A stretch of DNA of 64,000 nt from Oscillospiraceae bacterium (GTDB lineage Bacteria > Bacillota > Clostridia > Oscillospirales > Oscillospiraceae): positions 3,059 through 67,058 of the forward strand of contig SVMF01000012.1 in NCBI GenBank assembly GCA_015067565.1. The letters run 5' to 3'. Below the pieces are notes generated by a model. It was not told the origin of the DNA, searched no databases, and saw nothing but the letters and a program-made list of their open reading frames with translations. The position numbers were made by a program, and so were the translations under genes. Below are positions 1-64,000 of this stretch, one piece after another (the first letter of the stretch is position 1; the number at the start of each line of letters is the position of its first letter).

Positions 1-1564
1 TGCCAAAGACAGTGTACTTTCTTACGGCTTCGTCAAAGTCCTGCTCGGTTTTCAGCGTCGTGCTGTCGATATAGCGATCTGCATTGAGAATGCCTGCACG
101 GGTCGCCACCTCAGAGACGGTGATCGGATTATCGCCTGAAATCACGCGAACAGAAACACCTTGTGAAGCAAAGTATTTGAAGGTATCCTTGGCATCAGGC
201 CTAAGCAGGTTGTTGAGGAATACCAGTGCCACAGGGGTCACAAGAGTCGGATCAAGCTTTTGCGTCAGCTCCTGCTCATAGGAAGCCAACAGCAACACTC
301 TGCAGCCCTTTGCAGACCAAGGCTCTGCTTGGCCTCTGACAAGATCATACCGGTCCGACAGGACGAATTCCGGCGCTCCAATGATGAATCGGCCGTTTTC
401 GCCAAAGTCAGCGGCAGACCATTTACTCGAGGAGGAGAACGGAATTCGCTTGACGGCCTTCCAGTTCGTTTTCTCTGCAAACTGGCTGCTCATGGCCTGT
501 GCCGTTTCGTTATCGGGTTCTTCGCCATAATAAAACGCGGCCAGTATGGATTCGATCTGATCATACGAAAAAATTTGTTCGTCGATCGGGAAAATATCGG
601 CAACCTCCATTTTGGGCTCAGTGATCGTGCCAGTCTTGTCCACGCATAGAATATCCACATGCGCCAAAGTCTCGATGCAGTTCATATCCTGCACCAAAAC
701 GCGCTTGTTGGCAAGCTTCAGGCAGCTTGCAGCAATTGCGATGCTGGTCAGAAGATACAATCCCTCAGGAATCATTCCGATGAGGGCAGAAACGGTTTTT
801 TCGATGGAAATTTTTAGGGAAAGATTTAAGAAATCCGGATGGAAATGACGAATAAACAAAATGATTCCAAGCGGAATCAACGCAAAGCCGACTGCACGGA
901 TGAGCTTCGTCAAAGAGAGCATCATTTCAGACTGTGTGGAATGCGTATTTGCGCGTGCCTCCGCAGCGAGTTTTGCTGCATAGCAATTGGCACCAACCCT
1001 TGTCAGGCGGCTTTTGCAGCGGCCGGAAATGACAAAGCTGCCGGATTTAAGCTCATCTCCCACCTTCTTGATGATGGCATCAGCCTCACCGGTCAGAAGC
1101 GACTCATTGACCTGCACCTCACCATCGCATACAACCGCATCGGCACAGATCTGATTGCCAGCAGAAAATTCAACAATGTCATCACGTACGAGCGCGTCGG
1201 TGCGAACAAGCCCCCTCTTGCCATCACGAATGACGCCCACCGAGCCTGCGGCAACCAAAGTGAGCTGGTCAACTGCTCTCTTGGCGCGGATCTCTTGGTA
1301 AATACCAATGAGCGTATTTGCCACGGCAATGATCAAGAAGCTCATGTTCATAATCGAGCCGACCATCAACAGAGCCGCTCCAAGGACAATGAATATCAAA
1401 TTAAAAAATGTAAAAACATTCTCGCGGACAATTTGTCGTTCTGTCTTTGTGTTGGAGGCCGGTGTAATGTTCAAAAGGCCGTTTTGCTGACGAAGTACAA
1501 CTTCATCATGCGACAGTCCTTCATTCAACCGAGCTTCCTTGACAGGGATCTGGCGATAGTTCAC
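1..1564 (-). CDS. Cation-transporting P-type ATPase (type II/CtpE-like), 3' part outside the window; absent from the ORF track
   Basis: Manual minus-strand translation gives NESLLTGEAD (A domain), IPEGL (M4), VDILCVDKTGTITE (phosphorylation Asp codon at 640, in frame with GTG at 1564) and VISGDNP. GTG start follows AAGGTGAG; an alternative in-frame GTG lies at 1579. Confidence 0.9.
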   Translation of the reverse strand, partial: MNYRQIPVKEARLNEGLSHDEVVLRQQNGLLNITPASNTKTERQIVRENVFTFFNLIFIVLGAALLMVGSIMNMSFLIIAVANTLIGIYQEIRAKRAVDQLTLVAAGSVGVIRDGKRGLVRTDALVRDDIVEFSAGNQICADAVVCDGEVQVNESLLTGEADAIIKKVGDELKSGSFVISGRCKSRLTRVGANCYAAKLAAEARANTHSTQSEMMLSLTKLIRAVGFALIPLGIILFIRHFHPDFLNLSLKISIEKTVSALIGMIPEGLYLLTSIAIAASCLKLANKRVLVQDMNCIETLAHVDILCVDKTGTITEPKMEVADIFPIDEQIFSYDQIESILAAFYYGEEPDNETAQAMSSQFAEKTNWKAVKRIPFSSSSKWSAADFGENGRFIIGAPEFVLSDRYDLVRGQAEPWSAKGCRVLLLASYEQELTQKLDPTLVTPVALVFLNNLLRPDAKDTFKYFASQGVSVRVISGDNPITVSEVATRAGILNADRYIDSTTLKTEQDFDEAVRKYTVFG

Positions 1565-1698
1565 AATCTCACCTTGCACGAAAATCTCATCTCTCTCTCA
1601 AGTTTTCTGATCAGGAATCATTATACCAAAATACGGAATCAATTACAACAAAAATTCTATTCTATCCATAAAAAATATTATTTTTTTGAAAATAACAC

Positions 1699-1727
1699 TT
1701 GCTTTTTTCATTCTTTTATGTTAACAT
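1699..1727 (+). promoter_or_regulatory. sigma-A-like promoter for rplS
   Basis: TTGCTT-17 bp-TAACAT with extended -10 TG. Confidence 0.55.
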
Positions 1728-1740
1728 ATAGCGGTCTGTG

Positions 1741-1800
1741 AAATGGGTGGTCCTCTGCGGCTTGGTCAAGCCGGTATGAACGCCTAATAAATAAGGAGGA
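1741..1800 (+). promoter_or_regulatory. Putative L19 leader structure in the rplS 5' UTR
   Basis: Hairpin CGGCTTG-GT-CAAGCCG flanked by GGTCCTCTG and ATGAACG directly upstream of the rplS RBS; resemblance to Firmicutes L19 leaders is from memory. Confidence 0.4.
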
Positions 1801-1807
1801 CAAGATT

Positions 1808-2149
1808 ATGGATTTAATGAAGGCTCTGACCAGCCAGTACATGAAGGAAGAACTGCCGACCATGAACGTCGGTGACACGGTTCGTGTTCATGTAAAGATC
1901 AAGGAAGGCGCTCGTGAGAGAGTGCAGGCATTCGAGGGCACCATCATTGCTCGCAAGCACGGTGGCATCGAGGAGTCCATCACTGTTCGCCGTCTGAGCT
2001 ACGGTGTCGGCTGTGAGAAGGTATTCCCCGTTCACTCCCCGAACATTGTCAAGGTTGAAACCGTCCGTCGTGGTAAGGTTCGCCGTGCAAAGCTGTACTA
2101 CCTCCGTTCCCGTCTGGGCAAGGCTGCAAAGGTCAAGGAGAGAGTCTGA
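1808..2149 (+). CDS. rplS: 50S ribosomal protein L19
   Basis: [49 protein letters not shown]; AAGGAGG RBS. Confidence 0.98.
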
Positions 2150-2162
2150 TTCCGAAACAATA

Positions 2163-2197
2163 CCCTGTGCTGTTTCAGCACAGGGCTTTGTTTTTTC
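2163..2197 (+). terminator. Rho-independent terminator after rplS
   Basis: Perfect 10-bp stem CCCTGTGCTG/CAGCACAGGG followed by a T-rich tract. Confidence 0.85.
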
Positions 2198-2199
2198 TA

Positions 2200-2228
2200 T
2201 TGACTTTTGTTCTCAATTCATTTACAAT
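2200..2228 (+). promoter_or_regulatory. sigma-A-like promoter for the PH-domain/oadB operon
   Basis: TTGACT-17 bp-TACAAT. Confidence 0.7.
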
Positions 2229-2264
2229 TATATTGTAATATCATAAGAATAAGGAGGCACATTT

Positions 2265-2672
2265 ATGGGTTTCAAAGGTTCTATGTACATATGGAAAGAC
2301 CGAAAACGCTTCATGGGTATGCCCTTGAGCTTCACGCGTTATGCCATGAGCGAGGACCGGCTGTTTTTCTCCGTGGGCTTCTTCAGCATCCGTGATGAGG
2401 AGCTGCTGCTCTACCGCGTGCGCGACATGAGCGTCAAGCGCAATCTTTGGCAGCGGCTGTTCAAGGTCGGCAGCATCGTGATCAACTCCACCGACAAGAG
2501 CACTCCCCAATTCACACTGAAAAACATCAAGCATCCCATGAAGATCAAAGAATTGCTGCACAACAACATCGAGGAGACCAAGATGAAACGTCGTATGCGC
2601 ATCGGTGAGATGATGACCGACGTTCACGATGACGACGCAGATTTCGATGACGAAATTCCCGATCTGAATTGA
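2265..2672 (+). CDS. Bacterial PH-domain (bPH_2-like) protein with acidic tail
   Basis: TRY..SEDRL...GFFSIR.EE..LYRVRD..VKR.LWQRLFKVGSI.I.STD pattern; AAGGAGG RBS. Confidence 0.75.
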   Translation: MGFKGSMYIWKDRKRFMGMPLSFTRYAMSEDRLFFSVGFFSIRDEELLLYRVRDMSVKRNLWQRLFKVGSIVINSTDKSTPQFTLKNIKHPMKIKELLHNNIEETKMKRRMRIGEMMTDVHDDDADFDDEIPDLN

Positions 2673-2690
2673 TCATAAGGAGGGTTTAAG

Positions 2691-3815
2691 TTGGCTTCTT
2701 TATTTGATAATTTTTCCTTTATGATGGAAGGTACCAACTGGCAAATGATGGTCATGTGGCTCATCGGCGGTGTTCTGATCACACTGGCCATTGCCAAGGA
2801 TATGGAACCCACCTTGCTGCTTCCCATCGGCTTTGGCGCCATTTTGATGAACCTGCCGAATGTGGAGCTGCACACAATTGATGTGCTGTTTAACATCGGC
2901 ATTTCCGATGCTTTTGGTGAGCTGTTCCCACTGGTACTGTTCATTGGTATCGGCGCAATGATCGACTTTGGCCCGCTGCTTTCCAATCCGAAGCTGATGA
3001 TTTTCGGTGCAGCGGCGCAGTTTGGTATCTTCTTTACCTTCTTCATGGCAAGTCTGTGCGGTTTCAACATTGTTGATGCTGCATCGATCTCCATCATCGG
3101 CGCCGCAGACGGCCCTACCTCTATCGTCGTGGCACAGGAGCTCGGCACAAAGTATCTGCCCGCCATCATGGTTGCCGCTTATTCCTACATGGCACTCGTT
3201 CCCATCGTTCAGCCGCCCGTTGTCAAGCTGCTAACTAGCAAGAAGGAGCGTATGATCCGTATGCCTTACGAGGCAAAGGAAGTCTCTAAGATGACGCGCA
3301 TCCTCTTCCCCATCGTCATCACCATCATTACCGGTATGTTCGCGCCGAAGGCGGTTGCTCTGATCGGCTTCCTGATGTTCGGCAACCTCATTCGCGAGTG
3401 CGGCGTGCTGACCTCCCTCTCTGAAACCGCACAGAAGATCCTGGCGAACCTCGTTACGCTGTTCTTGGGCATCACGATTGCATCGAAGATGCATTATTCC
3501 GAATTCCTCAACCCCGAGACTCTGCTGATCATGGGCCTGGGTCTGGTGGCCTTCATCTTCGACACCGCAGGTGGTATCCTGATCGCAAAGCTGTTCAATA
3601 TCTTCCTACCGAAGGGCAAGAAGCTCAATCCGATGATCGGCGCTGCCGGCATCTCTGCCTTCCCCATGTCCTCTCGTGTCATTCACAAGATGGCTCTCAA
3701 GGAAGATCCGAACAATTTCCTGTTGATGCATACGGTTGGTGTCAATGTTTCCGGACAGATCGCATCGGTTATTGCAGGCGGCATCATCATGACGCTTGTC
3801 TATCAGCTCGGTTAA
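2691..3815 (+). CDS. oadB: Na+-translocating decarboxylase beta subunit (OadB/MmdB/GcdB family)
   Basis: MEPTLLLPIGFGAIL, IGAMIDFGPLL, IIGAADGPTSI, NPMIGAAGISAFPMSSRV, NVSGQIAS; strongly hydrophobic. Confidence 0.93.
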   Translation: MASLFDNFSFMMEGTNWQMMVMWLIGGVLITLAIAKDMEPTLLLPIGFGAILMNLPNVELHTIDVLFNIGISDAFGELFPLVLFIGIGAMIDFGPLLSNPKLMIFGAAAQFGIFFTFFMASLCGFNIVDAASISIIGAADGPTSIVVAQELGTKYLPAIMVAAYSYMALVPIVQPPVVKLLTSKKERMIRMPYEAKEVSKMTRILFPIVITIITGMFAPKAVALIGFLMFGNLIRECGVLTSLSETAQKILANLVTLFLGITIASKMHYSEFLNPETLLIMGLGLVAFIFDTAGGILIAKLFNIFLPKGKKLNPMIGAAGISAFPMSSRVIHKMALKEDPNNFLLMHTVGVNVSGQIASVIAGGIIMTLVYQLG

Positions 3816-3827
3816 GGAGGTTGGATT

Positions 3828-3983
3828 ATGCTGAATTATTTGTTTTCCGCAATTCCCGACCGTGAGGCCACAATTGGCGAGTCGCTGAAGCTTGTTGGCG
3901 AAGGCTGGGGTTCCATCTTTATCGTCATTGCGATCATGATCCTCGTGATCGTTGTGCTCAACAAGGCATTTCACAAGAGATAA
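3828..3983 (+). CDS. Small single-TM protein, OadG(gamma)-like partner (51 aa; below the ORF-track cut-off)
   Basis: AAGGAGG RBS overlapping the oadB stop; MLNYLFSAIPDREATIGESLKLVGEGWGSIFIVIAIMILVIVVLNKAFHKR. Confidence 0.75.
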   Translation: MLNYLFSAIPDREATIGESLKLVGEGWGSIFIVIAIMILVIVVLNKAFHKR

Positions 3984-3990
3984 ACTTTTA

Positions 3991-4110
3991 CCCGCCAAGG
4001 CTGATGCCTTGGCGGGTTCCGTATTAAGGCTCTTCGCTGTGCTCAGAATTACACAGAATGATATTTTCACGACAAACTGAGACCGCCAAGGCTGATACCT
4101 TGGCGGTCTT
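3991..4110. repeat. Two near-identical terminator-like hairpins, 90 bp apart, between convergent genes
   Basis: CCGCCAAGG-CTGATG-CCTTGGCGG (~3992) and CCGCCAAGG-CTGATA-CCTTGGCGG (~4083). Confidence 0.8.
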
Positions 4111-4114
4111 GATG

Positions 4115-4573
4115 TTATTCTTCGGAGTAATCCTCGTCAAAATCGAATTCCAAGAACTCATTGCACTTCGGGCAATGAATGGACTCCTTAAGGATCGTTT
4201 CCTCGTCCAGATGCAGCTCCTCGCCACAGGTCGGACAGATCACGTCGTAAATGACTTCCTCGTCATACTCAAAATCCTCGTCGTCGTCATCTACGAAGTC
4301 AAAATCCTCGTCATCATCATCTTCTTCGTAGTCGTCATCGTCGTCCTCGTCATCTTCCATCAGGAATTCCTCAATGGCATCGAGATCCTCTTCAATCTCG
4401 TCGAGCTCGTCGGATACAGCAATGGCATTCTCCTCAAGATCACTAATGGTGGAGGTCATGTCATGCAGCAAGTCCACGATGCCGGCAATCATCTTGCCTT
4501 CAGCCGTTTCCTTGTTCAGATTCAGGCCATCCATCAAGCCCTTGAGATATGCGGATTTTTCAGACAAAGTCAT
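4115..4573 (-). CDS. Acidic zinc-ribbon protein (CD1247 N-terminal-domain-like), downstream of efp
   Basis: N-terminal LSEKSAYLKGLMDGL, D/E-rich middle, CPTCG...CPKC at the C-terminus. Confidence 0.75.
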   Translation of the reverse strand: MTLSEKSAYLKGLMDGLNLNKETAEGKMIAGIVDLLHDMTSTISDLEENAIAVSDELDEIEEDLDAIEEFLMEDDEDDDDDYEEDDDDEDFDFVDDDDEDFEYDEEVIYDVICPTCGEELHLDEETILKESIHCPKCNEFLEFDFDEDYSEE

Positions 4574-4599
4574 TTTGTGCTCCTTTCTGCGTGTGTACC

Positions 4600-5163
4600 T
4601 TAGGCCTTGGCTCTGCCAAGATACTCACCGGTACGTGTGTCGATCTGGATTCTGTCACCTTCATTGATGAACAGAGGAACCTTGACTTCAGCGCCGGTCT
4701 CAAGCGTTGCAGGCTTGAGGGTGTTGGTAGCGGTGTTGCCAGCCAGGCCGGGCTCCGTCTTGGTGACCTCGAGGTCGACAAAGTTCGGTGCTTCAACGCT
4801 GAAAACGTTGCCCTTATAAGACAGGATGGTGCAGGTATCATTTTCCTTAACGAAGCGGAAGCTGGTATCCAGGATCTCCTGGTCAACGGGAACCATTTCA
4901 TAGGTCTCGTTGTCCATGAAGTAATACAGGTTGCCGTCCTGATAGGAATACTCCATCTTCTTGCGCTCAATATAAGCGGTCGGGTACTTATCGCTGGGGT
5001 TAAAAGTCGTTTCCGTAACACCACCGGTGATAACGTTACGCATCTTGACGCGGACGAATGCTGCACCCTTGCCGGGCTTGACATGCTGGAACTCCACGAT
5101 CTGCATAACCTTACCATCCATATCGAATGTTACGCCGTTTCTGAAATCACTAACAGAAATCAT
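4600..5163 (-). CDS. efp: Elongation factor P
   Basis: FQHVKPGKGAAFVR, EPGLAGNTA, VPLFINEGD.I.IDTRTGEY. Confidence 0.98.
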   Translation of the reverse strand: MISVSDFRNGVTFDMDGKVMQIVEFQHVKPGKGAAFVRVKMRNVITGGVTETTFNPSDKYPTAYIERKKMEYSYQDGNLYYFMDNETYEMVPVDQEILDTSFRFVKENDTCTILSYKGNVFSVEAPNFVDLEVTKTEPGLAGNTATNTLKPATLETGAEVKVPLFINEGDRIQIDTRTGEYLGRAKA

Positions 5164-5217
5164 TTTTTGTCCTCCTATTATTTCCCAAAATGGGCATAGT
5201 ATACTTAGTACATCTAT

Positions 5218-5246
5218 ATTTTAACCTATCATTCGAAAAAAAGCAA
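5218..5246 (-). promoter_or_regulatory. sigma-A-like promoter for efp
   Basis: TTGCTT-17 bp-TAAAAT on the minus strand. Confidence 0.55.
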
Positions 5247-5265
5247 GTGTTTCCTAAGAAATTCC

Positions 5266-6330
5266 TCAGATAATCAGTAATTCTTTCGGACTTTTTGTGA
5301 TATCGCGGCAACCGTCTGCCTCGAAAATAACTACATCCTCGATTCTGACACCGAATTTGCCAGGCAGATAGATGCCGGGCTCGGCCGATGCAACCGCATG
5401 TAGGGGCATCGGATCCTCGTTTCTGGGGTTGCAATTCGGGTCTTCGTGGATATAAAGGCCCAAGCTGTGACCGTAGCCGTGGCCGAAGTATTCCCCGAAG
5501 CCTGCTTCTGCAATGACATTGCGAGCTGCCTCATCAATGGCCTTGCCGCTAACACCGGCCTTACTGATGGCGATGCCGGCAAGCTGTGCCTTCAGAACAG
5601 TGTTGTAAACCTCCTTCATTTCCTCTGTTGCATAGCCGAAGGCAACTGTTCTTGTCATATCCGAGCAGTATCCCTGATAGATCACGCCGAAATCCATTGT
5701 GATAAAATCACCCTTTTGGATCCTGCGCTCACCAGGAACACCGTGAGGCATGGAGGTGTTCGGACCGGAAACGACGATCGGATCGAAGGAAAGACCGTCA
5801 GCGCCGTTCTTGTACAGGCAGTAAATCAACTCAGCAGCCAGCGCCTTCTCGCTCATTCCCTCTTCGATGCGCTTGATCACCTCACCGAATGCCTTATCCG
5901 TGATCTCTTGGGCCTTGATCATACGATCGATTTCCCAGGGTTCTTTTGAGGCACGGAAGACATCGATTTTACTCTGGATCGGAGTTAGCTCCGTGTTCAG
6001 CTTCTCCTCAAACACCTTTAATTCCGCGACAGTCAAATAAGCCTCTTCATAGCCAAGCTTTTTGATCTCGAAGGCTTCAATGGCATCGTTCAGTGCTTTG
6101 GAAAGTGGATACTCACGGTTGAACTCGATGACCTCAAAGCCTTCGATATTGTTAGTAGCCGATTCGATATATCGGCTGTCCGTGAAATATCGGGCACCTT
6201 TTTTGCCGACAATGGCATAGCCTTCAGAAATGTCAAACTCCGCGGCATACATACGGCTGTAGCGAGAGGTCAAAAATAGGCCATCCAACTCGCCAGTCAG
6301 CACGGTGCGATACTTTTCTAAGTTTTTCAT
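5266..6330 (-). CDS. Xaa-Pro aminopeptidase (M24B, creatinase N-domain)
   Basis: FDPIVVSG.NTSMPHG, DFG...GYCSDMTRT, HGYGHSLGL.IHEDP, EPGIYLPG.FGVRIED. Confidence 0.93.
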   Translation of the reverse strand: MKNLEKYRTVLTGELDGLFLTSRYSRMYAAEFDISEGYAIVGKKGARYFTDSRYIESATNNIEGFEVIEFNREYPLSKALNDAIEAFEIKKLGYEEAYLTVAELKVFEEKLNTELTPIQSKIDVFRASKEPWEIDRMIKAQEITDKAFGEVIKRIEEGMSEKALAAELIYCLYKNGADGLSFDPIVVSGPNTSMPHGVPGERRIQKGDFITMDFGVIYQGYCSDMTRTVAFGYATEEMKEVYNTVLKAQLAGIAISKAGVSGKAIDEAARNVIAEAGFGEYFGHGYGHSLGLYIHEDPNCNPRNEDPMPLHAVASAEPGIYLPGKFGVRIEDVVIFEADGCRDITKSPKELLII

Positions 6331-6827
6331 CGAATTACCCTCCTGTTTGCGGCCAAAGTCAAGAACGGAACCTCAAAAACATGCCGCAGCTTCAGCCAGA
6401 AATTATGATTGTGAATAGATTTTACGATCACAGAGGTCACCCCTGCCAAGTTTGCGCCCAACACATCGGTATAGATCTGATCCCCGATCAATACAGTCTG
6501 TTTTTTGTGCGCCTTATGAATCCGAACTGCCTCCAGGATTCCTTTGGTTCTCGGCTTCTTTGCGCCGATCACACAGTGAAGGCCGTATTTTTCCGCAAAA
6601 TCGGGGACTCTACGCTTATGGCTGTTGGAAACGATGCACAAAGTAAAGGCGTTTTCCTTCATCGTTTCAATCCAACGGAGCAGCTCTTCCGACGGTTCAT
6701 TTTTCGTATAGGGGAGCATCGTATTGTCGAAATCGAGCAAGACAAGCTTAATATGTCTTTCCGACAAAAATTGCGGTTCAATATCTATTAGCTTCGGAAA
6801 GATATACTTTGGTAAAAAGGATAGCAT
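6327..6827 (-). CDS. yqeG: YqeG-family HAD IIIA phosphatase
   Basis: LLDFDNTML, IVSNS, AKKP, IGDQIYTDVLGAN. Confidence 0.88.
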   Translation of the reverse strand: MLSFLPKYIFPKLIDIEPQFLSERHIKLVLLDFDNTMLPYTKNEPSEELLRWIETMKENAFTLCIVSNSHKRRVPDFAEKYGLHCVIGAKKPRTKGILEAVRIHKAHKKQTVLIGDQIYTDVLGANLAGVTSVIVKSIHNHNFWLKLRHVFEVPFLTLAANRRVIR

Positions 6828-6884
6828 ATTTCCTCCTAAATATCAATATGTTGTACCGAATTATTATAACATCAAAGAGGAGGT

Positions 6885-7520
6885 TTGTCTATCAAAATGA
6901 CGATCTATTTAGCAACAAAGTCGAATATTGTTCAAAAAACACCGCGATATTTATATGCTCAGCTTGGATATGGCTTTTATGCGAATGGTTCGGTACGGCT
7001 ACCACATTCCGTGGATACGGAAGCCTTGTGCATTATTGATGATCTGTATTTGCCAAATATGACAAATTCCGCCCTTCAACTTCTAAAAGCAAAAATAAAA
7101 AAAGGCTGCATTCTTGATTTCGAGCGTCAAGCCTCACCTATCCACAAGCGGCTCGTACATGCTCTCGGCGATAAGAAAATCATCGCCCTGCCCGAGGTCT
7201 ATCACGATCTTTCACCCAAATCTCTTTCGATCGTTTGCTGTAACGAGCCATGCAATCATTGGGAACAATTCTGCAGAAAACAGCAAAGCAGCCATCCCAA
7301 CGGATGGATGCTGCAGCTCAGTCCCTGGAATACGTATATGAAAGTCGCAGTGCCTTCTGAAGAAGGATTCTTGAAAAATGCGATCTGTCGATTCAGAAAG
7401 GAAAACGATCAGGTATTGTATTATGACACCAGACAAACACTGCATCAAAAACTGATTATCGCGCAAAATCACGGTTGCAAAGCCACCATCGCACTCTATG
7501 AAGAAGTGAAGAAATTATAA
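6885..7520 (+). CDS. Hypothetical protein, possibly a compact degenerate GH18 spore-hydrolase-like protein
   Basis: GAGGAGG RBS (ATG at 6897 is an alternative start). GCILDFE resembles the GH18 G-x-x-I-D-F-E motif; the C-terminal VLYYDTRQTLHQKLIIA resembles YaaH/YdhD C-termini. Confidence 0.45.
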   Translation: MSIKMTIYLATKSNIVQKTPRYLYAQLGYGFYANGSVRLPHSVDTEALCIIDDLYLPNMTNSALQLLKAKIKKGCILDFERQASPIHKRLVHALGDKKIIALPEVYHDLSPKSLSIVCCNEPCNHWEQFCRKQQSSHPNGWMLQLSPWNTYMKVAVPSEEGFLKNAICRFRKENDQVLYYDTRQTLHQKLIIAQNHGCKATIALYEEVKKL

Positions 7521-7550
7521 AAAAGCAGCCTTGCGGCTGCTTTTTTATGC
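7516..7550. terminator. Bidirectional terminator, copy 1 of a 35-bp direct repeat
   Basis: TATAAAAAAGCAGCCTTGCGGCTGCTTTTTTATGC; contains the stop of ORF 6885-7520. Confidence 0.85.
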
Positions 7551-7804
7551 AGTCTGTCGAAAAACTTGTTTTTCGACAGACTGACAGAGTTCAAAAAGTC
7601 GGCAAGACGAGCAAACCGAGCGCGTCGGCGTACGATGGTACGGTAGAGCTCGGTTTGCGATGTAAGTCAAAATGCCTTGCACAGCAAGCATTTGAAGTGC
7701 TTTTTTGCTGTATCGGAGATACGTTCGCAATCGCTTATTTGAATACAGATCGCCAACCGCCGAAAATTTGCATTTTGACGATTGGCGACTTTTTTGACTC
7801 TCTG
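7551..7804. mobile_element. MITE-like non-autonomous insertion (254 bp)
   Basis: Flanked by 35-bp direct repeats. A perfect 15-bp-arm hairpin lies at 7550-7583. Imperfect terminal inverted repeats CAGAGTTCAAAAAGTCGGCAA (7585) and TTGGCGACTTTTTTGACTCTCTG (ends 7804). Internal GCAAACCGAGC/GCTCGGTTTGC stem; no credible ORF. Confidence 0.65.
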
Positions 7805-7839
7805 TATAAAAAAGCAGCCCTGCGGCTGCTTTTTTATGC
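7805..7839. terminator. Bidirectional terminator, copy 2 (1 mismatch to copy 1)
   Basis: TATAAAAAAGCAGCCCTGCGGCTGCTTTTTTATGC; contains the xerD stop. Confidence 0.85.
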
Positions 7840-8718
7840 TCTCGGATGGAACTTATTGTATACCGTTTTCAGGTTCTGTTTGACCACCTGTGCATAGATC
7901 TGCGTAGAAGAAATGTCGCTGTGACCGAGCATTTCCTGCAGAGAATGCAGATCTGCACCGTTTTCCAGCAAATGGGCGGCAAAACTATGTCGAAGCGTAT
8001 GGGGGGTAATGTCCTTATTGATTTGCGCCATCTCCTGATAATGCTTGATGATCTTCCAGAATCCCTGACGGGTCATGCGATCACCACTCATATTCAGGAA
8101 CAGGGCCTCTTCATTCGGTCCGGATACCATCTTTGGCCTAATATCATTCAGATAATGCATCAATGCACGCACAGCCGCCTGATAAAGCGGAATGATGCGG
8201 TGCTTACCATTGCCCTCGCACTTGACGTAGGAGCCGGCTAAGTTGACATCAGACACATTCAGCGCGATCATTTCGCTGACTCTCATACCCGTTGCATAGA
8301 GCATCTCGAGCATCGCCTTGTCGCGATAACCCTTCATGTCGGTGCATTGCGGCTGCTCGAGCAGCTTCTCGACCTCACGGCCTGTCAGGATCTGCGGGAG
8401 CTTCTTTTCCGTCTTTTGCTGAGGAATCTCAAAGACCGGGTTGGCATTCACAAAACCCTCACTTACACCATAGGAGAACAAGCTCTTGAGCGAAGCGATC
8501 GACCTGGCGATGGTAGCGTTGGATTTGCCAACAGAATTCAAGTACTGCGTATAGCGACAAATACACTCACGATCGACCATCTCAATCGCAATGGTCTCAA
8601 AGCTATTCAAATATGTATGGAATTGACGAATATCACGCATATAAGAGGCAACGGTGTTTGCCGATGCATGTTTGATATTCAAGAGAAAATGTTCATATTC
8701 AAAAACAAGATCAGCCAT
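7834..8718 (-). CDS. xerD: Site-specific tyrosine recombinase, XerD-like
   Basis: RDKAMLEMLYATGMRVSE, HTLRHSFAAHLLENGADL, LGHSDISSTQIY; SAM-like N-domain; start set at MADLV (8718), 294 aa. Confidence 0.88.
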   Translation of the reverse strand: MADLVFEYEHFLLNIKHASANTVASYMRDIRQFHTYLNSFETIAIEMVDRECICRYTQYLNSVGKSNATIARSIASLKSLFSYGVSEGFVNANPVFEIPQQKTEKKLPQILTGREVEKLLEQPQCTDMKGYRDKAMLEMLYATGMRVSEMIALNVSDVNLAGSYVKCEGNGKHRIIPLYQAAVRALMHYLNDIRPKMVSGPNEEALFLNMSGDRMTRQGFWKIIKHYQEMAQINKDITPHTLRHSFAAHLLENGADLHSLQEMLGHSDISSTQIYAQVVKQNLKTVYNKFHPRA

Positions 8719-9112
8719 TACACAAACCTCACTGGATTTCCATTTTGACAAAAGACAAGATATTGTGTTCGGAAGATGCACGAATCACAATTTGTGCCAA
8801 AAATATTATTTATACCAACTTTTTTGTGCCTTCGATAGATACTATAGCGCAAAAACCCTTTATTTTCAATACTTTTTCTTGTTTTTGTAAATTTTTGTTA
8901 ATTATGCACATATATTATGTAAACTGCGTTATGTAAACCTTGTAACCAAAATGTTTCCGCCGCAACCACTCTGTAATCAGCCTCCAAGATATAGTGCATC
9001 CCCCTAAAACCGAGCACAATTGGTGGTACATTTTGCTTTTGCAAGTTTTCTTGCAATTGTCCAAAATCAATTTGTGCGTTTTTACCAATCGTTATTTCGC
9101 CTGGCATTATGC

Positions 9113-9493
9113 CTATCTTCTTTTACGCATCGCACCCATTAGGCTCCCCAGAGCGCCGCCCCCCAGGATCACTGAGAGCATTGATAAGATCCCTTGAAAA
9201 CCGATTCCGAAGAAGAGCATATTGCCGGCCAGCAACACCAGTCCATATGTCACAGCGGTGGCCATCGCCCACAGTGCTTTCTTTTGCGGCATCTTGAATG
9301 CACAATACAAGCTAAGTAAAAATGCAGTCAGCCCCGCAATTAGATAAACGCACAGCATCGTTCGTTCCTCGGCAATCACTCCCTCAAGAATCAGCTTGGC
9401 TGCCAAAAGTGCAAACAGAATCGTCAGCAACGGCATCGCGATCAAGATCCTTACGAAGACTGATTTACACTTGTACTCCCCTCTCCTACTCAT
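9113..9493 (-). CDS. Small 4-TM membrane protein (TIGR04086/DUF3792-like)
   Basis: Four hydrophobic segments, GGGALGSLMG then a basic C-terminus; GGGGGAG RBS. Confidence 0.65.
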   Translation of the reverse strand: MSRRGEYKCKSVFVRILIAMPLLTILFALLAAKLILEGVIAEERTMLCVYLIAGLTAFLLSLYCAFKMPQKKALWAMATAVTYGLVLLAGNMLFFGIGFQGILSMLSVILGGGALGSLMGAMRKRR

Positions 9494-9519
9494 AACACTC
9501 CCCCCTTTCCAGATACAAG

Positions 9520-9547
9520 AGCGTATGTGTCTGTCCCATGAATTATG
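9520..9547 (-). promoter_or_regulatory. sigma-E-like sporulation promoter
   Basis: ATA-16 bp-CATACGCT on the minus strand upstream of the membrane-protein gene. Confidence 0.4.
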
Positions 9548-9740
9548 TTTTATATTTTTTATGTTTCAAATAGGATGTCACTAACCCAGTTTTGTGATAT
9601 TCGCAAATTTTCCCTTGACGCTTTGTGTTTTATTTAGTGATAAAAAAATCAAAAACAGATAGCATTTTGGAAAAATATGTTGTATAATTAATGTGTATGT
9701 GTATGGATGTTAGTATCCATAAATTTAGGAGGGAATCTTG

Positions 9741-12700
9741 ATGAAAAAGCACTGTTTATCCAGCCGATTGCTTGCATTTCTCTTAATGATTGCAATCGCA
9801 CTGTCGATGCTCCCGAGCGTGACGGTATTTGCGGCCACGGGAACCTTGACTCGCAACACCGCTGTTCGCCATGTCGTGTGCGAGCAACTGTCCACCAAAG
9901 CCAAAGCCTATTACACGGGTTCTAATGTGTACGAGAGTCTTTCGCAGCTCAGTGGTGTTTCTGCTCCGACCAATAGCTATACCGCTACGCAGAACAATCC
10001 TCTGTACACAGCACTGCAAACGCTGATGACGGATACGCAGCAAAAGATCAGCGAGTATAACCCCAGCGGTGAAACCAATACTGAGCTGAGCTACCTCTGG
10101 GATTACACAGACGCTTCTGCCGGTTCCAATGAATACCTGTATTTCTACACAGACATTCCGGCCGATGATTATGGTACAAGTGAATTGCAGCGAGAGCATA
10201 TCTGGCCAAGATCAAGAGCTTCCTTTGACTATCTCAACGGAGGCGCAGATCTTCACCACCTGCGCCCATCTATCGGTACGGTCAACAGTGCAAAGAGTGA
10301 CCATCGCTTTGCAAATGTCCGCAATAACTACAGCACCTATAGTACTACCACGATTGATGGAAAGGATGTTATTTGGGTCAATGCAAACTCCGGTGTTCTG
10401 GAGGTTCGTGACAATGTCAAGGGCGATATTGCCCGCATTCTGCTGTATGTCTACTGTCGCTGGGCGCAGCCAAATCTTTACTCTGACGTTTCTAATAGCT
10501 ATCTCCCTCCCTTTGATGAAGATGATACATCAAACAACGGCAAACGTATGATCGAAAATTTTGACACTCTGCTGGAATGGATGGAAATGGATCCCGTCGA
10601 CAACTGGGAAATGACAAGAAACGACCAGACAGAAAACTATCAAGGTAACCGCAATGTTTTCATTGACTATCCTGAATTTGCCTGGCTGATGTTTAACGAG
10701 ACCCCTCCCACAACGATGAAAACCCCTTCCGGCAAGGCTGCTTCCGGCAGCAGCGCACCTGCATATGCGATTACCGCAATTTCGAGCAATACCAATTACG
10801 GCACTGTAACCCTCAACGGCAATGTCATTACCGCCACCCCGAAGTCCGGATATGAGGTCTCCGGCTATACGCTGATGAGCGGTACAGCCACGGTTGCTCA
10901 GAACGGCAATGTCTTTACCGTGAACGCATCATCGGATTGTAAGATCCGAATCAATTTCCGTGCCATCACTTATACCATCACAGCCTATGCCAACAATTCT
11001 GCCTACGGCTCTGTGAGTGTCAATGGTTACACGATCACCGCAACGCCAAACGAAGGCTATCAGGTTTCAGGCTACACTCTCATCAGCGGTAGCGCAACTG
11101 TGAGCAGAAACGGCAATATCTTTACATTGACCCCCAAGGCTAACAGTACCGTTCAGATCAACTTCTCCCCCATCGCTTTCAACATCACAGCGACACCGAA
11201 CTACACCTCTTATGGATCCGTCACTGTGGACGGATACACCGTCACAGCCACCCCCAAGGCAGGCTATGAGGTTGTCGGCTATGAGCTTCTGTCCGGTAGC
11301 GCAACGGTGGTGCAGAACGGCAATGTTTTTACCCTCACTCCTACCAGTGATTGCAATATCCAAATTAACTTTGCTAAGATCGTCTATGCGCTCAGCGCAA
11401 CCACCAACAGCAACGCTTACGGCACGGTCAGTATCGACGGCTACATCATCACGGCCATCCCGAATGACGGCTATATCGCCAACGGCTACACCATTGTCAG
11501 TGGTACCGCCACCGTTGTGCAGGACGGCAATACCTTCACCGTCACTCCCACCTCTGACTGTGTAATCCGTATTAATTTCGTCTCCCTGACGGGTTGTACG
11601 ATCGACTTTATTACTCCTGATGGTGTATCGCAAAATCCAATCAGCGGTTATGACGGTGAGACTATCACGCTTCCCACCCCCACCGGAACTCCGAAGGCCG
11701 ACGCTTATGACTACACCTTCCTCGGCTGGACGACCTCCGAGGTGAACAACGCAACCAATGAGCCTACAATTTTGAAGGCAGGCCAAAGCTACATCCTGCA
11801 TGAGAATGTTACGCTATATGCTCTTTACACCTACGCCATCGGCGCAACGAACGAAACACACTATACCCGTGTAACCGACACAAGTAAGCTCAAGGACGGT
11901 GCACAGGTTGTCATCGCTGCACAGGATTCCTCCTATGCCATTGCAACAACGCAGAGCAGCAGTTCTCGCTCTGCCGCTTCAATCACCAAGAACACCTCCA
12001 ATGATACCATCACCTTCAGCGGAAGTGTCTGCGTCTTTACGCTCCGCCCCGGCACCAAGAGCGACACCTGGGCTTTTTATGACAGTACGAACAACGGATA
12101 TATTTATGCTTCCTCATCCAAGAGCAACGCCATGAACACCCAGGCTACGATCAACGATAACTCCTCCTTTACGATCACCTTCTCCACAGACGGTGCCATC
12201 ATAACTGCACAGGGCGCAAATACGATGAACACGATTGGCTTCTACGGATTCTCCTTCTTCTATGCATATTTCACCTGCTACTCCGCCACGAGCAGCAGCA
12301 GAGGCCCTGTTGATCTTTACATGATGACCTCTGTCGGCACGACCTATTATACGACAGTTCTGGAGTCCGTTTGTGAGCACGACTTTGTTGAGGACAAGCG
12401 AATTGAGCCAGACTGCACAACAGCCGGCAAAGCGACCTTCAAATGCACCCTCTGCGGCGAATCCTACGATGAGGAACTCCCCGCATTAGGACACAGCTAT
12501 AGCTACACCTCAACCGTTGCTCCCACCGAGTCCGAACAGGGCTATGACATCTACACCTGCTCCGACTGTGGGCTGACTATGAATCAAAATTATACTCAAC
12601 CCACCGGCTATAATTATCGCGTCGATTTTGTCGTTCCAGAAGGCGTAACCGCACCCGCCTCGATAACCAGCAACAGCATCACCGGAGCAACGCTGCCGAG

Positions 12701-14585
12701 CCTGAACGGAAAGCCCACAAATGATGAAAACAATGCACAGTTCATCGGTTGGTCCGCCGTCAAGATCGACCATTCCGACAAAGAAACCACCTATTATGCC
12801 GCTGGCAGTAAGTTCACTGCAACCGGAAATACTACCTTGTACGCACTTTACAGCTATAAAGTCAGCAGTGGTGTCTGCGATCCCTTTGTTTACGGTGAAA
12901 GCGGAAAATTCGTTTTGGCAGCTGTCATGAACGGAACTTATTATGCCATTCCGAATTCCTTCACCCTCTCGAGCGGTATGATCTATCCCACAGTTATCAC
13001 CGTCGAGAATGGCGAGGTCACCGATCCGAACGCTGCGAATTTTGAAGTCATCCTGACCTATTACACTTCTGGCTATTACACAATAAGCAACGGCAGCAAG
13101 TATCTGGCCTACTCCGGCAGCTCCACCAGTTTTGCTGAAGCAGCAACGACCGCGTACAATTGGCAAATCAGCACCGGTACTCGCGGCACTTGGAGAATCA
13201 GCGAGACAAGCACGACAGGCACTCCCAGAGCGATTGCCTACTATAATCTCAGCACGAGTGCTCCGCGTTTTGGTGTGTATTCAGCGTCCAACCTGACCTC
13301 ATCCTCTACTCTGTTCTACGAAATGGAGATTCTACCGATCAGCGGAATGGGTGCAACGACCTACTACACAACCAGTTTTGAAATTTGTGAACACAAGACA
13401 ACTGAGGCCATCAGACTCGAGGCAACCTGCACCAAGCCCGGCTCCATTACCTACATCTGCACCAACTGTAAGGACGTTGTTTCCACCGAAACCATTCCGA
13501 CCGCCGAGCACAGCTTCACCTACACCAATAACGACGAAGACCATACCATTGGATGCGCAAATTGCAACTACTCCGTCACCGAGCCCCACACATACGAAGA
13601 CGGCAATTGCATCTGCGGTGCAACCGAGGTTGTTGAGCCGACTGAGGAATATGTTGAGACCCTAAAGCCCAGCATGAGCATCGTTGTCGGTGCGGAAATG
13701 AGCGTTGCATTTACCGTCAATCAGTCCATGGTATCCAAGTACGAGAGCTTCTACCTCGTTGTCGAGAAGGATATGGTTGGCGCAGAGCCCAAGACGGTTA
13801 CCTTCGGCTACGGCGAAGGCCAGACGGCTCTGACTCCGATGCCCAATGCAACAAATCCGTTCCTGCACAATGCAAGCTTCACCGGCCTGACCGCAAAGGA
13901 AATGGGCGACGAAATCAGAGCAACGCTGTACTGCGCGGACGCAGAAGGCAACATCTTCTACGGCCCGACACAGACGGACTCCGTCAAGGATTACCTGATG
14001 AGAGGCCTGGATCTGGCAACCAGCACCGATGCAAAGAAGACCATGTATGTCGATATGCTCCGCTATGGTGCAGTCGCACAGACCTACTTCGACTACGACA
14101 CGGACAATCTGGTTACGGACGATCTGACGGAGGAACACCTGACCTACGCAACCACCGAGATCCCCGAGGCAGTCGATGGTTCCAAGGCAGAGGGCGGCCT
14201 CGGCACGCTGAACACCAGCGTCGTTTTGAAGGCAAGAGTCACCCTGACGCTGTCCCATCTGAAGCCGGGTGCAAACCTTGCAAACATGAAGTTCGTTGTC
14301 AAGGACGCACTCGATGGCACTGTTATCAAGGAGCTGCCTGCTTACAACCTCAACCCCGTCATGATTGCAGCAGACTTTGACGATGTTGGCGCAAAGCAGA
14401 TGAGAAGACTCATCACCGTCACTCTGTACGACGGCGACACTGCCATTACCGATACCGTGACCTGGAGCGTTGAGAGCTATGTTGCAAAGACTCGTGCAAC
14501 GAGCACCGACGTAGGCCAGATCGATCTGGTCAACGCAATGCTCACCTATGGTGATGCCGTTGCTGCCTACATGGCAACGCAATAA
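9741..14585 (+). CDS. Protein A: secreted endonuclease I (Bsn/EndA-type) modular surface protein with the conserved C-terminal module
   Basis: Signal peptide; REHIWPRS..DLHHLRP..VNS, KGDIARILLY, QGNRNVFIDYPE. Also four 69-aa repeats, two InlB-B-repeat-like (Listeria-Bacteroides) domains, beta-rich modules, Cys/His repeats, cap and tail. AGGAGG RBS. Confidence 0.88.
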   Translation: MKKHCLSSRLLAFLLMIAIALSMLPSVTVFAATGTLTRNTAVRHVVCEQLSTKAKAYYTGSNVYESLSQLSGVSAPTNSYTATQNNPLYTALQTLMTDTQQKISEYNPSGETNTELSYLWDYTDASAGSNEYLYFYTDIPADDYGTSELQREHIWPRSRASFDYLNGGADLHHLRPSIGTVNSAKSDHRFANVRNNYSTYSTTTIDGKDVIWVNANSGVLEVRDNVKGDIARILLYVYCRWAQPNLYSDVSNSYLPPFDEDDTSNNGKRMIENFDTLLEWMEMDPVDNWEMTRNDQTENYQGNRNVFIDYPEFAWLMFNETPPTTMKTPSGKAASGSSAPAYAITAISSNTNYGTVTLNGNVITATPKSGYEVSGYTLMSGTATVAQNGNVFTVNASSDCKIRINFRAITYTITAYANNSAYGSVSVNGYTITATPNEGYQVSGYTLISGSATVSRNGNIFTLTPKANSTVQINFSPIAFNITATPNYTSYGSVTVDGYTVTATPKAGYEVVGYELLSGSATVVQNGNVFTLTPTSDCNIQINFAKIVYALSATTNSNAYGTVSIDGYIITAIPNDGYIANGYTIVSGTATVVQDGNTFTVTPTSDCVIRINFVSLTGCTIDFITPDGVSQNPISGYDGETITLPTPTGTPKADAYDYTFLGWTTSEVNNATNEPTILKAGQSYILHENVTLYALYTYAIGATNETHYTRVTDTSKLKDGAQVVIAAQDSSYAIATTQSSSSRSAASITKNTSNDTITFSGSVCVFTLRPGTKSDTWAFYDSTNNGYIYASSSKSNAMNTQATINDNSSFTITFSTDGAIITAQGANTMNTIGFYGFSFFYAYFTCYSATSSSRGPVDLYMMTSVGTTYYTTVLESVCEHDFVEDKRIEPDCTTAGKATFKCTLCGESYDEELPALGHSYSYTSTVAPTESEQGYDIYTCSDCGLTMNQNYTQPTGYNYRVDFVVPEGVTAPASITSNSITGATLPSLNGKPTNDENNAQFIGWSAVKIDHSDKETTYYAAGSKFTATGNTTLYALYSYKVSSGVCDPFVYGESGKFVLAAVMNGTYYAIPNSFTLSSGMIYPTVITVENGEVTDPNAANFEVILTYYTSGYYTISNGSKYLAYSGSSTSFAEAATTAYNWQISTGTRGTWRISETSTTGTPRAIAYYNLSTSAPRFGVYSASNLTSSSTLFYEMEILPISGMGATTYYTTSFEICEHKTTEAIRLEATCTKPGSITYICTNCKDVVSTETIPTAEHSFTYTNNDEDHTIGCANCNYSVTEPHTYEDGNCICGATEVVEPTEEYVETLKPSMSIVVGAEMSVAFTVNQSMVSKYESFYLVVEKDMVGAEPKTVTFGYGEGQTALTPMPNATNPFLHNASFTGLTAKEMGDEIRATLYCADAEGNIFYGPTQTDSVKDYLMRGLDLATSTDAKKTMYVDMLRYGAVAQTYFDYDTDNLVTDDLTEEHLTYATTEIPEAVDGSKAEGGLGTLNTSVVLKARVTLTLSHLKPGANLANMKFVVKDALDGTVIKELPAYNLNPVMIAADFDDVGAKQMRRLITVTLYDGDTAITDTVTWSVESYVAKTRATSTDVGQIDLVNAMLTYGDAVAAYMATQ
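10764..11591 (+). repeat. Four tandem 207-bp (69-aa) repeats in protein A
   Basis: Consensus ITA..N..YG.V.V.GY.+TATP..GY.V.GY.L.SG.ATV.QNGN.FT+TP.SDC.I.INF. Confidence 0.9.
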
Positions 14586-14591
14586 GAATAA

Positions 14592-14626
14592 CGGACCCGG
14601 GATAGGCTAAAGCCTGTCCCGGGTTT
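14592..14626. terminator. Hairpin after A (CCCGGGATAGG family)
   Basis: ACCCGGGATAGGCT-AAA-GCCTGTCCCGGGTTTT. Confidence 0.75.
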
Positions 14627-14652
14627 TCGTATGTGTATTTACACGCACCATT

Positions 14653-14677
14653 GTAGGGAACGGCTATGGCCGTCCGC
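14653..14677 (+). repeat. REP-like GTAG-hairpin; second copy at 55545-55567 (minus)
   Basis: GTAG-GGAACGGC-TAT-GGCCGTCC; GTAG plus a short palindrome is the REP architecture. Confidence 0.45.
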
Positions 14678-14890
14678 CGGGAGACCGCTGTATCCCCCTG
14701 TGGATAGCAGGTTTGCAAGGTCGCATGTCATTGTGTGTAAGGTGAGGAATCTGTGTGCTTGTATGTATTCTTCCCTAGTCAAGATTTTTCGGTCATGTTT
14801 TCTCCTTAAAATGAGATGGCATGTGGTGCCTGCAAACGTTTTCCGTGCGACGCGACACTATAAACACGCCACAATATTGTGCGTTACAGT

Positions 14891-14928
14891 AAAACCCGGG
14901 ATAGGCTGGCCTATCCCGGGTTCTTCGG
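14891..14928. terminator. Hairpin after B (CCCGGGATAGG family)
   Basis: AAAACCCGGGATAGG-CTGG-CCTATCCCGGGTT. Confidence 0.8.
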
Positions 14929-14931
14929 TTT

Positions 14932-17900
14932 TTATTGGGTTGCCATGTAGGCAGCAACAGCGTCACCGTAGGTGAGCATTGCGTTGACGAGGTCAATTTG
15001 GCCTGCATCGGTGCTGGTTGCACGAATCTTGGCAACATAGCTCTCAACGCTCCAGGTGACGGTCTGCGTGATCGCCTCTTTTCCGTCATACAAAGTCACC
15101 GAGATCAATCTTCTCATTTGCTTCGCGCCGACATCATCGAAATCTGCACTGACCATAATGCCATTTGTAGTTGCTTCAATTTCCTCGATAATCACGCCCG
15201 TTTTGGCATCCTTGACAACAAACTTCATGTTTTCAACATTCGCTCCCGGCAGTACCGTATTAAGTGACAAGGTGACTCTTGCCTTCAATACGACGCTGGT
15301 ATTGAGGATCTTCTGATTGCCCACGGCATTCGATAAATCCGTTGCATCCGGTAGCGTATTGGTTGCAAAGTCCCTATACTCCTCGGGCAGATCATCCACA
15401 ACGAGATTGTCTTCATTGTAATTGAAATATCTCTGTGCAACAGAGCCGTATGTGAGCATATCCACATACATCGTCTTTTGCGGTTCGGTTGTCGTATCAA
15501 GAGCAAGCCCTCTGATGAGGTAGTTTTTGATGGAATCGGTCTTTGTCGGGCCGTAGTAAATCGTGCCATCGGCAGCTACGGCATAGAGCGTTGCAGAAAT
15601 GGTGTCACCCATTTCCTTAGCCGTGATACCGGTGAAGGCGCAGTTGAACATAAACGGTGTGCCGGTAGCAGGCAGTGCCGTAAACGGTTCATTGCCATCT
15701 GCAAATCCATAAGTCACCTGCTTCTTATCACCATCGAAGACCTCCTTCTCGATGACAAGATAGAAATCCTCATATTGGCCAACCACCGAATTCATGACCG
15801 AGAATGCAACGCTCATTTCAGCACCGACAATGATGGACATGCTTGCCATGAGATCCTTATTATAGTGCACAGCAGCTTCATCCGCACCGCAAATGCACTT
15901 GCCATCTTCGAAGGTGTGGATTTCAGCGATACGATAATCGCAGTTTGCGCAGGAAACTGTGTGCTCCTTTCCGTTATTAGTGTAGCTAAGCTTATGCCCC
16001 AGCGCAGGCTTGACCACAAAGGATTCGGGGATGTCATAAATATAGGTATCATCGGTAAAATAACGCAGGCAATTTTTGCATTGATAATAGCTGCGGTTTC
16101 CATCTTGTGTGCAGGACGGCGACACAGCAGCATAGAAATCTCCATCATGACCCTTGGCCGGGATTTCCTCTGTTGTGATAAAAATCTCACAATCAGCACA
16201 ATAAACTCTCTGCTCGCCGCTTTCTTCACAAGTGGCTTCTCTGTCCACGATCATCGTTTTTTCACTGTGATTGCACAACGCAGCATTGCACCATATGCAG
16301 GTGAAATTCTCAGCCTCGTGCGGACGGAGCTCGGAATAGTCGCAATGATTACATTTGACAATGTGGTTTTCACCGTTGTCGGTGTACACGCAATCGTGAC
16401 CGGTAGCCGCAACTTCGTCTGTGATATAGCTGTCGAAACAGACTCTGCAGGTATGCTTCGTAAAGCCATGTTCCGTGCAGGTCGCAGCCGTTACCTCGGA
16501 TTCATAGCTATGCCCGATGGCTTCGAGAATCTCGCGTTCGATTTCCTCGTTGCATACCAGACAAATGACACTTCTGAAGCCATCCTCGGTGCAGGTTGCT
16601 TCCTGCAGCGTTTCGGTGGTCTCACCGTGACCTAAGGCAGGGATCGTTTCCGTTGCGATCACCGCTTCGCAATCAATGCAGGTGAAGGTTTTCAATCCAT
16701 CTTCCGTGCAGGTCGCAGCCTGTACAGTTTCGTTGGTTTCTCCGTGTCCGGTAGCCGAAATTGCCTCAGTCTTGATCACCTCATCACACACAAGGCAGGT
16801 GATCGTTCTAAGGCCATCTTCAGTACAGGTCGATTCTATGATCGTTTCTTCGGTCTCACCGTGGCCCAGAGCTTCGATTGCTTCGATGTAGCTTTCTCCG
16901 CAAGCACAAGCAAACAGCTTAGTGCCCTCTTCGGTGCAAGTGGGGGCCAGGACGAGAGTTTCTTGGTAGCTGTGTCCCAGCGCATCGGTAGGATCATCTG
17001 TGTAGGTATCGGGGCAATTCTTACAGGTGTAGGTCGTATATCCTTCGTGAGTACAAGTGGGATCTGTTACGACCGCCTCATAATCGTGACCTAATGCCTC
17101 GATCACAATACTTTCTTCATAGCCGCAGGTTTCGCAAACAACGCCCTTGCTTCCCTCTTCGGTGCAGGTCGGCTCTTTGAGCAATGTCTCTGTGCCAAAG
17201 CGATGCCCAAGCGCAGGAACGATCTGTTCCTTTGAGCTTTCGCCACAGTTGGAGCAAGTAGTTGTTGTATAGCCATCGTCCGTGCAGCTCGGCGGCGTCA
17301 CACTCGAGGTATAGGTGTGTCCGAGCGGTTCGACATAGTCCTGATCATATGAATCATTGCAACCATTTTGGCAAGTGTAGGTCGTAAAGCCCTGCTCTGT
17401 GCAGGTCGGAGCCGTCACAACCGCCGAATAGTTATGCGCCAAGGGAGCAATGTATTCGTCATAGTCATAACCACAAACCTTGCAGGTATACAGATGATAA
17501 CCTGGCTGTATGCAGGTCGCAGGCTGCGGTGTTGTTTTGGTAAATGTACATTTTGTATGCGTCGAATCCACAAACGATTCCTGATAGATTGCCAAGAAGG
17601 TCGAATTGCTCTTGCTTGTGGAGTTATAGATCGTAAATGCAGCAAAATGGTTGTTATTAAAATTAGGGGAAATTGCCCCACCGGTATTGTTGCAGACAGG
17701 AATCGTAAGGGACTTTGTCTTGTACGGTTCAATCGTCACACTGAGATTCAGACGTGTATAGTACCCGTTATTCTCAGTTCCGCCGTATGTATAGGTCACA
17801 TCATTATAGGTATAGGTTGAATTGCTTGTGCTGACCGTGCATCTGGACTTATCAACAACAAATCCGCTATACAACTCGATTCGCAGAGATTTAACCCTCG

Positions 17901-19188
17901 TTTCGCCTGCGACCATATTGAAATTAACCGTCTTGTTTGCGGCATTATAAGTAATCTTGACGTGGGCGGATGTGCCACCTCTGAAGACCGCGGCGCCTAA
18001 AATATCACCGCCGTAGGTCGGATCGCCATTGACCTCTCTTCGGGCATCGTTAAGATATTCTGCTTGTGCGCGCGCTTCATAGCCTGAGGGATTTAATCCG
18101 TTTCTGCCACTTGTGTCGTCATTGACGAAGGCATAGGCCTGAATGCCAGCTACGACATTGCAACCCTCTTTGGCGATATTTTTACAAAGGGTTGCAGGAA
18201 ACTTTGTGTTGTAGCTATTGCCGTTGAGGAAGAAATAGTCACCAAAGTAGGACATGACGAGAGTATAGTCGATATACGGCGCCATGGCGGCAAAATCCTG
18301 ACCATAGGTTGATCTGCCGGCAAGGTTCATTGCAGGCTCCGGCATGGTTGCGGTGGTGAGGATCAGGCCGCTTTTCAGATTCTGTTTTACAGATTTAATG
18401 AATCCAGTGATCGTTTCCTGACGGAACTGGCGGAACTTCTTCGCAGCAGCACCATCTGCATTGACAAGGTTGGTCAGACTCGCATCATCCGCCGTACCGA
18501 CATCCTTGAAAACGACATAGCCATCTGCATCGGTAGAATAGGTATATCCATGCTGCTTGCACATTGCTTTCGCAACCGTGTTGAAATAGCTTGCGCCCAA
18601 ATACGTTCTCAGATCGGTATTCCAACCGTAATAGTCACCGCCATAGCGGATCGTGTCAAGGTGGATGCCGTCGAGTCCGCTGATGGCCTCAAGCTGATCG
18701 ACCAGGCCGTTGAAATAGGACTTGTAGCTCGAGTTACGCAGATCAACATAACCCTTTCTGTCGACATAGTAAGAGCTGCTGGAAGAATGTGCATTATTCT
18801 TGTATCCAAAACGGAAATGGTAAACTGCATGTTTCGGGTTAGACCTCAGATAGGTATTATCTCGTGAGCACATCATCCACGCATGAACACGCATCGAAGA
18901 CGGTGCATACGAAATAATCTTCTTGATCGTCGAGGTGCTGAAACCGCCATCCTCGCCTTTGACAAGAACATAAACATCAGTTACGCCTCGGTTTGCAAGA
19001 TTGACAATATTCGTCTCGCTGACGGTATAATTGGACGGGTTCAACCAAAAACCATAAATCTTCTGATCCGAACAATTCAGATTGTCATTTGGTACAGGCG
19101 TGACCGCTGAAGCCGTCGCAGGAAACATACCCAGAAGCAATGTAACGAGCATAAATAGAGCAAGGCTTCGCTTTAAATGATGGACCAT
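14932..19188 (-). CDS. Protein B: secreted GHL10/DUF187-like TIM-barrel glycoside hydrolase with Cys/His stalk and conserved tail
   Basis: Signal peptide; GFWL...GVTDVYVLVK...VHAWM...YVD.RN..YK...GLDGIHLDTIRY; ~12 PTCT..G..C..C..ALGH repeats; cap and tail; AAGGAG RBS. Confidence 0.75.
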   Translation of the reverse strand: MVHHLKRSLALFMLVTLLLGMFPATASAVTPVPNDNLNCSDQKIYGFWLNPSNYTVSETNIVNLANRGVTDVYVLVKGEDGGFSTSTIKKIISYAPSSMRVHAWMMCSRDNTYLRSNPKHAVYHFRFGYKNNAHSSSSSYYVDRKGYVDLRNSSYKSYFNGLVDQLEAISGLDGIHLDTIRYGGDYYGWNTDLRTYLGASYFNTVAKAMCKQHGYTYSTDADGYVVFKDVGTADDASLTNLVNADGAAAKKFRQFRQETITGFIKSVKQNLKSGLILTTATMPEPAMNLAGRSTYGQDFAAMAPYIDYTLVMSYFGDYFFLNGNSYNTKFPATLCKNIAKEGCNVVAGIQAYAFVNDDTSGRNGLNPSGYEARAQAEYLNDARREVNGDPTYGGDILGAAVFRGGTSAHVKITYNAANKTVNFNMVAGETRVKSLRIELYSGFVVDKSRCTVSTSNSTYTYNDVTYTYGGTENNGYYTRLNLSVTIEPYKTKSLTIPVCNNTGGAISPNFNNNHFAAFTIYNSTSKSNSTFLAIYQESFVDSTHTKCTFTKTTPQPATCIQPGYHLYTCKVCGYDYDEYIAPLAHNYSAVVTAPTCTEQGFTTYTCQNGCNDSYDQDYVEPLGHTYTSSVTPPSCTDDGYTTTTCSNCGESSKEQIVPALGHRFGTETLLKEPTCTEEGSKGVVCETCGYEESIVIEALGHDYEAVVTDPTCTHEGYTTYTCKNCPDTYTDDPTDALGHSYQETLVLAPTCTEEGTKLFACACGESYIEAIEALGHGETEETIIESTCTEDGLRTITCLVCDEVIKTEAISATGHGETNETVQAATCTEDGLKTFTCIDCEAVIATETIPALGHGETTETLQEATCTEDGFRSVICLVCNEEIEREILEAIGHSYESEVTAATCTEHGFTKHTCRVCFDSYITDEVAATGHDCVYTDNGENHIVKCNHCDYSELRPHEAENFTCIWCNAALCNHSEKTMIVDREATCEESGEQRVYCADCEIFITTEEIPAKGHDGDFYAAVSPSCTQDGNRSYYQCKNCLRYFTDDTYIYDIPESFVVKPALGHKLSYTNNGKEHTVSCANCDYRIAEIHTFEDGKCICGADEAAVHYNKDLMASMSIIVGAEMSVAFSVMNSVVGQYEDFYLVIEKEVFDGDKKQVTYGFADGNEPFTALPATGTPFMFNCAFTGITAKEMGDTISATLYAVAADGTIYYGPTKTDSIKNYLIRGLALDTTTEPQKTMYVDMLTYGSVAQRYFNYNEDNLVVDDLPEEYRDFATNTLPDATDLSNAVGNQKILNTSVVLKARVTLSLNTVLPGANVENMKFVVKDAKTGVIIEEIEATTNGIMVSADFDDVGAKQMRRLISVTLYDGKEAITQTVTWSVESYVAKIRATSTDAGQIDLVNAMLTYGDAVAAYMATQ

Positions 19189-19322
19189 AATGATCTCCTT
19201 TCCGCAAGGCCGTATGCTTTACAGCCATTGCAAAACAATGCACATTTCGTGCGCAGTCTTATGTTTATTCTATAATCTGCAACCCAGAAAGTCAACTAAT
19301 TTCTGGCAATTTCATAATAATA

Positions 19323-19354
19323 AATCAGGATAGCGCCTCTGCCCTATCCTGATT
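19323..19354. terminator. Hairpin after C
   Basis: AATCAGGATAG...CTATCCTGATT, 11-bp stem. Confidence 0.65.
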
Positions 19355-19370
19355 CGATTCATGTATCCTA

Positions 19371-22300
19371 TTACTTTGTACTTTCCATGTAAGCCGCAAC
19401 GGCATCACCATAGGTGAGCATTGCGTTGACGAGGTCAATTTGGCCTGCGTCGGTACTCGTTGCACGAGTCTTTGCAACATAGCTCTCAACGCTCCAGGTC
19501 ACAGTGTCCGTGATGGCAGTGTCGCCGTCGTACAGCGTGACGGTGATGAGTCTTCTCATCTGCTTTGCGCCGACATCGTCAAAGTCTGCTGCAACCATGA
19601 CGGGGTTGAGGTTGTAAGCCGGCAGCTCCTTGATGACCGTGCCATCGAGTGCGTCCTTGACAATGAACTTCATGTTTGCAAGGTTTGCACCGGGCTTCAG
19701 GTGGGACAGCGTCAGGGTGACTCTTGCCTTCAGAACGACGCTGGTATTCAAGGTGCCACGGCCGCCCTCTGCCTTGGAGCCATCGACTGCCTCGGGGATC
19801 ACGGTGGTTGCGTAGGTCAGGTGCTCCTCCGTCAGATCGTCCGCAACCAGATTGTCCGTATCGTAGTCGAAGTAGGTCTGAGCCACTGCGCCGTAGCGAA
19901 GCATATCGACATACATCGTCTTCTTCTCGGAAGTCGAGGTTGCAAGGTCAAGACCTCTGAGCAGATAATCCTTAACAGAGTCAGCCTGCGTCGGGCCGTA
20001 GAAGATATTGCCCTCTGCGTCCACGCAGTACAGGGTTGCTCTGATTTCGTCGCCCATTTCCTTCGCGGTCAGGCCGGTGAAGCTTGCATTGTGAAGGAAC
20101 GGATTTGCTGCATTGGGCATCGAGGTCAGGGCAGTCTGGCCTTCGCCGTAGCCGAAGGTCACGGTCTTGGCCTCTGCGCCAACCGTATCCTTCTCAACGA
20201 CGAGGTAGAAGCTTTCGAACTTGCCAACGAGTGCGTTGGGAACGGTGAAGGCTACGCTCATTTCCGCGCCGACAACAATGCTCATGGTCGGCTTCAGGGT
20301 TGCTACGAATTCCTTGGTGGGTTCGGTAACCTCTTCTGCGCCGCAGATACAGGAGCCGTCAATATAGGTGTGCTCTTCCGTTGCGGAGTCGTCGCAATTT
20401 GCGCAACCGACGGTGTGGTTCTCGCCGTTGTTGGTGTAGGCGTAGCTGTGGCCGGTAGCTGCGATTTCTATCTGTGCAACACTAACCTCTCCGCAGGTTT
20501 TGCAATGCTTACCTTCGGTCCAGCCAGTTTCGGTGCAGGTCGGAGCAACTGCCGCATCGGTGACAGGAGTATGGCCAAGCGCTGCGATCGTCATAAACTC
20601 AATCGGCAACGGATATTCGCCGGCTTTGTCAACAAAGGTCGCTTCACAAAGGGTACAAATGTAGTGTGCATCGGCACCTGTCTCTGTGCAGGTCGGCTCC
20701 ACTCTTGAAACATACTCCGTGATATGAATCAGCTTCTCAATCACTTCATTCTTCGTTTCTCCACAAGCAGTGCAGGTGAAGGTTCTGCTGCCGTCAGCAT
20801 CGCAGGTAGGATCAAGCGTGATCACACCGGTATCGTAGCTATGGCCGATTGCAGGATCGATCTCCCGCTTCACAAGAATCTCGCCACAAGTCTGACAATG
20901 TTTTCCCTCGGTTAGACCGTCTTCGGTACAGGTCGGAGCAACCGCCTTGTCAATTACCTCCTTGTGGCCAAGAGCCTGTTTCTCGTCTGCGGTATAGGTA
21001 TGTTCGCAGACCACACAGGTGAAGGTCGTATAGCCACCACTAATACAATCAGGCTCGGTCACGACAACGTCATAGTTATGACCAAGCGCAGCAATCTCTT
21101 CCTGTGCAAGCAGGATCTGTCCGCAACGCGAGCAATGTTTGCCCTCCGTCAGACCAGTTTCGGTGCAAGTCGGAGCATCGGCCTCGTCAATGACCTCGGA
21201 GTGATTTTTAGTGGCAATCGTTTCTGTCTTCTCGCCGAAGCAATCTGTGCAGGTATAGGTTCTGATGCCTTGTTGCGTGCAGCTGGGCTGTGTGGTAATC
21301 TCACCGGCATTCCATGAATGCTCCTCTGACTTTACATAGCCACAATCACAAGTCACATTGTGTTCGTTTTCGTTGGCATATTCGCGTGCAAAGATGTGAT
21401 CAGACGACGCAAATCTGGCTGTGACAGTCACATCCTCAGTCACGTTTATTGGGGTCTTGTCCCAGTCGGTGAAGACATAATGCTTTTCTTCATCGAATGC
21501 CTTGGTTGGAGTCTTAGTCGGAGAGGGATTCTCACCTCTTTGTACCTTCACCGTCTCTATAACGCTGCCATCATCAGACAGATACGTAACGTTATGATTC
21601 AGGACCTCAGGCTTTGCCTCGCTGCCAAGATAGATATAATCGAGCGTAACCGAGCCGCTACCGGCACTCGTTGCCTTGATATTGCGGAATCGGAAGCCAA
21701 GGGATGTGATGCTGTCAGAGGTGCGGAACTCTTCTGTTAGCGGGATCTTGACGATCTGATACTGTCCATCCAGCTTGAACGTATGCGACATGTTATAGGC
21801 ACCGCGGCCTGCTACGCCCTTGACGGTACGGTCATATATCACGATCAGCTCAGGAGTTAAGCCATCCACAGGAACACAGCCATCGACCTTAAAGCGCAGC
21901 TGCAGATAATCATCCGCCGTCGGCTCATAGCCGAGGGCATGATAGTCTCTGTTGGAGCGATAGATGTAGTATTCGGGGAAGCCTGTCGTGCCGATCCACG
22001 GGCCGTAATAGTTGTTGTCCGTGTTGTATGCCAAGCCTTCGGCAACGGAAACTCTCAAGGTGCCCTGCGCATTGTCGATCGTAAAGTCAGTGCAGGCATC
22101 GGAAGTAGTAGAGGTTTCCATGGTTGCCCAGTTGGCCTTGTTCGGCCGGTCGAAGTTCAGGGAGTTGTATCTTTCGTCTGCATAACGGGCAAGGTCATCA
22201 CTCTTGCCGTCGAAGTCGAAGAACAGTTCGTTCTTTTCCTCCTGCGGAGCGCCATTTTTCGGCCCGATGTAAAGATAGTCGATCGTAACGCAGCCCTGCT

Positions 22301-25300
22301 TTGCTAAGTCAGTCGGCATCACATTGTGGAATGCAGGACGCACACCTGTGATCGTCTTGCAGCTATGGAAGGTCTGATCCGGAAAGCCGGAAATTCCTGC
22401 GCCGGACGCAATGTCTGCCTGAGTATACAGCGGCATCGTGATGGTCATATATTTTCCGTCGGAAACATAATTGCCGCCGAGGACATAGAGATTGTCATAA
22501 GTGCTGATGTTCGTCGTACCGTCATTCTTCGTATACCACAGACGGAAGAAGGCATCTTGGCCGGGAACTGCACGCAGGTTGTCCATCTTGAATCGGATCT
22601 GAACGATCTGTGCATTTCTGGGATCGTAATTCAGCGGAGCATCTCCAAGTGCATAGGTGCGGATGGACAAGCTTCTGCTGATATTCTGGGCCGCCTTGGT
22701 ATAAAGACGGACAGTGCCGGTCAATGGATCGACAAAGCCATCCGTTGCCTCGGTGTTTCCGGTAGTAGCATTGTACTCGAGGAATTGCCAGCGAGAGGTT
22801 GCATCAAAGTTGATCAGAGAATACTGCGCTTCGTCGCGATATCTTCTACGGGAAACTGCATCGTCGTTGAAATCGAACAGAAGCTGCTTGGTCTCGATAT
22901 CGTCGCTTCTGTTCTTGACATGGACGGTGAATCTGCCAACCTCGGTGTTACCGATGGTGTTGGCATAGCGGATGACGACGGGATAGTCACCGGCTACGGA
23001 AGAATTGTAACCGGAGGGGAATTCCAGATAATACGAACCTGCCTTCTTGGTCATATTACCGTCGTAGAAAACCTCACCCGAGCCGCCCGAGCCAAAGGAA
23101 AAGTATACACGAAGGTCTGCAGACAAAAGACCAATCAGATCCTTCTGCGAAATGGCAGACTTTACATAGTAGTCCTTGTGCCCTGTCCATCGCAGGCTCA
23201 TCTTCTCTGCCGTTGCGTTGTACGAATACAGGCGCAGAGAGGTATAATCCAAATACTTACCATAGGTTTCCTTATCGACAGCAGCCGTACCCCAGCCGCT
23301 GTTTCCATCCGGGAAGCAGTAGGGATCACGGAACAAAGGATGGTAGCCGGTCGCTGTATATCTGGCATAGATCAGGAAGGTGTTGTCCTGATACATATCT
23401 AATCGCATCGAGTTATTGGTGGTATTCAGATCCTCCGCAAGCGGTAGCCATGTCTTTAATATGCCCTTATTCAGGTAAGTGTTGCCCTTGCCTACCTCCA
23501 TTTCTCCGGGTTTTGTATTCGTTCCCCAGTAGTCACCGCTCCCCTTACGAATATGCGCATTGATATAGTAGCCCTTGCCGCCGGTCTTGATGATATAGGT
23601 CGTTGCCGTGGTCGGATCTGCATTCATAAGCCAGTTGACGCTTCTGCGCTGGTTTGCGGTGAAGTAGAAGGTATCATTGTGGCTGCTGTAAACCGTCGCG
23701 CGTTCATCACCAACAGCACCGTTGGAGGTATTGTACGACAGCGGTACATTAAGCTTGTGATCCACAATGGCGAAGGTGCCGCTTAAGGTGCTCGGTGCAG
23801 AGATCACACGGTTATATCTGTAATAGGTATCCGAATCGGTCACCGAGGAAGTGCCATCATAATAGTTTTCCTCCTCGATCTCATGGCCTTGGGCAGACCA
23901 GTTTAGCCAGTCCAGCCCCTTGTGTGCACTGCGGTAGAAAATGCCGTTGCTTGCGCAATAGCCTACAGTTTCGGAGTTGCCATAGTAAAGCGTACCGGCA
24001 TAAGGCTTCCATGCGTTGTTATTGTTGTAGAGTGTGCTCCGATTTTTGGTCGCAGACTCCACCTGATTTAGGAAAGATATCTTCGGCGAAATCGCTTTGA
24101 CAAAGTCCTTATGCGGGTCAAATCCATGGTGAGGAATCTGTAAGACATCACATTTCAGATCAGCTGCAGGATACATCTTTAATAAGACGTCCTCAGCCTT
24201 TTCCAGGTCACCCGTCAGAAGGACTTCTTTGCCGTCGAAGGTCACACGAAGAACAGTGGAACCGTTGTTCTCCTCCGTATATTCGCCGACACAGGACGCA
24301 TCGTCGAGAATCAACTCCTTGGAACTGTTGGGAGTATAGCGATCCTCGACAGTATAAAGGACATCGAACTGAACGCCTGCAATGCTGAAGGTCTCACCAG
24401 TGTGCTGCTTGTAATACTTTGCATTCGGGAACGCTGATACCGCACGGCGGATATACTTCTGCGAAGATCCTTCGATGTCAAAATTGTACATGATGTTCTG
24501 CAATTCGACCTGTGCATTATACTTCTGCAGGAAACGCGGGAAGCCGGCGCAATGGTCGATATGCAGATGACTGATGAACCAAGTGTTTATGACGATCTTC
24601 TGCCCCTCAGGCAAACCCGTGATCTGACGCATGAAAGAATAGAGTCGTTCGCAGTCACGGTCTCCAAGCTGGTTATAGTTTCCTCCGTCAACGACAAACA
24701 GCGTGTTGTCGGGCATTCTGATGATGAACATCGAGCCCGCATTGCTCCGGTTTTGGTTCCCCCAGTTGCTATCGTAATCATAACCCTCATCCGAAGCAGA
24801 GAGAGCAAACATATACAGCTCGGTGCGTCTATCGCTCCGGCCGTTGCTCTTGTAGACGAAGCTACGCAGTGTGTCAATATGCGTATCAACAATGATAAAG
24901 GTCTTGCTGTAGGCAGGCACAAAGTAGGTGTACACCGTGTGCGTGCCGTCGGCTGCGAGGTATTTTGCATAGCGGTTGCTGCCGCTCTGCGCTGTAACGG
25001 AACGGGAGAACATCTTGGTATAGCCGTTCGACTCCAGTTTTGCGCAGTAGGAGGTAAACTGTGCAGAGGTCGTACCAGTAACGATCTGCATCTTCGACTG
25101 TGAGCCGGTGTCCCCCATCGCAGTACCTAAGCCACCGTCATAGGTCATCCATGTCGATGCCGTTCCGCCGCTGTGTGTAGGAACAGAAATGGACGATACG
25201 CTTACGGCCGCATCGACACGCACAGGCATCAGCATCGCAGCAAACGTAGCTACGATCACAAAGGCCAGTGAAAAGCATACCCATTGTTTGATCTTTCGCA

Positions 25301-25301
25301 T
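19371..25301 (-). CDS. Protein C: secreted ComEC/Rec2-type metallo-beta-lactamase-fold hydrolase with CBM-like domains, Cys/His stalk and conserved tail
   Basis: Signal peptide from MRKIKQW (25301); VVDGG, SHLHIDH (24552-24569), LLTGD, QIPHHG. Two LFFDF...TIDYLYIG jelly-roll-like domains, one InlB-B-like repeat, ~7 stalk repeats, cap and tail. Confidence 0.8.
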
Positions 25302-25412
25302 AAAAATTCCCCCTGCTTGCATTTCGCTTTATCAGTTTTATACTATCATACGCTCCCCTCTTTTTCAATACTTTTCCATGTTGTATAGCTCTATATTTCA
25401 AGCAACATAAAG

Positions 25413-25444
25413 AACCGGGATAGGTCGAAAGACCTACCCCGGTT
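25413..25444. terminator. Hairpin after D
   Basis: AACCGGGATAGGTC-GAAA-GACCTACCCCGGTT. Confidence 0.7.
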
Positions 25445-25456
25445 TGGGATGAAAAA

Positions 25457-28400
25457 TCACTTGCCGATGCTTGTCATATACGCTGCAACCGCATCGCCGT
25501 AAGTCAGCATTGCGTTGACCAGGTCGACCTGTCCCGGATCCTTACTCGTTGCACGAACACTGGCAACATAGCTCTCAACGCTCCAGGTTGCCGTCTGCGT
25601 CACAGCGGTAGTGCCGTCGTACAAGGTTGCAGTAATGAGTCTTCTCATCTGCTTGGCACCGACATCATCGAAGTCTGCCGTAATCATGACACCATTGGTC
25701 GTTGCAGGAATCTCCTTGATCAGCTGGCCATTGGCCGCATCCCGGATGACAAACTTCATATTCGACACGTTCGCACCGGGGTACACCGTGCTGAGGCTCA
25801 AAACGACTCTTGCCTTCAGGACAACGCTCGTATTTAGGATCTTTCCGGAGCCGGTTGCCTTGGCGTAGTTCGTTGCTGCCGGCAGACTTTGTGTTCCATA
25901 TGCAAGCTGTGCAGTTGTCAGGTCATCGGTAACAAGGTTATCCGTATCGTAGCCAAAGTAAGTTTGGGCAACCGCACCGTACTTGAGCATATCGACATAC
26001 ATGGTCTTCTGTGCTGCGGTGGTCGTCGAGGCGCTCAGGCCATTGATCAGATAATTCTTGATGGAGTTTTTCTCCGTCGGGCCGTAGTAAAGCGTTCCGT
26101 CCGCACCGATTGCATAAAGCGTTGCGCGAATTTCATCGCCCATTTCCTTGGCCGTAATACCGACGAAAGAGCAGTTGTACAGGAACGGTGTGCCTGTGGG
26201 GGGCATCGGGGTAAATGCCTGATGCTCCGCTTCGAAGCCGTAGATGACCTGCTTCTTCTCGCCGCCGACAACATCCTTCTCGACAACAAGATAGAAGTCC
26301 TTATACTGGCCAACGACGGAGTTCATGACGGTGAAACCGGCTGCCATCTCAGCACCTACCGTGATCGCCATGGTCGCCTTGAGGGAATCCTCATAGACCT
26401 GAGAGGCTCCGTCTACGGGAATCAGTGCAAGGTTCTTGATCTGACCCGTCTTGTACCACGCGGCATAGGAGTTTGCCGTGCTTGCATTCACAGAGAGGAA
26501 TCTCTGCTCGGTACCGGATGTAAAGTGGATGTTGTATAGGCCGCTTGTCAGTGCATCGATGGTAAGATTCAGCGCCTTGTCCACCGTCACGAAGGAGCCG
26601 GTATTGCCACTTGTCCAGCCAAGGTACTTGGCATCACCGCTGATGCCTTCAGCATAGATGCGATAAGTCGTTTCACTGCTCTTCTCGATAACAAAGATCT
26701 TGTCGCTTTCCCCTGACGGAATGTAGTTCGGCAGAACCGAAACGCCGGAATCGGCAATATCGTATCGGGTGCCGTCCATTGTGCTGAGAATGTAGTGATA
26801 GTTGGTGTCTGTATTGCGCTTGGCTGCGATATAGTATCTGCCTGTAAGGTCACCGGATTTCTCCTCGGCACCGCAAACGCAGATTCCGTTCGTGTAGCTG
26901 TGGAGCTCCGTAACATTGTGATCACAGCCGTTTGCACATGTCACAGTATGTGTCATGCCATTGTTTGTATAGGTGTAATTATGACCCAATGCAGCAATGA
27001 TGACAAAGTCTTCCGGCAATGAATACTTGCCGTCAGCATCTGCAAAGTAGCTGTTGCACTTCCCGCAGTGCCAATGCTTCTGACAGCCGGGTTCCGTGCA
27101 GGTCGCACTCTTTGCCACAACAGCCGTCAGGCTGTGTCCCGTAGCTGGGATCGCCGTGGTAGAAATCGTCACACCGCATTCACTGCAGACCACCGTGTTG
27201 CTACCGGCCGTTGTGCAGGTCGGCTGAACGGTATTTGTCGTGGTCTTGCTGTGGGTACAAGCAGCCTCAGCCTTCGCTCCACATACACAGTATTCGTCGA
27301 CAAAGGTGCAACTCACGGTTGCGCTGTAGCCGCAGCCACGGTCACACGTGGTTGTGTGCGTACCGTTGCCGTTGTTCTTGTAGGTATAATTATGTCCGAA
27401 TGCTTCGGTATAATTACCCTTGTAGCTATCGCCGCAGCCGTGGCAGGTAAATGTGGTATAGCCCTGCTCAGTGCAGGTAGGCGCCGTCACAACTCGTGTA
27501 TAGAAGTGTCCGAGCGCTGAAAGTGCTTCCGTCTTTGTGCCCGTGCAAGTATAGCAGGTATAGGTCATGGTACCGGCTGACGTGCAGGTCGGTGAAACCG
27601 TGATCTGTCCATCATCCCAGTTATGGCCGAGCGGTGCAATCGCAATGGCCTCGGGAGTGGTCTTCTTCGAGCAAAGCTCATCGGAGAAGTAGCAATCACA
27701 GTCTGCGCAATACCAGTATGCGACATTACCAGCAACCGTGCAAGTTGGCTCCGTTGCGGGATAAGCAAACGGGTCATGGCCGTAGGGATCAAGCTTGGTC
27801 GAAGAGATCGTCTGCTTGCAATCGTCGCAGACAACGGTCTCAGAACCGCCGGTAGTACAGGTCGGTTCCACAATCGTCGTGGAAGTGTTTATATGCAGGC
27901 AGCCGTCATACTTCTTATAGAAGAACATCTTGTAGTTGCCCGTGTCCGTGTTGTTGACGCAGTTGATCAGCGGGGTTCCGTTGTCGGTATTGTCAAGCGT
28001 GTTCCAGTCGGTACGCAGGGACATATAATAAGAGTTGTTATGCTTGACCGCAAAATGTCCCTCGGTCGTGCTGAAGTCGCCCGTCCATGTGCTCGGAGTA
28101 TCATTGCCGAGAATCAGATCGTTTCCGCTGCTGTGACAGAGCGCTGCACCAGAATCGGTCGTCAGCGTAAAGCCGCTCACGCTTCCGGTCAGGTTCCAGA
28201 CGAGGTTCGCCGTATCAGTGCCCTCAATATAGATCTCTGTCGGCAGTTCATCAAAGACCATGCCCTGCGTGCTCATGGCATTATAATTGCTGTCCTGATG
28301 CAGGTTCAAGCCATAGTAGGAATAGTCTCCGCCATAGTCGCCGAGGACATTTTTTGCAATGATAATGTATCTGTCTGTCGACAGCTCCGAAGGAGACATG

Positions 28401-31400
28401 ACAAGCTGGAAGCACTCCAGATCGCCGCCGCTGCAGTACATGCAAGCAAGACCGACAAGCGTGCATTCCTCGGTAACATTGAAGTCACATTGCGTACACG
28501 ATGCGTAATGCCAGCCTTCCTCTACCCACTGATACTGCAGGCTGTGACCGGGAGCAAGCAGCTCCTCTTCGCCAACGATGGCACCGCAGTCTGCGCAGTA
28601 GATCGTCTCATAGCCATTCACCGTACAGGTCGGCTCTGTTACAACGGTCGTGCGGTTTGTGTGCAGACAGGTTGCCTCACCGACAGCGGGAACAAGGACG
28701 ATATCTCTGCGCTGCGAGCTTGCGCTGGTGTACCAAGCAAAATAGTTATTGCCGGTGGTGTTGTTCAGGGACAGATAACGGGGTAGATCGTTTTCAACGA
28801 AATAGATGTTGACGATCTTGTTTCCATCGGTGGCCTCACCAGACAGACCGATTGTCAATTCATATGCGTTGAAGGTATCTGCAAATGCACCGGAGTTTTC
28901 GCTGGCATTTGCATCCGCCTCCCAGGCCAGGCAATTATCGCCCGCAAGGCCCTCGGCAAAGATTCGGTAGGTGCCTGCATCGTTCTTCTCGATGACATAG
29001 ACCTTATTGGAGACCGGAGCAGTAATCACAGCCGGAAGAGTCGACAAACCGGAGTCCTCCGAAGCATAGCGCTTCGTACTTGCACCGACCAGATCAAACG
29101 TCATGTAATGGTAGCTGCTGCCTTCGCTGCTTCGAACCGCAGCAAAGTAATAGCGTCCGGAATAGTCATTCTCCGGCTCGGGATTGCCGCAGCGATAGCA
29201 GGCCAGATTGGAATATACACAGTTCTCCGTGCCTTCCTCATAACCGCAGGTCTGGCAGGAAATCAGGTGCGTGCCGGCACCGTTTGAGGTATAAACGATC
29301 GTATGGCCCGTTGCGGGATAGGTCGTCGAAGAGATCACCGTGCCACAGGTATTACAGGTCGAGCCGGCGAAGCCGCTTTCGATACAGGTCGCAGGAATGT
29401 TGGTCTCACTGACGGAAGTATGCAAGCATTCCTTATAGACATTCATGTAAATATGGCCCGGAGGCGTCGTCGTAACGGCAACACCACCAAACATCGGATG
29501 GCCGTTTGCTCCTGTCGTAGTCGTATCATCTCTGAGCGAGACATAGTACTTGTTTGCACTCAGGTGGAAGCCCTGCTTCGAAGAAGAATAGGCTGCAGAC
29601 CAGGTCGAGCCTGTCGCACTTAGGTTCAGTCTTGCAGCAGTTGCGCTGTTTGCAAGATAGGTACCTGCCGCATTTTGAAGCTTGAACGATGTACGCGTGC
29701 CCGTCATCGTCCACGACAGCTTCGTCGCATCCTTTGCATTGATGACAATGTTCTGCGGAAGCTCGGTATCGTTGAGCTTCTGCGAGGTCATGTAGTAATA
29801 ACCCGGCTCCTGCGCAGTCGTCATCGCATAGAAGGCATTGTTGCTGTTAATCGCCTGCGAAATGAAGATGTAATTGCCGGCCGTAAAGCTGGTGGCATCC
29901 TTCACAAGCGTATAAACCTTCTGCTTATAATCATCGGGATCGCCAACGGGCAAAAGCTCGACATCGTAGTAGGCGCTGGGGTTGTTTACGATATTGCTCG
30001 TTGCATAAGCGCCGAAGGTATTGTAGGTATCAGTACGGTAGGCCAGACTACGGATCGTAGAAGCCGTCAGCGTAGAAGCCGCAGAAATGCGATATGTACC
30101 GTTCGTTCCTGACGTGATGCTCCAATCGCAGGTGGTCGATGCGCTATAGCCAAGATTCGTGCTACTGACATAGCGCAAATAGCCTGTTTCATTCGTGATG
30201 AGATAGTATTCACCGTTTCTGGTGATATTGACAACATAGTCTGCCGCAGCTTCCTCGGTAACACAGCCATTGGCAACGATAATACCCGTGCCGGGGATCT
30301 TCTCAGCAAAGTAATTGCTCATTGCGTAATATGTACCGTTAACGAAGGCTGCAATGACATATCTGCCATCTTCGATAACCGGTGCCGTGGGCGAATCGCC
30401 GCTGCCGGAGCCTGCCTTGACGGGCAGAAGCTCAATGTCGTAGTAACTCGTCGAGCCTGCCGTGACATTGGACAGCGCGTAGCCACCGAACCGAGTCGTC
30501 GACTGCTGGAAAGCAATACCTCTGCTGTTATCCGTCGAGGCGACCGCTCTGTATGTACCGTTGACACCGGAAATGATGGCCCAATGATAGGCCGTCGTCG
30601 ACGAGCCGAGGTTCGTGCTGTCGGAATAAGTCAGGTAGGTTCCGTTTGCACTGATGGTGTGGAAATCACCCGACTTTGAAACCGTAACCTTTGCGCTCAC
30701 AGCGGCATCGGCATCGACATAGCCGTCAGTAACGACGATCGGAGTGCCGGTGATCTTGGCGGCAAAAGTGTTGTCCATGGCATAGTAAGTACCTGCGACA
30801 TTGGCCGCAACAACATACTCACCGTTTGCGATTGATGCCGTGCTGACAACCTGCTGCGTATCTCCACCGGAATCATCTCCACCGCCGTCACCACTACCGC
30901 TGACCGGAAGCAACTCGATGTCATAATACTGATTCGGATACTTGTCAATGTTGCTGACCGCATAACCGCCGAACTGGTTGTATTCACTCGAACGGAACAC
31001 AAGACCTCTGGTCGCATCGGTTGATGCCGTAATGCGGTAAGAGCCGTTCGTGCCGGTCGAGATCGCCCATTCATAGGGTGTCGTTGCGGTGGCAAGATTC
31101 GTACCACTGTTGTATTTCAGGTATTTCGTGCCATTAAAGATGGTAAAATTGCCACCGTAAGCAGCCACTGTCACACCGTAAGTCGCAGCGTCAGCCGCAG
31201 AAACCGCGCCATTCGTCAACGTGATGACCTGACCGAGGATCTTGCTGCTTGTCATTGCGAAGCTGTTCGGCAAAGCATAATAGGTTCCTCCGACATTGGC
31301 CGCAAGAACATATGTGCCGCCCGTAATGCTGCGCGTGGCGGAAGCAGTTTCCTCGTGTGTATGCGAATGAGCTGCATGGCTCTGCAGGGGCATCAGACTG

Positions 31401-31456
31401 AGAATCATCACCAGCGTCAGCGCCAAAGCAAAGAGTCGTTTGAAGGTGGTTCGCAT
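25457..31456 (-). CDS. Protein D: 1999-aa secreted multi-repeat protein with no recognisable catalytic head (putative adhesin/lectin), with conserved tail
   Basis: Signal peptide; three ~150-aa repeats YVxAA.V.GTYYA...YY.D+ELLPV; further beta-rich modules alternating with Cys/His repeats; tail; AAGGAG RBS. Confidence 0.75.
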   Translation of the reverse strand: MRTTFKRLFALALTLVMILSLMPLQSHAAHSHTHEETASATRSITGGTYVLAANVGGTYYALPNSFAMTSSKILGQVITLTNGAVSAADAATYGVTVAAYGGNFTIFNGTKYLKYNSGTNLATATTPYEWAISTGTNGSYRITASTDATRGLVFRSSEYNQFGGYAVSNIDKYPNQYYDIELLPVSGSGDGGGDDSGGDTQQVVSTASIANGEYVVAANVAGTYYAMDNTFAAKITGTPIVVTDGYVDADAAVSAKVTVSKSGDFHTISANGTYLTYSDSTNLGSSTTAYHWAIISGVNGTYRAVASTDNSRGIAFQQSTTRFGGYALSNVTAGSTSYYDIELLPVKAGSGSGDSPTAPVIEDGRYVIAAFVNGTYYAMSNYFAEKIPGTGIIVANGCVTEEAAADYVVNITRNGEYYLITNETGYLRYVSSTNLGYSASTTCDWSITSGTNGTYRISAASTLTASTIRSLAYRTDTYNTFGAYATSNIVNNPSAYYDVELLPVGDPDDYKQKVYTLVKDATSFTAGNYIFISQAINSNNAFYAMTTAQEPGYYYMTSQKLNDTELPQNIVINAKDATKLSWTMTGTRTSFKLQNAAGTYLANSATAARLNLSATGSTWSAAYSSSKQGFHLSANKYYVSLRDDTTTTGANGHPMFGGVAVTTTPPGHIYMNVYKECLHTSVSETNIPATCIESGFAGSTCNTCGTVISSTTYPATGHTIVYTSNGAGTHLISCQTCGYEEGTENCVYSNLACYRCGNPEPENDYSGRYYFAAVRSSEGSSYHYMTFDLVGASTKRYASEDSGLSTLPAVITAPVSNKVYVIEKNDAGTYRIFAEGLAGDNCLAWEADANASENSGAFADTFNAYELTIGLSGEATDGNKIVNIYFVENDLPRYLSLNNTTGNNYFAWYTSASSQRRDIVLVPAVGEATCLHTNRTTVVTEPTCTVNGYETIYCADCGAIVGEEELLAPGHSLQYQWVEEGWHYASCTQCDFNVTEECTLVGLACMYCSGGDLECFQLVMSPSELSTDRYIIIAKNVLGDYGGDYSYYGLNLHQDSNYNAMSTQGMVFDELPTEIYIEGTDTANLVWNLTGSVSGFTLTTDSGAALCHSSGNDLILGNDTPSTWTGDFSTTEGHFAVKHNNSYYMSLRTDWNTLDNTDNGTPLINCVNNTDTGNYKMFFYKKYDGCLHINTSTTIVEPTCTTGGSETVVCDDCKQTISSTKLDPYGHDPFAYPATEPTCTVAGNVAYWYCADCDCYFSDELCSKKTTPEAIAIAPLGHNWDDGQITVSPTCTSAGTMTYTCYTCTGTKTEALSALGHFYTRVVTAPTCTEQGYTTFTCHGCGDSYKGNYTEAFGHNYTYKNNGNGTHTTTCDRGCGYSATVSCTFVDEYCVCGAKAEAACTHSKTTTNTVQPTCTTAGSNTVVCSECGVTISTTAIPATGHSLTAVVAKSATCTEPGCQKHWHCGKCNSYFADADGKYSLPEDFVIIAALGHNYTYTNNGMTHTVTCANGCDHNVTELHSYTNGICVCGAEEKSGDLTGRYYIAAKRNTDTNYHYILSTMDGTRYDIADSGVSVLPNYIPSGESDKIFVIEKSSETTYRIYAEGISGDAKYLGWTSGNTGSFVTVDKALNLTIDALTSGLYNIHFTSGTEQRFLSVNASTANSYAAWYKTGQIKNLALIPVDGASQVYEDSLKATMAITVGAEMAAGFTVMNSVVGQYKDFYLVVEKDVVGGEKKQVIYGFEAEHQAFTPMPPTGTPFLYNCSFVGITAKEMGDEIRATLYAIGADGTLYYGPTEKNSIKNYLINGLSASTTTAAQKTMYVDMLKYGAVAQTYFGYDTDNLVTDDLTTAQLAYGTQSLPAATNYAKATGSGKILNTSVVLKARVVLSLSTVYPGANVSNMKFVIRDAANGQLIKEIPATTNGVMITADFDDVGAKQMRRLITATLYDGTTAVTQTATWSVESYVASVRATSKDPGQVDLVNAMLTYGDAVAAYMTSIGK
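29940..31325 (-). repeat. Three tandem ~150-aa beta-rich repeats at the N-terminus of D
   Basis: Shared motifs GTYYA(M/L).N.F, YL.Y...TNL, W.I.SG.NGTYR, FG.YA.SN, YYD+ELLPV. Confidence 0.85.
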
Positions 31457-31593
31457 AATATCACTCCTTTGGTATAGAATTACAAATACATTTATGTATC
31501 CTTAGAATTATAATACCATTTTAACGAATAAAAGTCCACAGAAAATTACAATTTTCTTGATATTTCTGCAAACACATCTTTCATGCCGTATTT

Positions 31594-34500
31594 CTATAGT
31601 TTTTGTTCCGTTTGCGTTGAAAAAAAGTACAAAATTCTCTCTTTTACGGGTTTTTCAAAGATCCTGCTCAAGGCACGGCTGTATGCCTCGAGCTGTTTGC
31701 GATAGCGTTCGGCTCGATGCGACTCCTCGCCTGCCTTGAGCTCATCCGTCTTGAAGTCAATGACCACAAGCCCATCGTCTTCGATGATACAGCAATCGGC
31801 AACACCCTGCAGCATGATCTGTTCGCCTGAGAGATCCGCGTCATAAATCGCAGCGTTCTCCATGACCGTGAACTTAAATTCCCGTACAAGCTCAGAAGCA
31901 TTTTTGATACGTTTTCCCAACTCACTTTGGAAAAAGGCAGCAATCTGTGCAGGCTGCACCGCCTCTGCCTGCTCGGGTAGGATACGATGCTCGCTGAGCA
32001 TTCGGTCGATCTCAGTCCGCACTTCCTCAGCGCTGTTCGTTCGGTCATAGCGCAGATGCTCCATCACAAGGTGCAACGCAGAGCCGCGCTGTGCGGCATT
32101 GAGCGTCTTTTTCGTTTCAAACTTCGGCTTATCAAAGCGAAGCTGTGACATGAGCATCGGCATGCCATCGAGTTCCTCGTCCGCGGTTCTCCCCTTGAGC
32201 TGAGTTGCCGTGAGCTTGGCAGGTGTTCGGCACGCGTTCGTGTATGCGTATTGCGGAACGCAAAGCTTCAGCACACCTTGTGTGCACCGCTCAGCCTCCT
32301 GCGCCTGCTCAGACGGGACAAACAAACTTCCCTCATGGTATTTGATCTTCCACGGGTAAAGGCTGACGGAGCTTTCGATAGGATAGCCTCCGGCTTGGAA
32401 GAGCTCCCCTGCCTCCGTGCGTGTCATAGCACACATCAGAACCCATTGTCCAGGGCACATCACATCACCTACAAAATCCTCCTGCACCGGCAACGTCATT
32501 TCTTCGGCAATGGTCTTGAGATACTGCTTGAGCGTTTTTCCGCACATCGTCATGATCAGGCGGCATTTTGCGCGTGTCATGGCAACATACATGATGCGCA
32601 TTTCCTCACTACGGTTTTCCTTCTTCAGGCGATCCTTGAGGGCCTTAAAGGCGATCGTGTCGTAGATCGTTTCGCTCTTGGCATCGACAAATTTCGACGC
32701 AAGACCCAGTTCGGAATCGACGAGCACATTGGATTCAAAGTCTTTTTTGCTGAATTGTTTGGCAAGTCCGGAAAGGAACACCACGGGGAACTCCAAGCCC
32801 TTTGACTTGTGCATGGTCATGATCCGAACCGCACCAATTTTACCGATCAATTCCGTGGAAACCCCTTTTTCTTTCTGCAGATCAAGGTATTTCAGGAAAC
32901 CCGACAGCCCGTAACGGCCGGAATCCTCATAGCTTTTTGCAATGCCCAGTAGCTTTTCAAAATTCTGAGTGCAATTCGGATAGGTCGCTCGAAAGTACAA
33001 TCGCTCATCGATCTCATTGAGTAGACTTTGCAGATCATTTTGCTGCGACAGCGAACGAAGCGTTGCAAGCATCGGCAAGAACGCTCTGCCACGTTCGGTC
33101 GTTTTCATCGCATCAATAATCGGGCCGCTGCGCTGCTTGCTGCGGAACTGAGCGACCTCATCAGCCGTAAAGCGGAAGATCGGGGAAAGCAGCGCACTGA
33201 GCAACGGAATGTCATGGTGCGGGTTGTCAATAACTCTCAGAATGTTCAGAAGAACCGTAATTTCCTCGCAGCTAAAAATATCCTCATTGCCACAGATGCT
33301 TTCAATTCCGTAACGTTTCAGCGCGCGGATATAGTATTCTGCGTTGCCCTTCGTGGCACGCAGTAAGATCGCAATGTCGTCCGCTTCGATCTTTTTGGTA
33401 TCATCCCCGACTCGGATCTCTTCCCCGTCATCCAGCATTTTTCGGATCCTTCTGGCGACAAATTCCGCCTCGACCTCTTCCTTGCTGCAGTGCAGGTCTT
33501 CCGGCAATTCCTTTGTGTCGATGCAGTGCAGCTCGATTGCCTCACCCCCATGCGGCTCTTTCTCCGTTTTCAGCGATTCTGCCTCTCCGTAGACAAGTCC
33601 GCCAACACGCTTGCTCATAAGCAGGCGGAACATATCGTTTGAGGCCTGCAAAACCTCGGGATAGGAACGGAAGTTATTGGAAAGCAATATTTTTCTTGGC
33701 TCGCCGTCTAAAGCCTTCTTGTAATCAACATAGCTCTCATAGCGCCTCAGGAAGCACTGCGGATCGGCCATTCGGAAGCGATAGATGGACTGCTTTACAT
33801 CGCCGACCATGAACAGATTGTTTTTGTTGGCAAGTGTTGTAAAAATCGCATCCAGAACAGCGTTGGAGTCCTGATATTCGTCGACCATGATCTGCTCATA
33901 GCGCTTTGCGATCGTCTCGGCTGCTTTGGTGGGGGTGCCGTCTTTTCGGATCAGCAGTCGCAAGGCTTCATGTTCCAGATCGGTATAGTCCAGAATGCGG
34001 TGAGAACGCTTCTCCTGTGTATAACGTGCGGTAAAGCGTTCCACCAAGGTCAGAAGCCCTCCCAGTGCCGCTGACGTGGAGCGAAGATCCTCCAAAACCT
34101 CATCAGCAGGAATCCGGAAGGACTGATATGCGGCAGTAACCCTCTCCTTGATCTTGGTCCTGCGATTTTTAATATCCAACTGCAGCTCGGGATCCGAGGG
34201 TTTTTTGACAGATTTCCATGTGGAGAACTTGCATCCGTGGCAGGCAAGCTCGTCCCATGTTTCCGTTCTTCCCAGGGACTGCAAATAGGCAATATCTGCG
34301 TTAAAAATATCCTGAAGCGGTGCCAAATCCGAAGCATCTTCGAGCATTCTCGAAAGTCTGGCATATGTTTTTTCGTAGTTTTTCAGCGAATCCTTGAAAA
34401 CCTCGAACATATATTTACCCCAAGGCGTTTCAGTCGGCTCCGTACAGTTCGTAAGCGCAATCGTCTTTCTGAGCTCCTCGATTCTTGCCTTTGGATCAGG

Positions 34501-35052
34501 CCAGCAATGTACAGCGTTGTAAATCTTAATCACAAGCGACGGCAAATTCTGATCATCTCGTCCTGCGCCGAGCATATCGATCACAGCTGCAATCTGCGGA
34601 TCATCCATGTTTTGGTATGCTTCGTCGAGGATCGTTTTCATAGCTTTGTCCCGTAGGATTGCGGTTTCCACATCATCTGCCGTCCGAAAATCCATAGGCA
34701 GATCCAGCTCATGCGCAAATTCACGCAGGATCGTTCCGCAGAAGGAATGCACCGTCGAGATCTGCGCCATGTACACACGGTTGAGCTGTTGTTGCAGATG
34801 CACCTGCTCAGGGTTCTTAGCTAAGCTGTCGGAAATACGGGCAACCATTTTTCCACGCATCTCCGCAGCTGCCGCCTGGGTATAGGTAATGAGTAAGAAC
34901 TCATCGATATTATGGCCCTCTTCAACATATTTCAGCACACGGTCCACCAAGACCTTGGTCTTGCCGGAGCCGGCGGCTGCGGAGACCAACAAATGGCCGC
35001 CTCTGCTGTCGACCACCTGCTGTTGTTCGGGTGTCAGTCTGATCTCGCTCAT
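31594..35052 (-). CDS. addA: ATP-dependent helicase/nuclease AddA
   Basis: AAAGSGKT, ITYTQAAAAEM, VDEYQD, VGDVKQSIYRFR, TMHKSKGLEF, YVAMTRA, GVAD...VIDFKT nuclease. Confidence 0.95.
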   Translation of the reverse strand: MSEIRLTPEQQQVVDSRGGHLLVSAAAGSGKTKVLVDRVLKYVEEGHNIDEFLLITYTQAAAAEMRGKMVARISDSLAKNPEQVHLQQQLNRVYMAQISTVHSFCGTILREFAHELDLPMDFRTADDVETAILRDKAMKTILDEAYQNMDDPQIAAVIDMLGAGRDDQNLPSLVIKIYNAVHCWPDPKARIEELRKTIALTNCTEPTETPWGKYMFEVFKDSLKNYEKTYARLSRMLEDASDLAPLQDIFNADIAYLQSLGRTETWDELACHGCKFSTWKSVKKPSDPELQLDIKNRRTKIKERVTAAYQSFRIPADEVLEDLRSTSAALGGLLTLVERFTARYTQEKRSHRILDYTDLEHEALRLLIRKDGTPTKAAETIAKRYEQIMVDEYQDSNAVLDAIFTTLANKNNLFMVGDVKQSIYRFRMADPQCFLRRYESYVDYKKALDGEPRKILLSNNFRSYPEVLQASNDMFRLLMSKRVGGLVYGEAESLKTEKEPHGGEAIELHCIDTKELPEDLHCSKEEVEAEFVARRIRKMLDDGEEIRVGDDTKKIEADDIAILLRATKGNAEYYIRALKRYGIESICGNEDIFSCEEITVLLNILRVIDNPHHDIPLLSALLSPIFRFTADEVAQFRSKQRSGPIIDAMKTTERGRAFLPMLATLRSLSQQNDLQSLLNEIDERLYFRATYPNCTQNFEKLLGIAKSYEDSGRYGLSGFLKYLDLQKEKGVSTELIGKIGAVRIMTMHKSKGLEFPVVFLSGLAKQFSKKDFESNVLVDSELGLASKFVDAKSETIYDTIAFKALKDRLKKENRSEEMRIMYVAMTRAKCRLIMTMCGKTLKQYLKTIAEEMTLPVQEDFVGDVMCPGQWVLMCAMTRTEAGELFQAGGYPIESSVSLYPWKIKYHEGSLFVPSEQAQEAERCTQGVLKLCVPQYAYTNACRTPAKLTATQLKGRTADEELDGMPMLMSQLRFDKPKFETKKTLNAAQRGSALHLVMEHLRYDRTNSAEEVRTEIDRMLSEHRILPEQAEAVQPAQIAAFFQSELGKRIKNASELVREFKFTVMENAAIYDADLSGEQIMLQGVADCCIIEDDGLVVIDFKTDELKAGEESHRAERYRKQLEAYSRALSRIFEKPVKERILYFFSTQTEQKL

Positions 35053-38000
35053 GATTCCACCTCCTCAGCCAAAGGCCAGAATTCATCGGCACTCTTTACC
35101 GTTTTTATCCAGCGCTCGGTTTTGTTTCCACGGCAAATTTCTTTATACGGGCAATATTGGCAAGCGTTAGTGCGCTCGGCAATATAATATGGGTCGGGTT
35201 TCACACACCCCTCGGCAACAGAATCCGTCAGCGCCTCCACCTTTCTGTACACAAAGCGTTCAAGCGTATCGAACTGTTCCGTCGTGGTGTAAAATTTCTT
35301 ATCAGGCAGGGTCAAATGCTCATCTCCCGGCTCCATAGCCTGCAGGACATGGTCAGAATGCAAAACCAAGCCACTTCTGCGACCCTTATTTTCCCGTAGC
35401 CTTGACTCATCCTTATCGTACTTCCCTTTGAGGCTCACAGGCTTCGCATTCGCCAGAAAATACAGCACCCCAGCGCAGTGCAACGGCTGACCGCAAAGCT
35501 TCATTCCGTTTTGCTTGATTGCAAACAGATATATCAGCATCTGCAGGCCCAAACCGTTGAACACCTTACTCCATTCAAACTCCATGGACCCAGTTTTATA
35601 GTCAACAATACGGACATACATACGCTCTCCGTCATGCCACAGATCCACGCGGTCTACCGCACCTTCCAGATAGGCTGTCATCTTTTTCCCGGCAATCTTG
35701 ATGGCAGGCAGCTCTTTGTTCTGCTTGAACCTGAGTTCAAACCATTTCGGCTCAAATTCACAAGCAGAAAGCTCCTCATAAAGACGCTTAATGACCTTGC
35801 GAACCTCGCCGAAGCTTCTTCGGAAGAGGTATTCCGCACGCTCACTTTGCCACAATTCCCCAAGCTTTTCTTTGGTATATGCCTCCATGCAGTCTTCACA
35901 GATCTGTAAGGTACGCTCAAGCGTAACCTTGTGAAATCCACCCTCGAGCATCACCTGCGAAGCACAATGCTCCAGAACATCATGTACAAAGGTACCAAAG
36001 GCAGATGCATCCATTTGTGCCACTTTTTGCTCTTCCGTATATAAGCCGTATTGCAGGAAATACCCAAAATGACATGAGGCCATCTTGTCGATCTGGGAAG
36101 AAGAAATGTGCAATTCATTTCCGTAGAGCTCTTTGACAGTCTCTTCTTTCAGGCTGCCTATCTCATATGGTTGCTCGATTTTTGAAAGCTTTTCAACAAG
36201 GTCTTCCTGGCAGTCAAGGCTTGGATTAGAGCGTATATGGTACAAATAATCGCGTTCGGAGCGTTGGATCAGATCCGTATGCTCTTCTATACAGCGTGCA
36301 TGCGGAAAAAGCTCGTGTGCGCGCTTGAGGTAATACGCTTCAAGGCCGGAAACACCGCCGAAATACAGTGTCTTATTTGCCGTGTCCAAAACACCGCCAA
36401 TCGAGGCAAGCTCACGATCCAGCGCAGCAGTTACCCTGGGCGCAATCGGAACACCGGCACCAAGCAGGTCGTTTCGTTCATGCTCCGTCAGCAAAGATCG
36501 GTTGCTTTGTGCCGAAGGAAATGCGCCCTCGTTGGCTCCAAGGATGAATATATATTCAGCATTTAATCTCCTCTGCGCACTTAAGCTTCCCACGTTCACG
36601 CAATCGAGGGACGCCGGAATTGTACCGATGGAGCACTGACTCAAAGCCGTCAGAAGCATATGGTAAAAGTTTTCAGGACTTCTCACACTGGTTCCGAGGA
36701 CACCATACATTTGCTCCAAAAGACGGCAAATGATGGAATAGACCTGCGCATATTCCTGTGCTTTTTGCAGGTCATTTTCTTCATACAACCGCTGTGCAGC
36801 AAGATTCAGCTGCTCATTCAGCCGGATCTCATCCATAAAGGCGCTTACCGCCTCAAGCATCTGCGCGGTATTGGCTGCCGTTCTCAAGCGGTCACGCAGT
36901 CGTATCAGCGGCTGTATATATTTCACGCGATCCTCGTTGAGTTGCTGCAAAACGATCGCCGGATCAGCATGCACCTTGCCAAGACCAAAAGGGTTTCGCG
37001 TCCATTCTTTTGTGAATTCTCCCGAATGAATATTCCATGTAAATATATAATTTTCCATTTGGTCGCAACGCTCAGGTGTGATGCTTAGGAACCCGGATTT
37101 CAGATATTGCAGCACTGTTTGTGCTTCGAAGCCTACCGTTGCTGCCTCCAAGGCAGACAACAGCATATGGACAACGCTCTGCCGCAAAATATCGACATCA
37201 CCTGCATAGTAAGCCGGGATCTGCGCTCTGCGAAACACTGTTTTCAAAACCGAAATGTACTGTTGCGCGTCACCGCAGGCAACCGCTATATCCCGATAAC
37301 GCACTCCGTTTTCCACCAGTCGCAGGATCTCCCCCGCTGCGCAGGCGCACTCATGTGCAGCATCGCCGCCGCGAATAAACACGATCGAATCGTCATCACC
37401 GTCATACGGCGCCTTTGCTCCCGTGAAAAGATGCTGCTGCATGTAGCTCCTTGCGTCGTTTGATCCGGTTTCAAGTCTGTCAAGTTTGACCTCAACACCC
37501 TGCTTTGTGGCGATCTGTTGCAGCTTATTCGCGGCACGTCGTGCCGCCTCAAACTGCGGTGAGCCCTTATGAAGGCTGTCACAATGGAAGGCCGCTGTGA
37601 TCTGCGCTCCTTGGTTGAGCAAAGAAGCAAGAATCTCCAGCTCCACGGAGTTGAAGTCAGAAAATGCATCGATATAAAAACACTTATCCTCAGCATAGTC
37701 GCAATCTTCCAGAACCTCGGCAAGCCGCGTCAAACGACTGCTCGGATTTTGTCCGAGGTTTGCACAAACACTCTCAAAGCTTTCCATCAGCAAGGCGATC
37801 TCCTCCACCTTCACCGCAAGAGCTCCACCAATCTCAGAAGATGCCTCTTTCAGCATCTGTGCGGTTATGCATTCACTTTGCAGCTCCTGGAATATGTCGA
37901 TCAGCTTGAGCAAAAACTGTGGCTTATCTGCCGCGTTGGCATATAGTTTGAGTCGTGATCTCACCTGCTCGACCGCTAACGACATCATCATCAATCTGCC

Positions 38001-38252
38001 AACAGCATCCGTCTGTATTTCTGCACCACCGCCATAGATGGAAAACACACGGGCCGCAAGCCTAGAAAAGCTCAGGACCTCGACAAAACGATTCGCCTGT
38101 GGGCCAAGTTTTGTACAAATGTCCCGTTCCGCCATATGCGAAAACTGCTCGGGCACAAGCAGAATCTGTCCCTTTTTTGTATTCTTCCGCAACTCAGTAA
38201 AAATATATTCGGAATTTAGCTTGCGATCCGATGAAATACAAATTCGAAGCAT
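35049..38252 (-). CDS. addB: Helicase-nuclease subunit AddB
   Basis: LVPEQFSH, VEVLSFSRLA, GAVDRVD...IVDYKTG, Fe-S cysteines (SCHFGYF ... CQYCPYKEIC); overlaps the addA start. Confidence 0.92.
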   Translation of the reverse strand: MLRICISSDRKLNSEYIFTELRKNTKKGQILLVPEQFSHMAERDICTKLGPQANRFVEVLSFSRLAARVFSIYGGGAEIQTDAVGRLMMMSLAVEQVRSRLKLYANAADKPQFLLKLIDIFQELQSECITAQMLKEASSEIGGALAVKVEEIALLMESFESVCANLGQNPSSRLTRLAEVLEDCDYAEDKCFYIDAFSDFNSVELEILASLLNQGAQITAAFHCDSLHKGSPQFEAARRAANKLQQIATKQGVEVKLDRLETGSNDARSYMQQHLFTGAKAPYDGDDDSIVFIRGGDAAHECACAAGEILRLVENGVRYRDIAVACGDAQQYISVLKTVFRRAQIPAYYAGDVDILRQSVVHMLLSALEAATVGFEAQTVLQYLKSGFLSITPERCDQMENYIFTWNIHSGEFTKEWTRNPFGLGKVHADPAIVLQQLNEDRVKYIQPLIRLRDRLRTAANTAQMLEAVSAFMDEIRLNEQLNLAAQRLYEENDLQKAQEYAQVYSIICRLLEQMYGVLGTSVRSPENFYHMLLTALSQCSIGTIPASLDCVNVGSLSAQRRLNAEYIFILGANEGAFPSAQSNRSLLTEHERNDLLGAGVPIAPRVTAALDRELASIGGVLDTANKTLYFGGVSGLEAYYLKRAHELFPHARCIEEHTDLIQRSERDYLYHIRSNPSLDCQEDLVEKLSKIEQPYEIGSLKEETVKELYGNELHISSSQIDKMASCHFGYFLQYGLYTEEQKVAQMDASAFGTFVHDVLEHCASQVMLEGGFHKVTLERTLQICEDCMEAYTKEKLGELWQSERAEYLFRRSFGEVRKVIKRLYEELSACEFEPKWFELRFKQNKELPAIKIAGKKMTAYLEGAVDRVDLWHDGERMYVRIVDYKTGSMEFEWSKVFNGLGLQMLIYLFAIKQNGMKLCGQPLHCAGVLYFLANAKPVSLKGKYDKDESRLRENKGRRSGLVLHSDHVLQAMEPGDEHLTLPDKKFYTTTEQFDTLERFVYRKVEALTDSVAEGCVKPDPYYIAERTNACQYCPYKEICRGNKTERWIKTVKSADEFWPLAEEVES

Positions 38253-38258
38253 AAAATC

Positions 38259-38302
38259 ACCTCTGTGATATTATAGCATATCACAGAGGTAAATCCAATG
38301 CC
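38259..38302 (-). promoter_or_regulatory. addB promoter and 12-bp inverted repeat covering the RBS
   Basis: Minus strand TTGGAT-17-TATAAT with extended TG; perfect IR ACCTCTGTGATA/TATCACAGAGGT at 38259-38290. Confidence 0.6.
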
Positions 38303-38304
38303 CA

Positions 38305-38895
38305 TTATGAGAAAAAGAGCTTTTTCAGCCACTGAAGTGTCTTAAACCGCAGCTTGTAGGTCTCCTCGCCACCCGTGATCAACGCTCGCTCTCGATCGTC
38401 CAAACCTCCGACCTCTGCGCATTGCTCGAAGGCATCGGTCGTTGCTGCCTTGCAAAGCGATGGAAATACGACACACCACCAATTTCTCCCCTCAGCTGCT
38501 CCGATACGTACCGTCAGCGAGGAATAGGTTCCTGCCGGGAGGGTAAAATGGTCATACACCCTCGTATCAAACCCTTTATCGCCAAAGCTGACTTCAATCT
38601 TCTCTTGGCTGACTGTCTGAGCCGCAAGACGGATCTGCGCAAGGTTTGATTGAATGATTTGCTTTGCCGAATCGACATCTGCGCACCCTGCGGTAAGTTC
38701 ATCGACCTTAGCAAGCACGGCATCGCGTACGACCAGCTTATGCTTCTGATCTTCCTCGCTGTCCGATGCCGCAAGAACATGGAGCCGAATCGTTTTTTCA
38801 GCAATCCCCTGCTGCAGGATGTGATTTTCTACCCCAAACAGCACAAAAGCTGCAGCAAATACACAAATAACCCAAATGAATATTCTAAATTTCAT
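38305..38895 (-). CDS. spoIIR: Stage II sporulation protein R
   Basis: IRLHVLAASDS.EDQ..KL.VRD, LPAG.Y..L.V.IG.AEGRNWWCVVFPSLC; start set at MKFRIF (38895). Confidence 0.93.
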   Translation of the reverse strand: MKFRIFIWVICVFAAAFVLFGVENHILQQGIAEKTIRLHVLAASDSEEDQKHKLVVRDAVLAKVDELTAGCADVDSAKQIIQSNLAQIRLAAQTVSQEKIEVSFGDKGFDTRVYDHFTLPAGTYSSLTVRIGAAEGRNWWCVVFPSLCKAATTDAFEQCAEVGGLDDRERALITGGEETYKLRFKTLQWLKKLFFS

Positions 38896-38927
38896 AAAAA
38901 CACCGTCCATATGTAAGCATTTGCTCA

Positions 38928-38957
38928 CAGTATGGACGGTTTTTTCAAACATTATAC
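38928..38957 (-). promoter_or_regulatory. sigma-F-like promoter for spoIIR
   Basis: GTATA-15 bp-GTCCATACTG, close to the sigma-F consensus; spoIIR is sigma-F dependent in B. subtilis. Confidence 0.6.
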
Positions 38958-39800
38958 ACTTTTTGCGCAAAAAAACTGCCAAGGCTGCAATTTCAGCTGT
39001 TCGTATGCCCTTTGGGCAGCAATCTGCGTTTCAAACAGGCCATAAACCGCAGAGCCGCTACCGGTCATCAGCGCACCGAGTGCGCCGTTTGCAAGCAGTT
39101 CTTGCTTGATCTGCGCAATTTGTACATCGTCTGCCGCTTCTTCGAAAACATTGCACAGCAACGACGAAGCCTTGCGAACATCGCCATACCTCAGCGCATC
39201 ACACATCGCCTTAGTGTCAGGTCTGTTTCTGATATGGATCTCATCAAGCTTGGCATACAGCTTCGGTGTAGAGAACGAGATCTGCGGCTTACACACGACA
39301 TAGTGCATCTCAGGCACAGCTCCCAGTTTTGTCAGGCGCTCTCCCCGCCCCTCGGCCAGACACAGCGACCTGACCACGCAAAACGGCACATCAGAACCGA
39401 TCTTCGCACCGAGCTCAGCAAGCTGTGTTTCGTCAAACGGTGCATCGTAATGCCGATTGAGCATCCGCAGCACCGCAGCGGCATCAGCGCTTCCGCCAGC
39501 CAGTCCTGCCTCAGAAGGAATGCGTTTGCAGATCGTAATCTCGATCCCGTTGGGGTCAATGTCCACGGCATCAAAGAACACACGAGCCGCCTTCCACACA
39601 AGATTGCGTTCATTCAATGGTATGCCACTGACATTGCAGCGAACAGACCACTCTCTGCCGGTGTTCAGCTCCAGCGCAATGTCATCGCACAGTGAAATGC
39701 TCTGCATCACTGTGCAGATATCATGATATCCGTCAGGCCGTTTTTCCAGGACATCAAGCGTCAGATTGAGCTTTGCATACGCGGTTTCATGCAGGATCAT
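38952..39800 (-). CDS. ispE: 4-diphosphocytidyl-2-C-methyl-D-erythritol kinase
   Basis: AKLNLTLDV...DGYH, KRIPSEAGLAGGSADAA, GSDVPFC, LMTGSGSAVYG. Confidence 0.96.
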   Translation of the reverse strand: MILHETAYAKLNLTLDVLEKRPDGYHDICTVMQSISLCDDIALELNTGREWSVRCNVSGIPLNERNLVWKAARVFFDAVDIDPNGIEITICKRIPSEAGLAGGSADAAAVLRMLNRHYDAPFDETQLAELGAKIGSDVPFCVVRSLCLAEGRGERLTKLGAVPEMHYVVCKPQISFSTPKLYAKLDEIHIRNRPDTKAMCDALRYGDVRKASSLLCNVFEEAADDVQIAQIKQELLANGALGALMTGSGSAVYGLFETQIAAQRAYEQLKLQPWQFFCAKSV

Positions 39801-41038
39801 TTGATCTTTCTGCCCTCAAGGTAGTATCTCTTCTCACGGCTATGACCCATCGAGAAGGTCTTACGCGGCAGGATACCATCAGCAATAACACCACGGAAGA
39901 GCTGGCTCTTCTCCATTGCAGGCAGGAGGAAGCCGATGGCATTGTCCTGCTTTGCAAGGCCGATCAGCGCATCGTCGTCATGGATGTAGTCAATCTCGCC
40001 TTCGTTTTCCTTCAGGTACGCATCCAGGAAGCCCTGCAGGACACCGACTGCCAGCTGGCTCTTGGCCTTATCAAGATAGACCGTTCCGCTCTCTTCGCCA
40101 ATATACCACTTGACCTCGAAGCCGCCCTCTGCGCAAGCTTCCTTCTCCAGTGCTGCAAGCAGAGCCTTCGGGTCGCACTTGACAATGACGCGGTGGATAG
40201 GTTCAAAGACCTGAGCGTCGTCGTGAATGCTTTCCAGCTCAACCAGAGCAAAGCGTGCCGGATGGTTGGACAGATCCTCGCCCGGATGCTGTGCCTTCAG
40301 CTCTTCGTAGCAGGACTTTGCCGTTGCCAGGGAGTGGTTGCCGTCGCCGACAGCAAAGACCATCGGAACACCATTGAGGCCTTCGTACTTCTTGCCGACA
40401 TTTGCACTGTACTCACTCAGGCGGGCATTAAATGCTTCCGCCTCTGCGCCATCGACGAGATAGCCAACAATGTGATTGCCGCCTTCCATCAGCTCGAAGT
40501 CATAGAGTTTGGTCAGCTTATCCTTATTCTTTGCAATCGGCTCAATGAGGACCTTGTCATGGTCATCACACAGCATCAGAATGTGCGGCAGCTCGATCGG
40601 GGCATCGCGGCGGACGCGCATACGGGGCGGAATACGCTCGATAACCGTTCTCTCCGTTGCACGGATGGCAGAGGTAGAGCCGGTGGAGAAATCATAGGCA
40701 TCCAGATCGACCATGCCGACAAGACCCGGACGAACCGAGCCGTTTTCCAGCGTTCTTTCGATGTAGACCAACGCATTGGGATAGGTCTTAAAAATATTCT
40801 TCTTCAGGTAATCTGCCATAGTGGCATTGATCAGAGCGGTATGCTCTGCTTCCTTTTCGGTGCCGAGCTCGGCCTCGGGCAAAATCAAGTTGATCGTGGA
40901 GGGCGCACCCTCAGCATTCTTACGGACACGGTCCCAGTATGCAGGATCGGAGGTAAACTGATCGCAGGCAATAACTGCCCACTTCTCCATAGACTCTACT
41001 TCCGGAAACAAAATGTCAGCAGGTAAAAAAGCATTCAT
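39797..41038 (-). CDS. DUF1015-family protein
   Basis: WAVIACDQFTS, IRATERTV.ERIPPR..VR..A..E.PH, VGDGNHSLATAK, LPRKTFSMG. Confidence 0.85.
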   Translation of the reverse strand: MNAFLPADILFPEVESMEKWAVIACDQFTSDPAYWDRVRKNAEGAPSTINLILPEAELGTEKEAEHTALINATMADYLKKNIFKTYPNALVYIERTLENGSVRPGLVGMVDLDAYDFSTGSTSAIRATERTVIERIPPRMRVRRDAPIELPHILMLCDDHDKVLIEPIAKNKDKLTKLYDFELMEGGNHIVGYLVDGAEAEAFNARLSEYSANVGKKYEGLNGVPMVFAVGDGNHSLATAKSCYEELKAQHPGEDLSNHPARFALVELESIHDDAQVFEPIHRVIVKCDPKALLAALEKEACAEGGFEVKWYIGEESGTVYLDKAKSQLAVGVLQGFLDAYLKENEGEIDYIHDDDALIGLAKQDNAIGFLLPAMEKSQLFRGVIADGILPRKTFSMGHSREKRYYLEGRKIK

Positions 41039-41163
41039 AAATTCATCAACCTTTCAAAATTTTTCCTGTGCATTCGACCGCACAGCTTAATATCATATAT
41101 TATACAACAAAAATCGCACTTTGTATAGGTATCGATTTTTACAAATTTCACCTTTATTTTTGC

Positions 41164-41193
41164 GAATACTGCCCAAAAATCTCGTTCATACTA
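41164..41193 (+). promoter_or_regulatory. sigma-G-like promoter for the DUF378 gene
   Basis: GAATA-18 bp-CATACTA, matching the GHATR-N18-CATNNTA consensus. Confidence 0.6.
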
Positions 41194-41222
41194 ACACTAC
41201 CACAGAGATTGGAGGGATTTTT

Positions 41223-41429
41223 ACGGATACTTTTGCATTACTTCTGAGCATCATCGGCTCATTGAACTGGGGTCTTGTCGGAATTTTTCAGTTTGACCTT
41301 GTGGCGTGGATCTTCGGCGGTCAGACGGGTGTCATCAGCCGTATTATTTACGCACTGGTCGGCCTGGCTGGAGTCTGGTGCATCAGCTTGCTGTTCCGCA
41401 GAAGAGCACTTGCAACCGATGATATGTAA
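41223..41429 (+). CDS. DUF378-family (YuzA-like) small membrane protein with ACG at the expected start
   Basis: DTFALLLSIIGSLNWGLVGIFQFDLVAWIFGG...RIIYALVGLAG; GGAGG 7 nt before ACG. Confidence 0.8.
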   Translation, partial: TDTFALLLSIIGSLNWGLVGIFQFDLVAWIFGGQTGVISRIIYALVGLAGVWCISLLFRRRALATDDM

Positions 41430-41469
41430 AAATAATCGCCTCTTCTGTGAAGAAGAGGCGATTATTTTC

Positions 41470-41895
41470 TTAGGACTCGGCACGGAACGAATAGCTCGCG
41501 CCATCTTCAATCTCCGTAAAATCAACGCCCGTCATCGCATATTCCTGTCCGATATAGAATGCCCAGTATTTTCCGTCTTCCGTGTAATCCAAAGTCGTGC
41601 CATCTACCGTTTTGACATATATTCCATATTCGCTGATTTCGCCTGCAATCAGTTCATGCTCCAGCAGCGCTTCTCCGACCGTTTCGCAATCCGTGTGGAT
41701 TTCTGCTTTTCGCTCATTTCCGTCCGTGTCAAAGACAGAAAAATAGAACATTTTTTCTCCGCTTCCGAGAACCGTCAAGCTGTCGCGGTTGAGAATCTTG
41801 CCATCTTCCTCCATCTCTTCGACGCAACCGCACAGCAACACACAAACCATCATCAGCATGCACAAAACTGCAATCAGCTTTCTCATTTTACTCAT
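41470..41895 (-). CDS. Lipoprotein with DUF4430 (transcobalamin C-terminal-like) domain
   Basis: Lipobox-like VLLCGC; YGIYVKTVDG...YWAFYI..EYAMTGVD..EI.DG. Confidence 0.75.
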   Translation of the reverse strand: MSKMRKLIAVLCMLMMVCVLLCGCVEEMEEDGKILNRDSLTVLGSGEKMFYFSVFDTDGNERKAEIHTDCETVGEALLEHELIAGEISEYGIYVKTVDGTTLDYTEDGKYWAFYIGQEYAMTGVDFTEIEDGASYSFRAES

Positions 41896-42053
41896 CCTTT
41901 CATGAATCTTTCCACAATCCGTACGACCAGCTTATTTTAACAAGTGCTTCACCGGAAGTCAAGCGCATTATGGCGGATCCTGTCTCGAATTAAGTATTGT
42001 AAAATCAGCTCCAGCATCCAGTCACTATATAAAATAAAAACAGAATATTTTTC

Positions 42054-42082
42054 TTGATATTTTCCGAAATCTATGTTAGTAT
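42054..42082 (+). promoter_or_regulatory. sigma-A-like promoter for E
   Basis: TTGATA-17 bp-TAGTAT with extended -10 TG. Confidence 0.5.
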
Positions 42083-42117
42083 TATTACATTAGTTAATGT
42101 ATGTGGGAGGTATACAT

Positions 42118-45100
42118 ATGGGTAAACTAAACCAACTCTTTAGCAGGCTGCTTTCGCTTTTGCTTCTGCTGAGTATGGTGCTGGGCATGATTCCCTTCAC
42201 CGTAAGCACCATGAGCACCAAAGTGTCGGCAGCAGAGCCCTGGGATGTTGACGGCGACGGCACGCTGTCGATCCTTTGCATCGGCAACAGTTTTTCTAGT
42301 GATGCGATGCAGTACATCCCCCAGATCATTGATAGTCTGGGTATCACAACAATCTACCTTGGCAACCTCTATATCGGAGGCTGCAGCCTTGCTACGCACT
42401 GGACCAATGCCAACGGCGACCTGGCCAAGTATGACTACTATACGGCGACGAACACCAGTGGCTCGTGGGGTAAGAAGACCAGTCAGAAGATCAGCACTGC
42501 CTTGAAGTCCAGAAGCTGGGACTATATTTCCATGCAGCAGCGCAGCCAGGACAGCGGCTTGGCAAGCACCTATAATTCCAATCTGACGAATTTGGTGAAC
42601 TATGTCAAGAATAATGCGCCGAACGCAAAACTGATCTGGCACATGACCTGGGCATATCAGGGCAACTCTAACCATGCAGGCTTTAGCAACTACAGCAATA
42701 ACCAAACAACGATGTATAACGGCATTGTTAACGCAGTCAAGACCAAGGTTGTGACAAATGCCAATATCAATATTATCGTTCCTAATGGCACGGCCATCCA
42801 AAATGCCCGTTCTTCTTTGATTAGGGACTTCCTGTGCCGTGACGGCTACCATCTGAACTATAATATCGGTCGTTATATTGCGGGCTTGACATTTGTTAAG
42901 GCCTTGGGCATTGACATTTCCAACGTTACCTTTAAGCCGGCCAATGTTCCGGAAATTTGGCAGATCATCGCCAAGGAGTCTGCGACAAACGCAGTCAGCA
43001 ATCCTTATGCCAAGACAACCTCGGCACATACAAATCCGGCAAACGAACCGGATCATTATAAGCTGCTGACTGTAGACTACACCCATAACGCCTACTGGCA
43101 CAGTACCAAGGAAGGAAATTATAATACGCTGTACAAGCCGTCGTCTTCGGAGGCTACTTACAGGGAGTTCTATGGTTCCAACAAGCGCTTTACTGCAAGT
43201 ACCATTCCTGTCGGCTCGGTTATCATTCTAACCAGCGGTTATAAATACCGCCCGGAGGCTTGGGTTTCAAACAAGATTCAGACCTCAAGAGAGGGCGCAA
43301 CTACCGTCGCTCATACCGCCGTTACCGACGAATGGTGGAAGAACAAAGACGGTACATCCTTCCTCTACCGAGCCTTCAATGTTTCTTTGTCGAGTGGCGC
43401 TCAAATTGCAAGCGGCCTTGACATCGACAACAATATTCTCAAGATCTATGTCCCAAAGACCGATGCTGTGGTGACCAAGACCCCGGAGGAATTGTATTCC
43501 TACATTACGAATCTGCCGGATCCCATTCCCAACAACCATCGTGTCACATGGACGAATGTTAGTGATATTCCAAATATCAGCGGCAAAAAATACATTGTGG
43601 TTTCAGATGCGTCAACCACCGGTAACAAATATTATGCATGGGACCCCATTACACCCAGACTCTTTGAGACCTGGAACGCAGCTTCCGTAAGTGTTAACAG
43701 CACGAGCGGCACCTCCCGTGTTTATGATGCCGGCGAAAACTGGGGCATCAAGTTTACTTATGACGCCACATTCGATTACAAGCAAGCAGGGTATACAGAC
43801 AGCAATGTGCCTGCCGCGCAAAGATGGTTTTCATTTAAGTTCGAGGTGCCGGAAAATGAGCTCGACAGCACGAAGGTATATTTGACCAATGAAGTCAACT
43901 ATTCCAGCAGCACCGGTTACGCTTCCAGCCTGGCGGCGAATGTCTGGCGTCTGCAGAATACAGCATTTTACACCTCTCTTCCGGAGCATAAAAACTCTTC
44001 GGGCACCGTAAAGACAACCACAACATGGTCGAAGAGAAACGCAAGAGCGCATTTGTATTTTAACATAAACTCTGACCGATTCAATTTTATCTGGTGGCCG
44101 CAGTTCCGTGATGAACCCGTCGCCATTGGAGATAAGACGCAAAGAACCTCTGTGCGTTCCCAGTTCAATAATCCGTCCACGGAGGATCCCTACTTCTATT
44201 TTGATACCAGCAAGGAGTATGCCAACACAACGAATAATGCAGTTAACTACGCCTGTTTCTTCCTCTTCGAGGTTGAGAACAGAGGCAATCCCGAAGAGCT
44301 CTATGACAAGCTGAAGGAAGCTCAAAAGTACATCAATGTGGAGTACACCTATTACCCCACGCAGTATACTGACTTCCTGAAGGCACTGGGCGAGGTCTAT
44401 GACTTCTACATCAACAACAATGGCTCCGGCGGCACCCAGGCCGAGTTCGACGCTCAAGAGACCAAGCTGCAGAATGCTATGACTGCCCTGAATGCTTACA
44501 ATCAGATTCAGTATTTGGGCATTCCTTACAACAAGAGAGTCTACAAGGATAATCTTGCCGATTATCAAAACGGCAAGCTCGAGGGCACCTACTTCATCTC
44601 ACGTTTCTACAACGGCAACAAGGGTCGTGTTCATAGCTTCATTGACTTTAACAACCTGACCAGTGCCGGTGCCTATGGCATTCACAGATACCGTGAGATT
44701 GGCGGTCAGATGAATGCAACGGACTTGACCCATGCAATCACTCTGCGCTATGTTAAGGGTACCAGCGAAGGCTACACCATGCAGCTGGAAAACAGAAACT
44801 TCTTCCGATCCTCAGGCACAAAATTTACGACTATGGGCGAACCGCAAACCTTCTACTTCGGTCCATCCGACTATACCGGAATGACCGGCGGCATTCAGAT
44901 TGATAATGTTGACGGCAAACGCCTGTTCTGCGAAGCACAGACCAGCTTTAAATGGTACTTTGCCACCGTCGGTGCCGAGCAGGAGAACCGTGGGGATTTC
45001 CATCTGTGGCAGCTCTCTCCGACAACGCTGGAGCTCTACCGTGCACTGAAGTTCATCCAGCCGTACTGCAACCAGACTGAGGCCGTCAACCGCTATCCCG

Positions 45101-48100
45101 CTGACCTCTATCGTGAATTTATCACCTTTATGAGCAGTGCGATCAAGGCCTACAACGACTGCAATAATAACAATTATTTCAGCAATGCAACCAAAAAGGC
45201 AGAGCTCGAAAATATTGCAAAGCAGGTTCGTGAATGGGCAGACAAGCTGACGCAGACTGACCAGACCCTCAGCTATATCGATATCCCCATCGAAGTCTTC
45301 GACTTCAAGGCTGACGGCATGATGTTCGAGCACGACAACTCCGGCACCAATTACTATGGCCTGAGCGCTAGCGCTGCGTCTGTTTCTCCCGCCCTGCCCG
45401 GCAGCAGCGGCACGGGGCTGATCGAGCCCCAGCTCGTTGATGGAAATCCCGTCTATAAGCAGCAGACGATCGACTATGTGGCTTCTGCCATCATGCTGGA
45501 TAAGGGCGCAAGCAATCAGCCCATTACCAATTTAATCAATTGCGGTGCGGACTATAACGAAACCTTCCGCAATAAGATGAAGAACATCACAAAGGGCTCT
45601 TGGGATCTGACCTTGCAAAAGATCGGCGGCAAAAACGGCGGCGATTTAGCTTGGTCGAATGTCGAAACGGCCTATGACCTTGCTTACTATGCTCTGACCT
45701 ACATCTGGCGTGAGGTTCCTACGACGGACGCAAACAAGCTCTCCGATGGCGACCGTTATAACATCCGTGTCCCTGAGAGAGAAATTATCCGTCTGTACAG
45801 AACTTCCAACTCCGGCTATTACACCTTCTTCTCAGATAACAATACAGCATATAGCGGAAACCGTCTGTACAATACCTTCCCCACCATTGCCAACCCCACT
45901 GCGCTTCCTCAATATGCGGACTTTATGCCCGTTGACGGCCTCGGCTTCGAAACCGGCGGCAAAAACACTGACACCGGCACCAATTATGCAAACAACGGCT
46001 CCATTGATAAGCTGGCAACCGATAACTTCCACTATTCAATGCACGCCTACGGCAGCTTCGTTTACTACGAAGACCAGGAATTGTTCTTCGAGTTTATCGG
46101 TGACGATGATGTTTATTTCTTCATTAACAATACCCTTGTTTTGGATATTGGCGGCTCCCACAGCCCCCTTGGCGGTACGGTTAACCTGAAGGATGTCACC
46201 TTGGCTGACGGCACGAAGCTCGTCGATGAGCAAATCTATTCCTTCGACATGTACTACGCAGAGCGTCATACCACGGGCTCCAACATGAAGTTCAGCACCA
46301 ACATCAAGATCGTTGATACCGACACCTTCACCACGAAGGGTCAGTATATTGAGATCAGTGGTGATGACGATATGGTAAACAAGGCGACCGGTATGGGTAG
46401 CGAAATACTGGATAACGGCCTTGTTAAGGTAGGCGACACCATCGCTTACAGCTTCAATGTGGTTAACAGCCACGATGTTTCTGCCACAGACCTCATCTTT
46501 GAGGACGAAACGCTCGGCACTTACATCTCCAAGAACATTATTTCACTTACGAATGAAGAGCGCACCAACATTGTCACCGATATTACGGATATTGAGGTTT
46601 ACTATCACACCTCAGAGAAGGTTGGTGAATCGTTCGTTATTGACAATACGATACCTGTTGTCAAGACGGTCGATCAGATCAAAGCGATGATTGAGGAAGT
46701 AAATGCTGCCAACGAAATTGAACCCGGCAACTCTCTGCCCGAAGGCAGTTACCGTGTAACGATGACAAGTGAGCAGGATTTGATGGATCTTTTGGGTCTC
46801 GGTGTTCCTTCAAACTGTCAGATCGTTATCTATGGATTCAAGCGCTTGTTTGTTGAAGGTGATCAGAATAAGACCATTAAGAACGAGCTGAAAATGGCTT
46901 GCTCCTATCTGCCTTGGGCCTCTGGTGATACAGAACTGAATGTCCGTGCCCTCACGGGTACCGCAGGCCGCATTTTGAAGGTTGCATCGCTTTCCGGTAT
47001 CCCCAGTGCGATCAAGACAGAATGTGTCATCGACTATGGCAAACCATTGAGCATCGATTGTAACGGAACTATCACCATGGCAGACGGTGTTACGATCAAT
47101 GGCTTTGTCGGCTTTACCAAAAACGGCTATCACGGTGAGTTCTTGAAGAGTAAACCGGCAGATTTAGCCAACTCAATACACACGAAAAACGGTAGATTTG
47201 ACTACAGACTCGGAACTGTGTATTATACCCTCTTCAATATGCTCTCTGAGGTTGAAAGTGTTTACGCCGTATTCTCTTTGTCCGGTTGCACAATTACTGA
47301 TACTGCAGGTAAGGCAAGAAACTATCCCTATATCCTTGCGGAAATCAACATTGTTCCGGCAACGACCGTGTATTATGAAACGGACTTTGATACGATTGAT
47401 TTTGTGGGAGACAACAGCGCATACACGATGATCGGTCTCGAGGGCAAGCAAAGTCCCCACGCTATCATAGATTTTGAATCAAATGATACGACCACATGGA
47501 GCACCTATCATACAACTGCGACGAAAGCCGACGGTGTCCTCAAGGGTTCTATCATAGGTGACGACCCTCGTTTGCCGATGAATACCGGAAGCGTGAATTA
47601 TACGGTTGCATCGGGTGATGTCGTTAAGCTGCGAATGAAGATCGATAAGGGTACCGGAAGCAATGTTGAGGTTTTCTTCCTGACAAATAAGAATACCACA
47701 TACTCGGGCACCTATATGACAAATCCGACTTCCTATACACCCGATGGCGAGTGGAGTATCGTCACGTTACCGATTAATAGCAACACCGTGGGTACAACAA
47801 TTTCGCAGATCCGTATCGACCCACTTGTGAACTATACCACAACCGGCAACTACGAGATTGACTGGGTCTACATCGGCCCGGACAATGACGATACTGCTTG
47901 GACAGGAGCCAACAAAATGACCGCAACGCTGGCAGATGGTGTTCTCAAGGGCTCTGTTACGGGTGGCGATCCTTTTGTCCGCATGACATGCGCATCGTCT
48001 ACCTACAACCACACCATTACAAGCTCTGATGTTGTCAAGATGCGTATTAAGTCCGATGCAAGCATAGGCACCGGTGCGCAGGTTTTCTTCTTGACCGACC

Positions 48101-51100
48101 AGAATGCAAATCCTGTCGGCGGTATTCAGGCAGATAACACTACTTATGTACCGAACGGAGAATGGCAGATTATCACGCTCGATATCAACTCCAGCGCAGT
48201 TGGCAGAACTATGATGGGTATCCGAATTGATCCGACCAATACAATATCCACTGACTCTAAGACCGGCAATTATGAGATCGACTGGGTCTATATCGGTCCG
48301 GATATTCCTGACACCGATCTGTTTGCATGCACTTCCACTGAAAGCAGTATATTCGATACAGTTACGCATGTAGAAGATATTGCGTTTGTCAAGTTTACGG
48401 ATAGCGAAACATCCTTTATGGCAATCAATGGCGCTGTAAACCCGGAAACCGGCCACTTCCGCGGTCAGTTTGAAGAATATGAGGTTGAGGGCATCGAAGC
48501 AAAACTCGCCCATTCGGATATCCTCTTGAAAAATACCGATCTTAGCAACTATGTACTTCGCGAGGGCGACATTCTGAAGCTTCGAATGATGGTTTCTGAA
48601 AACGAAGTGTTTGAAGCGGATTCGGTGTATGCCGAGGTTTATGCTGGCTTAGACAACGAAGATTTCTTTGAACAGGAAACGATGTTATTATCCGATGATG
48701 GTGATTATTATATTTACACCATTTCTGTTCCTGCAGAAATGGCAGGTCGAAGCATTTCTGAAGTATTCATTAAACTGGACGCAACTTTCATTAAACCGGA
48801 GGATACGACCAACTCTGATGAACCTTCAGAACCGGAAGATACCCCTGAACCTGTTGCATTTGAGATCGACTGGATCTATGTTGGGCCGGATAAGCCGTTG
48901 ACGATATCCCACGAAGGTGTGCTTTATCCCGATCATTGGAGCGAATGGACTACTGATGGTACAAGCGAAGTTTCCTTGCAGACGATGACCAAGGTGGACG
49001 AATCTGAAACTTACGGCTACGATGCAGTCTATGCTGACGATTCTACCTATTCCAACGACAGCACCCTGTATGTCGTCGGCGCGGGCGTTCCGAATCTCGT
49101 CTACAAGACAGATGAAAATGGCGCGTATGTCTTTGATCAAGCCGGAAAGAAGATTTATGTCATTGACTATGAGTCCGTTCTTGCATATTCACAGACTTCT
49201 TTCACCTTCACCGGAACCGGATTCGACATCATTAGCCGCACCGGTGTAAACCAAGGTGCATTGCGTGTCGTGGTTTGTGATATGGAAGGCAATGTCAAGA
49301 AGACAGCTTCAGTTATCAACAAGGGCAACTCTGAGCTCTATCAGATTCCGGTTGTTTCTGTTGAAAAGCTGGATTACGGCACCTATACCGTTCATATCTT
49401 TGTCAACTCGTCATATACCAATACGGATTACCCCGTACTCAACCGTGGTGGCGAATTCTATTTTGATGCTGTACGCATTTACAATCCGATTAACACCAAG
49501 TCGACTGATGCAGACGGTGCTTATGCATATTCGCTCTATCAGGCACACGGCGAAGCAGACCCATCCTTCACAGAGATTAGAAATATGCTGATCGGCCCTG
49601 AGGATGTAGAGGGTAGCTTTAATGCAGGCGGCGAATTAGCAGGCGTTGTCTATCTCGATGCAAAAGATGCAGAAGGCAATGATTACGAGATTACCATTGA
49701 CAACTACAATGCAGTAGGCCCGAACAATGAGGTCTATTTGAAGAACGGCAACGCCATTGCCTTCAAACTGGAAGTAACCGGCGAAATTCCAACAAAGATT
49801 TCCATTGGCGCAAAGAGTGTTGGAACAACACCTGCCGCGTTGCTGACAGACGTTGCTACCAAAGCTCCGGCAGTGCTGCCAAGCGGCACTGCTACGACGA
49901 TTGCGACAAGTACAGAGATGTACTATAGCTTGAATATCTCTGAATGGTTAATCGAAGGAGATAAGTCTTACGCATATGTCACGGTTGCCAATACCGGCGA
50001 TGGACTACTGTCCTTAACAAACATCAAGCTTTCTTATGCAGCAGAGCCCGCAACTAATGCAAAGAGTATCCGATTTGTATTTGACGCAGCGATGCGTGAG
50101 GCTCTTGGTATGCAAGCAGAGCACACTTATACGTATATCAACAATGGTGAAAACCATACTGTCGGATGCGCAGGATGCGACTTCAGCGAGACTGTTGATC
50201 ATACATACGTGGATGGCATTTGTGTTTGCGGCGCCGTTGAGATTGTTGAGCCGAGTTCCGTCTTTGTTGAAGGGTTAAAACCCATCATGGCAATCACTGT
50301 TGGTGCTGATATGAGTGTCGCCTATACCATCCCGAACGAACTTATCAGTCAGTACGACAAGTTCTACCTCGAAGTTGAGAAGGAATATGCTGACAAGGAG
50401 TCTGTTAAAATCACCTACAACCTCGAGGATCTGCAGGCCGTGCCCAACTTCGACACTCCTGTCCTCTACAATGCGCTGTTCAAAGGCATTAACGCCAAGG
50501 AGATGGGCGATAGAATCACCGCAACACTCTATGGCATCGGTGAAGACGGAACCATCTATTACGGTCCGACTGTTGCCGACTCCATTAAGGACTATCTGAT
50601 GCGTGGCCTCGATCTTACAACCACAACCGACGCTAAAAAGACCATGTATGTTGATATGCTCAACTACGGTGCTGTCGCACAGGCCTATATGGGCTACAAT
50701 GCGCAGAATCCTGTCAATAAGGATCTGGCAGAAAGACACCTTGCCTATGCAACCACTACCCTGCCCGAGGCAAACGATCTCAGCGACATAAACGGTAATG
50801 GTTATGAGCTCAGTGCAAATGTTCAGCTTCTGTCCAGAGTCACGTTGACTATGACCGCTATTCTGCCCGAAGCAAATGTCGAAAATATGAAATATGTTAT
50901 CAGTGATGCTCTTACTGATGAGGTTATTACTGAATTGCCTGTAACAATCAAAAATAACATCGTCTGCACCGGTAGCTTCGACAACGTCGGCGCAAAACAG
51001 ATGCGAAGACTCCTGAAGATCACTCTCTTCGATGGCGATATTGCCATCTCTCGCAGTATCACATGGAGTATTGAAAGCTATGTGGCTCAGACCCGCACGA

Positions 51101-51180
51101 CCACCGATCTTGCGAAGATCGATCTTGTCAACGCACTTCTCGCCTACGGTGATTCCGTCGCTGCATATATGGCAGAATAA
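42118..51180 (+). CDS. Protein E: ~3020-aa secreted protein with DUF4886/SGNH-like head, fibro-slime (PA14-like) domain, CBM-like repeats and a divergent copy of the tail
   Basis: GGAGG RBS then MGKLNQ and a signal peptide; ILCIGNSFS...LYIGGCSL...WHMTWAY...RDGYHL; FIGDDDVYFFIN..LVLDIGGSH...YAERHTTGSN (~46020-46310); repeats ending YEIDWVYIGPD; cap and tail. Confidence 0.8.
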   Translation: MGKLNQLFSRLLSLLLLLSMVLGMIPFTVSTMSTKVSAAEPWDVDGDGTLSILCIGNSFSSDAMQYIPQIIDSLGITTIYLGNLYIGGCSLATHWTNANGDLAKYDYYTATNTSGSWGKKTSQKISTALKSRSWDYISMQQRSQDSGLASTYNSNLTNLVNYVKNNAPNAKLIWHMTWAYQGNSNHAGFSNYSNNQTTMYNGIVNAVKTKVVTNANINIIVPNGTAIQNARSSLIRDFLCRDGYHLNYNIGRYIAGLTFVKALGIDISNVTFKPANVPEIWQIIAKESATNAVSNPYAKTTSAHTNPANEPDHYKLLTVDYTHNAYWHSTKEGNYNTLYKPSSSEATYREFYGSNKRFTASTIPVGSVIILTSGYKYRPEAWVSNKIQTSREGATTVAHTAVTDEWWKNKDGTSFLYRAFNVSLSSGAQIASGLDIDNNILKIYVPKTDAVVTKTPEELYSYITNLPDPIPNNHRVTWTNVSDIPNISGKKYIVVSDASTTGNKYYAWDPITPRLFETWNAASVSVNSTSGTSRVYDAGENWGIKFTYDATFDYKQAGYTDSNVPAAQRWFSFKFEVPENELDSTKVYLTNEVNYSSSTGYASSLAANVWRLQNTAFYTSLPEHKNSSGTVKTTTTWSKRNARAHLYFNINSDRFNFIWWPQFRDEPVAIGDKTQRTSVRSQFNNPSTEDPYFYFDTSKEYANTTNNAVNYACFFLFEVENRGNPEELYDKLKEAQKYINVEYTYYPTQYTDFLKALGEVYDFYINNNGSGGTQAEFDAQETKLQNAMTALNAYNQIQYLGIPYNKRVYKDNLADYQNGKLEGTYFISRFYNGNKGRVHSFIDFNNLTSAGAYGIHRYREIGGQMNATDLTHAITLRYVKGTSEGYTMQLENRNFFRSSGTKFTTMGEPQTFYFGPSDYTGMTGGIQIDNVDGKRLFCEAQTSFKWYFATVGAEQENRGDFHLWQLSPTTLELYRALKFIQPYCNQTEAVNRYPADLYREFITFMSSAIKAYNDCNNNNYFSNATKKAELENIAKQVREWADKLTQTDQTLSYIDIPIEVFDFKADGMMFEHDNSGTNYYGLSASAASVSPALPGSSGTGLIEPQLVDGNPVYKQQTIDYVASAIMLDKGASNQPITNLINCGADYNETFRNKMKNITKGSWDLTLQKIGGKNGGDLAWSNVETAYDLAYYALTYIWREVPTTDANKLSDGDRYNIRVPEREIIRLYRTSNSGYYTFFSDNNTAYSGNRLYNTFPTIANPTALPQYADFMPVDGLGFETGGKNTDTGTNYANNGSIDKLATDNFHYSMHAYGSFVYYEDQELFFEFIGDDDVYFFINNTLVLDIGGSHSPLGGTVNLKDVTLADGTKLVDEQIYSFDMYYAERHTTGSNMKFSTNIKIVDTDTFTTKGQYIEISGDDDMVNKATGMGSEILDNGLVKVGDTIAYSFNVVNSHDVSATDLIFEDETLGTYISKNIISLTNEERTNIVTDITDIEVYYHTSEKVGESFVIDNTIPVVKTVDQIKAMIEEVNAANEIEPGNSLPEGSYRVTMTSEQDLMDLLGLGVPSNCQIVIYGFKRLFVEGDQNKTIKNELKMACSYLPWASGDTELNVRALTGTAGRILKVASLSGIPSAIKTECVIDYGKPLSIDCNGTITMADGVTINGFVGFTKNGYHGEFLKSKPADLANSIHTKNGRFDYRLGTVYYTLFNMLSEVESVYAVFSLSGCTITDTAGKARNYPYILAEINIVPATTVYYETDFDTIDFVGDNSAYTMIGLEGKQSPHAIIDFESNDTTTWSTYHTTATKADGVLKGSIIGDDPRLPMNTGSVNYTVASGDVVKLRMKIDKGTGSNVEVFFLTNKNTTYSGTYMTNPTSYTPDGEWSIVTLPINSNTVGTTISQIRIDPLVNYTTTGNYEIDWVYIGPDNDDTAWTGANKMTATLADGVLKGSVTGGDPFVRMTCASSTYNHTITSSDVVKMRIKSDASIGTGAQVFFLTDQNANPVGGIQADNTTYVPNGEWQIITLDINSSAVGRTMMGIRIDPTNTISTDSKTGNYEIDWVYIGPDIPDTDLFACTSTESSIFDTVTHVEDIAFVKFTDSETSFMAINGAVNPETGHFRGQFEEYEVEGIEAKLAHSDILLKNTDLSNYVLREGDILKLRMMVSENEVFEADSVYAEVYAGLDNEDFFEQETMLLSDDGDYYIYTISVPAEMAGRSISEVFIKLDATFIKPEDTTNSDEPSEPEDTPEPVAFEIDWIYVGPDKPLTISHEGVLYPDHWSEWTTDGTSEVSLQTMTKVDESETYGYDAVYADDSTYSNDSTLYVVGAGVPNLVYKTDENGAYVFDQAGKKIYVIDYESVLAYSQTSFTFTGTGFDIISRTGVNQGALRVVVCDMEGNVKKTASVINKGNSELYQIPVVSVEKLDYGTYTVHIFVNSSYTNTDYPVLNRGGEFYFDAVRIYNPINTKSTDADGAYAYSLYQAHGEADPSFTEIRNMLIGPEDVEGSFNAGGELAGVVYLDAKDAEGNDYEITIDNYNAVGPNNEVYLKNGNAIAFKLEVTGEIPTKISIGAKSVGTTPAALLTDVATKAPAVLPSGTATTIATSTEMYYSLNISEWLIEGDKSYAYVTVANTGDGLLSLTNIKLSYAAEPATNAKSIRFVFDAAMREALGMQAEHTYTYINNGENHTVGCAGCDFSETVDHTYVDGICVCGAVEIVEPSSVFVEGLKPIMAITVGADMSVAYTIPNELISQYDKFYLEVEKEYADKESVKITYNLEDLQAVPNFDTPVLYNALFKGINAKEMGDRITATLYGIGEDGTIYYGPTVADSIKDYLMRGLDLTTTTDAKKTMYVDMLNYGAVAQAYMGYNAQNPVNKDLAERHLAYATTTLPEANDLSDINGNGYELSANVQLLSRVTLTMTAILPEANVENMKYVISDALTDEVITELPVTIKNNIVCTGSFDNVGAKQMRRLLKITLFDGDIAISRSITWSIESYVAQTRTTTDLAKIDLVNALLAYGDSVAAYMAE

Positions 51181-51183
51181 CCT

Positions 51184-51222
51184 ACTCCCTACCACCGCAG
51201 AACCTCTGCGGTGGTAGGGAGT
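51184..51222. other. Perfect 17-bp stem-loop between E and F, without a U-tract
   Basis: ACTCCCTACCACCGCAG-AACCT-CTGCGGTGGTAGGGAGT. Confidence 0.75.
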
Positions 51223-51261
51223 CCGCCCCCCTGTAAATTATTTTGATCGTGAGGAATACAT

Positions 51262-54200
51262 ATGAAAAGAATTCTTTCACTTCTGTTGTTGGTTGCCCTT
51301 CTGATCACAACAATACTGCCCGGTGTCCAGACTGCGTATGCTGAGGAAGCTGTTCCTGTCAGGCCCACGAAAGCAGCCTCTTGGGATAATGACGGCGACG
51401 GAACGCTGTCGATCTTATGTATCGGCAACAGCTTCTCTGTCGATATGATGCAATATGTCTACAATATTGCAAAAAACCTCGGCATCAGCAAAATCCACCT
51501 CGGTAACCTCTATATCGGCGGCTGCACGCTGAACAAACACTACACCAATGCAAAAAACGACTCTGCCGCTTATACCTATTACACCAATACCAGCGGCTCA
51601 TGGACAACCACTTCCAGTTATAAGATGAGTAAAGCTTTGACCTCCAGAAGCTGGGACTTTGTTACCATGCAGCAGGCCAGCGGCGACAGCGGCACGGCAA
51701 GCACCTACAACTCTGACCTGACCAACCTGATCAGCTATGTCAAGGGCAAGCTCAATAGCTCCAGCACAAAGCTTGTTTGGCATATGACCTGGGCATATCA
51801 GGGCGGCTCGAGCAAGCTTTCCAATTCCGTCTACTCCAGTCAGACGGATATGTACGACAAGATCATCGCAGCTGTTAAGAGCAAGATTGTAAGCAACAGC
51901 AATTTTAAGATGATTATCCCCAACGGCACGGCGATTCAGAATGCCAGAACCTCTCTGATTAAGGACAACCTCACCAGAGACGGCTATCACCTGAACTATA
52001 ACTTCGGCCGTTACATCGCAGGATTGACCGTCGTCAAGACGCTCACCGGCTTGGATATTAGCAAGGTGACCTATAAACCCGGCAATGTCAACTATGCTCT
52101 GCAGCAAATCGCTATTGAGTCAGCCAATAATGCGGTTGCCTCTCCTTACGCTAAAACGACCTCCGCACACAGCAATGTTGCTACCAGTAAGCTCTACGCA
52201 AGACTCTATCCGAAGCTGACTGCAGGTGGTTACTGGAACTCCGCTAACACCACCTATAACAAAATCATTACCACAGCTTCAAACTCTCCGTATTTTCACT
52301 GCACTGAGCAATTTACAAAGGACACCTTGCCGATGGGCAGTGTCATTAAGGTCTCCAGCGGATATGAATACCGTCCGGATGGCTGGCTCACCGATGCGAA
52401 GCAGGATTCTGCGAACAGACCCGGTATTACGAGCAAATCCTACGCTGTTGCTCTGAACGAATGGTGGGGTGATTGGACAATCCGTGCCTTCAACATTTGC
52501 TCCACTACCGATAATAAGGATATTTCCAAAATGACCGCAGAGCAAATCCATGCGATCTTCCAGATATATGTTCCGATCGAGGATTTGAACACAAAATACT
52601 ACCAGCTCCGACTGAACATCACACCGCTGGCTTATTGGCACTCCTCCAATTCCACACATTACAATAAGCTCATTACCAGTAGTGATATCAACCAGAGATA
52701 TTTCGCTACGCAGCAAATTCCGAAGGCAAATATCCCCAACGGTTCCGTCATCAAGGTCAGCAGCAGTTGGCAGCATCGTCCCGAAGGTTGGGTAAGCAAT
52801 GCTGTGCAAGACAGCAGCACAAGACCTGCCGTTCGTACAGACCGTTCCATTTTGGTCAACAGCACATGGCATGGAAAATTCACGACTCGAGCTTTTAATG
52901 TTTCCAAGCAAGATAATTCCTCTCTGGAAGGTGTTGCACTGTCGACCTTACAGTCTGCGTTTAAGATCTACATCCCTGCATCGAGCCATTCACATACCTA
53001 TTCTACGACGGTAACAAAGGCTGCAACTTGCACGGAAACCGGCATAAAGACACATGCATGCACCGTCTGTGTTTACAGTTACACCGAGACGATCCCTATG
53101 GTTGCTCATACCGAGGTGACCGTCCCCGCCGTACTGCCCACTTGTACAGCCGTTGGCCTTAGCGAAGGCAAGAAGTGCTCTGTCTGTAATGCGGTTCTCG
53201 TTGCGCAGACCGAGTCCCCTGCTCTAGGCCATAACGAGGTTATCGACGATGCAATCGATGCCACCTGTACGGAACCCGGTCTGACCGAAGGCAAACATTG
53301 CTCTATCTGTAACGCGGTCATTGTTGCGCAGGAAGAGGTTGCCGCACTCGGCCATCGATATGACAGCGTGGTAACGGATCCGAACTGCACCGACAGTGGC
53401 TACACCACCTATACCTGCAGTGTCTGTAACGATACTCTCGTGGATAACCAAGTCGATGCACTCGGACACACGGAAGCCATCGACGAAGCTGTTGCGCCGA
53501 CCTGCACCGAAACCGGCCTGACCGAAGGCAAGCATTGTTCTGTCTGCAACGAGGTTCTTCTTGCACAGGAAGAAGTTGCCGCACTCGGCCACAGCTACAA
53601 TACCGTCGTAACGGCTCCCGATTGCACCAACGGTGGCTTCACTACCTATACCTGCAGCGTCTGTTTCGATAGCTATATTGCTGACGAAACCGAGGCCCTC
53701 GGCCATACCGAAGCAATCGATGAAGCTGTTGAGCCGACCTGCACCGAAACCGGTTTGACCGAAGGCAAGCATTGCTCCGTCTGTAACGAGGTGCTTCTTG
53801 CACAGGAAGTAATTCCTGCAGCAGATCACAGCTACGACGAAGGCAAGATCACAACCGAGCCGCTTTGCGGTTCTAACGGTGTCAAGACCTATACCTGCGT
53901 AAACTGCGGTCATGAAAAGAACGAAAGCATCGAAGGCACGATTCACACTGCAGAATATGTTGCAATGGTTGCACCGACCTGCACGGAAGACGGCCTCGAG
54001 GCTCATTACAAGTGCATCTATTGCAAAAAAACCTTCATTGATGAAACGTGCATCTATCCCCTCCCCGTTGAGCATATGGTAATCTCCGCAACTGGTCACG
54101 ACTACGACAAAAATGTTACCGCACCCACCTGCGAGGATAATGGTTATACAACCTATGTCTGCTTCTTCTGCAAAGACACTTATACTGCAGACGAGACGGA

Positions 54201-55287
54201 AGCAATCGGCCACAGCTATACCTATACCGACAATGGTGAGAAGCACACTGTCGGTTGCTCCAACTGCGACTATTCCGTCATCGAGGCACATACCTATGAA
54301 GACGGCAAGTGTATCTGCGGTGCGATCGAGGTTGTCGCGCCCAAGGAAATGTACGTCGAGAGCCTGAAGCCCAGCATGAGCATTGTCGTTGGTGCTGAAA
54401 TGAGCGTTGCATTCACTGTTCAGAATGCAATGGTATCTAACTATGAGAGCTTCTATCTCGTTGTCGAGAAGGAAATGATCGGCGGAGAGTCCAAGACTGT
54501 GATCTTCGGCTACGGCGAAGACCAGACGGCTTTGACCCCGATGCCCAATGCAGCAAATCCGTTCCTGCACAATGCAAGCTTCACCGGCCTGACCGCAAAG
54601 GAAATGGGCGATCAGATCCGTGCAACTCTGTACTGCGTGGATGCAGACGGCACGCTCTATTATGGCCCAACCCAGACAGACTCCATCAAGAGTTACCTGA
54701 TGAGAGGTCTTGACCTTGCAACCTCGACTCCCGAGAAGAAGACGATGTATGTCGATATGCTCCGCTACGGCGCAGTCGCACAGATCTACTTCGGCTACGA
54801 TACGGACAATCTGGTTACGGACGATCTGACGGAGGAGCACCTGAACTCCGCAACCACCGTGATCCCCGAGGCAGTCGATGGTTCCAAGGCAGAGGGCGGC
54901 CTCGGCACGCTGAACACCAGCGTCGTTCTGAAGGCAAGAGTCACCCTGACGCTGTCCCACCTGAAGCCCGGTGCAAACCTTGCAAACATGAAGTTCGTTG
55001 TCAAGGACGCACTCGATGGCACGGTCATCAAGGAGCTGCCTGCTTACAACCTCAACCCCGTCATGGTTGCTGCTGACTTCGACGATGTCGGCGCAAAGCA
55101 GATGAGAAGACTCATCACCGTCACTCTGTACGACGGCGACACTGCCATTACCGATACCGTGACCTGGAGCGTTGAGAGCTATGTTGCAAAGACTCGTGCA
55201 ACGAGCACCGATGCAGGCCAAATTGACCTCGTCAACGCAATGCTCACCTACGGTGACGCTGTTGCTGCCTACATGGCAACCCAATAA
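51262..55287 (+). CDS. Protein F: secreted DUF4886/SGNH-like protein with Cys/His stalk and conserved tail
   Basis: Signal peptide; head closely paralogous to E (GDGTLSILCIGNSFS...RDGYHLNYN.GRYIAGLT); two aromatic-rich modules; ten stalk repeats; cap and tail. Confidence 0.82.
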   Translation: MKRILSLLLLVALLITTILPGVQTAYAEEAVPVRPTKAASWDNDGDGTLSILCIGNSFSVDMMQYVYNIAKNLGISKIHLGNLYIGGCTLNKHYTNAKNDSAAYTYYTNTSGSWTTTSSYKMSKALTSRSWDFVTMQQASGDSGTASTYNSDLTNLISYVKGKLNSSSTKLVWHMTWAYQGGSSKLSNSVYSSQTDMYDKIIAAVKSKIVSNSNFKMIIPNGTAIQNARTSLIKDNLTRDGYHLNYNFGRYIAGLTVVKTLTGLDISKVTYKPGNVNYALQQIAIESANNAVASPYAKTTSAHSNVATSKLYARLYPKLTAGGYWNSANTTYNKIITTASNSPYFHCTEQFTKDTLPMGSVIKVSSGYEYRPDGWLTDAKQDSANRPGITSKSYAVALNEWWGDWTIRAFNICSTTDNKDISKMTAEQIHAIFQIYVPIEDLNTKYYQLRLNITPLAYWHSSNSTHYNKLITSSDINQRYFATQQIPKANIPNGSVIKVSSSWQHRPEGWVSNAVQDSSTRPAVRTDRSILVNSTWHGKFTTRAFNVSKQDNSSLEGVALSTLQSAFKIYIPASSHSHTYSTTVTKAATCTETGIKTHACTVCVYSYTETIPMVAHTEVTVPAVLPTCTAVGLSEGKKCSVCNAVLVAQTESPALGHNEVIDDAIDATCTEPGLTEGKHCSICNAVIVAQEEVAALGHRYDSVVTDPNCTDSGYTTYTCSVCNDTLVDNQVDALGHTEAIDEAVAPTCTETGLTEGKHCSVCNEVLLAQEEVAALGHSYNTVVTAPDCTNGGFTTYTCSVCFDSYIADETEALGHTEAIDEAVEPTCTETGLTEGKHCSVCNEVLLAQEVIPAADHSYDEGKITTEPLCGSNGVKTYTCVNCGHEKNESIEGTIHTAEYVAMVAPTCTEDGLEAHYKCIYCKKTFIDETCIYPLPVEHMVISATGHDYDKNVTAPTCEDNGYTTYVCFFCKDTYTADETEAIGHSYTYTDNGEKHTVGCSNCDYSVIEAHTYEDGKCICGAIEVVAPKEMYVESLKPSMSIVVGAEMSVAFTVQNAMVSNYESFYLVVEKEMIGGESKTVIFGYGEDQTALTPMPNAANPFLHNASFTGLTAKEMGDQIRATLYCVDADGTLYYGPTQTDSIKSYLMRGLDLATSTPEKKTMYVDMLRYGAVAQIYFGYDTDNLVTDDLTEEHLNSATTVIPEAVDGSKAEGGLGTLNTSVVLKARVTLTLSHLKPGANLANMKFVVKDALDGTVIKELPAYNLNPVMVAADFDDVGAKQMRRLITVTLYDGDTAITDTVTWSVESYVAKTRATSTDAGQIDLVNAMLTYGDAVAAYMATQ
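52987..54210 (+). repeat. Ten Cys/His stalk repeats in F, including alternating 41-aa and 38-aa subtypes
   Basis: [33 protein letters not shown] near-identical at ~53470 and ~53707. Confidence 0.9.
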
Positions 55288-56595
55288 AAACCGAAGAACC
55301 CGGGATAGGCCAGCCTATCCCGGGTTTTGCTGTAACGCACAATATTGTGGCGTGTTTATAGAGTCACGTTGTACTGTTCCCGTTTGCGGATACCACATCA
55401 CCATCTCATTATGAGGAGAGAACATGACCGAGAAATCTTGACTAGGGAAGAATACATATAAGCACACAGATTCCTCACCTTACACACAATGACATGCGAC
55501 CTTGCAAACCTGCTATCCACAGGGGGAAACAGTGGTCTCCCGGCGAACGGCCATAGCCGTTCCCTACAATGGTGCGTGTAAATACACATACGAAAACCCG
55601 GGACAGGTTTTAGCCTGTCCCGGGTCCGTTATTCTTATTACGTTGCCATGTAGGCAGCAACGGCATCACCATAGGTGAGCATTGCGTTGACAAGGTCGAT
55701 CTGGCCTGCGTCGGTGCTCGTTGCACGAGTCTTTGCAACATAGCTCTCAACGCTCCAGGTCACAGTGTCCGTGATGGCAGTGTCGCCGTCGTACAGCGTG
55801 ACGGTGATGAGTCTTCTCATCTGCTTTGCGCCGACATCGTCAAAGTCTGCTGCGATCATGACGGGGTTGAGGTTGTAAGCCGGCAGCTCCTTGATGACAG
55901 TGCCATCAAGTGCGTCCTTGACAATGAACTTCATGTTTGCAAGGTTTGCACCGGGCTTCAGATGGGACAGCGTCAGGGTGACTCTTGCCTTCAAAACGAC
56001 GCTGGTGTTCAGCGTGCCGAGGCCGCCCTCTGCCTTGGAGTTGTCAACTGCTTCCGGAGTCTCCATGGTAGCATAAGCCATGTGAGCTTCGGTCAGGTCA
56101 GCGTCAACCAGGTTCTCCGTGTCGTACTGGAAGTAGGTCTGAGCCACCGCGCCGTAGCGGAGCATATCGACATACATGGTCTTCTTTGCATCGGTGCTGG
56201 TTGCCAGATCCAGGCCTCTCATCAGGTAATCCTTGACAGAGTCGGTCTGCGTCGGGCCGTAGAAGATCTTGCCATCTGCATCCACGCAGTACAGAGTTGC
56301 ACGGATCTGATCGCCCATTTCCTTTGCGGTCAGGCCGGCGAAGCTTGCATTGTGCAGGAACGGATTTGCTGCATTGGGCATCGGGGTCAAAGCCGTCTGG
56401 CCTTCGCCGTAGCCGAAGGTCACGGTCTTGGACTCTGCGCCAACCATATCCTTCTCAACGACAAGATAGAAGCTCTCATAGTTGGAAACCAGAGCGTTCG
56501 GAACGGTGAATGCAACGCTCATCTCAGCACCGACAACAATGCTCATGGTCGGCTTCAGCGCCTCAACATATTCTTCAGTCGGCTCAACAACCTCA
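55170..56595 (-). repeat. Right arm of the ~1.4-kb inverted repeat (end of F + spacer + G tail)
   Basis: Reverse complement of ~13625-15050. Confidence 0.9.
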
Positions 56596-59500
56596 ACAGC
56601 ACCGCAGATACATTTGCCGTTTGTGTAGGTATGATTCTCGATCTCGCTGAAATCGCAGTTCTCGCAGGAAACGGTGTGGTTTGCACCGTTGTTGCTATAA
56701 GTACAATTCGTGTGCTCACAGACTGTCTCATTTTCAAGAACGGTTGCGTAGTAAACCGTTGCGCTGCTGTGTGCATAGAGGTATACGGGAGTCTGTTCGC
56801 TGGTATAGGTACGGAACTGATAGCTTCCGGAGTTAAAATAGATCGCCCTGGTACTGTAGCCGACATTCTTAATGACCGCCTGGCCGTTGGAATTGATCGA
56901 CAGAGTCCACAGCGCATTGTCGTTGGATGTGGATGTAGCTGTGTTGAAGCTGCTGTTAGAGCTGCCGGTCATCAGGTACTGGGCGGGCTCCGTGCTCTTC
57001 AGACGAAGTGCATAGTAGTTTCCCACCGCTTCAACGACGATCACATAGTCCTCAGAAACGTCACTCATCGTGGTTCCGTTGAGACTGATACCGCTATTGC
57101 CTAGCTTTATTGCAGCCGAGGTCGTACCGGGCGACGTGCCGTCTGCCAAGAAAACATAAGTAGCATCCTTATTGGCCAGCACATACTCACCTTCCCAGTC
57201 GGACGGAGTCTTCGTAACAAGCTCGAAGCCACTGCTACCTTCGCTGCCGTCGTCACTGACTGCGTAGGTGTACAGAGCGTAAAGCGTCTTTGCGCCTTTG
57301 ACGGTGTAGCTGCTGCCTGCCGTATACACAGTCGGTTTCGTAGTAGTTGCTGTTGTCTGGGCCTCTACCCAGCCGACAAACTGATAGGCATAGGCATTGG
57401 CCGTCGGTTTGCCGCTCGGAGTGGGCAGGGTGATCTCGTCATTGACATAGGCACTCTGGCTCGTGGGCTTCGTCACGCCGTTCGGGACGCTGAAGCCAAT
57501 AGTCACAGGGTAGCCAAGGGCCGGGGTATAGTTGTCCGTATAGCTGTAGGAGCAAACCGTGCAGGTATGCGTGGTATAGCCCTGTGTTGTAGCCGTAGGG
57601 GCGGTCACTACAGACTTATACTCGCAATTATTCGTCACTTTATCGCCACAGGCACAGCTTTGGCTGTGGGTGCCGTTGTTATTCTTGACCCACGTACCGT
57701 AGCTGTGGCCGGTTGCAGGAACGATGTTCTCCTGCTTGGTCATGCCGCAGATGGTGCAGGTATAAGGTGTGTAGCCATCGGTCGTGCAGGTTGCACTGAC
57801 CTTGGTGTCTTCCTTCCAGTTGTGGTTGCAGGAGCTGATGTTGGTGATGTAATAGGTCGTTCCAATCGCACCTGCATACAGAAGAGCTGCCTTCTGACCC
57901 GAGGTGTAGGTAGTAAAGCGAGGAGAGCTGGAGTTATACTGCAGCTTGCCCGTGCTGTAATGGCTGATACCGGTCGTACTCGGAGTCCACAGATAGTTCG
58001 TATCGCTTTCGCTGACGCTCGTCTTGGAGCTATCAAGACCGATGTTCTTTGTGGAAGTAGACTTTAGGTATGCGCCATTTGCGTCCTGGATCGAATAATG
58101 CGAACCAACCTTCGTCAATGTCCAAATATGGCCTGCTGTGGTTGTCTCGATCGTATCGTTTGTGATTGTAACGCTTTCCTGCACAAGGAAGGTTCCGGTG
58201 CCGAGAGTATTGGTCATCAGTACATTTGAAGCATTCGAAGCAATGACATAAGTGCCCGACCAGTCAGAAGGGGTCTGTGTGACAAGGGTATAACGGCCAG
58301 AAACCGCATTTCCCGTAGACTCCACATAGGAGTATACAGCATACAATGTAGTATTGGACGTCAGTGCATACTCCGAACCTGCCGCATATACTGTCGGGCA
58401 GGTCGTCGAGGCTGCACTCATCGCCTTTTCCGCCCAACCGACAAAACGATAGTCCTTTGTTCCTTGAGGAGTTCCGCTCGGCGTTGGTAGGTAAATGCTC
58501 TCTCCTGCGTAGCCGGTCATTGCATTCTGCGTGACACCCGCAGGTACGCTGAATGCAACACTGACAGAGGTCTTTGCAGCAAAGTTGATGCGAACGGTGC
58601 AGTTGCTTGTTGCATTGACGGTGAACACATTGCCGTTCTGCGTCACGGTTGCGCTACCGGAGGTAACGGTATAGTCCTTTGCATAGTAACCGGTCTTCGG
58701 ATAAGCAGTGATACGTTTGCCGGAGAGGCTGACTGTACCGTAGGTTGTATTATTGGAAACAGCATTGATCGTATAGGCGCTGGTCATGCCGCCGGACGGG
58801 GTCGGCATATCCGAAGGTACGGGCTGATCGAACAGCAGCCAAGCGAATTCAGGATAGTCAATGAAGACATTGCGGTTACCCTGGACATTCTCGCACTGGT
58901 CGTTTCTGCACATTTCCCACTCATCGACGGGATCTTCCTCACACCACTGCAAAAGGGTGTCGAGACTCTCAATGACCTTATCACCATTGTTTCCTCCGTC
59001 ATCACCGGAGACCTGCTTAGGATTTGGATCCTTTTCAAAGAGGTTCGGCTCCTGCCAACGGCAATAAACATAGAGTAAAATACGGGCAACGTCGCCCTTG
59101 ATATTATCATTGATCTCAACCAGGCCAACACAGTCATTTTCTCTATAAGTTGCATCATAATAGAGTACATCTACTCCGTTGTATTGCTTCGTCGTGTAGC
59201 CGGAGACCACACCGCGAACATTACCCATCGTATGATTGCCACGCTTGCTGTTAACGTCGGTATTCGTAGGACGCAGGTGGTGCAAGTCGCTGCCTGCATT
59301 GCTCTCAAAGAACGAGCCACGGCTCTTCGGCCACACATGCTCGCGGTTATAGCTCGAGGAGACCACATCACTGTAGAACAAAACCGCATCAGAGGAACCA
59401 TTATTTGCATCCGTCTTGGGCCAGTAGTCTAAGAGGCTACTGTAAGAGACACTCTTCGTCATCGTCGAGCTCATCAGGTTCGACAGCTTTTGGAACATCT

Positions 59501-59744
59501 GACTGTCTACGGTATCCAGACAGCTTTCCGAACCCGGAGCATAAGACGACAATACCTCAAATGTATTGTTGCCAGTATAATACTCCTCAGCCTGGGCGCT
59601 CAGCTCAGTGCAAATCTCGTGTCGAACACCGGTGTTCTTAACCAGCGTGCCAGTGGCTGCTGAAACATTCACTGACGGCAGCGCAGAAATAAGCATCACC
59701 AGAATCAGCACGATTGCAGTCATCCGCTTTGCATAAATCTTCAT
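55638..59744 (-). CDS. Protein G: secreted endonuclease I modular surface protein, paralogue of A
   Basis: Signal peptide; NREHVWPKS..DLHHLRPT...VNSKRGN, KGDVARILLY, QGNRNVFIDYPE. One 69-aa repeat, two InlB-B-like domains, Cys/His repeats, cap and tail. Confidence 0.88.
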   Translation of the reverse strand: MKIYAKRMTAIVLILVMLISALPSVNVSAATGTLVKNTGVRHEICTELSAQAEEYYTGNNTFEVLSSYAPGSESCLDTVDSQMFQKLSNLMSSTMTKSVSYSSLLDYWPKTDANNGSSDAVLFYSDVVSSSYNREHVWPKSRGSFFESNAGSDLHHLRPTNTDVNSKRGNHTMGNVRGVVSGYTTKQYNGVDVLYYDATYRENDCVGLVEINDNIKGDVARILLYVYCRWQEPNLFEKDPNPKQVSGDDGGNNGDKVIESLDTLLQWCEEDPVDEWEMCRNDQCENVQGNRNVFIDYPEFAWLLFDQPVPSDMPTPSGGMTSAYTINAVSNNTTYGTVSLSGKRITAYPKTGYYAKDYTVTSGSATVTQNGNVFTVNATSNCTVRINFAAKTSVSVAFSVPAGVTQNAMTGYAGESIYLPTPSGTPQGTKDYRFVGWAEKAMSAASTTCPTVYAAGSEYALTSNTTLYAVYSYVESTGNAVSGRYTLVTQTPSDWSGTYVIASNASNVLMTNTLGTGTFLVQESVTITNDTIETTTAGHIWTLTKVGSHYSIQDANGAYLKSTSTKNIGLDSSKTSVSESDTNYLWTPSTTGISHYSTGKLQYNSSSPRFTTYTSGQKAALLYAGAIGTTYYITNISSCNHNWKEDTKVSATCTTDGYTPYTCTICGMTKQENIVPATGHSYGTWVKNNNGTHSQSCACGDKVTNNCEYKSVVTAPTATTQGYTTHTCTVCSYSYTDNYTPALGYPVTIGFSVPNGVTKPTSQSAYVNDEITLPTPSGKPTANAYAYQFVGWVEAQTTATTTKPTVYTAGSSYTVKGAKTLYALYTYAVSDDGSEGSSGFELVTKTPSDWEGEYVLANKDATYVFLADGTSPGTTSAAIKLGNSGISLNGTTMSDVSEDYVIVVEAVGNYYALRLKSTEPAQYLMTGSSNSSFNTATSTSNDNALWTLSINSNGQAVIKNVGYSTRAIYFNSGSYQFRTYTSEQTPVYLYAHSSATVYYATVLENETVCEHTNCTYSNNGANHTVSCENCDFSEIENHTYTNGKCICGAVEVVEPTEEYVEALKPTMSIVVGAEMSVAFTVPNALVSNYESFYLVVEKDMVGAESKTVTFGYGEGQTALTPMPNAANPFLHNASFAGLTAKEMGDQIRATLYCVDADGKIFYGPTQTDSVKDYLMRGLDLATSTDAKKTMYVDMLRYGAVAQTYFQYDTENLVDADLTEAHMAYATMETPEAVDNSKAEGGLGTLNTSVVLKARVTLTLSHLKPGANLANMKFIVKDALDGTVIKELPAYNLNPVMIAADFDDVGAKQMRRLITVTLYDGDTAITDTVTWSVESYVAKTRATSTDAGQIDLVNAMLTYGDAVAAYMAT

Positions 59745-59946
59745 TTCTTCATCTCCATTTCATAATGTTGCCATTATTATGCTTTTTAATCTTATCACAA
59801 AAAACTTAATAAATCAAATAGAGAAATTTTTTTGGCAAATCGCACAATTTCGCAAAGGAATAATGTACACTTTGCTTCCAAAAAATCGGTGTGAAATTAT
59901 TGTGTTTTTTCGGTTTCTAAGTTATAATATTTTCGGAGGTGGAACT

Positions 59947-60624
59947 ATGTTTGAAATAAGGGAATTGACATTGCTCTCCGTTATCTTGAGAGTCGTAACG
60001 GCCATTATCCTGGGTGGTGCCATCGGCTTGGAGCGTGGTATGAAGAACCGTCCCGCTGGCTTACGTACATATATGCTCGTGTGCATCGGTTCTTGTATTG
60101 TCATGATCACCAACCAGTATATTTTCCAGATCTATCAAAGCGGCGATCCGACCCGTATGGCCGCCCAGGTCGTAAGCGGCATAGGCTTTTTGGGAGCAGG
60201 TACCATTATCGTCACTTCGCATAATCAGATCAGAGGTCTGACAACGGCCGCAGGCCTTTGGGCCTCTGCGTGCGTCGGCATCGCAATCGGCATCGGTTTC
60301 TACGAGGTCGCCCTGATCGGTGGTGCTGCGATCATCGTCGTGCTGACGCTCCTGCACATCTGGGATAAGCATATGCGCAACAAAAGCCGCTCCATTGATA
60401 TTTACATCGAGCTGGAGAAAGGGATCTCCCTGGGAGAATTTCTCCGCAATGCACGTGAAGCTGAGATCACATTTTCTTCGGTGCAGCTGGAGCATGAGAG
60501 CGTTGGCCGAAACGGGAGTCTTTCCTTCTTCGCAACGGTTAAGTCGAAAAAACGCGGAAATCATCTGGAATTGATGAAAAAAATCCGCGAGCTCAACGGT
60601 GTACTCTTTTCAGAGTCCCTATGA
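59947..60624 (+). CDS. MgtC/SapB-family membrane protein
   Basis: GLERG.KNRPAGLRTYMLVCIGS, DPTRMAAQVVSGIGFLGAGTI, GLTTAAGLW; GGAGG RBS before ATG 59947. Confidence 0.92.
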   Translation: MFEIRELTLLSVILRVVTAIILGGAIGLERGMKNRPAGLRTYMLVCIGSCIVMITNQYIFQIYQSGDPTRMAAQVVSGIGFLGAGTIIVTSHNQIRGLTTAAGLWASACVGIAIGIGFYEVALIGGAAIIVVLTLLHIWDKHMRNKSRSIDIYIELEKGISLGEFLRNAREAEITFSSVQLEHESVGRNGSLSFFATVKSKKRGNHLELMKKIRELNGVLFSESL

Positions 60625-60660
60625 TTTAATGCCAGTCGCAAACTTGATACTGACCTTTCG

Positions 60661-60700
60661 CATAAGAAAAGAGGCAGGATTTCCTGCCTCTTTTCTTATG
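60661..60700. terminator. Bidirectional terminator
   Basis: Perfect 19-bp arms CATAAGAAAAGAGGCAGGA-TT-TCCTGCCTCTTTTCTTATG between convergent genes. Confidence 0.85.
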
Positions 60701-60708
60701 CAAATTTT

Positions 60709-61188
60709 TTACAGACCAAACATTGGCAGAGCAACCATAAAATCACTCATGATTTCTTCCATGAGTTCGTTCAGGAACATCAGCATCAGGATCCAACCAA
60801 CGATGCCGATAATGCCGCAGACGATACCTGCCGTGCTCATACCGCTTTTATTTCCCTTGCTCTTGGCAACTCCACCGAGAACAATACCCAAAGTACCGGT
60901 AACGATGGGGATGATGAAAATAGAGAGGATGCCGAGAACCATGGATGCAATCGCCATACCATGTGCAGGCTGCTTTAGCGGCTGCTGATAGTAGCCTTGA
61001 TAGTAGCCTTGATTCTGCTGCTGATAGTAACCCTGATAGTAGTCTTGATTCGGTTGCTGATAGTAACCCTGGTCGGGCTGCTGATAACCGCTCGGTTCAT
61101 ACTGTTGATAGTTGCTCTGTTCCTGCTGATTCTGCTTCGGCTGATAGCCGTACTGCTGATAATTGGGGTTCTGATTGTTGTCCATCAC
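60709..61188 (-). CDS. DUF4190-like membrane protein with Gln/Tyr-rich N-terminus
   Basis: QGYYQQ repeats, then GMAIASMVLGILS...LGIVLG...GMSTAGIVCGIIG. Confidence 0.75.
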   Translation of the reverse strand: MMDNNQNPNYQQYGYQPKQNQQEQSNYQQYEPSGYQQPDQGYYQQPNQDYYQGYYQQQNQGYYQGYYQQPLKQPAHGMAIASMVLGILSIFIIPIVTGTLGIVLGGVAKSKGNKSGMSTAGIVCGIIGIVGWILMLMFLNELMEEIMSDFMVALPMFGL

Positions 61189-61218
61189 GCAACCTCCCTA
61201 TACAGACTTAAGAGTGAA

Positions 61219-63189
61219 TTACTCTGCAATCTCCTCAGTAGCTTCTTCAGCGACCTCTTCCTCCGTAGCCGGCTCAAGCAGAGCGCGGATGGACAGGGAG
61301 ATGCGCTTACGCTGTGCATCAACGTCGATGATCTTAGCTTCAACTTCCTGGCCCTCGGCAACAGCGTCGGCAACCTTGTCGACACGGCGATCAGCCAGCT
61401 GAGAAATATGGATCAGGCCATCAACGCCGGGCAGAATCTCTGCGAATGCACCGAAGTCAACAATCTTCACGATCTTGACCAGAGCAGTGTCGCCGACATT
61501 GTACTTGGAAGTGAACTGGAACCAGGGGTTCATCTCAGGAGTCTTGTAGCCGAGGGAGATCTTTCTCTTCTCAGCGTCGAACTTAATAACGAAGACTTCG
61601 ATGCTGTCGCCAACCTTGACAACTTCTTCAGGAGTCTTGATGTGGCCCCAAGACAACTCAGAAATGTGAACCATGCCGTCCACGCCGCCGACATCGACGA
61701 ATGCGCCGTAGCTGGTCATGGACTTGACAGTACCTGTGTACTTCTTTCCAACCTCGATCTCGCTCCAGAACTTAGCTGCAGCAGCCTTGCGAGCCTCACG
61801 GGTCACATCGCTGATGGAGCCAACAACTCTGCCACGATGGCCACGGCTAAACTCGGTAATTCTGAGCTTAACAAGCTGACCCTTCAGCGCAGACAGATCG
61901 CCACCCTTTGCAATGCCGGTCTGAGAAGCGGGAATGAACACACGAACGCCTTTGCAGTTTGCAACGACACCGCCCTTGTTCTCATCAACAATGATGCCCT
62001 CGACAGGAGTCTTGTTCTCACAAGCTGCTTCCAAGTCGTCCCATACCTTGATGCCTTCGAGCTTCTTGCGGCTGAGCTGGACAGTGCCCTCCTGATCGTT
62101 GACGCGAACAACGAATACTTCGATCTCGTCGCCAACCTTCAGGATGTCCTCGGGCTTAACAGTGGGGTCTGCGCTGACTTCGTCATACGGGATGTAACCG
62201 GCATGCTTGGTGCCGAGGTCTACCTGAATCTCGGTGGATCCGATTGCGGTTACGGTGCCAAGAACCTTATCTCCTGTATTTAAAGTCTTGATGGAGTTTT
62301 CGAGCATCGCCTCAAAGCTCTCCTCTACTACATCAACATTTTTAATTTCGCTCATAGTCTTATTGACCTCCTTTATTATCCACGCAGGTGTCGATGCACC
62401 TGCTGTGATGCCTATATTATGGTAGGACCGATATGTTTGCGGATCGATATCCTCCGCACTATCGACGAGTACAACATTCTGACAATGCTGCTTGCAGATA
62501 TGAACCAGACGCCCCGTGTTCGAGCTCTTCACATCCCCAACGACGATCATTGCATCACATCTGGAAGCGATCTGTGCCGCTTCTTCCTGTCGATTTTCGG
62601 TCGCTTTGCATATTGTATCAAATATTTCTCCATTTGTACATACTTTTTTTTCAATTTTCTTGCAAGAATCCCATAATTTTTGCGTACTGGTCGTCTGGGA
62701 GACCATCGTAACCGGCAAATTGCGATTATTTTCATCTTCACAGAGCCATTGCTCGAGTTTTTTCTCATCCGGGAATACCTTAGGGTTCTCGCACCAGCCG
62801 GCGATCGCTACGATCTCGGGATGAGAGGGTGTGCCAATGATAATGGGAGTTCTCCCCTGCGCGTCGGCCGCAGCTACCAGCTTGTGGATCCGCTTGACAG
62901 ACGGGCAGGTCGCATCAATGACCTCGACATTTTTCGAAAGCAAAGCCTCGTAGACCGCACGGGTTACACCATGGGAACGAATGATGACTGTATATCCGTC
63001 GGGAATCTCATCGATCGATTCCACCGTCCTGACACCAAGCTTCTCAAAACGCTCAACCAGATGGCGGTTATGCGCGATAGGGCCGAGGGTCACGGTCTTT
63101 TTCCCTGCAGCAATGGCCTGCTCGACCAGGTCAACCGCACGGTTCACCCCGTAGCAAAATCCGGCCGTTTTCGCCAATTCAACCTTCAT
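61219..63189 (-). CDS. ispH: Fused 4-hydroxy-3-methylbut-2-enyl diphosphate reductase / ribosomal protein S1 (IspH-RpsA)
   Basis: AGFCYGVNRA, DATCPSV, TICKAT..RQ, SSNT, GITAGASTP; then four S1 domains (YGAFVDVGGVDGMVHISE, FGAFAEILPGVDGLIHISQ). Confidence 0.95.
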   Translation of the reverse strand: MKVELAKTAGFCYGVNRAVDLVEQAIAAGKKTVTLGPIAHNRHLVERFEKLGVRTVESIDEIPDGYTVIIRSHGVTRAVYEALLSKNVEVIDATCPSVKRIHKLVAAADAQGRTPIIIGTPSHPEIVAIAGWCENPKVFPDEKKLEQWLCEDENNRNLPVTMVSQTTSTQKLWDSCKKIEKKVCTNGEIFDTICKATENRQEEAAQIASRCDAMIVVGDVKSSNTGRLVHICKQHCQNVVLVDSAEDIDPQTYRSYHNIGITAGASTPAWIIKEVNKTMSEIKNVDVVEESFEAMLENSIKTLNTGDKVLGTVTAIGSTEIQVDLGTKHAGYIPYDEVSADPTVKPEDILKVGDEIEVFVVRVNDQEGTVQLSRKKLEGIKVWDDLEAACENKTPVEGIIVDENKGGVVANCKGVRVFIPASQTGIAKGGDLSALKGQLVKLRITEFSRGHRGRVVGSISDVTREARKAAAAKFWSEIEVGKKYTGTVKSMTSYGAFVDVGGVDGMVHISELSWGHIKTPEEVVKVGDSIEVFVIKFDAEKRKISLGYKTPEMNPWFQFTSKYNVGDTALVKIVKIVDFGAFAEILPGVDGLIHISQLADRRVDKVADAVAEGQEVEAKIIDVDAQRKRISLSIRALLEPATEEEVAEEATEEIAE

Positions 63190-63788
63190 TTCACTTCTCC
63201 CAACACATAAACTCTCCGCATCATCTCTTCAGTCAGGGCAGTGAGCTCCTCCCCCGTCGGCTTCGCACCGGCATAGGTCGGTGTGTACGGCTTGCCGATA
63301 ACGACTTTTAAAGGTCGCCAAAAACGCTTGTTTTCCGTCAGGTACACAGGGAGCACATCGACCTTGGCTCTGCAGGCCAGCATCATAGCACCATTGTGTG
63401 CCTGCGCTGTCTTGCCATGACGGAGGCGTGTACCCTCCGGGAAGATCAGAAGTTTATTATCACGCAGACACTGCAGGGAGGTTTTGATCGCCTGGATATC
63501 ATTCCCTTCACGATCCACCGGGAAGGCACCGATCTTGTAGCAAAAAGCACCCAAAAACTTTGTATTCATAACTTCCTTCTTAGCCATCGTCAAGGGCATC
63601 TTTTTTGTGCGCATGGCAATCTGTACCCACACAGGATCCGTGAAGGCACTATGGTTACATGCGACCACGACGGGGCCCTCCGGCACATTCTCTCTGCCGC
63701 GGTAGTGAGTGATGGGGTGTGCAAAGCGCAGTAGCACATGCGCGATGGAGCGCAGGAAGCAGTAGGTTCTGTCAGAAAATCGTTTCAT
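63186..63788 (-). CDS. plsC: 1-acyl-sn-glycerol-3-phosphate acyltransferase
   Basis: CNHSAFTD, GAFPVDR, IFPEGTR. Confidence 0.92.
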   Translation of the reverse strand: MKRFSDRTYCFLRSIAHVLLRFAHPITHYRGRENVPEGPVVVACNHSAFTDPVWVQIAMRTKKMPLTMAKKEVMNTKFLGAFCYKIGAFPVDREGNDIQAIKTSLQCLRDNKLLIFPEGTRLRHGKTAQAHNGAMMLACRAKVDVLPVYLTENKRFWRPLKVVIGKPYTPTYAGAKPTGEELTALTEEMMRRVYVLGEVK

Positions 63789-64000
63789 AGTGCAAGCTTC
63801 TCTCGTACGATGTTGATCACAGCCTCAATGCTCTGCTGCAGATCCAGCTCAGAGGTGTCAAGCATTACAGAATCCTCCGCAGGGCGCAGCGGGGCGACCT
63901 CACGGTTCATATCTCTGTTGTCACGCTCGATGACCTGCTGCAAAACAGTTTCATAAGGAACCTCTGGCATCTCGAGCCAGCGACGCTTGGCACGGATCTC
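63785..64000 (-). CDS. cmk: Cytidylate kinase, 3' end only
   Basis: IERDNRDMNREVAPLRPAEDSVMLDTS; canonical cmk-plsC-ispH order. Confidence 0.88.
   Translation of the reverse strand, partial: EIRAKRRWLEMPEVPYETVLQQVIERDNRDMNREVAPLRPAEDSVMLDTSELDLQQSIEAVINIVREKLAL

Follow-up and report, generated by a model that had tools for sequence, protein, structure and literature searches.

A shared C-terminal module of giant secreted proteins in Clostridia and its possible role as a surface-retention tag

A module of about 310 aa that closes seven giant secreted proteins in a single 64,000-nt stretch of Oscillospiraceae DNA from the goat or sheep gut (the whole of which is termed the window here) represents a family of extracellular domains in the class Clostridia that lacks annotation. 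Judged from sequence comparison, the chances are about even that this module, referred to below as the tail, is a new non-covalent surface-retention ("address") module with a lineage-specific receptor, and the idea of an anchor is strengthened because the tail swaps with a triple SLH anchor behind a common stalk and evolves in concert within genomes. The original prediction of a new anchoring or scaffold-docking tag stands in so far as the module is unmatched in the databases, terminal, unaccompanied by known anchors and exchangeable with SLH; the anchoring function itself, namely binding to the envelope, and the nature of the ligand are what we infer.

Seven secreted proteins in the window

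The seven open reading frames (A to G), of 1341-3027 aa each, account for 38,274 of the 64,000 nt (60%) of the window. All of them had been predicted to encode giant secreted proteins with different or paired heads and were found as described, with a Sec signal peptide at every N-terminus (basic n-region, hydrophobic core, AxA-like site), Endonuclease_1 heads in A and G, DUF4886 heads in E and F, and distinct heads in B, C and D. The signal peptide is the sole convincing hydrophobic segment in A to G, apart from one marginal peak in B (a single window, at residue 1113), which falls within the tail of that protein. In agreement with the prediction, a Pfam search together with a motif and hydrophobicity scan of A to G found no LPXTG near the C-terminus, no SLH, no dockerin and no C-terminal TM helix. 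Adjoining the tail is a stalk, which is an array of Cys3His Zn-ribbon-like units of about 40 aa. The features are as follows (+, forward strand; -, reverse strand).

9741-14585, +, gene A, 1614 aa from the ATG at 9741 (start in the ORF list, TTG at 9738)
10104-10676, +, Endonuclease_1 head of A (Pfam), then Flg_new repeats and Zn-ribbon-like units
12903-13340, +, unnamed domain of about 145 aa in A, after the Zn-ribbon-like units
13428-13652, +, last Zn unit of A, directly before the tail
13653-14582, +, tail of A, which serves as reference, 310 aa (repeat 1, residues 1-152; repeat 2, residues 160-310)
14586-14931, no strand, intergenic spacer separating the convergent genes A and B
14932-19188, -, gene B, 1418 aa, with signal peptide, head, stalk array and tail
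18154-18879, -, DUF4015-like head of B (weak Pfam match)
15865-17514, -, Zn-ribbon-like stalk array of B
14935-15864, -, tail of B, mosaic
19371-25322, -, gene C, 1983 aa, with signal peptide, head, stalk array and tail
24171-24728, -, metallo-beta-lactamase head of C, ComEC-like (Pfam)
20307-21371, -, stalk array of C
19374-20306, -, tail of C, A/C/F/G class
25457-31456, -, gene D, 1999 aa, with signal peptide, three unnamed-domain copies, stalk, insert and tail
30902-31318, 30419-30823 and 29945-30373, -, three copies of an unnamed domain of about 145 aa in D
26852-27889, -, stalk units of D
26393-26839, -, extra unnamed stretch of about 150 aa before the tail of D, listed separately from the N-terminal copies of about 145 aa
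25460-26392, -, tail of D, divergent class (identity to the remaining tails, 52-69%)
42097-51180, +, gene E, 3027 aa, with signal peptide, head, long beta-rich middle, Zn unit and tail
42271-42993, +, DUF4886 head of E, SGNH-like (Pfam)
50116-50262, +, single Zn unit of E
50263-51177, +, tail of E, furthest from all others (52-57% identity)
51262-55287, +, gene F, 1341 aa, with signal peptide, head, stalk array and tail
51412-52134, +, DUF4886 head of F, SGNH-like (Pfam)
53014-54354, +, stalk array of F, about 10 Zn-ribbon-like units
54355-55284, +, tail of F, A/C/F/G class
55638-59744, -, gene G, 1368 aa, with signal peptide, head, Flg_new repeat, Zn unit and tail
58848-59360, -, Endonuclease_1 head of G (Pfam)
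56571-56699, -, last Zn unit of G
55641-56570, -, tail of G, A/C/F/G class

The ATG of gene A is preceded by the ribosome-binding site GGAGG, and a near-identical counterpart of this protein (P0053) shares 99.7% identity over 1614 aa. The true starts of genes C and E are probably the second Met codons, at 25301 and 42118, respectively. The head of D matched no Pfam family. The module was located at all seven C-termini as predicted, and the starts given here lie about 20 nt upstream of those first assigned.

Sequence and predicted structure of the tail

The common C-terminal module proposed for A to G is borne out by a full-length alignment of the seven tails, which is almost without gaps and holds 123 invariant columns at a mean column identity of 80% and a pairwise identity of 52-92%. 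This similarity is far beyond chance, since the tail profile scores family members at 575-613 bits. The tail is built from two tandem repeats of about 150 aa (hhalign internal repeat, probability 98.9%, E 4e-17), each of which is predicted to fold into an Ig-like beta-sandwich and then a hairpin of two helices (AlphaFold2 models, pLDDT 95-96), and the pTM of 0.88 across 310 aa indicates that the two repeats would pack as a single compact unit. The signature of repeat 1 is AKEM...S[IV]K.Y...DML.YGAAQ.YF and that of repeat 2 is GAKQMR...SVESYV...AML.YGD..AAY. As a working definition, the family comprises modules with two sandwich-plus-hairpin repeats and the motifs AKEM and DML.YGAAQ / SxESY and ML.YGD, located at the very C-terminal end of a protein with a signal peptide, which describes all seven window proteins. 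The tails have an acidic composition, with a pI near 4.5 and a net charge between -15 and -18, and the median pI of the family is 4.46. Their sequence varies at the very C-terminal end, and the passage from stalk to tail contains no conserved motif for cleavage.

The database searches that had been proposed for the tail gave no match in Pfam (three tails, E<=10), NCBIfam (E<=1), PHROGs or the PDB sequences. Foldseek, likewise proposed, returned generic Ig/FN3 folds and no specific solved or viral relative: a single repeat resembled antibody V-set and FN3 domains with a probability of about 1.0 at a TM of just 0.3-0.4, and the whole tail gave generic Ig/FN3 matches at a TM of about 0.2. As modelled, the sandwich is a member of the Ig-/FN3-like superfold, a resemblance at the level of the fold that excludes the helical hairpin and is mute on ligand and function.

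Distribution of the family

The family counts 4911 clusters at 50% identity and is widespread in gut and rumen Clostridia, ranging over Oscillospiraceae, Ruminococcaceae and Lachnospiraceae. It occurs in three tandem genes of the cultured strain Ruminococcus flavefaciens ND2009, as well as in R. flavefaciens UBA2946, in Oscillospiraceae and Lachnospiraceae MAGs and in human-gut MAGs. Tail-bearing organisms inhabit goat and sheep guts, where they live on plant fibre. The source names of the proteins are almost all "hypothetical protein", with one "uncharacterized Zn finger protein".

A mainly cytoplasmic or non-terminal occurrence would have spoken against the original prediction, and the family does not show it: of 117 full-length representatives, 115 have fewer than 10 aa between the tail and the C-terminus, and signal-peptide-like N-termini are present in 98 of these representatives (about 84%). 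Two representatives (P0150 and P0153) stop after repeat 1. Most members are very large, although some have no more than about 550 aa. Among the 76 members scanned for domains, the heads include BspA LRR_5 (13), Endonuclease_1, EEP, 5'-nucleotidase, metallo-beta-lactamase, GH53, GH5, DUF4886/GDSL esterases, NAGPA, papain-like protease, CHAP and CAP, in addition to lectin, CBM26 and VWA domains. The tail and known anchors are mutually exclusive in these 76 proteins, none of which has SLH, the Gram-positive LPXTG anchor, a dockerin, CWB2 or choline-binding repeats (Pfam, 1e-5), and LPXTG is likewise missing from all 117 full-length representatives.

The copy number is high, with at least 30 tails in one Oscillospiraceae MAG (SIG473) and tail k-mers at 8-27 times the single-copy depth in four faecal metagenomes; seven additional paralogue types bear tails of the window class. 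The neighbourhoods of 79 loci revealed no conserved partner, receptor, scaffold or processing gene beside the tail genes. Phages carry essentially no tail (1 of 2.9 million IMG/VR contigs, plus one unannotated record), and a tblastn search of all PLSDB plasmids with the R. flavefaciens tail found no match.

Exchange with SLH and concerted evolution

The tail-carrying MAGs SIG473, Faecousia and RGIG2672 also encode SLH-ended secreted proteins. Six of these were examined, five of which have three SLH copies, with one copy detected in the RGIG2672 protein, and the Zn-ribbon-like stalk of the tail proteins also precedes SLH in five of the six. The clearest pair lies at the Faecousia locus L051, where two tandem amylase paralogues share 72% identity along 1457 aa that begin at the signal peptide and reach into the first Zn unit; past this point, one is completed by SLH x3 and its partner by the tail. 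Tail-bearing paralogues exist for the SLH-LRR and SLH-subtilase proteins too. In close paralogues, the tail thus replaces the triple SLH anchor behind a common stalk. Since related lineages already own SLH anchors, the tail would be a second address rather than the sole one, and an SLH/tail paralogue pair could mark two different destinations, one of which is perhaps not the cell.

Other genomes hold orthologues of the A, B, D, E and F heads at 62-82% identity, whereas the tails of these orthologues share just 42-53% identity with the window tails, as against 52-92% among the window tails themselves. Each genome's tails form a single clade (window 7/7, SIG473 30/30, Faecousia 6/6), and in 55 of 56 cases the nearest-neighbour tail comes from the same genome. 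The tails evolve in concert within genomes and under purifying selection, the tail dN/dS of 0.12-0.27 indicating constraint. Such a pattern would be predicted for tails that, within a given cell, all have to suit a single lineage-specific receptor.

Traces of exchange are visible in the window. The last 75 aa or so of the B tail (about 14935-15156) are of the A/C/F/G class, and the remainder is 64-69% identical to other tails. The spacer between A and B has an inverted duplicate at 55288-55637, which separates F and G, and belongs to two longer inverted repeats (repeat I1, 13729-14819 against 55401-56491, 92% over 1091 nt; repeat I5, 14821-15156 against 55063-55398, 87%). These repeats extend beyond the stop codons, and the whole tail-spacer-tail junction is therefore a segmental duplicate. 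The mosaic tracts and the junction duplication point to gene conversion.

Comparison with known systems

SLH (PF00395) is recognized by a profile of about 44-55 aa, usually in three tandem copies, and was matched neither in three tails (Pfam, E<=10) nor in the seven whole proteins; the same tool detects it in neighbouring proteins of related MAGs. Like the tail as proposed here, SLH is a C-terminal non-covalent address on Sec-exported proteins with many heads, and LRR_5 and subtilase heads take either. It has, however, three mainly helical repeats of about 55 aa, which are related neither in sequence nor in fold to the two sandwich-plus-hairpin repeats of the tail, and it binds a pyruvylated wall polymer and is usually basic. 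A sortase substrate is not indicated, given the lack of LPXTG near the C-terminus in the seven proteins and the 117 representatives.

Dockerins are defined by a duplicated Ca-binding loop-helix (F-hand) of about 22 residues. For types I, II and III (PF00404), there was no Pfam match at E<=10, no DxDxD-type loop in the alignment and no case among the 76 members, and the tail-bearing proteins of R. flavefaciens have no dockerin. Dockerins nevertheless share with the tail the nature of a constant terminal tag on variable Clostridia enzymes, which is internally duplicated, acidic and species-specific, and the concerted evolution of the tails fits the dockerin pattern. The dockerin is a helical element, often after an Ig-like X module, whereas the tail, at 310 aa, is four to five times larger, and no cohesin-like partner was found in the 79 loci.

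Neither CWB2 (PF04122) nor choline-binding repeats (PF01473) were matched in the tails (E<=10) or in the 76 members (1e-5). CWB2 is a three-repeat alpha/beta module, N- or C-terminal, that binds the PSII polymer; it is shared by about 30 paralogous surface proteins with variable functional domains in one genome of Clostridioides difficile, comparable with the at least 30 tail proteins in one MAG, and differs from the tail in predicted fold. The T9SS CTD of Bacteroidota (TIGR04183 / Por_Secre_tail) had no NCBIfam match at E<=1 and no Pfam match at E<=10. Like the tail, it is a beta-sandwich at the extreme C-terminus of large enzymes and adhesins with Sec signals, although the tail is four times larger than its approximately 80 aa and belongs to Clostridia. 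This CTD is described as a signal for secretion across an outer membrane, which is cut off and gives way to a lipid or glycan anchor (PMC4560394).

By analogy, the best functional counterpart of the tail is CBM37, a module of about 100 aa. It is present in high copy number in Ruminococcus albus, a rumen bacterium of the same order, on many unrelated enzymes, usually without dockerin, and has been demonstrated to fix enzymes to the bacterial surface, while orthologues in a sister species use a different address (PMC4081043). It is reported to occur solely in R. albus and to be missing from the three R. flavefaciens strains analysed (PMC4081043). It can also be internal or tandem and binds many polysaccharides. 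No hit returned for the tail was recognized as CBM37. This description sets the tail apart, with its 2 x 150 aa, terminal position, non-CAZyme heads and range over many families; its presence in R. flavefaciens ND2009 and UBA2946, Oscillospiraceae and Lachnospiraceae does not match the distribution of CBM37.

A proposed surface-retention tag and its alternatives

If the tail is a retention tag, the protein would be exported via Sec by means of its signal peptide, and the tail would emerge last, fold as one compact unit and bind a lineage-specific component of the producer's own envelope, for which a secondary wall glycopolymer is the most likely candidate and a wall-bound receptor protein the other. 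The Zn-ribbon-like array would act as a stalk that keeps the variable head (nuclease, glycosidase, esterase, protease or LRR adhesin) off the wall. Besides the SLH exchange and the concerted evolution, this proposal is favoured by the terminal position of the tail in signal-peptide proteins, the variety of heads that share it, its high copy number and its compact predicted fold. Several points weigh against it. The tail is acidic, unlike the classical modules for anionic wall polymers, which are basic; SLH in the same lineages makes a second wall anchor not strictly needed; no receptor or partner gene is conserved in the 79 loci; and the predicted fold, matching only generic Ig/FN3 domains, does not indicate a ligand. 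Several wall-binding domains have been borrowed by endolysins, and the near absence of the tail from phages implies that this one has not, which also counts against the proposal.

Acidity is a property of dockerins and S-layer proteins, and would suit a tail that binds a scaffold or receptor protein, or other tails, to build a multi-enzyme coat. The internal duplication gives a pseudo-dimeric unit, which suggests descent from a homodimer and a surface inclined to self-association, and P0150 and P0153, with a single repeat, could complete the unit by pairing. Many copies per genome, an Ig-like module followed by helices (loosely recalling X-module-dockerin pairs) and concerted evolution, expected if tails must match each other or one scaffold, are also compatible with such docking. 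We nonetheless consider it rather unlikely, as no scaffold-like gene with repeated receptor modules lies near the tail genes in the 79 loci, neither Ca-binding dockerin motifs nor Pfam dockerin or cohesin matches were found, and tail classes within one genome fall to 52-57% identity, a spread that would sit less easily with a strict lattice. The narrower version, in which the tails assemble with one another, or upon a single base layer anchored by SLH, to give a multi-enzyme coat or "polymorphic S-layer" specific to the genome and shared by dozens of giant enzymes and adhesins, appears improbable; if true, it would be a third Gram-positive surface architecture beside cellulosomes and classical S-layers, with the concerted evolution of the tail as its compatibility code.

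A lectin- or CBM-like tail directed at an external target (dietary fibre, host mucus or other microbes) is very improbable. Ig-like beta-sandwiches are frequent carbohydrate-binding scaffolds, glycosidases occur among the heads, in goat and sheep guts the organisms feed on plant fibre, and the SLH/tail amylase pair could be cell-bound and substrate-bound versions of one enzyme; however, the nucleases, proteases, esterases, CAP proteins and LRR adhesins with the same tail share no substrate, the terminal position behind a stalk is that of an anchor, and tails that group by genome rather than by head, with orthologous heads on divergent tails, are the opposite of a substrate-matched module. Slightly less credible again is a C-terminal recognition, sorting or intramolecular-chaperone domain, perhaps removed later, by analogy with T9SS CTDs or tailspike C-terminal chaperones. 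The strict C-terminal position on mostly very large proteins and the strong purifying selection would agree with such an export or folding aid, and recognition by one genome-specific machine would suit the concerted evolution as well. Yet the members already have Sec signal peptides, and some are of only about 550 aa; no conserved machinery genes were found beside the tail genes in the 79 loci; the variable extreme C-terminus and the lack of a conserved stalk-tail cleavage motif do not suggest processing; and the tail passes between unrelated heads and trades places with SLH, unlike a head-specific chaperone.

Significance

In the gut and rumen, few bacteria are as abundant and as seldom cultured as Oscillospiraceae and Ruminococcaceae, and to our knowledge little has been described of the way in which they display enzymes and adhesins. 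The tail marks thousands of giant secreted proteins, and, if it is a surface-address tag, it would provide a sequence rule by which the surface proteome, including nucleases, glycosidases, esterases, proteases and BspA-type adhesins, could be read from metagenomes. Its occurrence in cultured R. flavefaciens ND2009 and in human-gut MAGs makes the hypothesis directly testable. The SLH/tail swap, together with concerted evolution, would be a clean case of address-module exchange and kept compatibility. Moreover, the tail points to a new envelope receptor to be found, which would differ among lineages, and may offer a new display tag for anaerobes.

Seven secreted proteins of the window

The seven very long open reading frames A to G together occupy 38,274 of the 64,000 nt of the window, and the last ~310 residues of their products (the tail) can be aligned end to end with 123 invariant columns and a mean column identity of 80%. 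The ORF positions and this alignment bear out the original prediction of seven giant secreted proteins sharing one C-terminal module. As had also been claimed, each protein begins with a signal peptide, and none contains an LPXTG signal; the signal peptides are basic and hydrophobic and carry an AxA-like site, and the sole second hydrophobic peak among the seven is a marginal, single-window one at residue 1113 of B.

Tail-bearing genes of the window and features of their products
9741-14585, plus strand: gene A, very long ORF
10104-10676: Endonuclease_1 (Endonuclease I) head of A
12903-13340: one copy of a ~145-aa domain in A
14932-19188, minus strand: gene B, very long ORF
15865-17514: stalk array of B
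19371-25322, minus strand: gene C, very long ORF
20307-21371: stalk array of C
24171-24728: ComEC-like metallo-beta-lactamase head of C
25457-31456, minus strand: gene D, very long ORF
26852-27889: stalk array of D
29945-31318: three copies of the ~145-aa domain in D
42097-51180, plus strand: gene E, very long ORF
51262-55287, plus strand: gene F, very long ORF
53014-54354: stalk array of F
55638-59744, minus strand: gene G, very long ORF
58848-59360: Endonuclease_1 (Endonuclease I) head of G

The N-terminal heads proved to be different or paired, as proposed. All-against-all BLASTP revealed an Endonuclease_1 head in both A and G (49% identity), a DUF4886 head in both E and F (52% identity), and short Cys-rich repeats outside the tail that are common to most of the seven. 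The head of C is a metallo-beta-lactamase with a weak PDB match to a ComEC-like protein, that of B gives a sub-threshold match to DUF4015, and the Pfam scan of D returned no family. D carries three N-terminal copies of the ~145-aa domain, recognized by the motif GKFVLAA..NGTYYA.PNSF, and A carries one (37-44% identity). Neither Pfam nor PDB offered a match to this domain, so that D is made almost wholly of unnamed domains. Since three of the seven heads (A, G and C) are nuclease-like, the locus may equip the cell surface with DNases; the heads of other members of the tail family include EEP nucleases and 5'-nucleotidases.

Sequence and predicted structure of the tail

No credible match to the tail was obtained in any of the collections searched, in agreement with its presumed novelty. 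Three tails gave no Pfam match at E<=10 and no NCBIfam match at E<=1, the PHROGs scan yielded no real match (the tail of E reached noise level, E 0.0074, with zero qualifying stretches), and PDB sequence searches with 7-sequence and 34-sequence tail profiles returned only noise (E>=0.04). Relatives in public sources (NCBI, JGI) are named "hypothetical protein", e.g., MBE6984248.1, or "uncharacterized Zn finger protein", and a full-text literature search found no description of the domain.

AlphaFold2 modeled the whole tail from a 34-sequence alignment with a mean pLDDT of 95.2 and a pTM of 0.88, and the single repeat with a pLDDT of 96.0. In the predicted structure, a unit composed of a ~105-residue beta-sandwich and two helices is present twice, and the internal duplication is significant in profile comparison (hhalign probability 98.9%, E 4e-17). 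Conservation across the family peaks at the AKEM loop, at the second helix of repeat 1 (D134 M135 L136 x Y138 G139 A140 x A142 Q143) and at the helices of repeat 2 (S272-x-E274-S-Y276 and Y299-G-D301). Foldseek, which compared the whole tail with PDB and BFVD and one repeat with PDB, matched only antibody and FN3-like sandwiches at TM 0.2-0.4; no characterized anchoring domain appeared, and such generic Ig/FN3 matches rule out a specific relation to a solved anchor, CBM or phage fibre domain. As modeled, the tail has an Ig-like sandwich, and no solved structure is a specific relative of the module as a whole.

Size and distribution of the family

An exhaustive HMM search over 1.84 billion cluster representatives recovered 4911 tail proteins with E<=1e-3, of which 2391 reached E<=1e-10. 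Of the listed representatives, 117 are 600 aa or longer; in these, the module lies within 10 residues of the C-terminus in 115, signal-peptide-like N-termini are seen in 98 (the rest look N-terminally truncated), and LPXTG is absent; an occurrence mainly in non-terminal positions or in cytoplasmic proteins, which would speak against an anchoring tag, is thus not what is found. The heads assigned by Pfam in 76 diverse members comprise BspA-type LRR_5 (13), Endonuclease_1, EEP, 5'-nucleotidase, metallo-beta-lactamase, GH53, GH5, DUF4886 and GDSL esterases, NAGPA, papain-like protease, CHAP, CAP, lectin, CBM26, VWA and PI-PLC, and the same scan detected no SLH (S-layer homology), Gram-positive anchor, dockerin or choline-binding repeat. 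A polymorphic toxin is ruled out by the combination of constant C-terminus and variable N-terminus.

With one representative genome per species, 457 tail stretches could be confirmed; the 76 loci kept all belong to Clostridia, among them Oscillospiraceae, Ruminococcaceae, Faecousia and Lachnospiraceae, and include some from human-gut MAGs. The cultured Ruminococcus flavefaciens ND2009 harbors three tandem DUF285/LRR genes, each ending in a full tail. Two related representatives, P0150 (1781 aa) and P0153 (1910 aa), end in the linker just past repeat 1 and are either single-repeat tails or truncated genes. A phage or plasmid origin was considered and rejected: no plasmid carries the tail, and the only "viral" records are the unannotated 5.5-kb human-faecal "Bacteriophage sp." contig MT838250.1 (3888-4781, 26.5% identity) and an IMG/VR contig (L080; IMGVR_UViG_3300018494_004903, JGI metagenome 3300018494) whose ORF 1292-6058 encodes a 1588-aa tail-bearing protein, both of which are probably bacterial or prophage-flanking DNA.

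Probable Zn-ribbon-like stalk and the SLH slot

Directly upstream of the tail stand Cys3His units of ~40 aa with the pattern ALGH...PTCTE.GY...C..C. In B, C, D and F they follow one another in runs of up to about ten, and arrays are also found in the loci L047, L051 and L020 outside the window. A characteristic last unit, whose motif includes E.HTY.DG.C.CGA, adjoins the tail in six of the seven window proteins. Apart from sporadic weak Zn-ribbon matches in a few members, the arrays belong to no Pfam family; they probably act as an extracellular Zn-ribbon stalk. Within the array of F, a tandem 237-nt direct repeat (53220-53693, 74% identity) shows a recent unit duplication.

The arrays form the anchor-adjacent segment in tail-bearing and SLH-bearing proteins alike. 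SLH triplets are non-covalent tethers of proteins to secondary wall polymers. In the tail-carrying MAGs, other secreted proteins end in SLH, and of six examined (a subtilase, an amylase/pullulanase, a GH25 enzyme, two BspA LRR proteins and one without a recognized head) five have Zn-ribbon-like units upstream, the motif not being found in the LRR protein of locus L003; five carry three SLH copies, and the GH25 protein of the MAG RGIG2672 shows one. The exchange is best seen in Faecousia locus L051 (MAG JBJDYD010000171.1), where two tandem amylase/pullulanase paralogues (L051:99-5270 and L051:5399-10891) are 72% identical over 1457 aa, from signal peptide to first Zn unit; one (1723 aa) continues with further Zn units and three SLH copies, the other (1830 aa) with a terminal Zn unit and the tail. 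Tail-carrying paralogues exist for SLH-LRR and SLH-subtilase proteins too. Because both fill the same slot behind a Zn-ribbon-like stalk, the sequences suggest that the tail does a job equivalent to that of the SLH wall anchor.

Concerted evolution and copy number of the tails

For the N-terminal 600 residues of A, B, D, E and F, orthologues at 62-82% identity exist in other genomes, whereas identity between the orthologues' tails and the window tails is only 42-53%; the window tails share 52-92% among themselves. A tree built from 56 tails of seven genomes groups those of the window (7), of SIG473 (30) and of Faecousia (6) each as a monophyletic set, and 55 of the 56 have their nearest neighbor in the same genome. 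The tails thus diverge faster than the heads between lineages and are kept alike within a genome, as expected if all must fit one lineage-specific partner; this pattern is not expected for a substrate-matched binding module or a head-specific chaperone. With a dN/dS of 0.12-0.27, the tails are constrained.

The tails of A, C, F and G constitute one class (87-90% nucleotide identity, dS 0.33-0.44), and older classes are represented by those of B, D and E. Two features make gene conversion and segmental exchange visible. The B tail is a mosaic whose last ~75 residues (14935-15156) are a conversion tract of the A/C/F/G class, the remainder being of an older class, and the tail-spacer-tail stretch between the convergent genes A and B is a segmental duplicate, in inverted orientation, of that between F and G, non-coding spacers included (13729-15156 versus 55063-56491; 92% over 1091 nt, the other part 87%). 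Separated by 40 kb, such ~1.1-kb inverted repeats could allow the intervening segment to invert.

The loci retrieved from the MAG SIG473 contain at least 30 distinct tails, and seven further representatives (P0054-P0060) join window-class tails to heads absent from the window. In four faecal metagenomes (runs X1-X4), the k-mer depth was 16-26 for unique locus DNA and 130-530 for the A- and C-tail regions, i.e., 8-27 times that of flanking unique DNA (window 12000-21000), and short-read unitigs and JGI/ENA contigs break at the borders of A/C-class tails; the organism, or the community it lives in, therefore contains many more near-identical tails. Unlike tails of the A/C class, the divergent ones of D and E are assembled through in ~34.5-kb contigs.

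Genomic setting

The tail genes are surrounded by an ordinary set of Firmicutes chromosomal genes (oadB, M24 peptidase, HAD phosphatase, XerC/D-like recombinase, addA/addB, spoIIR, ispE, DUF1015, mgtC, ispH-S1 and plsC). The closest genomes are uncultured Oscillospiraceae MAGs. Goat-gut enrichment metagenomes contain the same locus, as do faecal runs from goat and sheep; no RNA run containing it was found. Clustering the ORFs of 79 loci disclosed no conserved partner gene, the recurrent elements being AddAB synteny and other surface proteins only. The addA/addB region of the window (31594-38252) lies near tail-bearing genes; in related MAGs, tail-bearing genes likewise have addA or addB homologues no more than 10 kb away: L002 and L018 contain both, with an orthologue of D as the adjoining gene, and L017 and L056 contain addA alone. 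This arrangement appears older than the split of these genomes, the tails having been homogenized since.

A XerC/D-type tyrosine recombinase gene (7834-8781) is located ~1 kb upstream of gene A. An invertible promoter in the interval (8782-9740) was rejected, no convincing inverted repeats being present, and a putative small membrane-protein ORF was read by eye on the minus strand (~9115-9500). Upstream of E, a perfect 18-nt hairpin with a 4-nt loop (41429-41468) looks like a terminator for neighboring small genes.

Proposed role of the tail

We consider the chances about even that the tail is a non-covalent surface-retention tag. After export by Sec, it would bind a lineage-specific envelope component, and the stalk would project the head outward. 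Weighing against such a tag, at least in part, are the acidity of the tails (pI about 4.5), the lack of a nearby partner gene, the fact that phages have not borrowed the domain, and the SLH that these lineages already have, on account of which the tail may address another layer or a protein receptor. That acidity, together with the pseudo-dimeric duplication, would suit tails that dock to a scaffold or co-assemble with each other, a possible but rather unlikely alternative. Binding to an external target is quite improbable, given that the heads are too diverse and the tails cluster by genome, and a slightly smaller chance still is left to an export or folding aid, for Sec signals are already present, the tail is interchangeable and no cleavage motif exists.

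The nearest functional analogues of the putative retention tag are SLH triplets, the CWB2 family of C. difficile, dockerins and, above all, CBM37 of R. albus, a module present in high copy number, by which enzymes are attached to the cell and which stands in for the dockerins of the R. flavefaciens orthologues (PMC4081043). Failed profile matches set the tail apart from the first three, and its distribution, rather than sequence comparison, sets it apart from CBM37. Systems in which variable extracellular heads share a constant C-terminal address are of a known kind; what is new here is the tail domain, with its combination of folds and its presumed receptor. The family is of high interest, being large and residing in poorly understood gut and rumen Clostridia, and the cultured host makes the surface-retention hypothesis testable.

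Follow-up and report, generated by a model that had tools for sequence, protein, structure and literature searches.

A stretch of 64,000 nt of DNA from an Oscillospiraceae bacterium (the window) contains an inverted repeat of about 1.4 kb on either side of a segment of about 40 kb, which raises the question whether this segment is an invertible cassette, as the initial annotation had suggested it might be, or whether the repeat has another origin. The repeat, including its non-coding spacer, is real. In a gapped alignment 13625-15050 and the reverse complement of 55170-56595 are identical in 1305 of 1420 columns (91.9%), and the spacer of 346-350 bp is matched too. A repeat search of the window yielded the pairs 13729-14819 and 55401-56491 (I1; 1091 nt, 92% complementary) and 14821-15156 and 55063-55398 (I5; 87%). 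The zone of high identity covers 13618-15117 and 56602-55102, with a core of 95-99% at 14218-15017, and identity drops outside it to 66% left of 13618 and 64-79% right of 15117. Exact blocks of 125, 86, 83, 68 and 61 nt are common to both arms, and there are zero Ns in the window. Judged by its length and identity, the inverted repeat cannot be chance. The arms and spacers are located as follows.

13618..15117, unstranded: left arm; 3' part of the A tail (last ~960 nt of A), spacer sp1 and the 3' end of the B tail (~120-190 nt); from repeat search and alignment
55102..56602, unstranded: right arm; 3' end of the F tail, spacer sp2 and 3' part of the G tail; reverse complement of the left arm; from repeat search, alignment and exact unitig tiling
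14586..14931, unstranded: spacer sp1, 346 nt, between A and B; palindromic GC-rich hairpins at 14596-14623 and 14893-14922
55288..55637, unstranded: spacer sp2, 350 nt, between F and G; hairpins at about 55290-55333 and 55597-55624

The arms lie among seven giant secreted-protein genes (A to G) and a block of housekeeping genes.

7834..8781, minus strand: tyrosine recombinase adjoining A; XerD by TIGR02225, 340.8 bits (cut-off 329.6)
9738..14585, plus strand: gene A, 1615 aa; signal peptide, Endonuclease_I head, Flg_new repeats, Cys-rich repeats, tail 13488-14585
14932..19188, minus strand: gene B, 1418 aa; signal peptide, no Pfam head, Cys-rich repeats, more divergent tail 14932-16020
19371..25322, minus strand: gene C, 1983 aa; Lactamase_B-fold head, tail 19371-20477
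25457..31456, minus strand: gene D, 1999 aa; tail 25457-26563
31594..41038, all five on the minus strand: housekeeping block addA, addB, spoIIR, ispE and DUF1015, from Pfam
42097..51180, plus strand: gene E, 3027 aa; DUF4886 (SGNH-superfamily) head, tail 50086-51180
51262..55287, plus strand: gene F, 1341 aa; DUF4886 head, tail 54190-55287
55638..59744, minus strand: gene G, 1368 aa; Endonuclease_I head (49% aa identity to A), tail 55638-56732

The open reading frames and Pfam assignments back the mirror-like layout described earlier: A points right, B, C, D and the five housekeeping genes point left, E and F point right, and G points left. The reported difference between the termini ATQ of A and AT of G was seen in the sequence as CAA against TAA. 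An inverted duplication at the locus, which had been offered as one origin, is likewise borne out, A and G being full-length paralogues that both carry Endonuclease_I heads. What had been overlooked is that the pair is not unique, since the tail occurs seven times in the window and more often in the genome.

All seven proteins share one C-terminal module of ~365 aa, their last 350-390 aa being 52-88% identical. The seven copies occur in both orientations within the window (repeat pairs I2-I4 and D1-D4), and the tails of A, C, F and G share 85-92% DNA identity in either orientation; the A and C tails, for instance, form an inverted pair with 91% nucleotide identity over 842 nt (I4). The heads differ, comprising a nuclease, a metallo-beta-lactamase fold, an SGNH-like DUF4886 or no assignment. 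The tail matched no Pfam or NCBIfam family, even at E<=5; these searches revealed no homology to known anchoring domains (SLH, CWB2, LPXTG, dockerin, choline-binding), and a sequence comparison with the PDB gave no match. An AF2 model with a pLDDT of 90 predicts two beta-sandwiches and helical hairpins, for which a fold comparison with the PDB gave generic Ig-like matches only and no specific relative. An exhaustive HMM search returned 2670 cluster representatives at E<=1e-30, a number that includes some matching only the Cys-rich repeat contained in the profile. Among the top matches whose best stretch is the tail module itself, the module sits at the C-terminal end of long proteins, and many signal-peptide proteins whose heads are unrelated end in it. 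The GTDB genomes contain 303 stretches that code for the module, with at least 39 loci in the MAG SIG473, 13 in CAYVLD01 and 9 in a Faecousia MAG. Exact tail k-mers and unitigs occur at 3-19x single-copy depth in the source samples. As a putative function, the tail would most likely serve as a common cell-surface attachment or docking module.

The window's species is missing from the GTDB genomes scanned, where the best tail identity is 51%. An exact-protein look-up of A, G and IspH-S1 gave no record, but the index is incomplete, since A does occur on a public contig (L002); absence from it is therefore meaningless. Two related MAGs have a gene D orthologue downstream of addA, and the adjacency of G and mgtC is kept in a relative (L068). 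In the distant relatives SIG473 and CAYVLD01 addB-addA-D and G-mgtC are still adjacent, and the locus is otherwise rearranged.

The spacers are as well conserved (95-97%) as the adjoining coding DNA, and sp2 matches the reverse complement of sp1 at ~95%. A third copy, sp3, is found at a different place in this genome, on contig L090, where it separates two further convergent tails. The sp1 hairpins bound the spacer as terminator-like sites for A and B, and they are able to pair with each other. A non-coding RNA in the spacer was considered and rejected, as the fold z-scores of -7.0 and -6.5 stem from this mutual pairing of the terminal hairpins. The window has no Rfam match, no sigma-70-like promoter was found in the spacer, and spacer 33-mer and 28-mer patterns had no match among JGI metagenome contigs.

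The evidence for exchange between tail copies comes from several comparisons. The nearest neighbour of every tail is a tail of its own genome, with identities of 65-91% within genomes vs 37-51% between genomes. A and its SIG473 orthologue are 65% identical in their heads and 51% in their tails, whereas A and G are 49% identical in their heads and 86% in their tails. At the DNA level the A/G and B/F tail ends reach 92-99% identity, compared with the 49% aa identity of the A/G heads. The tails have a synonymous divergence of 0.37-0.49 and the heads a saturated one, and exact blocks between tail copies extend up to 137 nt. In the A, C, F and G tails, quartet-informative sites are distributed 31/24/19 over the three topologies and clustered along the sequence (permutation p about 1e-4). 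Such clustered, conflicting signal requires recombination, and on this alignment the four tails are nucleotide mosaics of one another. Conversion would not have been very recent, given that the identity of the arms is only ~92% and dS is ~0.4 over the whole tail.

Taken together, these data show that the tails are under concerted evolution, most probably via ectopic gene conversion, superimposed on an old inverted duplication of A and G, an explanation to which we assign a probability of about 0.78 as a whole. An uncultured ruminant-gut Oscillospiraceae bacterium encodes a large set of giant secreted proteins, 1.3-3 thousand residues long, and each is built from its own signal peptide, a differing head, Cys-rich repeats and the common ~365-aa module. 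A and G are old full-length paralogues in inverted orientation, A converging on B and G on F across a hairpin-bounded spacer of ~350 bp. Ectopic homologous recombination, presumably gene conversion of the RecA type, would keep the tail copies alike within the genome. The latest tract to pass between the two convergent junctions would have taken in the end of one tail, the spacer and a further ~100-190 nt from the tail of the neighbouring gene, and this tract would be the 1.4-kb repeat. The arms would then be passive substrates, with an occasional 40-kb inversion possible. Such an inversion is expected to be phenotypically silent and is probably mildly deleterious, as addAB, spoIIR, ispE and DUF1015 would be turned against their present strand; on both counts the segment would not be a regulatory switch.

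Could the tails be alike through selection only, all fitting one species-specific partner with no exchange of DNA? Purifying selection does act on them (dN/dS 0.14-0.29), and species-specific docking modules exist, dockerins being an example. However, the non-coding spacer is conserved like the neighbouring coding DNA, copies share long exact blocks, the conflicting phylogeny along the tail calls for recombination, and synonymous and intergenic divergence between copies is below that of the heads. We regard this reading as very improbable. Selection to fit a shared partner may contribute to the protein similarity of the tails within a genome.

The initial annotation had also cautioned against misassembly across the repeats, and the caution was justified. 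Most public contigs break inside tails, and three are hybrids that switch within a tail. In L003 a flipped B follows A and lies between the A and C tails, and the mosaic tail on this contig passes from A to F to C sequence and has one stretch without a match among the four. L090 runs from F through another tail end and sp3 to a NAGPA gene, thus tying F to a different convergent gene, and L097 runs from C through another tail end to lspA. These three contigs were rejected as proof of recombination, since their switch points lie in collapsed repeats, the L003 tail has three sources, and the samples with hybrids also contain the complementary normal ends (for example L009 alongside L097). They appear to be assembly chimeras, real recombinants being less likely. 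An apparent joint of opposite strands in X3 turned out to be merely the C tail end aligning to the A tail end.

It could accordingly be argued that one arm, or its link, was made by mis-joined tails and that the 40-kb bracket is not as drawn. In addition to the broken and hybrid contigs, no independent long contig was found to bridge 55822-56154 (332 nt inside the G tail), and the link from G through sp2 to F therefore rests on the window and on exact unitigs. Against such an artefact, L002, from another sample, matches 4932-19554 at 100% and crosses the whole left arm. The strain occurs at 100% identity in goat-faeces enrichment samples (JGI 3300024268, 3300024270 and 3300022661). L091 and 10 similar contigs match 32118-55822 at 100% and contain E, F and sp2 plus 185 nt of a G-type tail end. 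On the other side of the gap, L088 links the G head with part of its tail (from 56154) next to mgtC, an adjacency that is conserved in the relative L068. Both spacers are at single-copy depth among Logan unitigs of the source samples, and exact (100%) unitigs in four runs tile the right arm fully. An assembly origin of the bracket is thus improbable.

Recombination between the arms without breaking genes, as had been suggested, is possible in principle; the genes keep their own 5' ends, and a crossover in the tails would yield near-identical proteins. Crossovers of a RecA-dependent kind between the arms, or between pairs of the A/C type, might then invert the 40-kb (or 4.8-kb) segment, and isomers might coexist. 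The exact blocks shared by the arms suffice for RecA-type recombination, the gene-conversion mosaics indicate that copies interact, L003 carries B flipped between the A and C tails, and conversion and inversion occur together in a yeast region (PMC9731477). Yet a junction of A with F, or of B with G, occurs in no contig. The arrangement was judged from contigs, since Logan unitigs measure 60-150 nt inside the tails and none links across an arm. All non-hybrid contigs that cross an arm junction have the window's arrangement, including L089/L096, which match 13977-41456 at 100%. A mosaic tail with an unmatched stretch such as that of L003 is expected from bubble-collapsed MEGAHIT paths, complementary normal ends are present in the hybrid samples, and an identity of 92% invites mismatch-repair rejection. 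The five housekeeping genes inside share their strand with most of the flanking housekeeping genes and have the same sign of GC skew. This strand bias and skew, the latter judged only by its overall sign and by a weak decomposition across the seven giant genes, fit a stable, long-standing orientation; per-gene GC3 skew was dropped as an orientation test, as it is dominated by codon usage. Coexisting orientations of the segment are considered unlikely.

A programmed cassette or shufflon, in which a site-specific recombinase flips the segment and thereby switches expression or swaps parts of surface proteins, is the least credible of the readings. The mirror-like layout of surface-protein genes and a tyrosine recombinase gene about 1 kb left of A are what had pointed to it. 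That recombinase, the sole one found at the locus, is XerD by an equivalog model above its cut-off and lies among housekeeping genes (efp, M24 peptidase); against tyrosine-invertase models it scores 72-76 bits, with cut-offs at about 221. By this assignment it is a housekeeping dimer-resolution enzyme and not an invertase, and a dedicated invertase was not found at the locus. Instead of short conserved recombination sites, the inverted repeats are ~1.5 kb long, diverged (92%) and common to many loci, and the tail family extends over dozens of loci that lack such a layout. Nor does the anatomy let an inversion alter a link between promoter and gene or swap coding segments: the 5' end, the signal peptide and the promoter region stay with their gene in every case, and the tails exchanged are near-identical, so that nothing would switch. 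With arms that are two of many tail copies and window-like contigs throughout the non-hybrid set, the idea of a dedicated invertible cassette is not supported.

With concerted evolution of the tails as the preferred reading, the kilobase-scale inverted repeat around essential genes is a by-product of a repeated gene tail and not a switch, a mostly deflationary outcome. Short-read assemblies of Oscillospiraceae from ruminant and human guts are systematically interrupted, and at times wrongly joined, at these tails, so that MAG synteny around them is untrustworthy without long reads. More interesting than the repeat is the tail itself, a large, unannotated C-terminal module with a confidently predicted fold that evolves in concert within genomes. 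Its presence on nucleases, SGNH-like hydrolases and other giant exoproteins makes it a candidate route of enzyme surface display in this lineage, which is abundant but poorly studied in the gut. A broader proposal would make the tail a new lineage-wide Oscillospiraceae surface docking or anchoring module, found on thousands of giant proteins and in dozens of copies per genome, species-specific through genome-wide gene conversion, with copies that actively reshuffle chromosomes. We consider this doubtful as a whole, though conceivable; if it were true, L003, L090 and L097 would have arisen by real recombination, and many intervals, the 40-kb segment among them, would be able to flip.

Four known systems invite comparison. 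Site-specific switches and shufflons (fim, hin, the R64 shufflon, Bacteroides invertons) rely on a dedicated invertase that acts at short specific sites, and their inversion alters expression or coding sequence. The present locus resembles them in its inverted repeats near surface-protein genes and a nearby tyrosine recombinase gene, but it has no short sites, no dedicated invertase and no change in expression or coding upon inversion. SLH, CWB2 and dockerin are C-terminal modules that surface proteins of Gram-positive bacteria share for anchoring or docking. The tail is similar in being one C-terminal module on many secreted proteins with diverse catalytic heads and more alike within species, but it has no matching Pfam or NCBIfam family, and its predicted two Ig-like sandwiches and helical hairpins have no specific PDB match.

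Hughes is reported to have described tufA and tufB in 2000 as inverted paralogues with gene conversion and inversion. These genes of Salmonella and Escherichia coli are inverted paralogues that stay alike via gene conversion and can invert the intervening DNA (PMC5485169, PMC6735719), and the inverted form in Salmonella carries a fitness cost (PMC6735719). The likeness lies in inverted paralogous coding repeats of ~1 kb, concerted evolution of the RecA type and inversion as a possible by-product of crossover. Here too, inverted paralogues have long stretches of high identity, paralogues are closer than orthologues, and there are mosaic tracts. In contrast to tuf, the genes here differ apart from the 3' module that forms the repeat, the repeat includes an intergenic spacer, it is one of many copies and not of two, its identity is 92% and not about 99%, and no inverted isomer was seen among the contigs. 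In Saccharomyces, a 24-kb flip/flop region of chromosome XIV lies within an inverted repeat of continually homogenised paralogous gene pairs (PMC9731477). The yeast repeats are almost identical over 4 kb, and both orientations occur within and between species, whereas here the arms are more diverged and one orientation is documented; common to both is a segment of tens of kilobases between inverted, homogenised paralogues.

The seven giant secreted-protein genes of the window form a multigene family whose shared module evolves in concert, and the inverted repeats among them are incidental. All seven ORFs start with a signal-peptide-like N terminus and end in one 350-390-residue module (the tail, about 365 residues, 52-88% amino acid identity).

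Giant genes, with the coordinates of their tails
9738-14585, +, gene A: Endonuclease_I head; tail 13488-14585
14932-19188, -, gene B: no Pfam head; tail 14932-16020
19371-25322, -, gene C: Lactamase_B-fold head; tail 19371-20477
25457-31456, -, gene D: no Pfam head; tail 25457-26563
42097-51180, +, gene E: DUF4886 head; tail 50086-51180
51262-55287, +, gene F: DUF4886 head; tail 54190-55287
55638-59744, -, gene G: Endonuclease_I head; tail 55638-56732

DUF4886 is a family of the SGNH superfamily whose activity is not established (PMC9487903). In every giant protein, Cys-rich units of the type HT..C..C...H....G.C.CG take up the central part, ahead of the tail; they have no Pfam match, look zinc-ribbon-like and are encoded by a 49-nt motif (family D5) present 11 times (16446-17418, 21248-21296, 27067-28642 and 57560-57608). 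Gene F also carries a 237-nt unit duplicated in tandem (53220-53693, 74% identity). Long antisense ORFs lie opposite DUF1015 (39773-41026, +) and the tails (e.g. 53224-55284, -, and 19440-20708, +), and are most likely not genuine genes but a consequence of codon composition.

The tail matched no Pfam or NCBIfam model, even at E≤5, and no sequence relative was found in the PDB. An AlphaFold2 model built from an alignment of 18 sequences was confident (pLDDT 90) and predicted a small Cys-rich beta unit followed by two beta-sandwiches, each with helices (helical hairpins) after it; the Foldseek matches were all generic Ig-like (Fab) ones, at TM <0.3. Exhaustively searching 1.84 billion cluster representatives with a profile yielded 2670 at E≤1e-30, part of which match only via the Cys-rich repeat included in the profile. 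Among the top hits with the tail as best stretch, the module is C-terminal in long proteins, mostly of 1000-3000 residues and at most about 6600. In GTDB genomes it is encoded by 303 stretches, often at contig ends, with at least 39 loci in the related MAG SIG473 (Oscillospiraceae), 13 in a second such MAG (CAYVLD01) and 9 in a Faecousia MAG. Exact tail unitigs stand at 3-19 times the single-copy depth in the source samples (e.g. 322 versus 16.9 in run X1). With dozens of copies to an Oscillospiraceae genome, the tail is a candidate for a new domain of surface anchoring or docking. This unannotated module and its genome-wide homogenisation are worth pursuing.

The initial annotation had described a ~1.4-kb inverted repeat bracketing a ~40-kb segment, and the repeat is real: over the coordinates originally proposed, 1305 of 1420 alignment columns are identical (91.9%). 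The repeat search of the window gave one pair of 1091 nt at 92% (13729-14819 and 55401-56491) and a second at 87% (14821-15156 and 55063-55398). By gapped alignment the high-identity zone extends over 13618-15117 and 56602-55102, with a 95-99% identical core at 14218-15017, and identity falls sharply outside it, to 66% leftward and 64-79% rightward. The left arm comprises the A tail, a 346-nt spacer and the final ~120-190 nt of gene B, mirrored on the right by the end of the F tail, a 350-nt spacer and the G tail. The arrangement of the genes also agrees with the first description, as does the CAA/TAA stop difference between A and G. Exact blocks of 125, 86, 83, 68 and 61 nt within the arms are long enough for RecA-type recombination, though set in 8% divergence. 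A point missed at first is that the A, C, F and G tails share 85-92% DNA identity in every pairing, direct and inverted, and that the A/G bracket is merely the best of many tail pairs, not a unique one.

The ~350-bp spacer between convergent tails occurs at least three times in this genome.

Spacer copies
14586-14931: between genes A and B
55288-55637: between genes F and G
L090:23190-23740: third copy, on a JGI contig

On L090 the F tail end changes at window position 55023 to the 3' end of another tail, followed by the third spacer (~93% identical, with ~190 nt extra) and a convergent 1716-residue NAGPA-domain gene absent from the window. Spacer unitigs are single copy in depth in the source samples. 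At either end of each spacer lies a palindromic hairpin of ~30 nt; the two belong to one family (CCCGGGAYAGGY...), look like terminators of both convergent genes and can pair with each other, giving a MITE-like outline. The spacer showed no Rfam match and no sigma-70-like promoter, and scanning the JGI contig collection for it gave no match.

In every case the nearest relative of a tail is another tail of its own genome. Mean within-genome identity is 65% in the window (maximum 87%), 75% in SIG473 (maximum 95%) and 91% in Faecousia, and identity between genomes is 37-51%. The head of A shares 65% identity with its SIG473 orthologue and 49% with G, whereas its tail shares 51% with the tail of that orthologue and 86% with that of G, so that the head and tail relationships of A contradict each other. 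Distinct orthologues of A (L012/L063) and of G (L068, adjoining mgtC) also occur in other genera. Taken in 75-nt blocks, the A tail is closest now to G, now to C and now to F. Quartet-informative sites in the A, C, F and G tails divide 31, 24 and 19 among the three topologies and are clustered (permutation p ~1e-4), with, for example, 13 AG|CF sites in succession at 13982-14042. Synonymous divergence among these four tails is 0.37-0.49, whereas it has reached saturation between the heads of A and G; across all tail pairs, dN/dS lies at 0.14-0.29. The non-coding spacer is 95-97% identical, equal to the neighbouring coding DNA, and selection on protein alone therefore cannot explain the likeness. 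These combined tail, head, mosaic, divergence and spacer patterns are the signature of ectopic gene conversion over an old inverted duplication.

Inverted duplication, possible recombination and a risk of misassembly had all been raised initially and stand; the invertible cassette proposed with them has no support. The sole recombinase nearby (7834-8781) is XerD by an equivalog model, scoring above cut-off, with efp, an M24 peptidase and a HAD phosphatase as neighbours. The locus fails as a site-specific switch: neither an invertase nor short sites were found, and inversion would not change expression. Because every giant gene has a 5' end of its own and a crossover within tails would give near-identical proteins, inversion would alter only the strand of addA, addB, spoIIR, ispE and DUF1015, and thus switch nothing. 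These genes share their strand with the flanking efp, M24 peptidase, xerD, ispH-S1 and plsC. GC skew is negative within and outside the segment, and the replication component of GC3 skew, from a rough split using the seven giant genes, has the same sign inside (about -0.05) and outside (about -0.10). Strand and skew fit a long-standing orientation, as circumstantial evidence.

Contigs matching the window and, at the read level, Logan unitigs were consulted for orientation. At 100% identity, L002 (JGI 3300024270) matches 4932-19554 and spans the entire left arm, L089/L001 and L096 (and seven similar places) match 13977-41456, and L091 (and ten similar places) matches 32118-55822, through F and the spacer into 185 nt of a G-type tail end; L088 spans 56154-62376. 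Only 55822-56154 in the G tail lacks an independent long-contig bridge, and exact unitigs tile it. An A-F or B-G join was seen in no contig. Most remaining contigs end within tails, and three hybrids among the public metagenome contigs switch inside one (L003:8900-9700, L090:22900-23400 and L097:21470-22100). L003, a MEGAHIT contig, carries A and then B flipped, its tail running from 100% A to 100% F, ~80% to everything, F and C. In L097, C switches at 19985 to another tail end followed by lspA; L009 from the same sample holds the normal C-end/B junction. Since short-read repeat collapse yields such mosaics, the three are treated as probable assembly chimeras; they may instead be real tail-to-tail recombinants, which would look the same.

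The source material was goat or sheep faeces. The window's own species was not found in the GTDB collection (best tail identity 51%), and the organism is placed in Oscillospiraceae because its efp is 97% identical to that of SIG473. At 61219-63189 (-), a 656-residue ORF fuses IspH (LytB) to S1 RNA-binding domains (three S1 stretches above the Pfam threshold) and is 88% identical to its SIG473 orthologue. In SIG473, unlike the window, plsC-ispH lies just downstream of addB-addA-D, and gene order near the giant genes thus varies between genera. The A orthologue there lies beside another Endonuclease_I paralogue, 47% identical to G, in head-to-head orientation (L012:2945-9661, SVKY01000004.1), so that the two nuclease genes are divergent neighbours and not separated by 40 kb as in the window. 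MAG synteny around the giant genes is unreliable.

The nearest known cases are the inverted paralogues tufA/tufB of Salmonella and the 24-kb flip/flop region of yeast. In the yeast region, the inverted gene pairs at the flanks undergo continual homogenisation, and both orientations arise repeatedly (PMC9731477). The present locus resembles them in combining inverted paralogues with homogenisation. It differs in that the 3' module alone is repeated, in many copies, and in that the arms are more diverged and a second orientation is undocumented.
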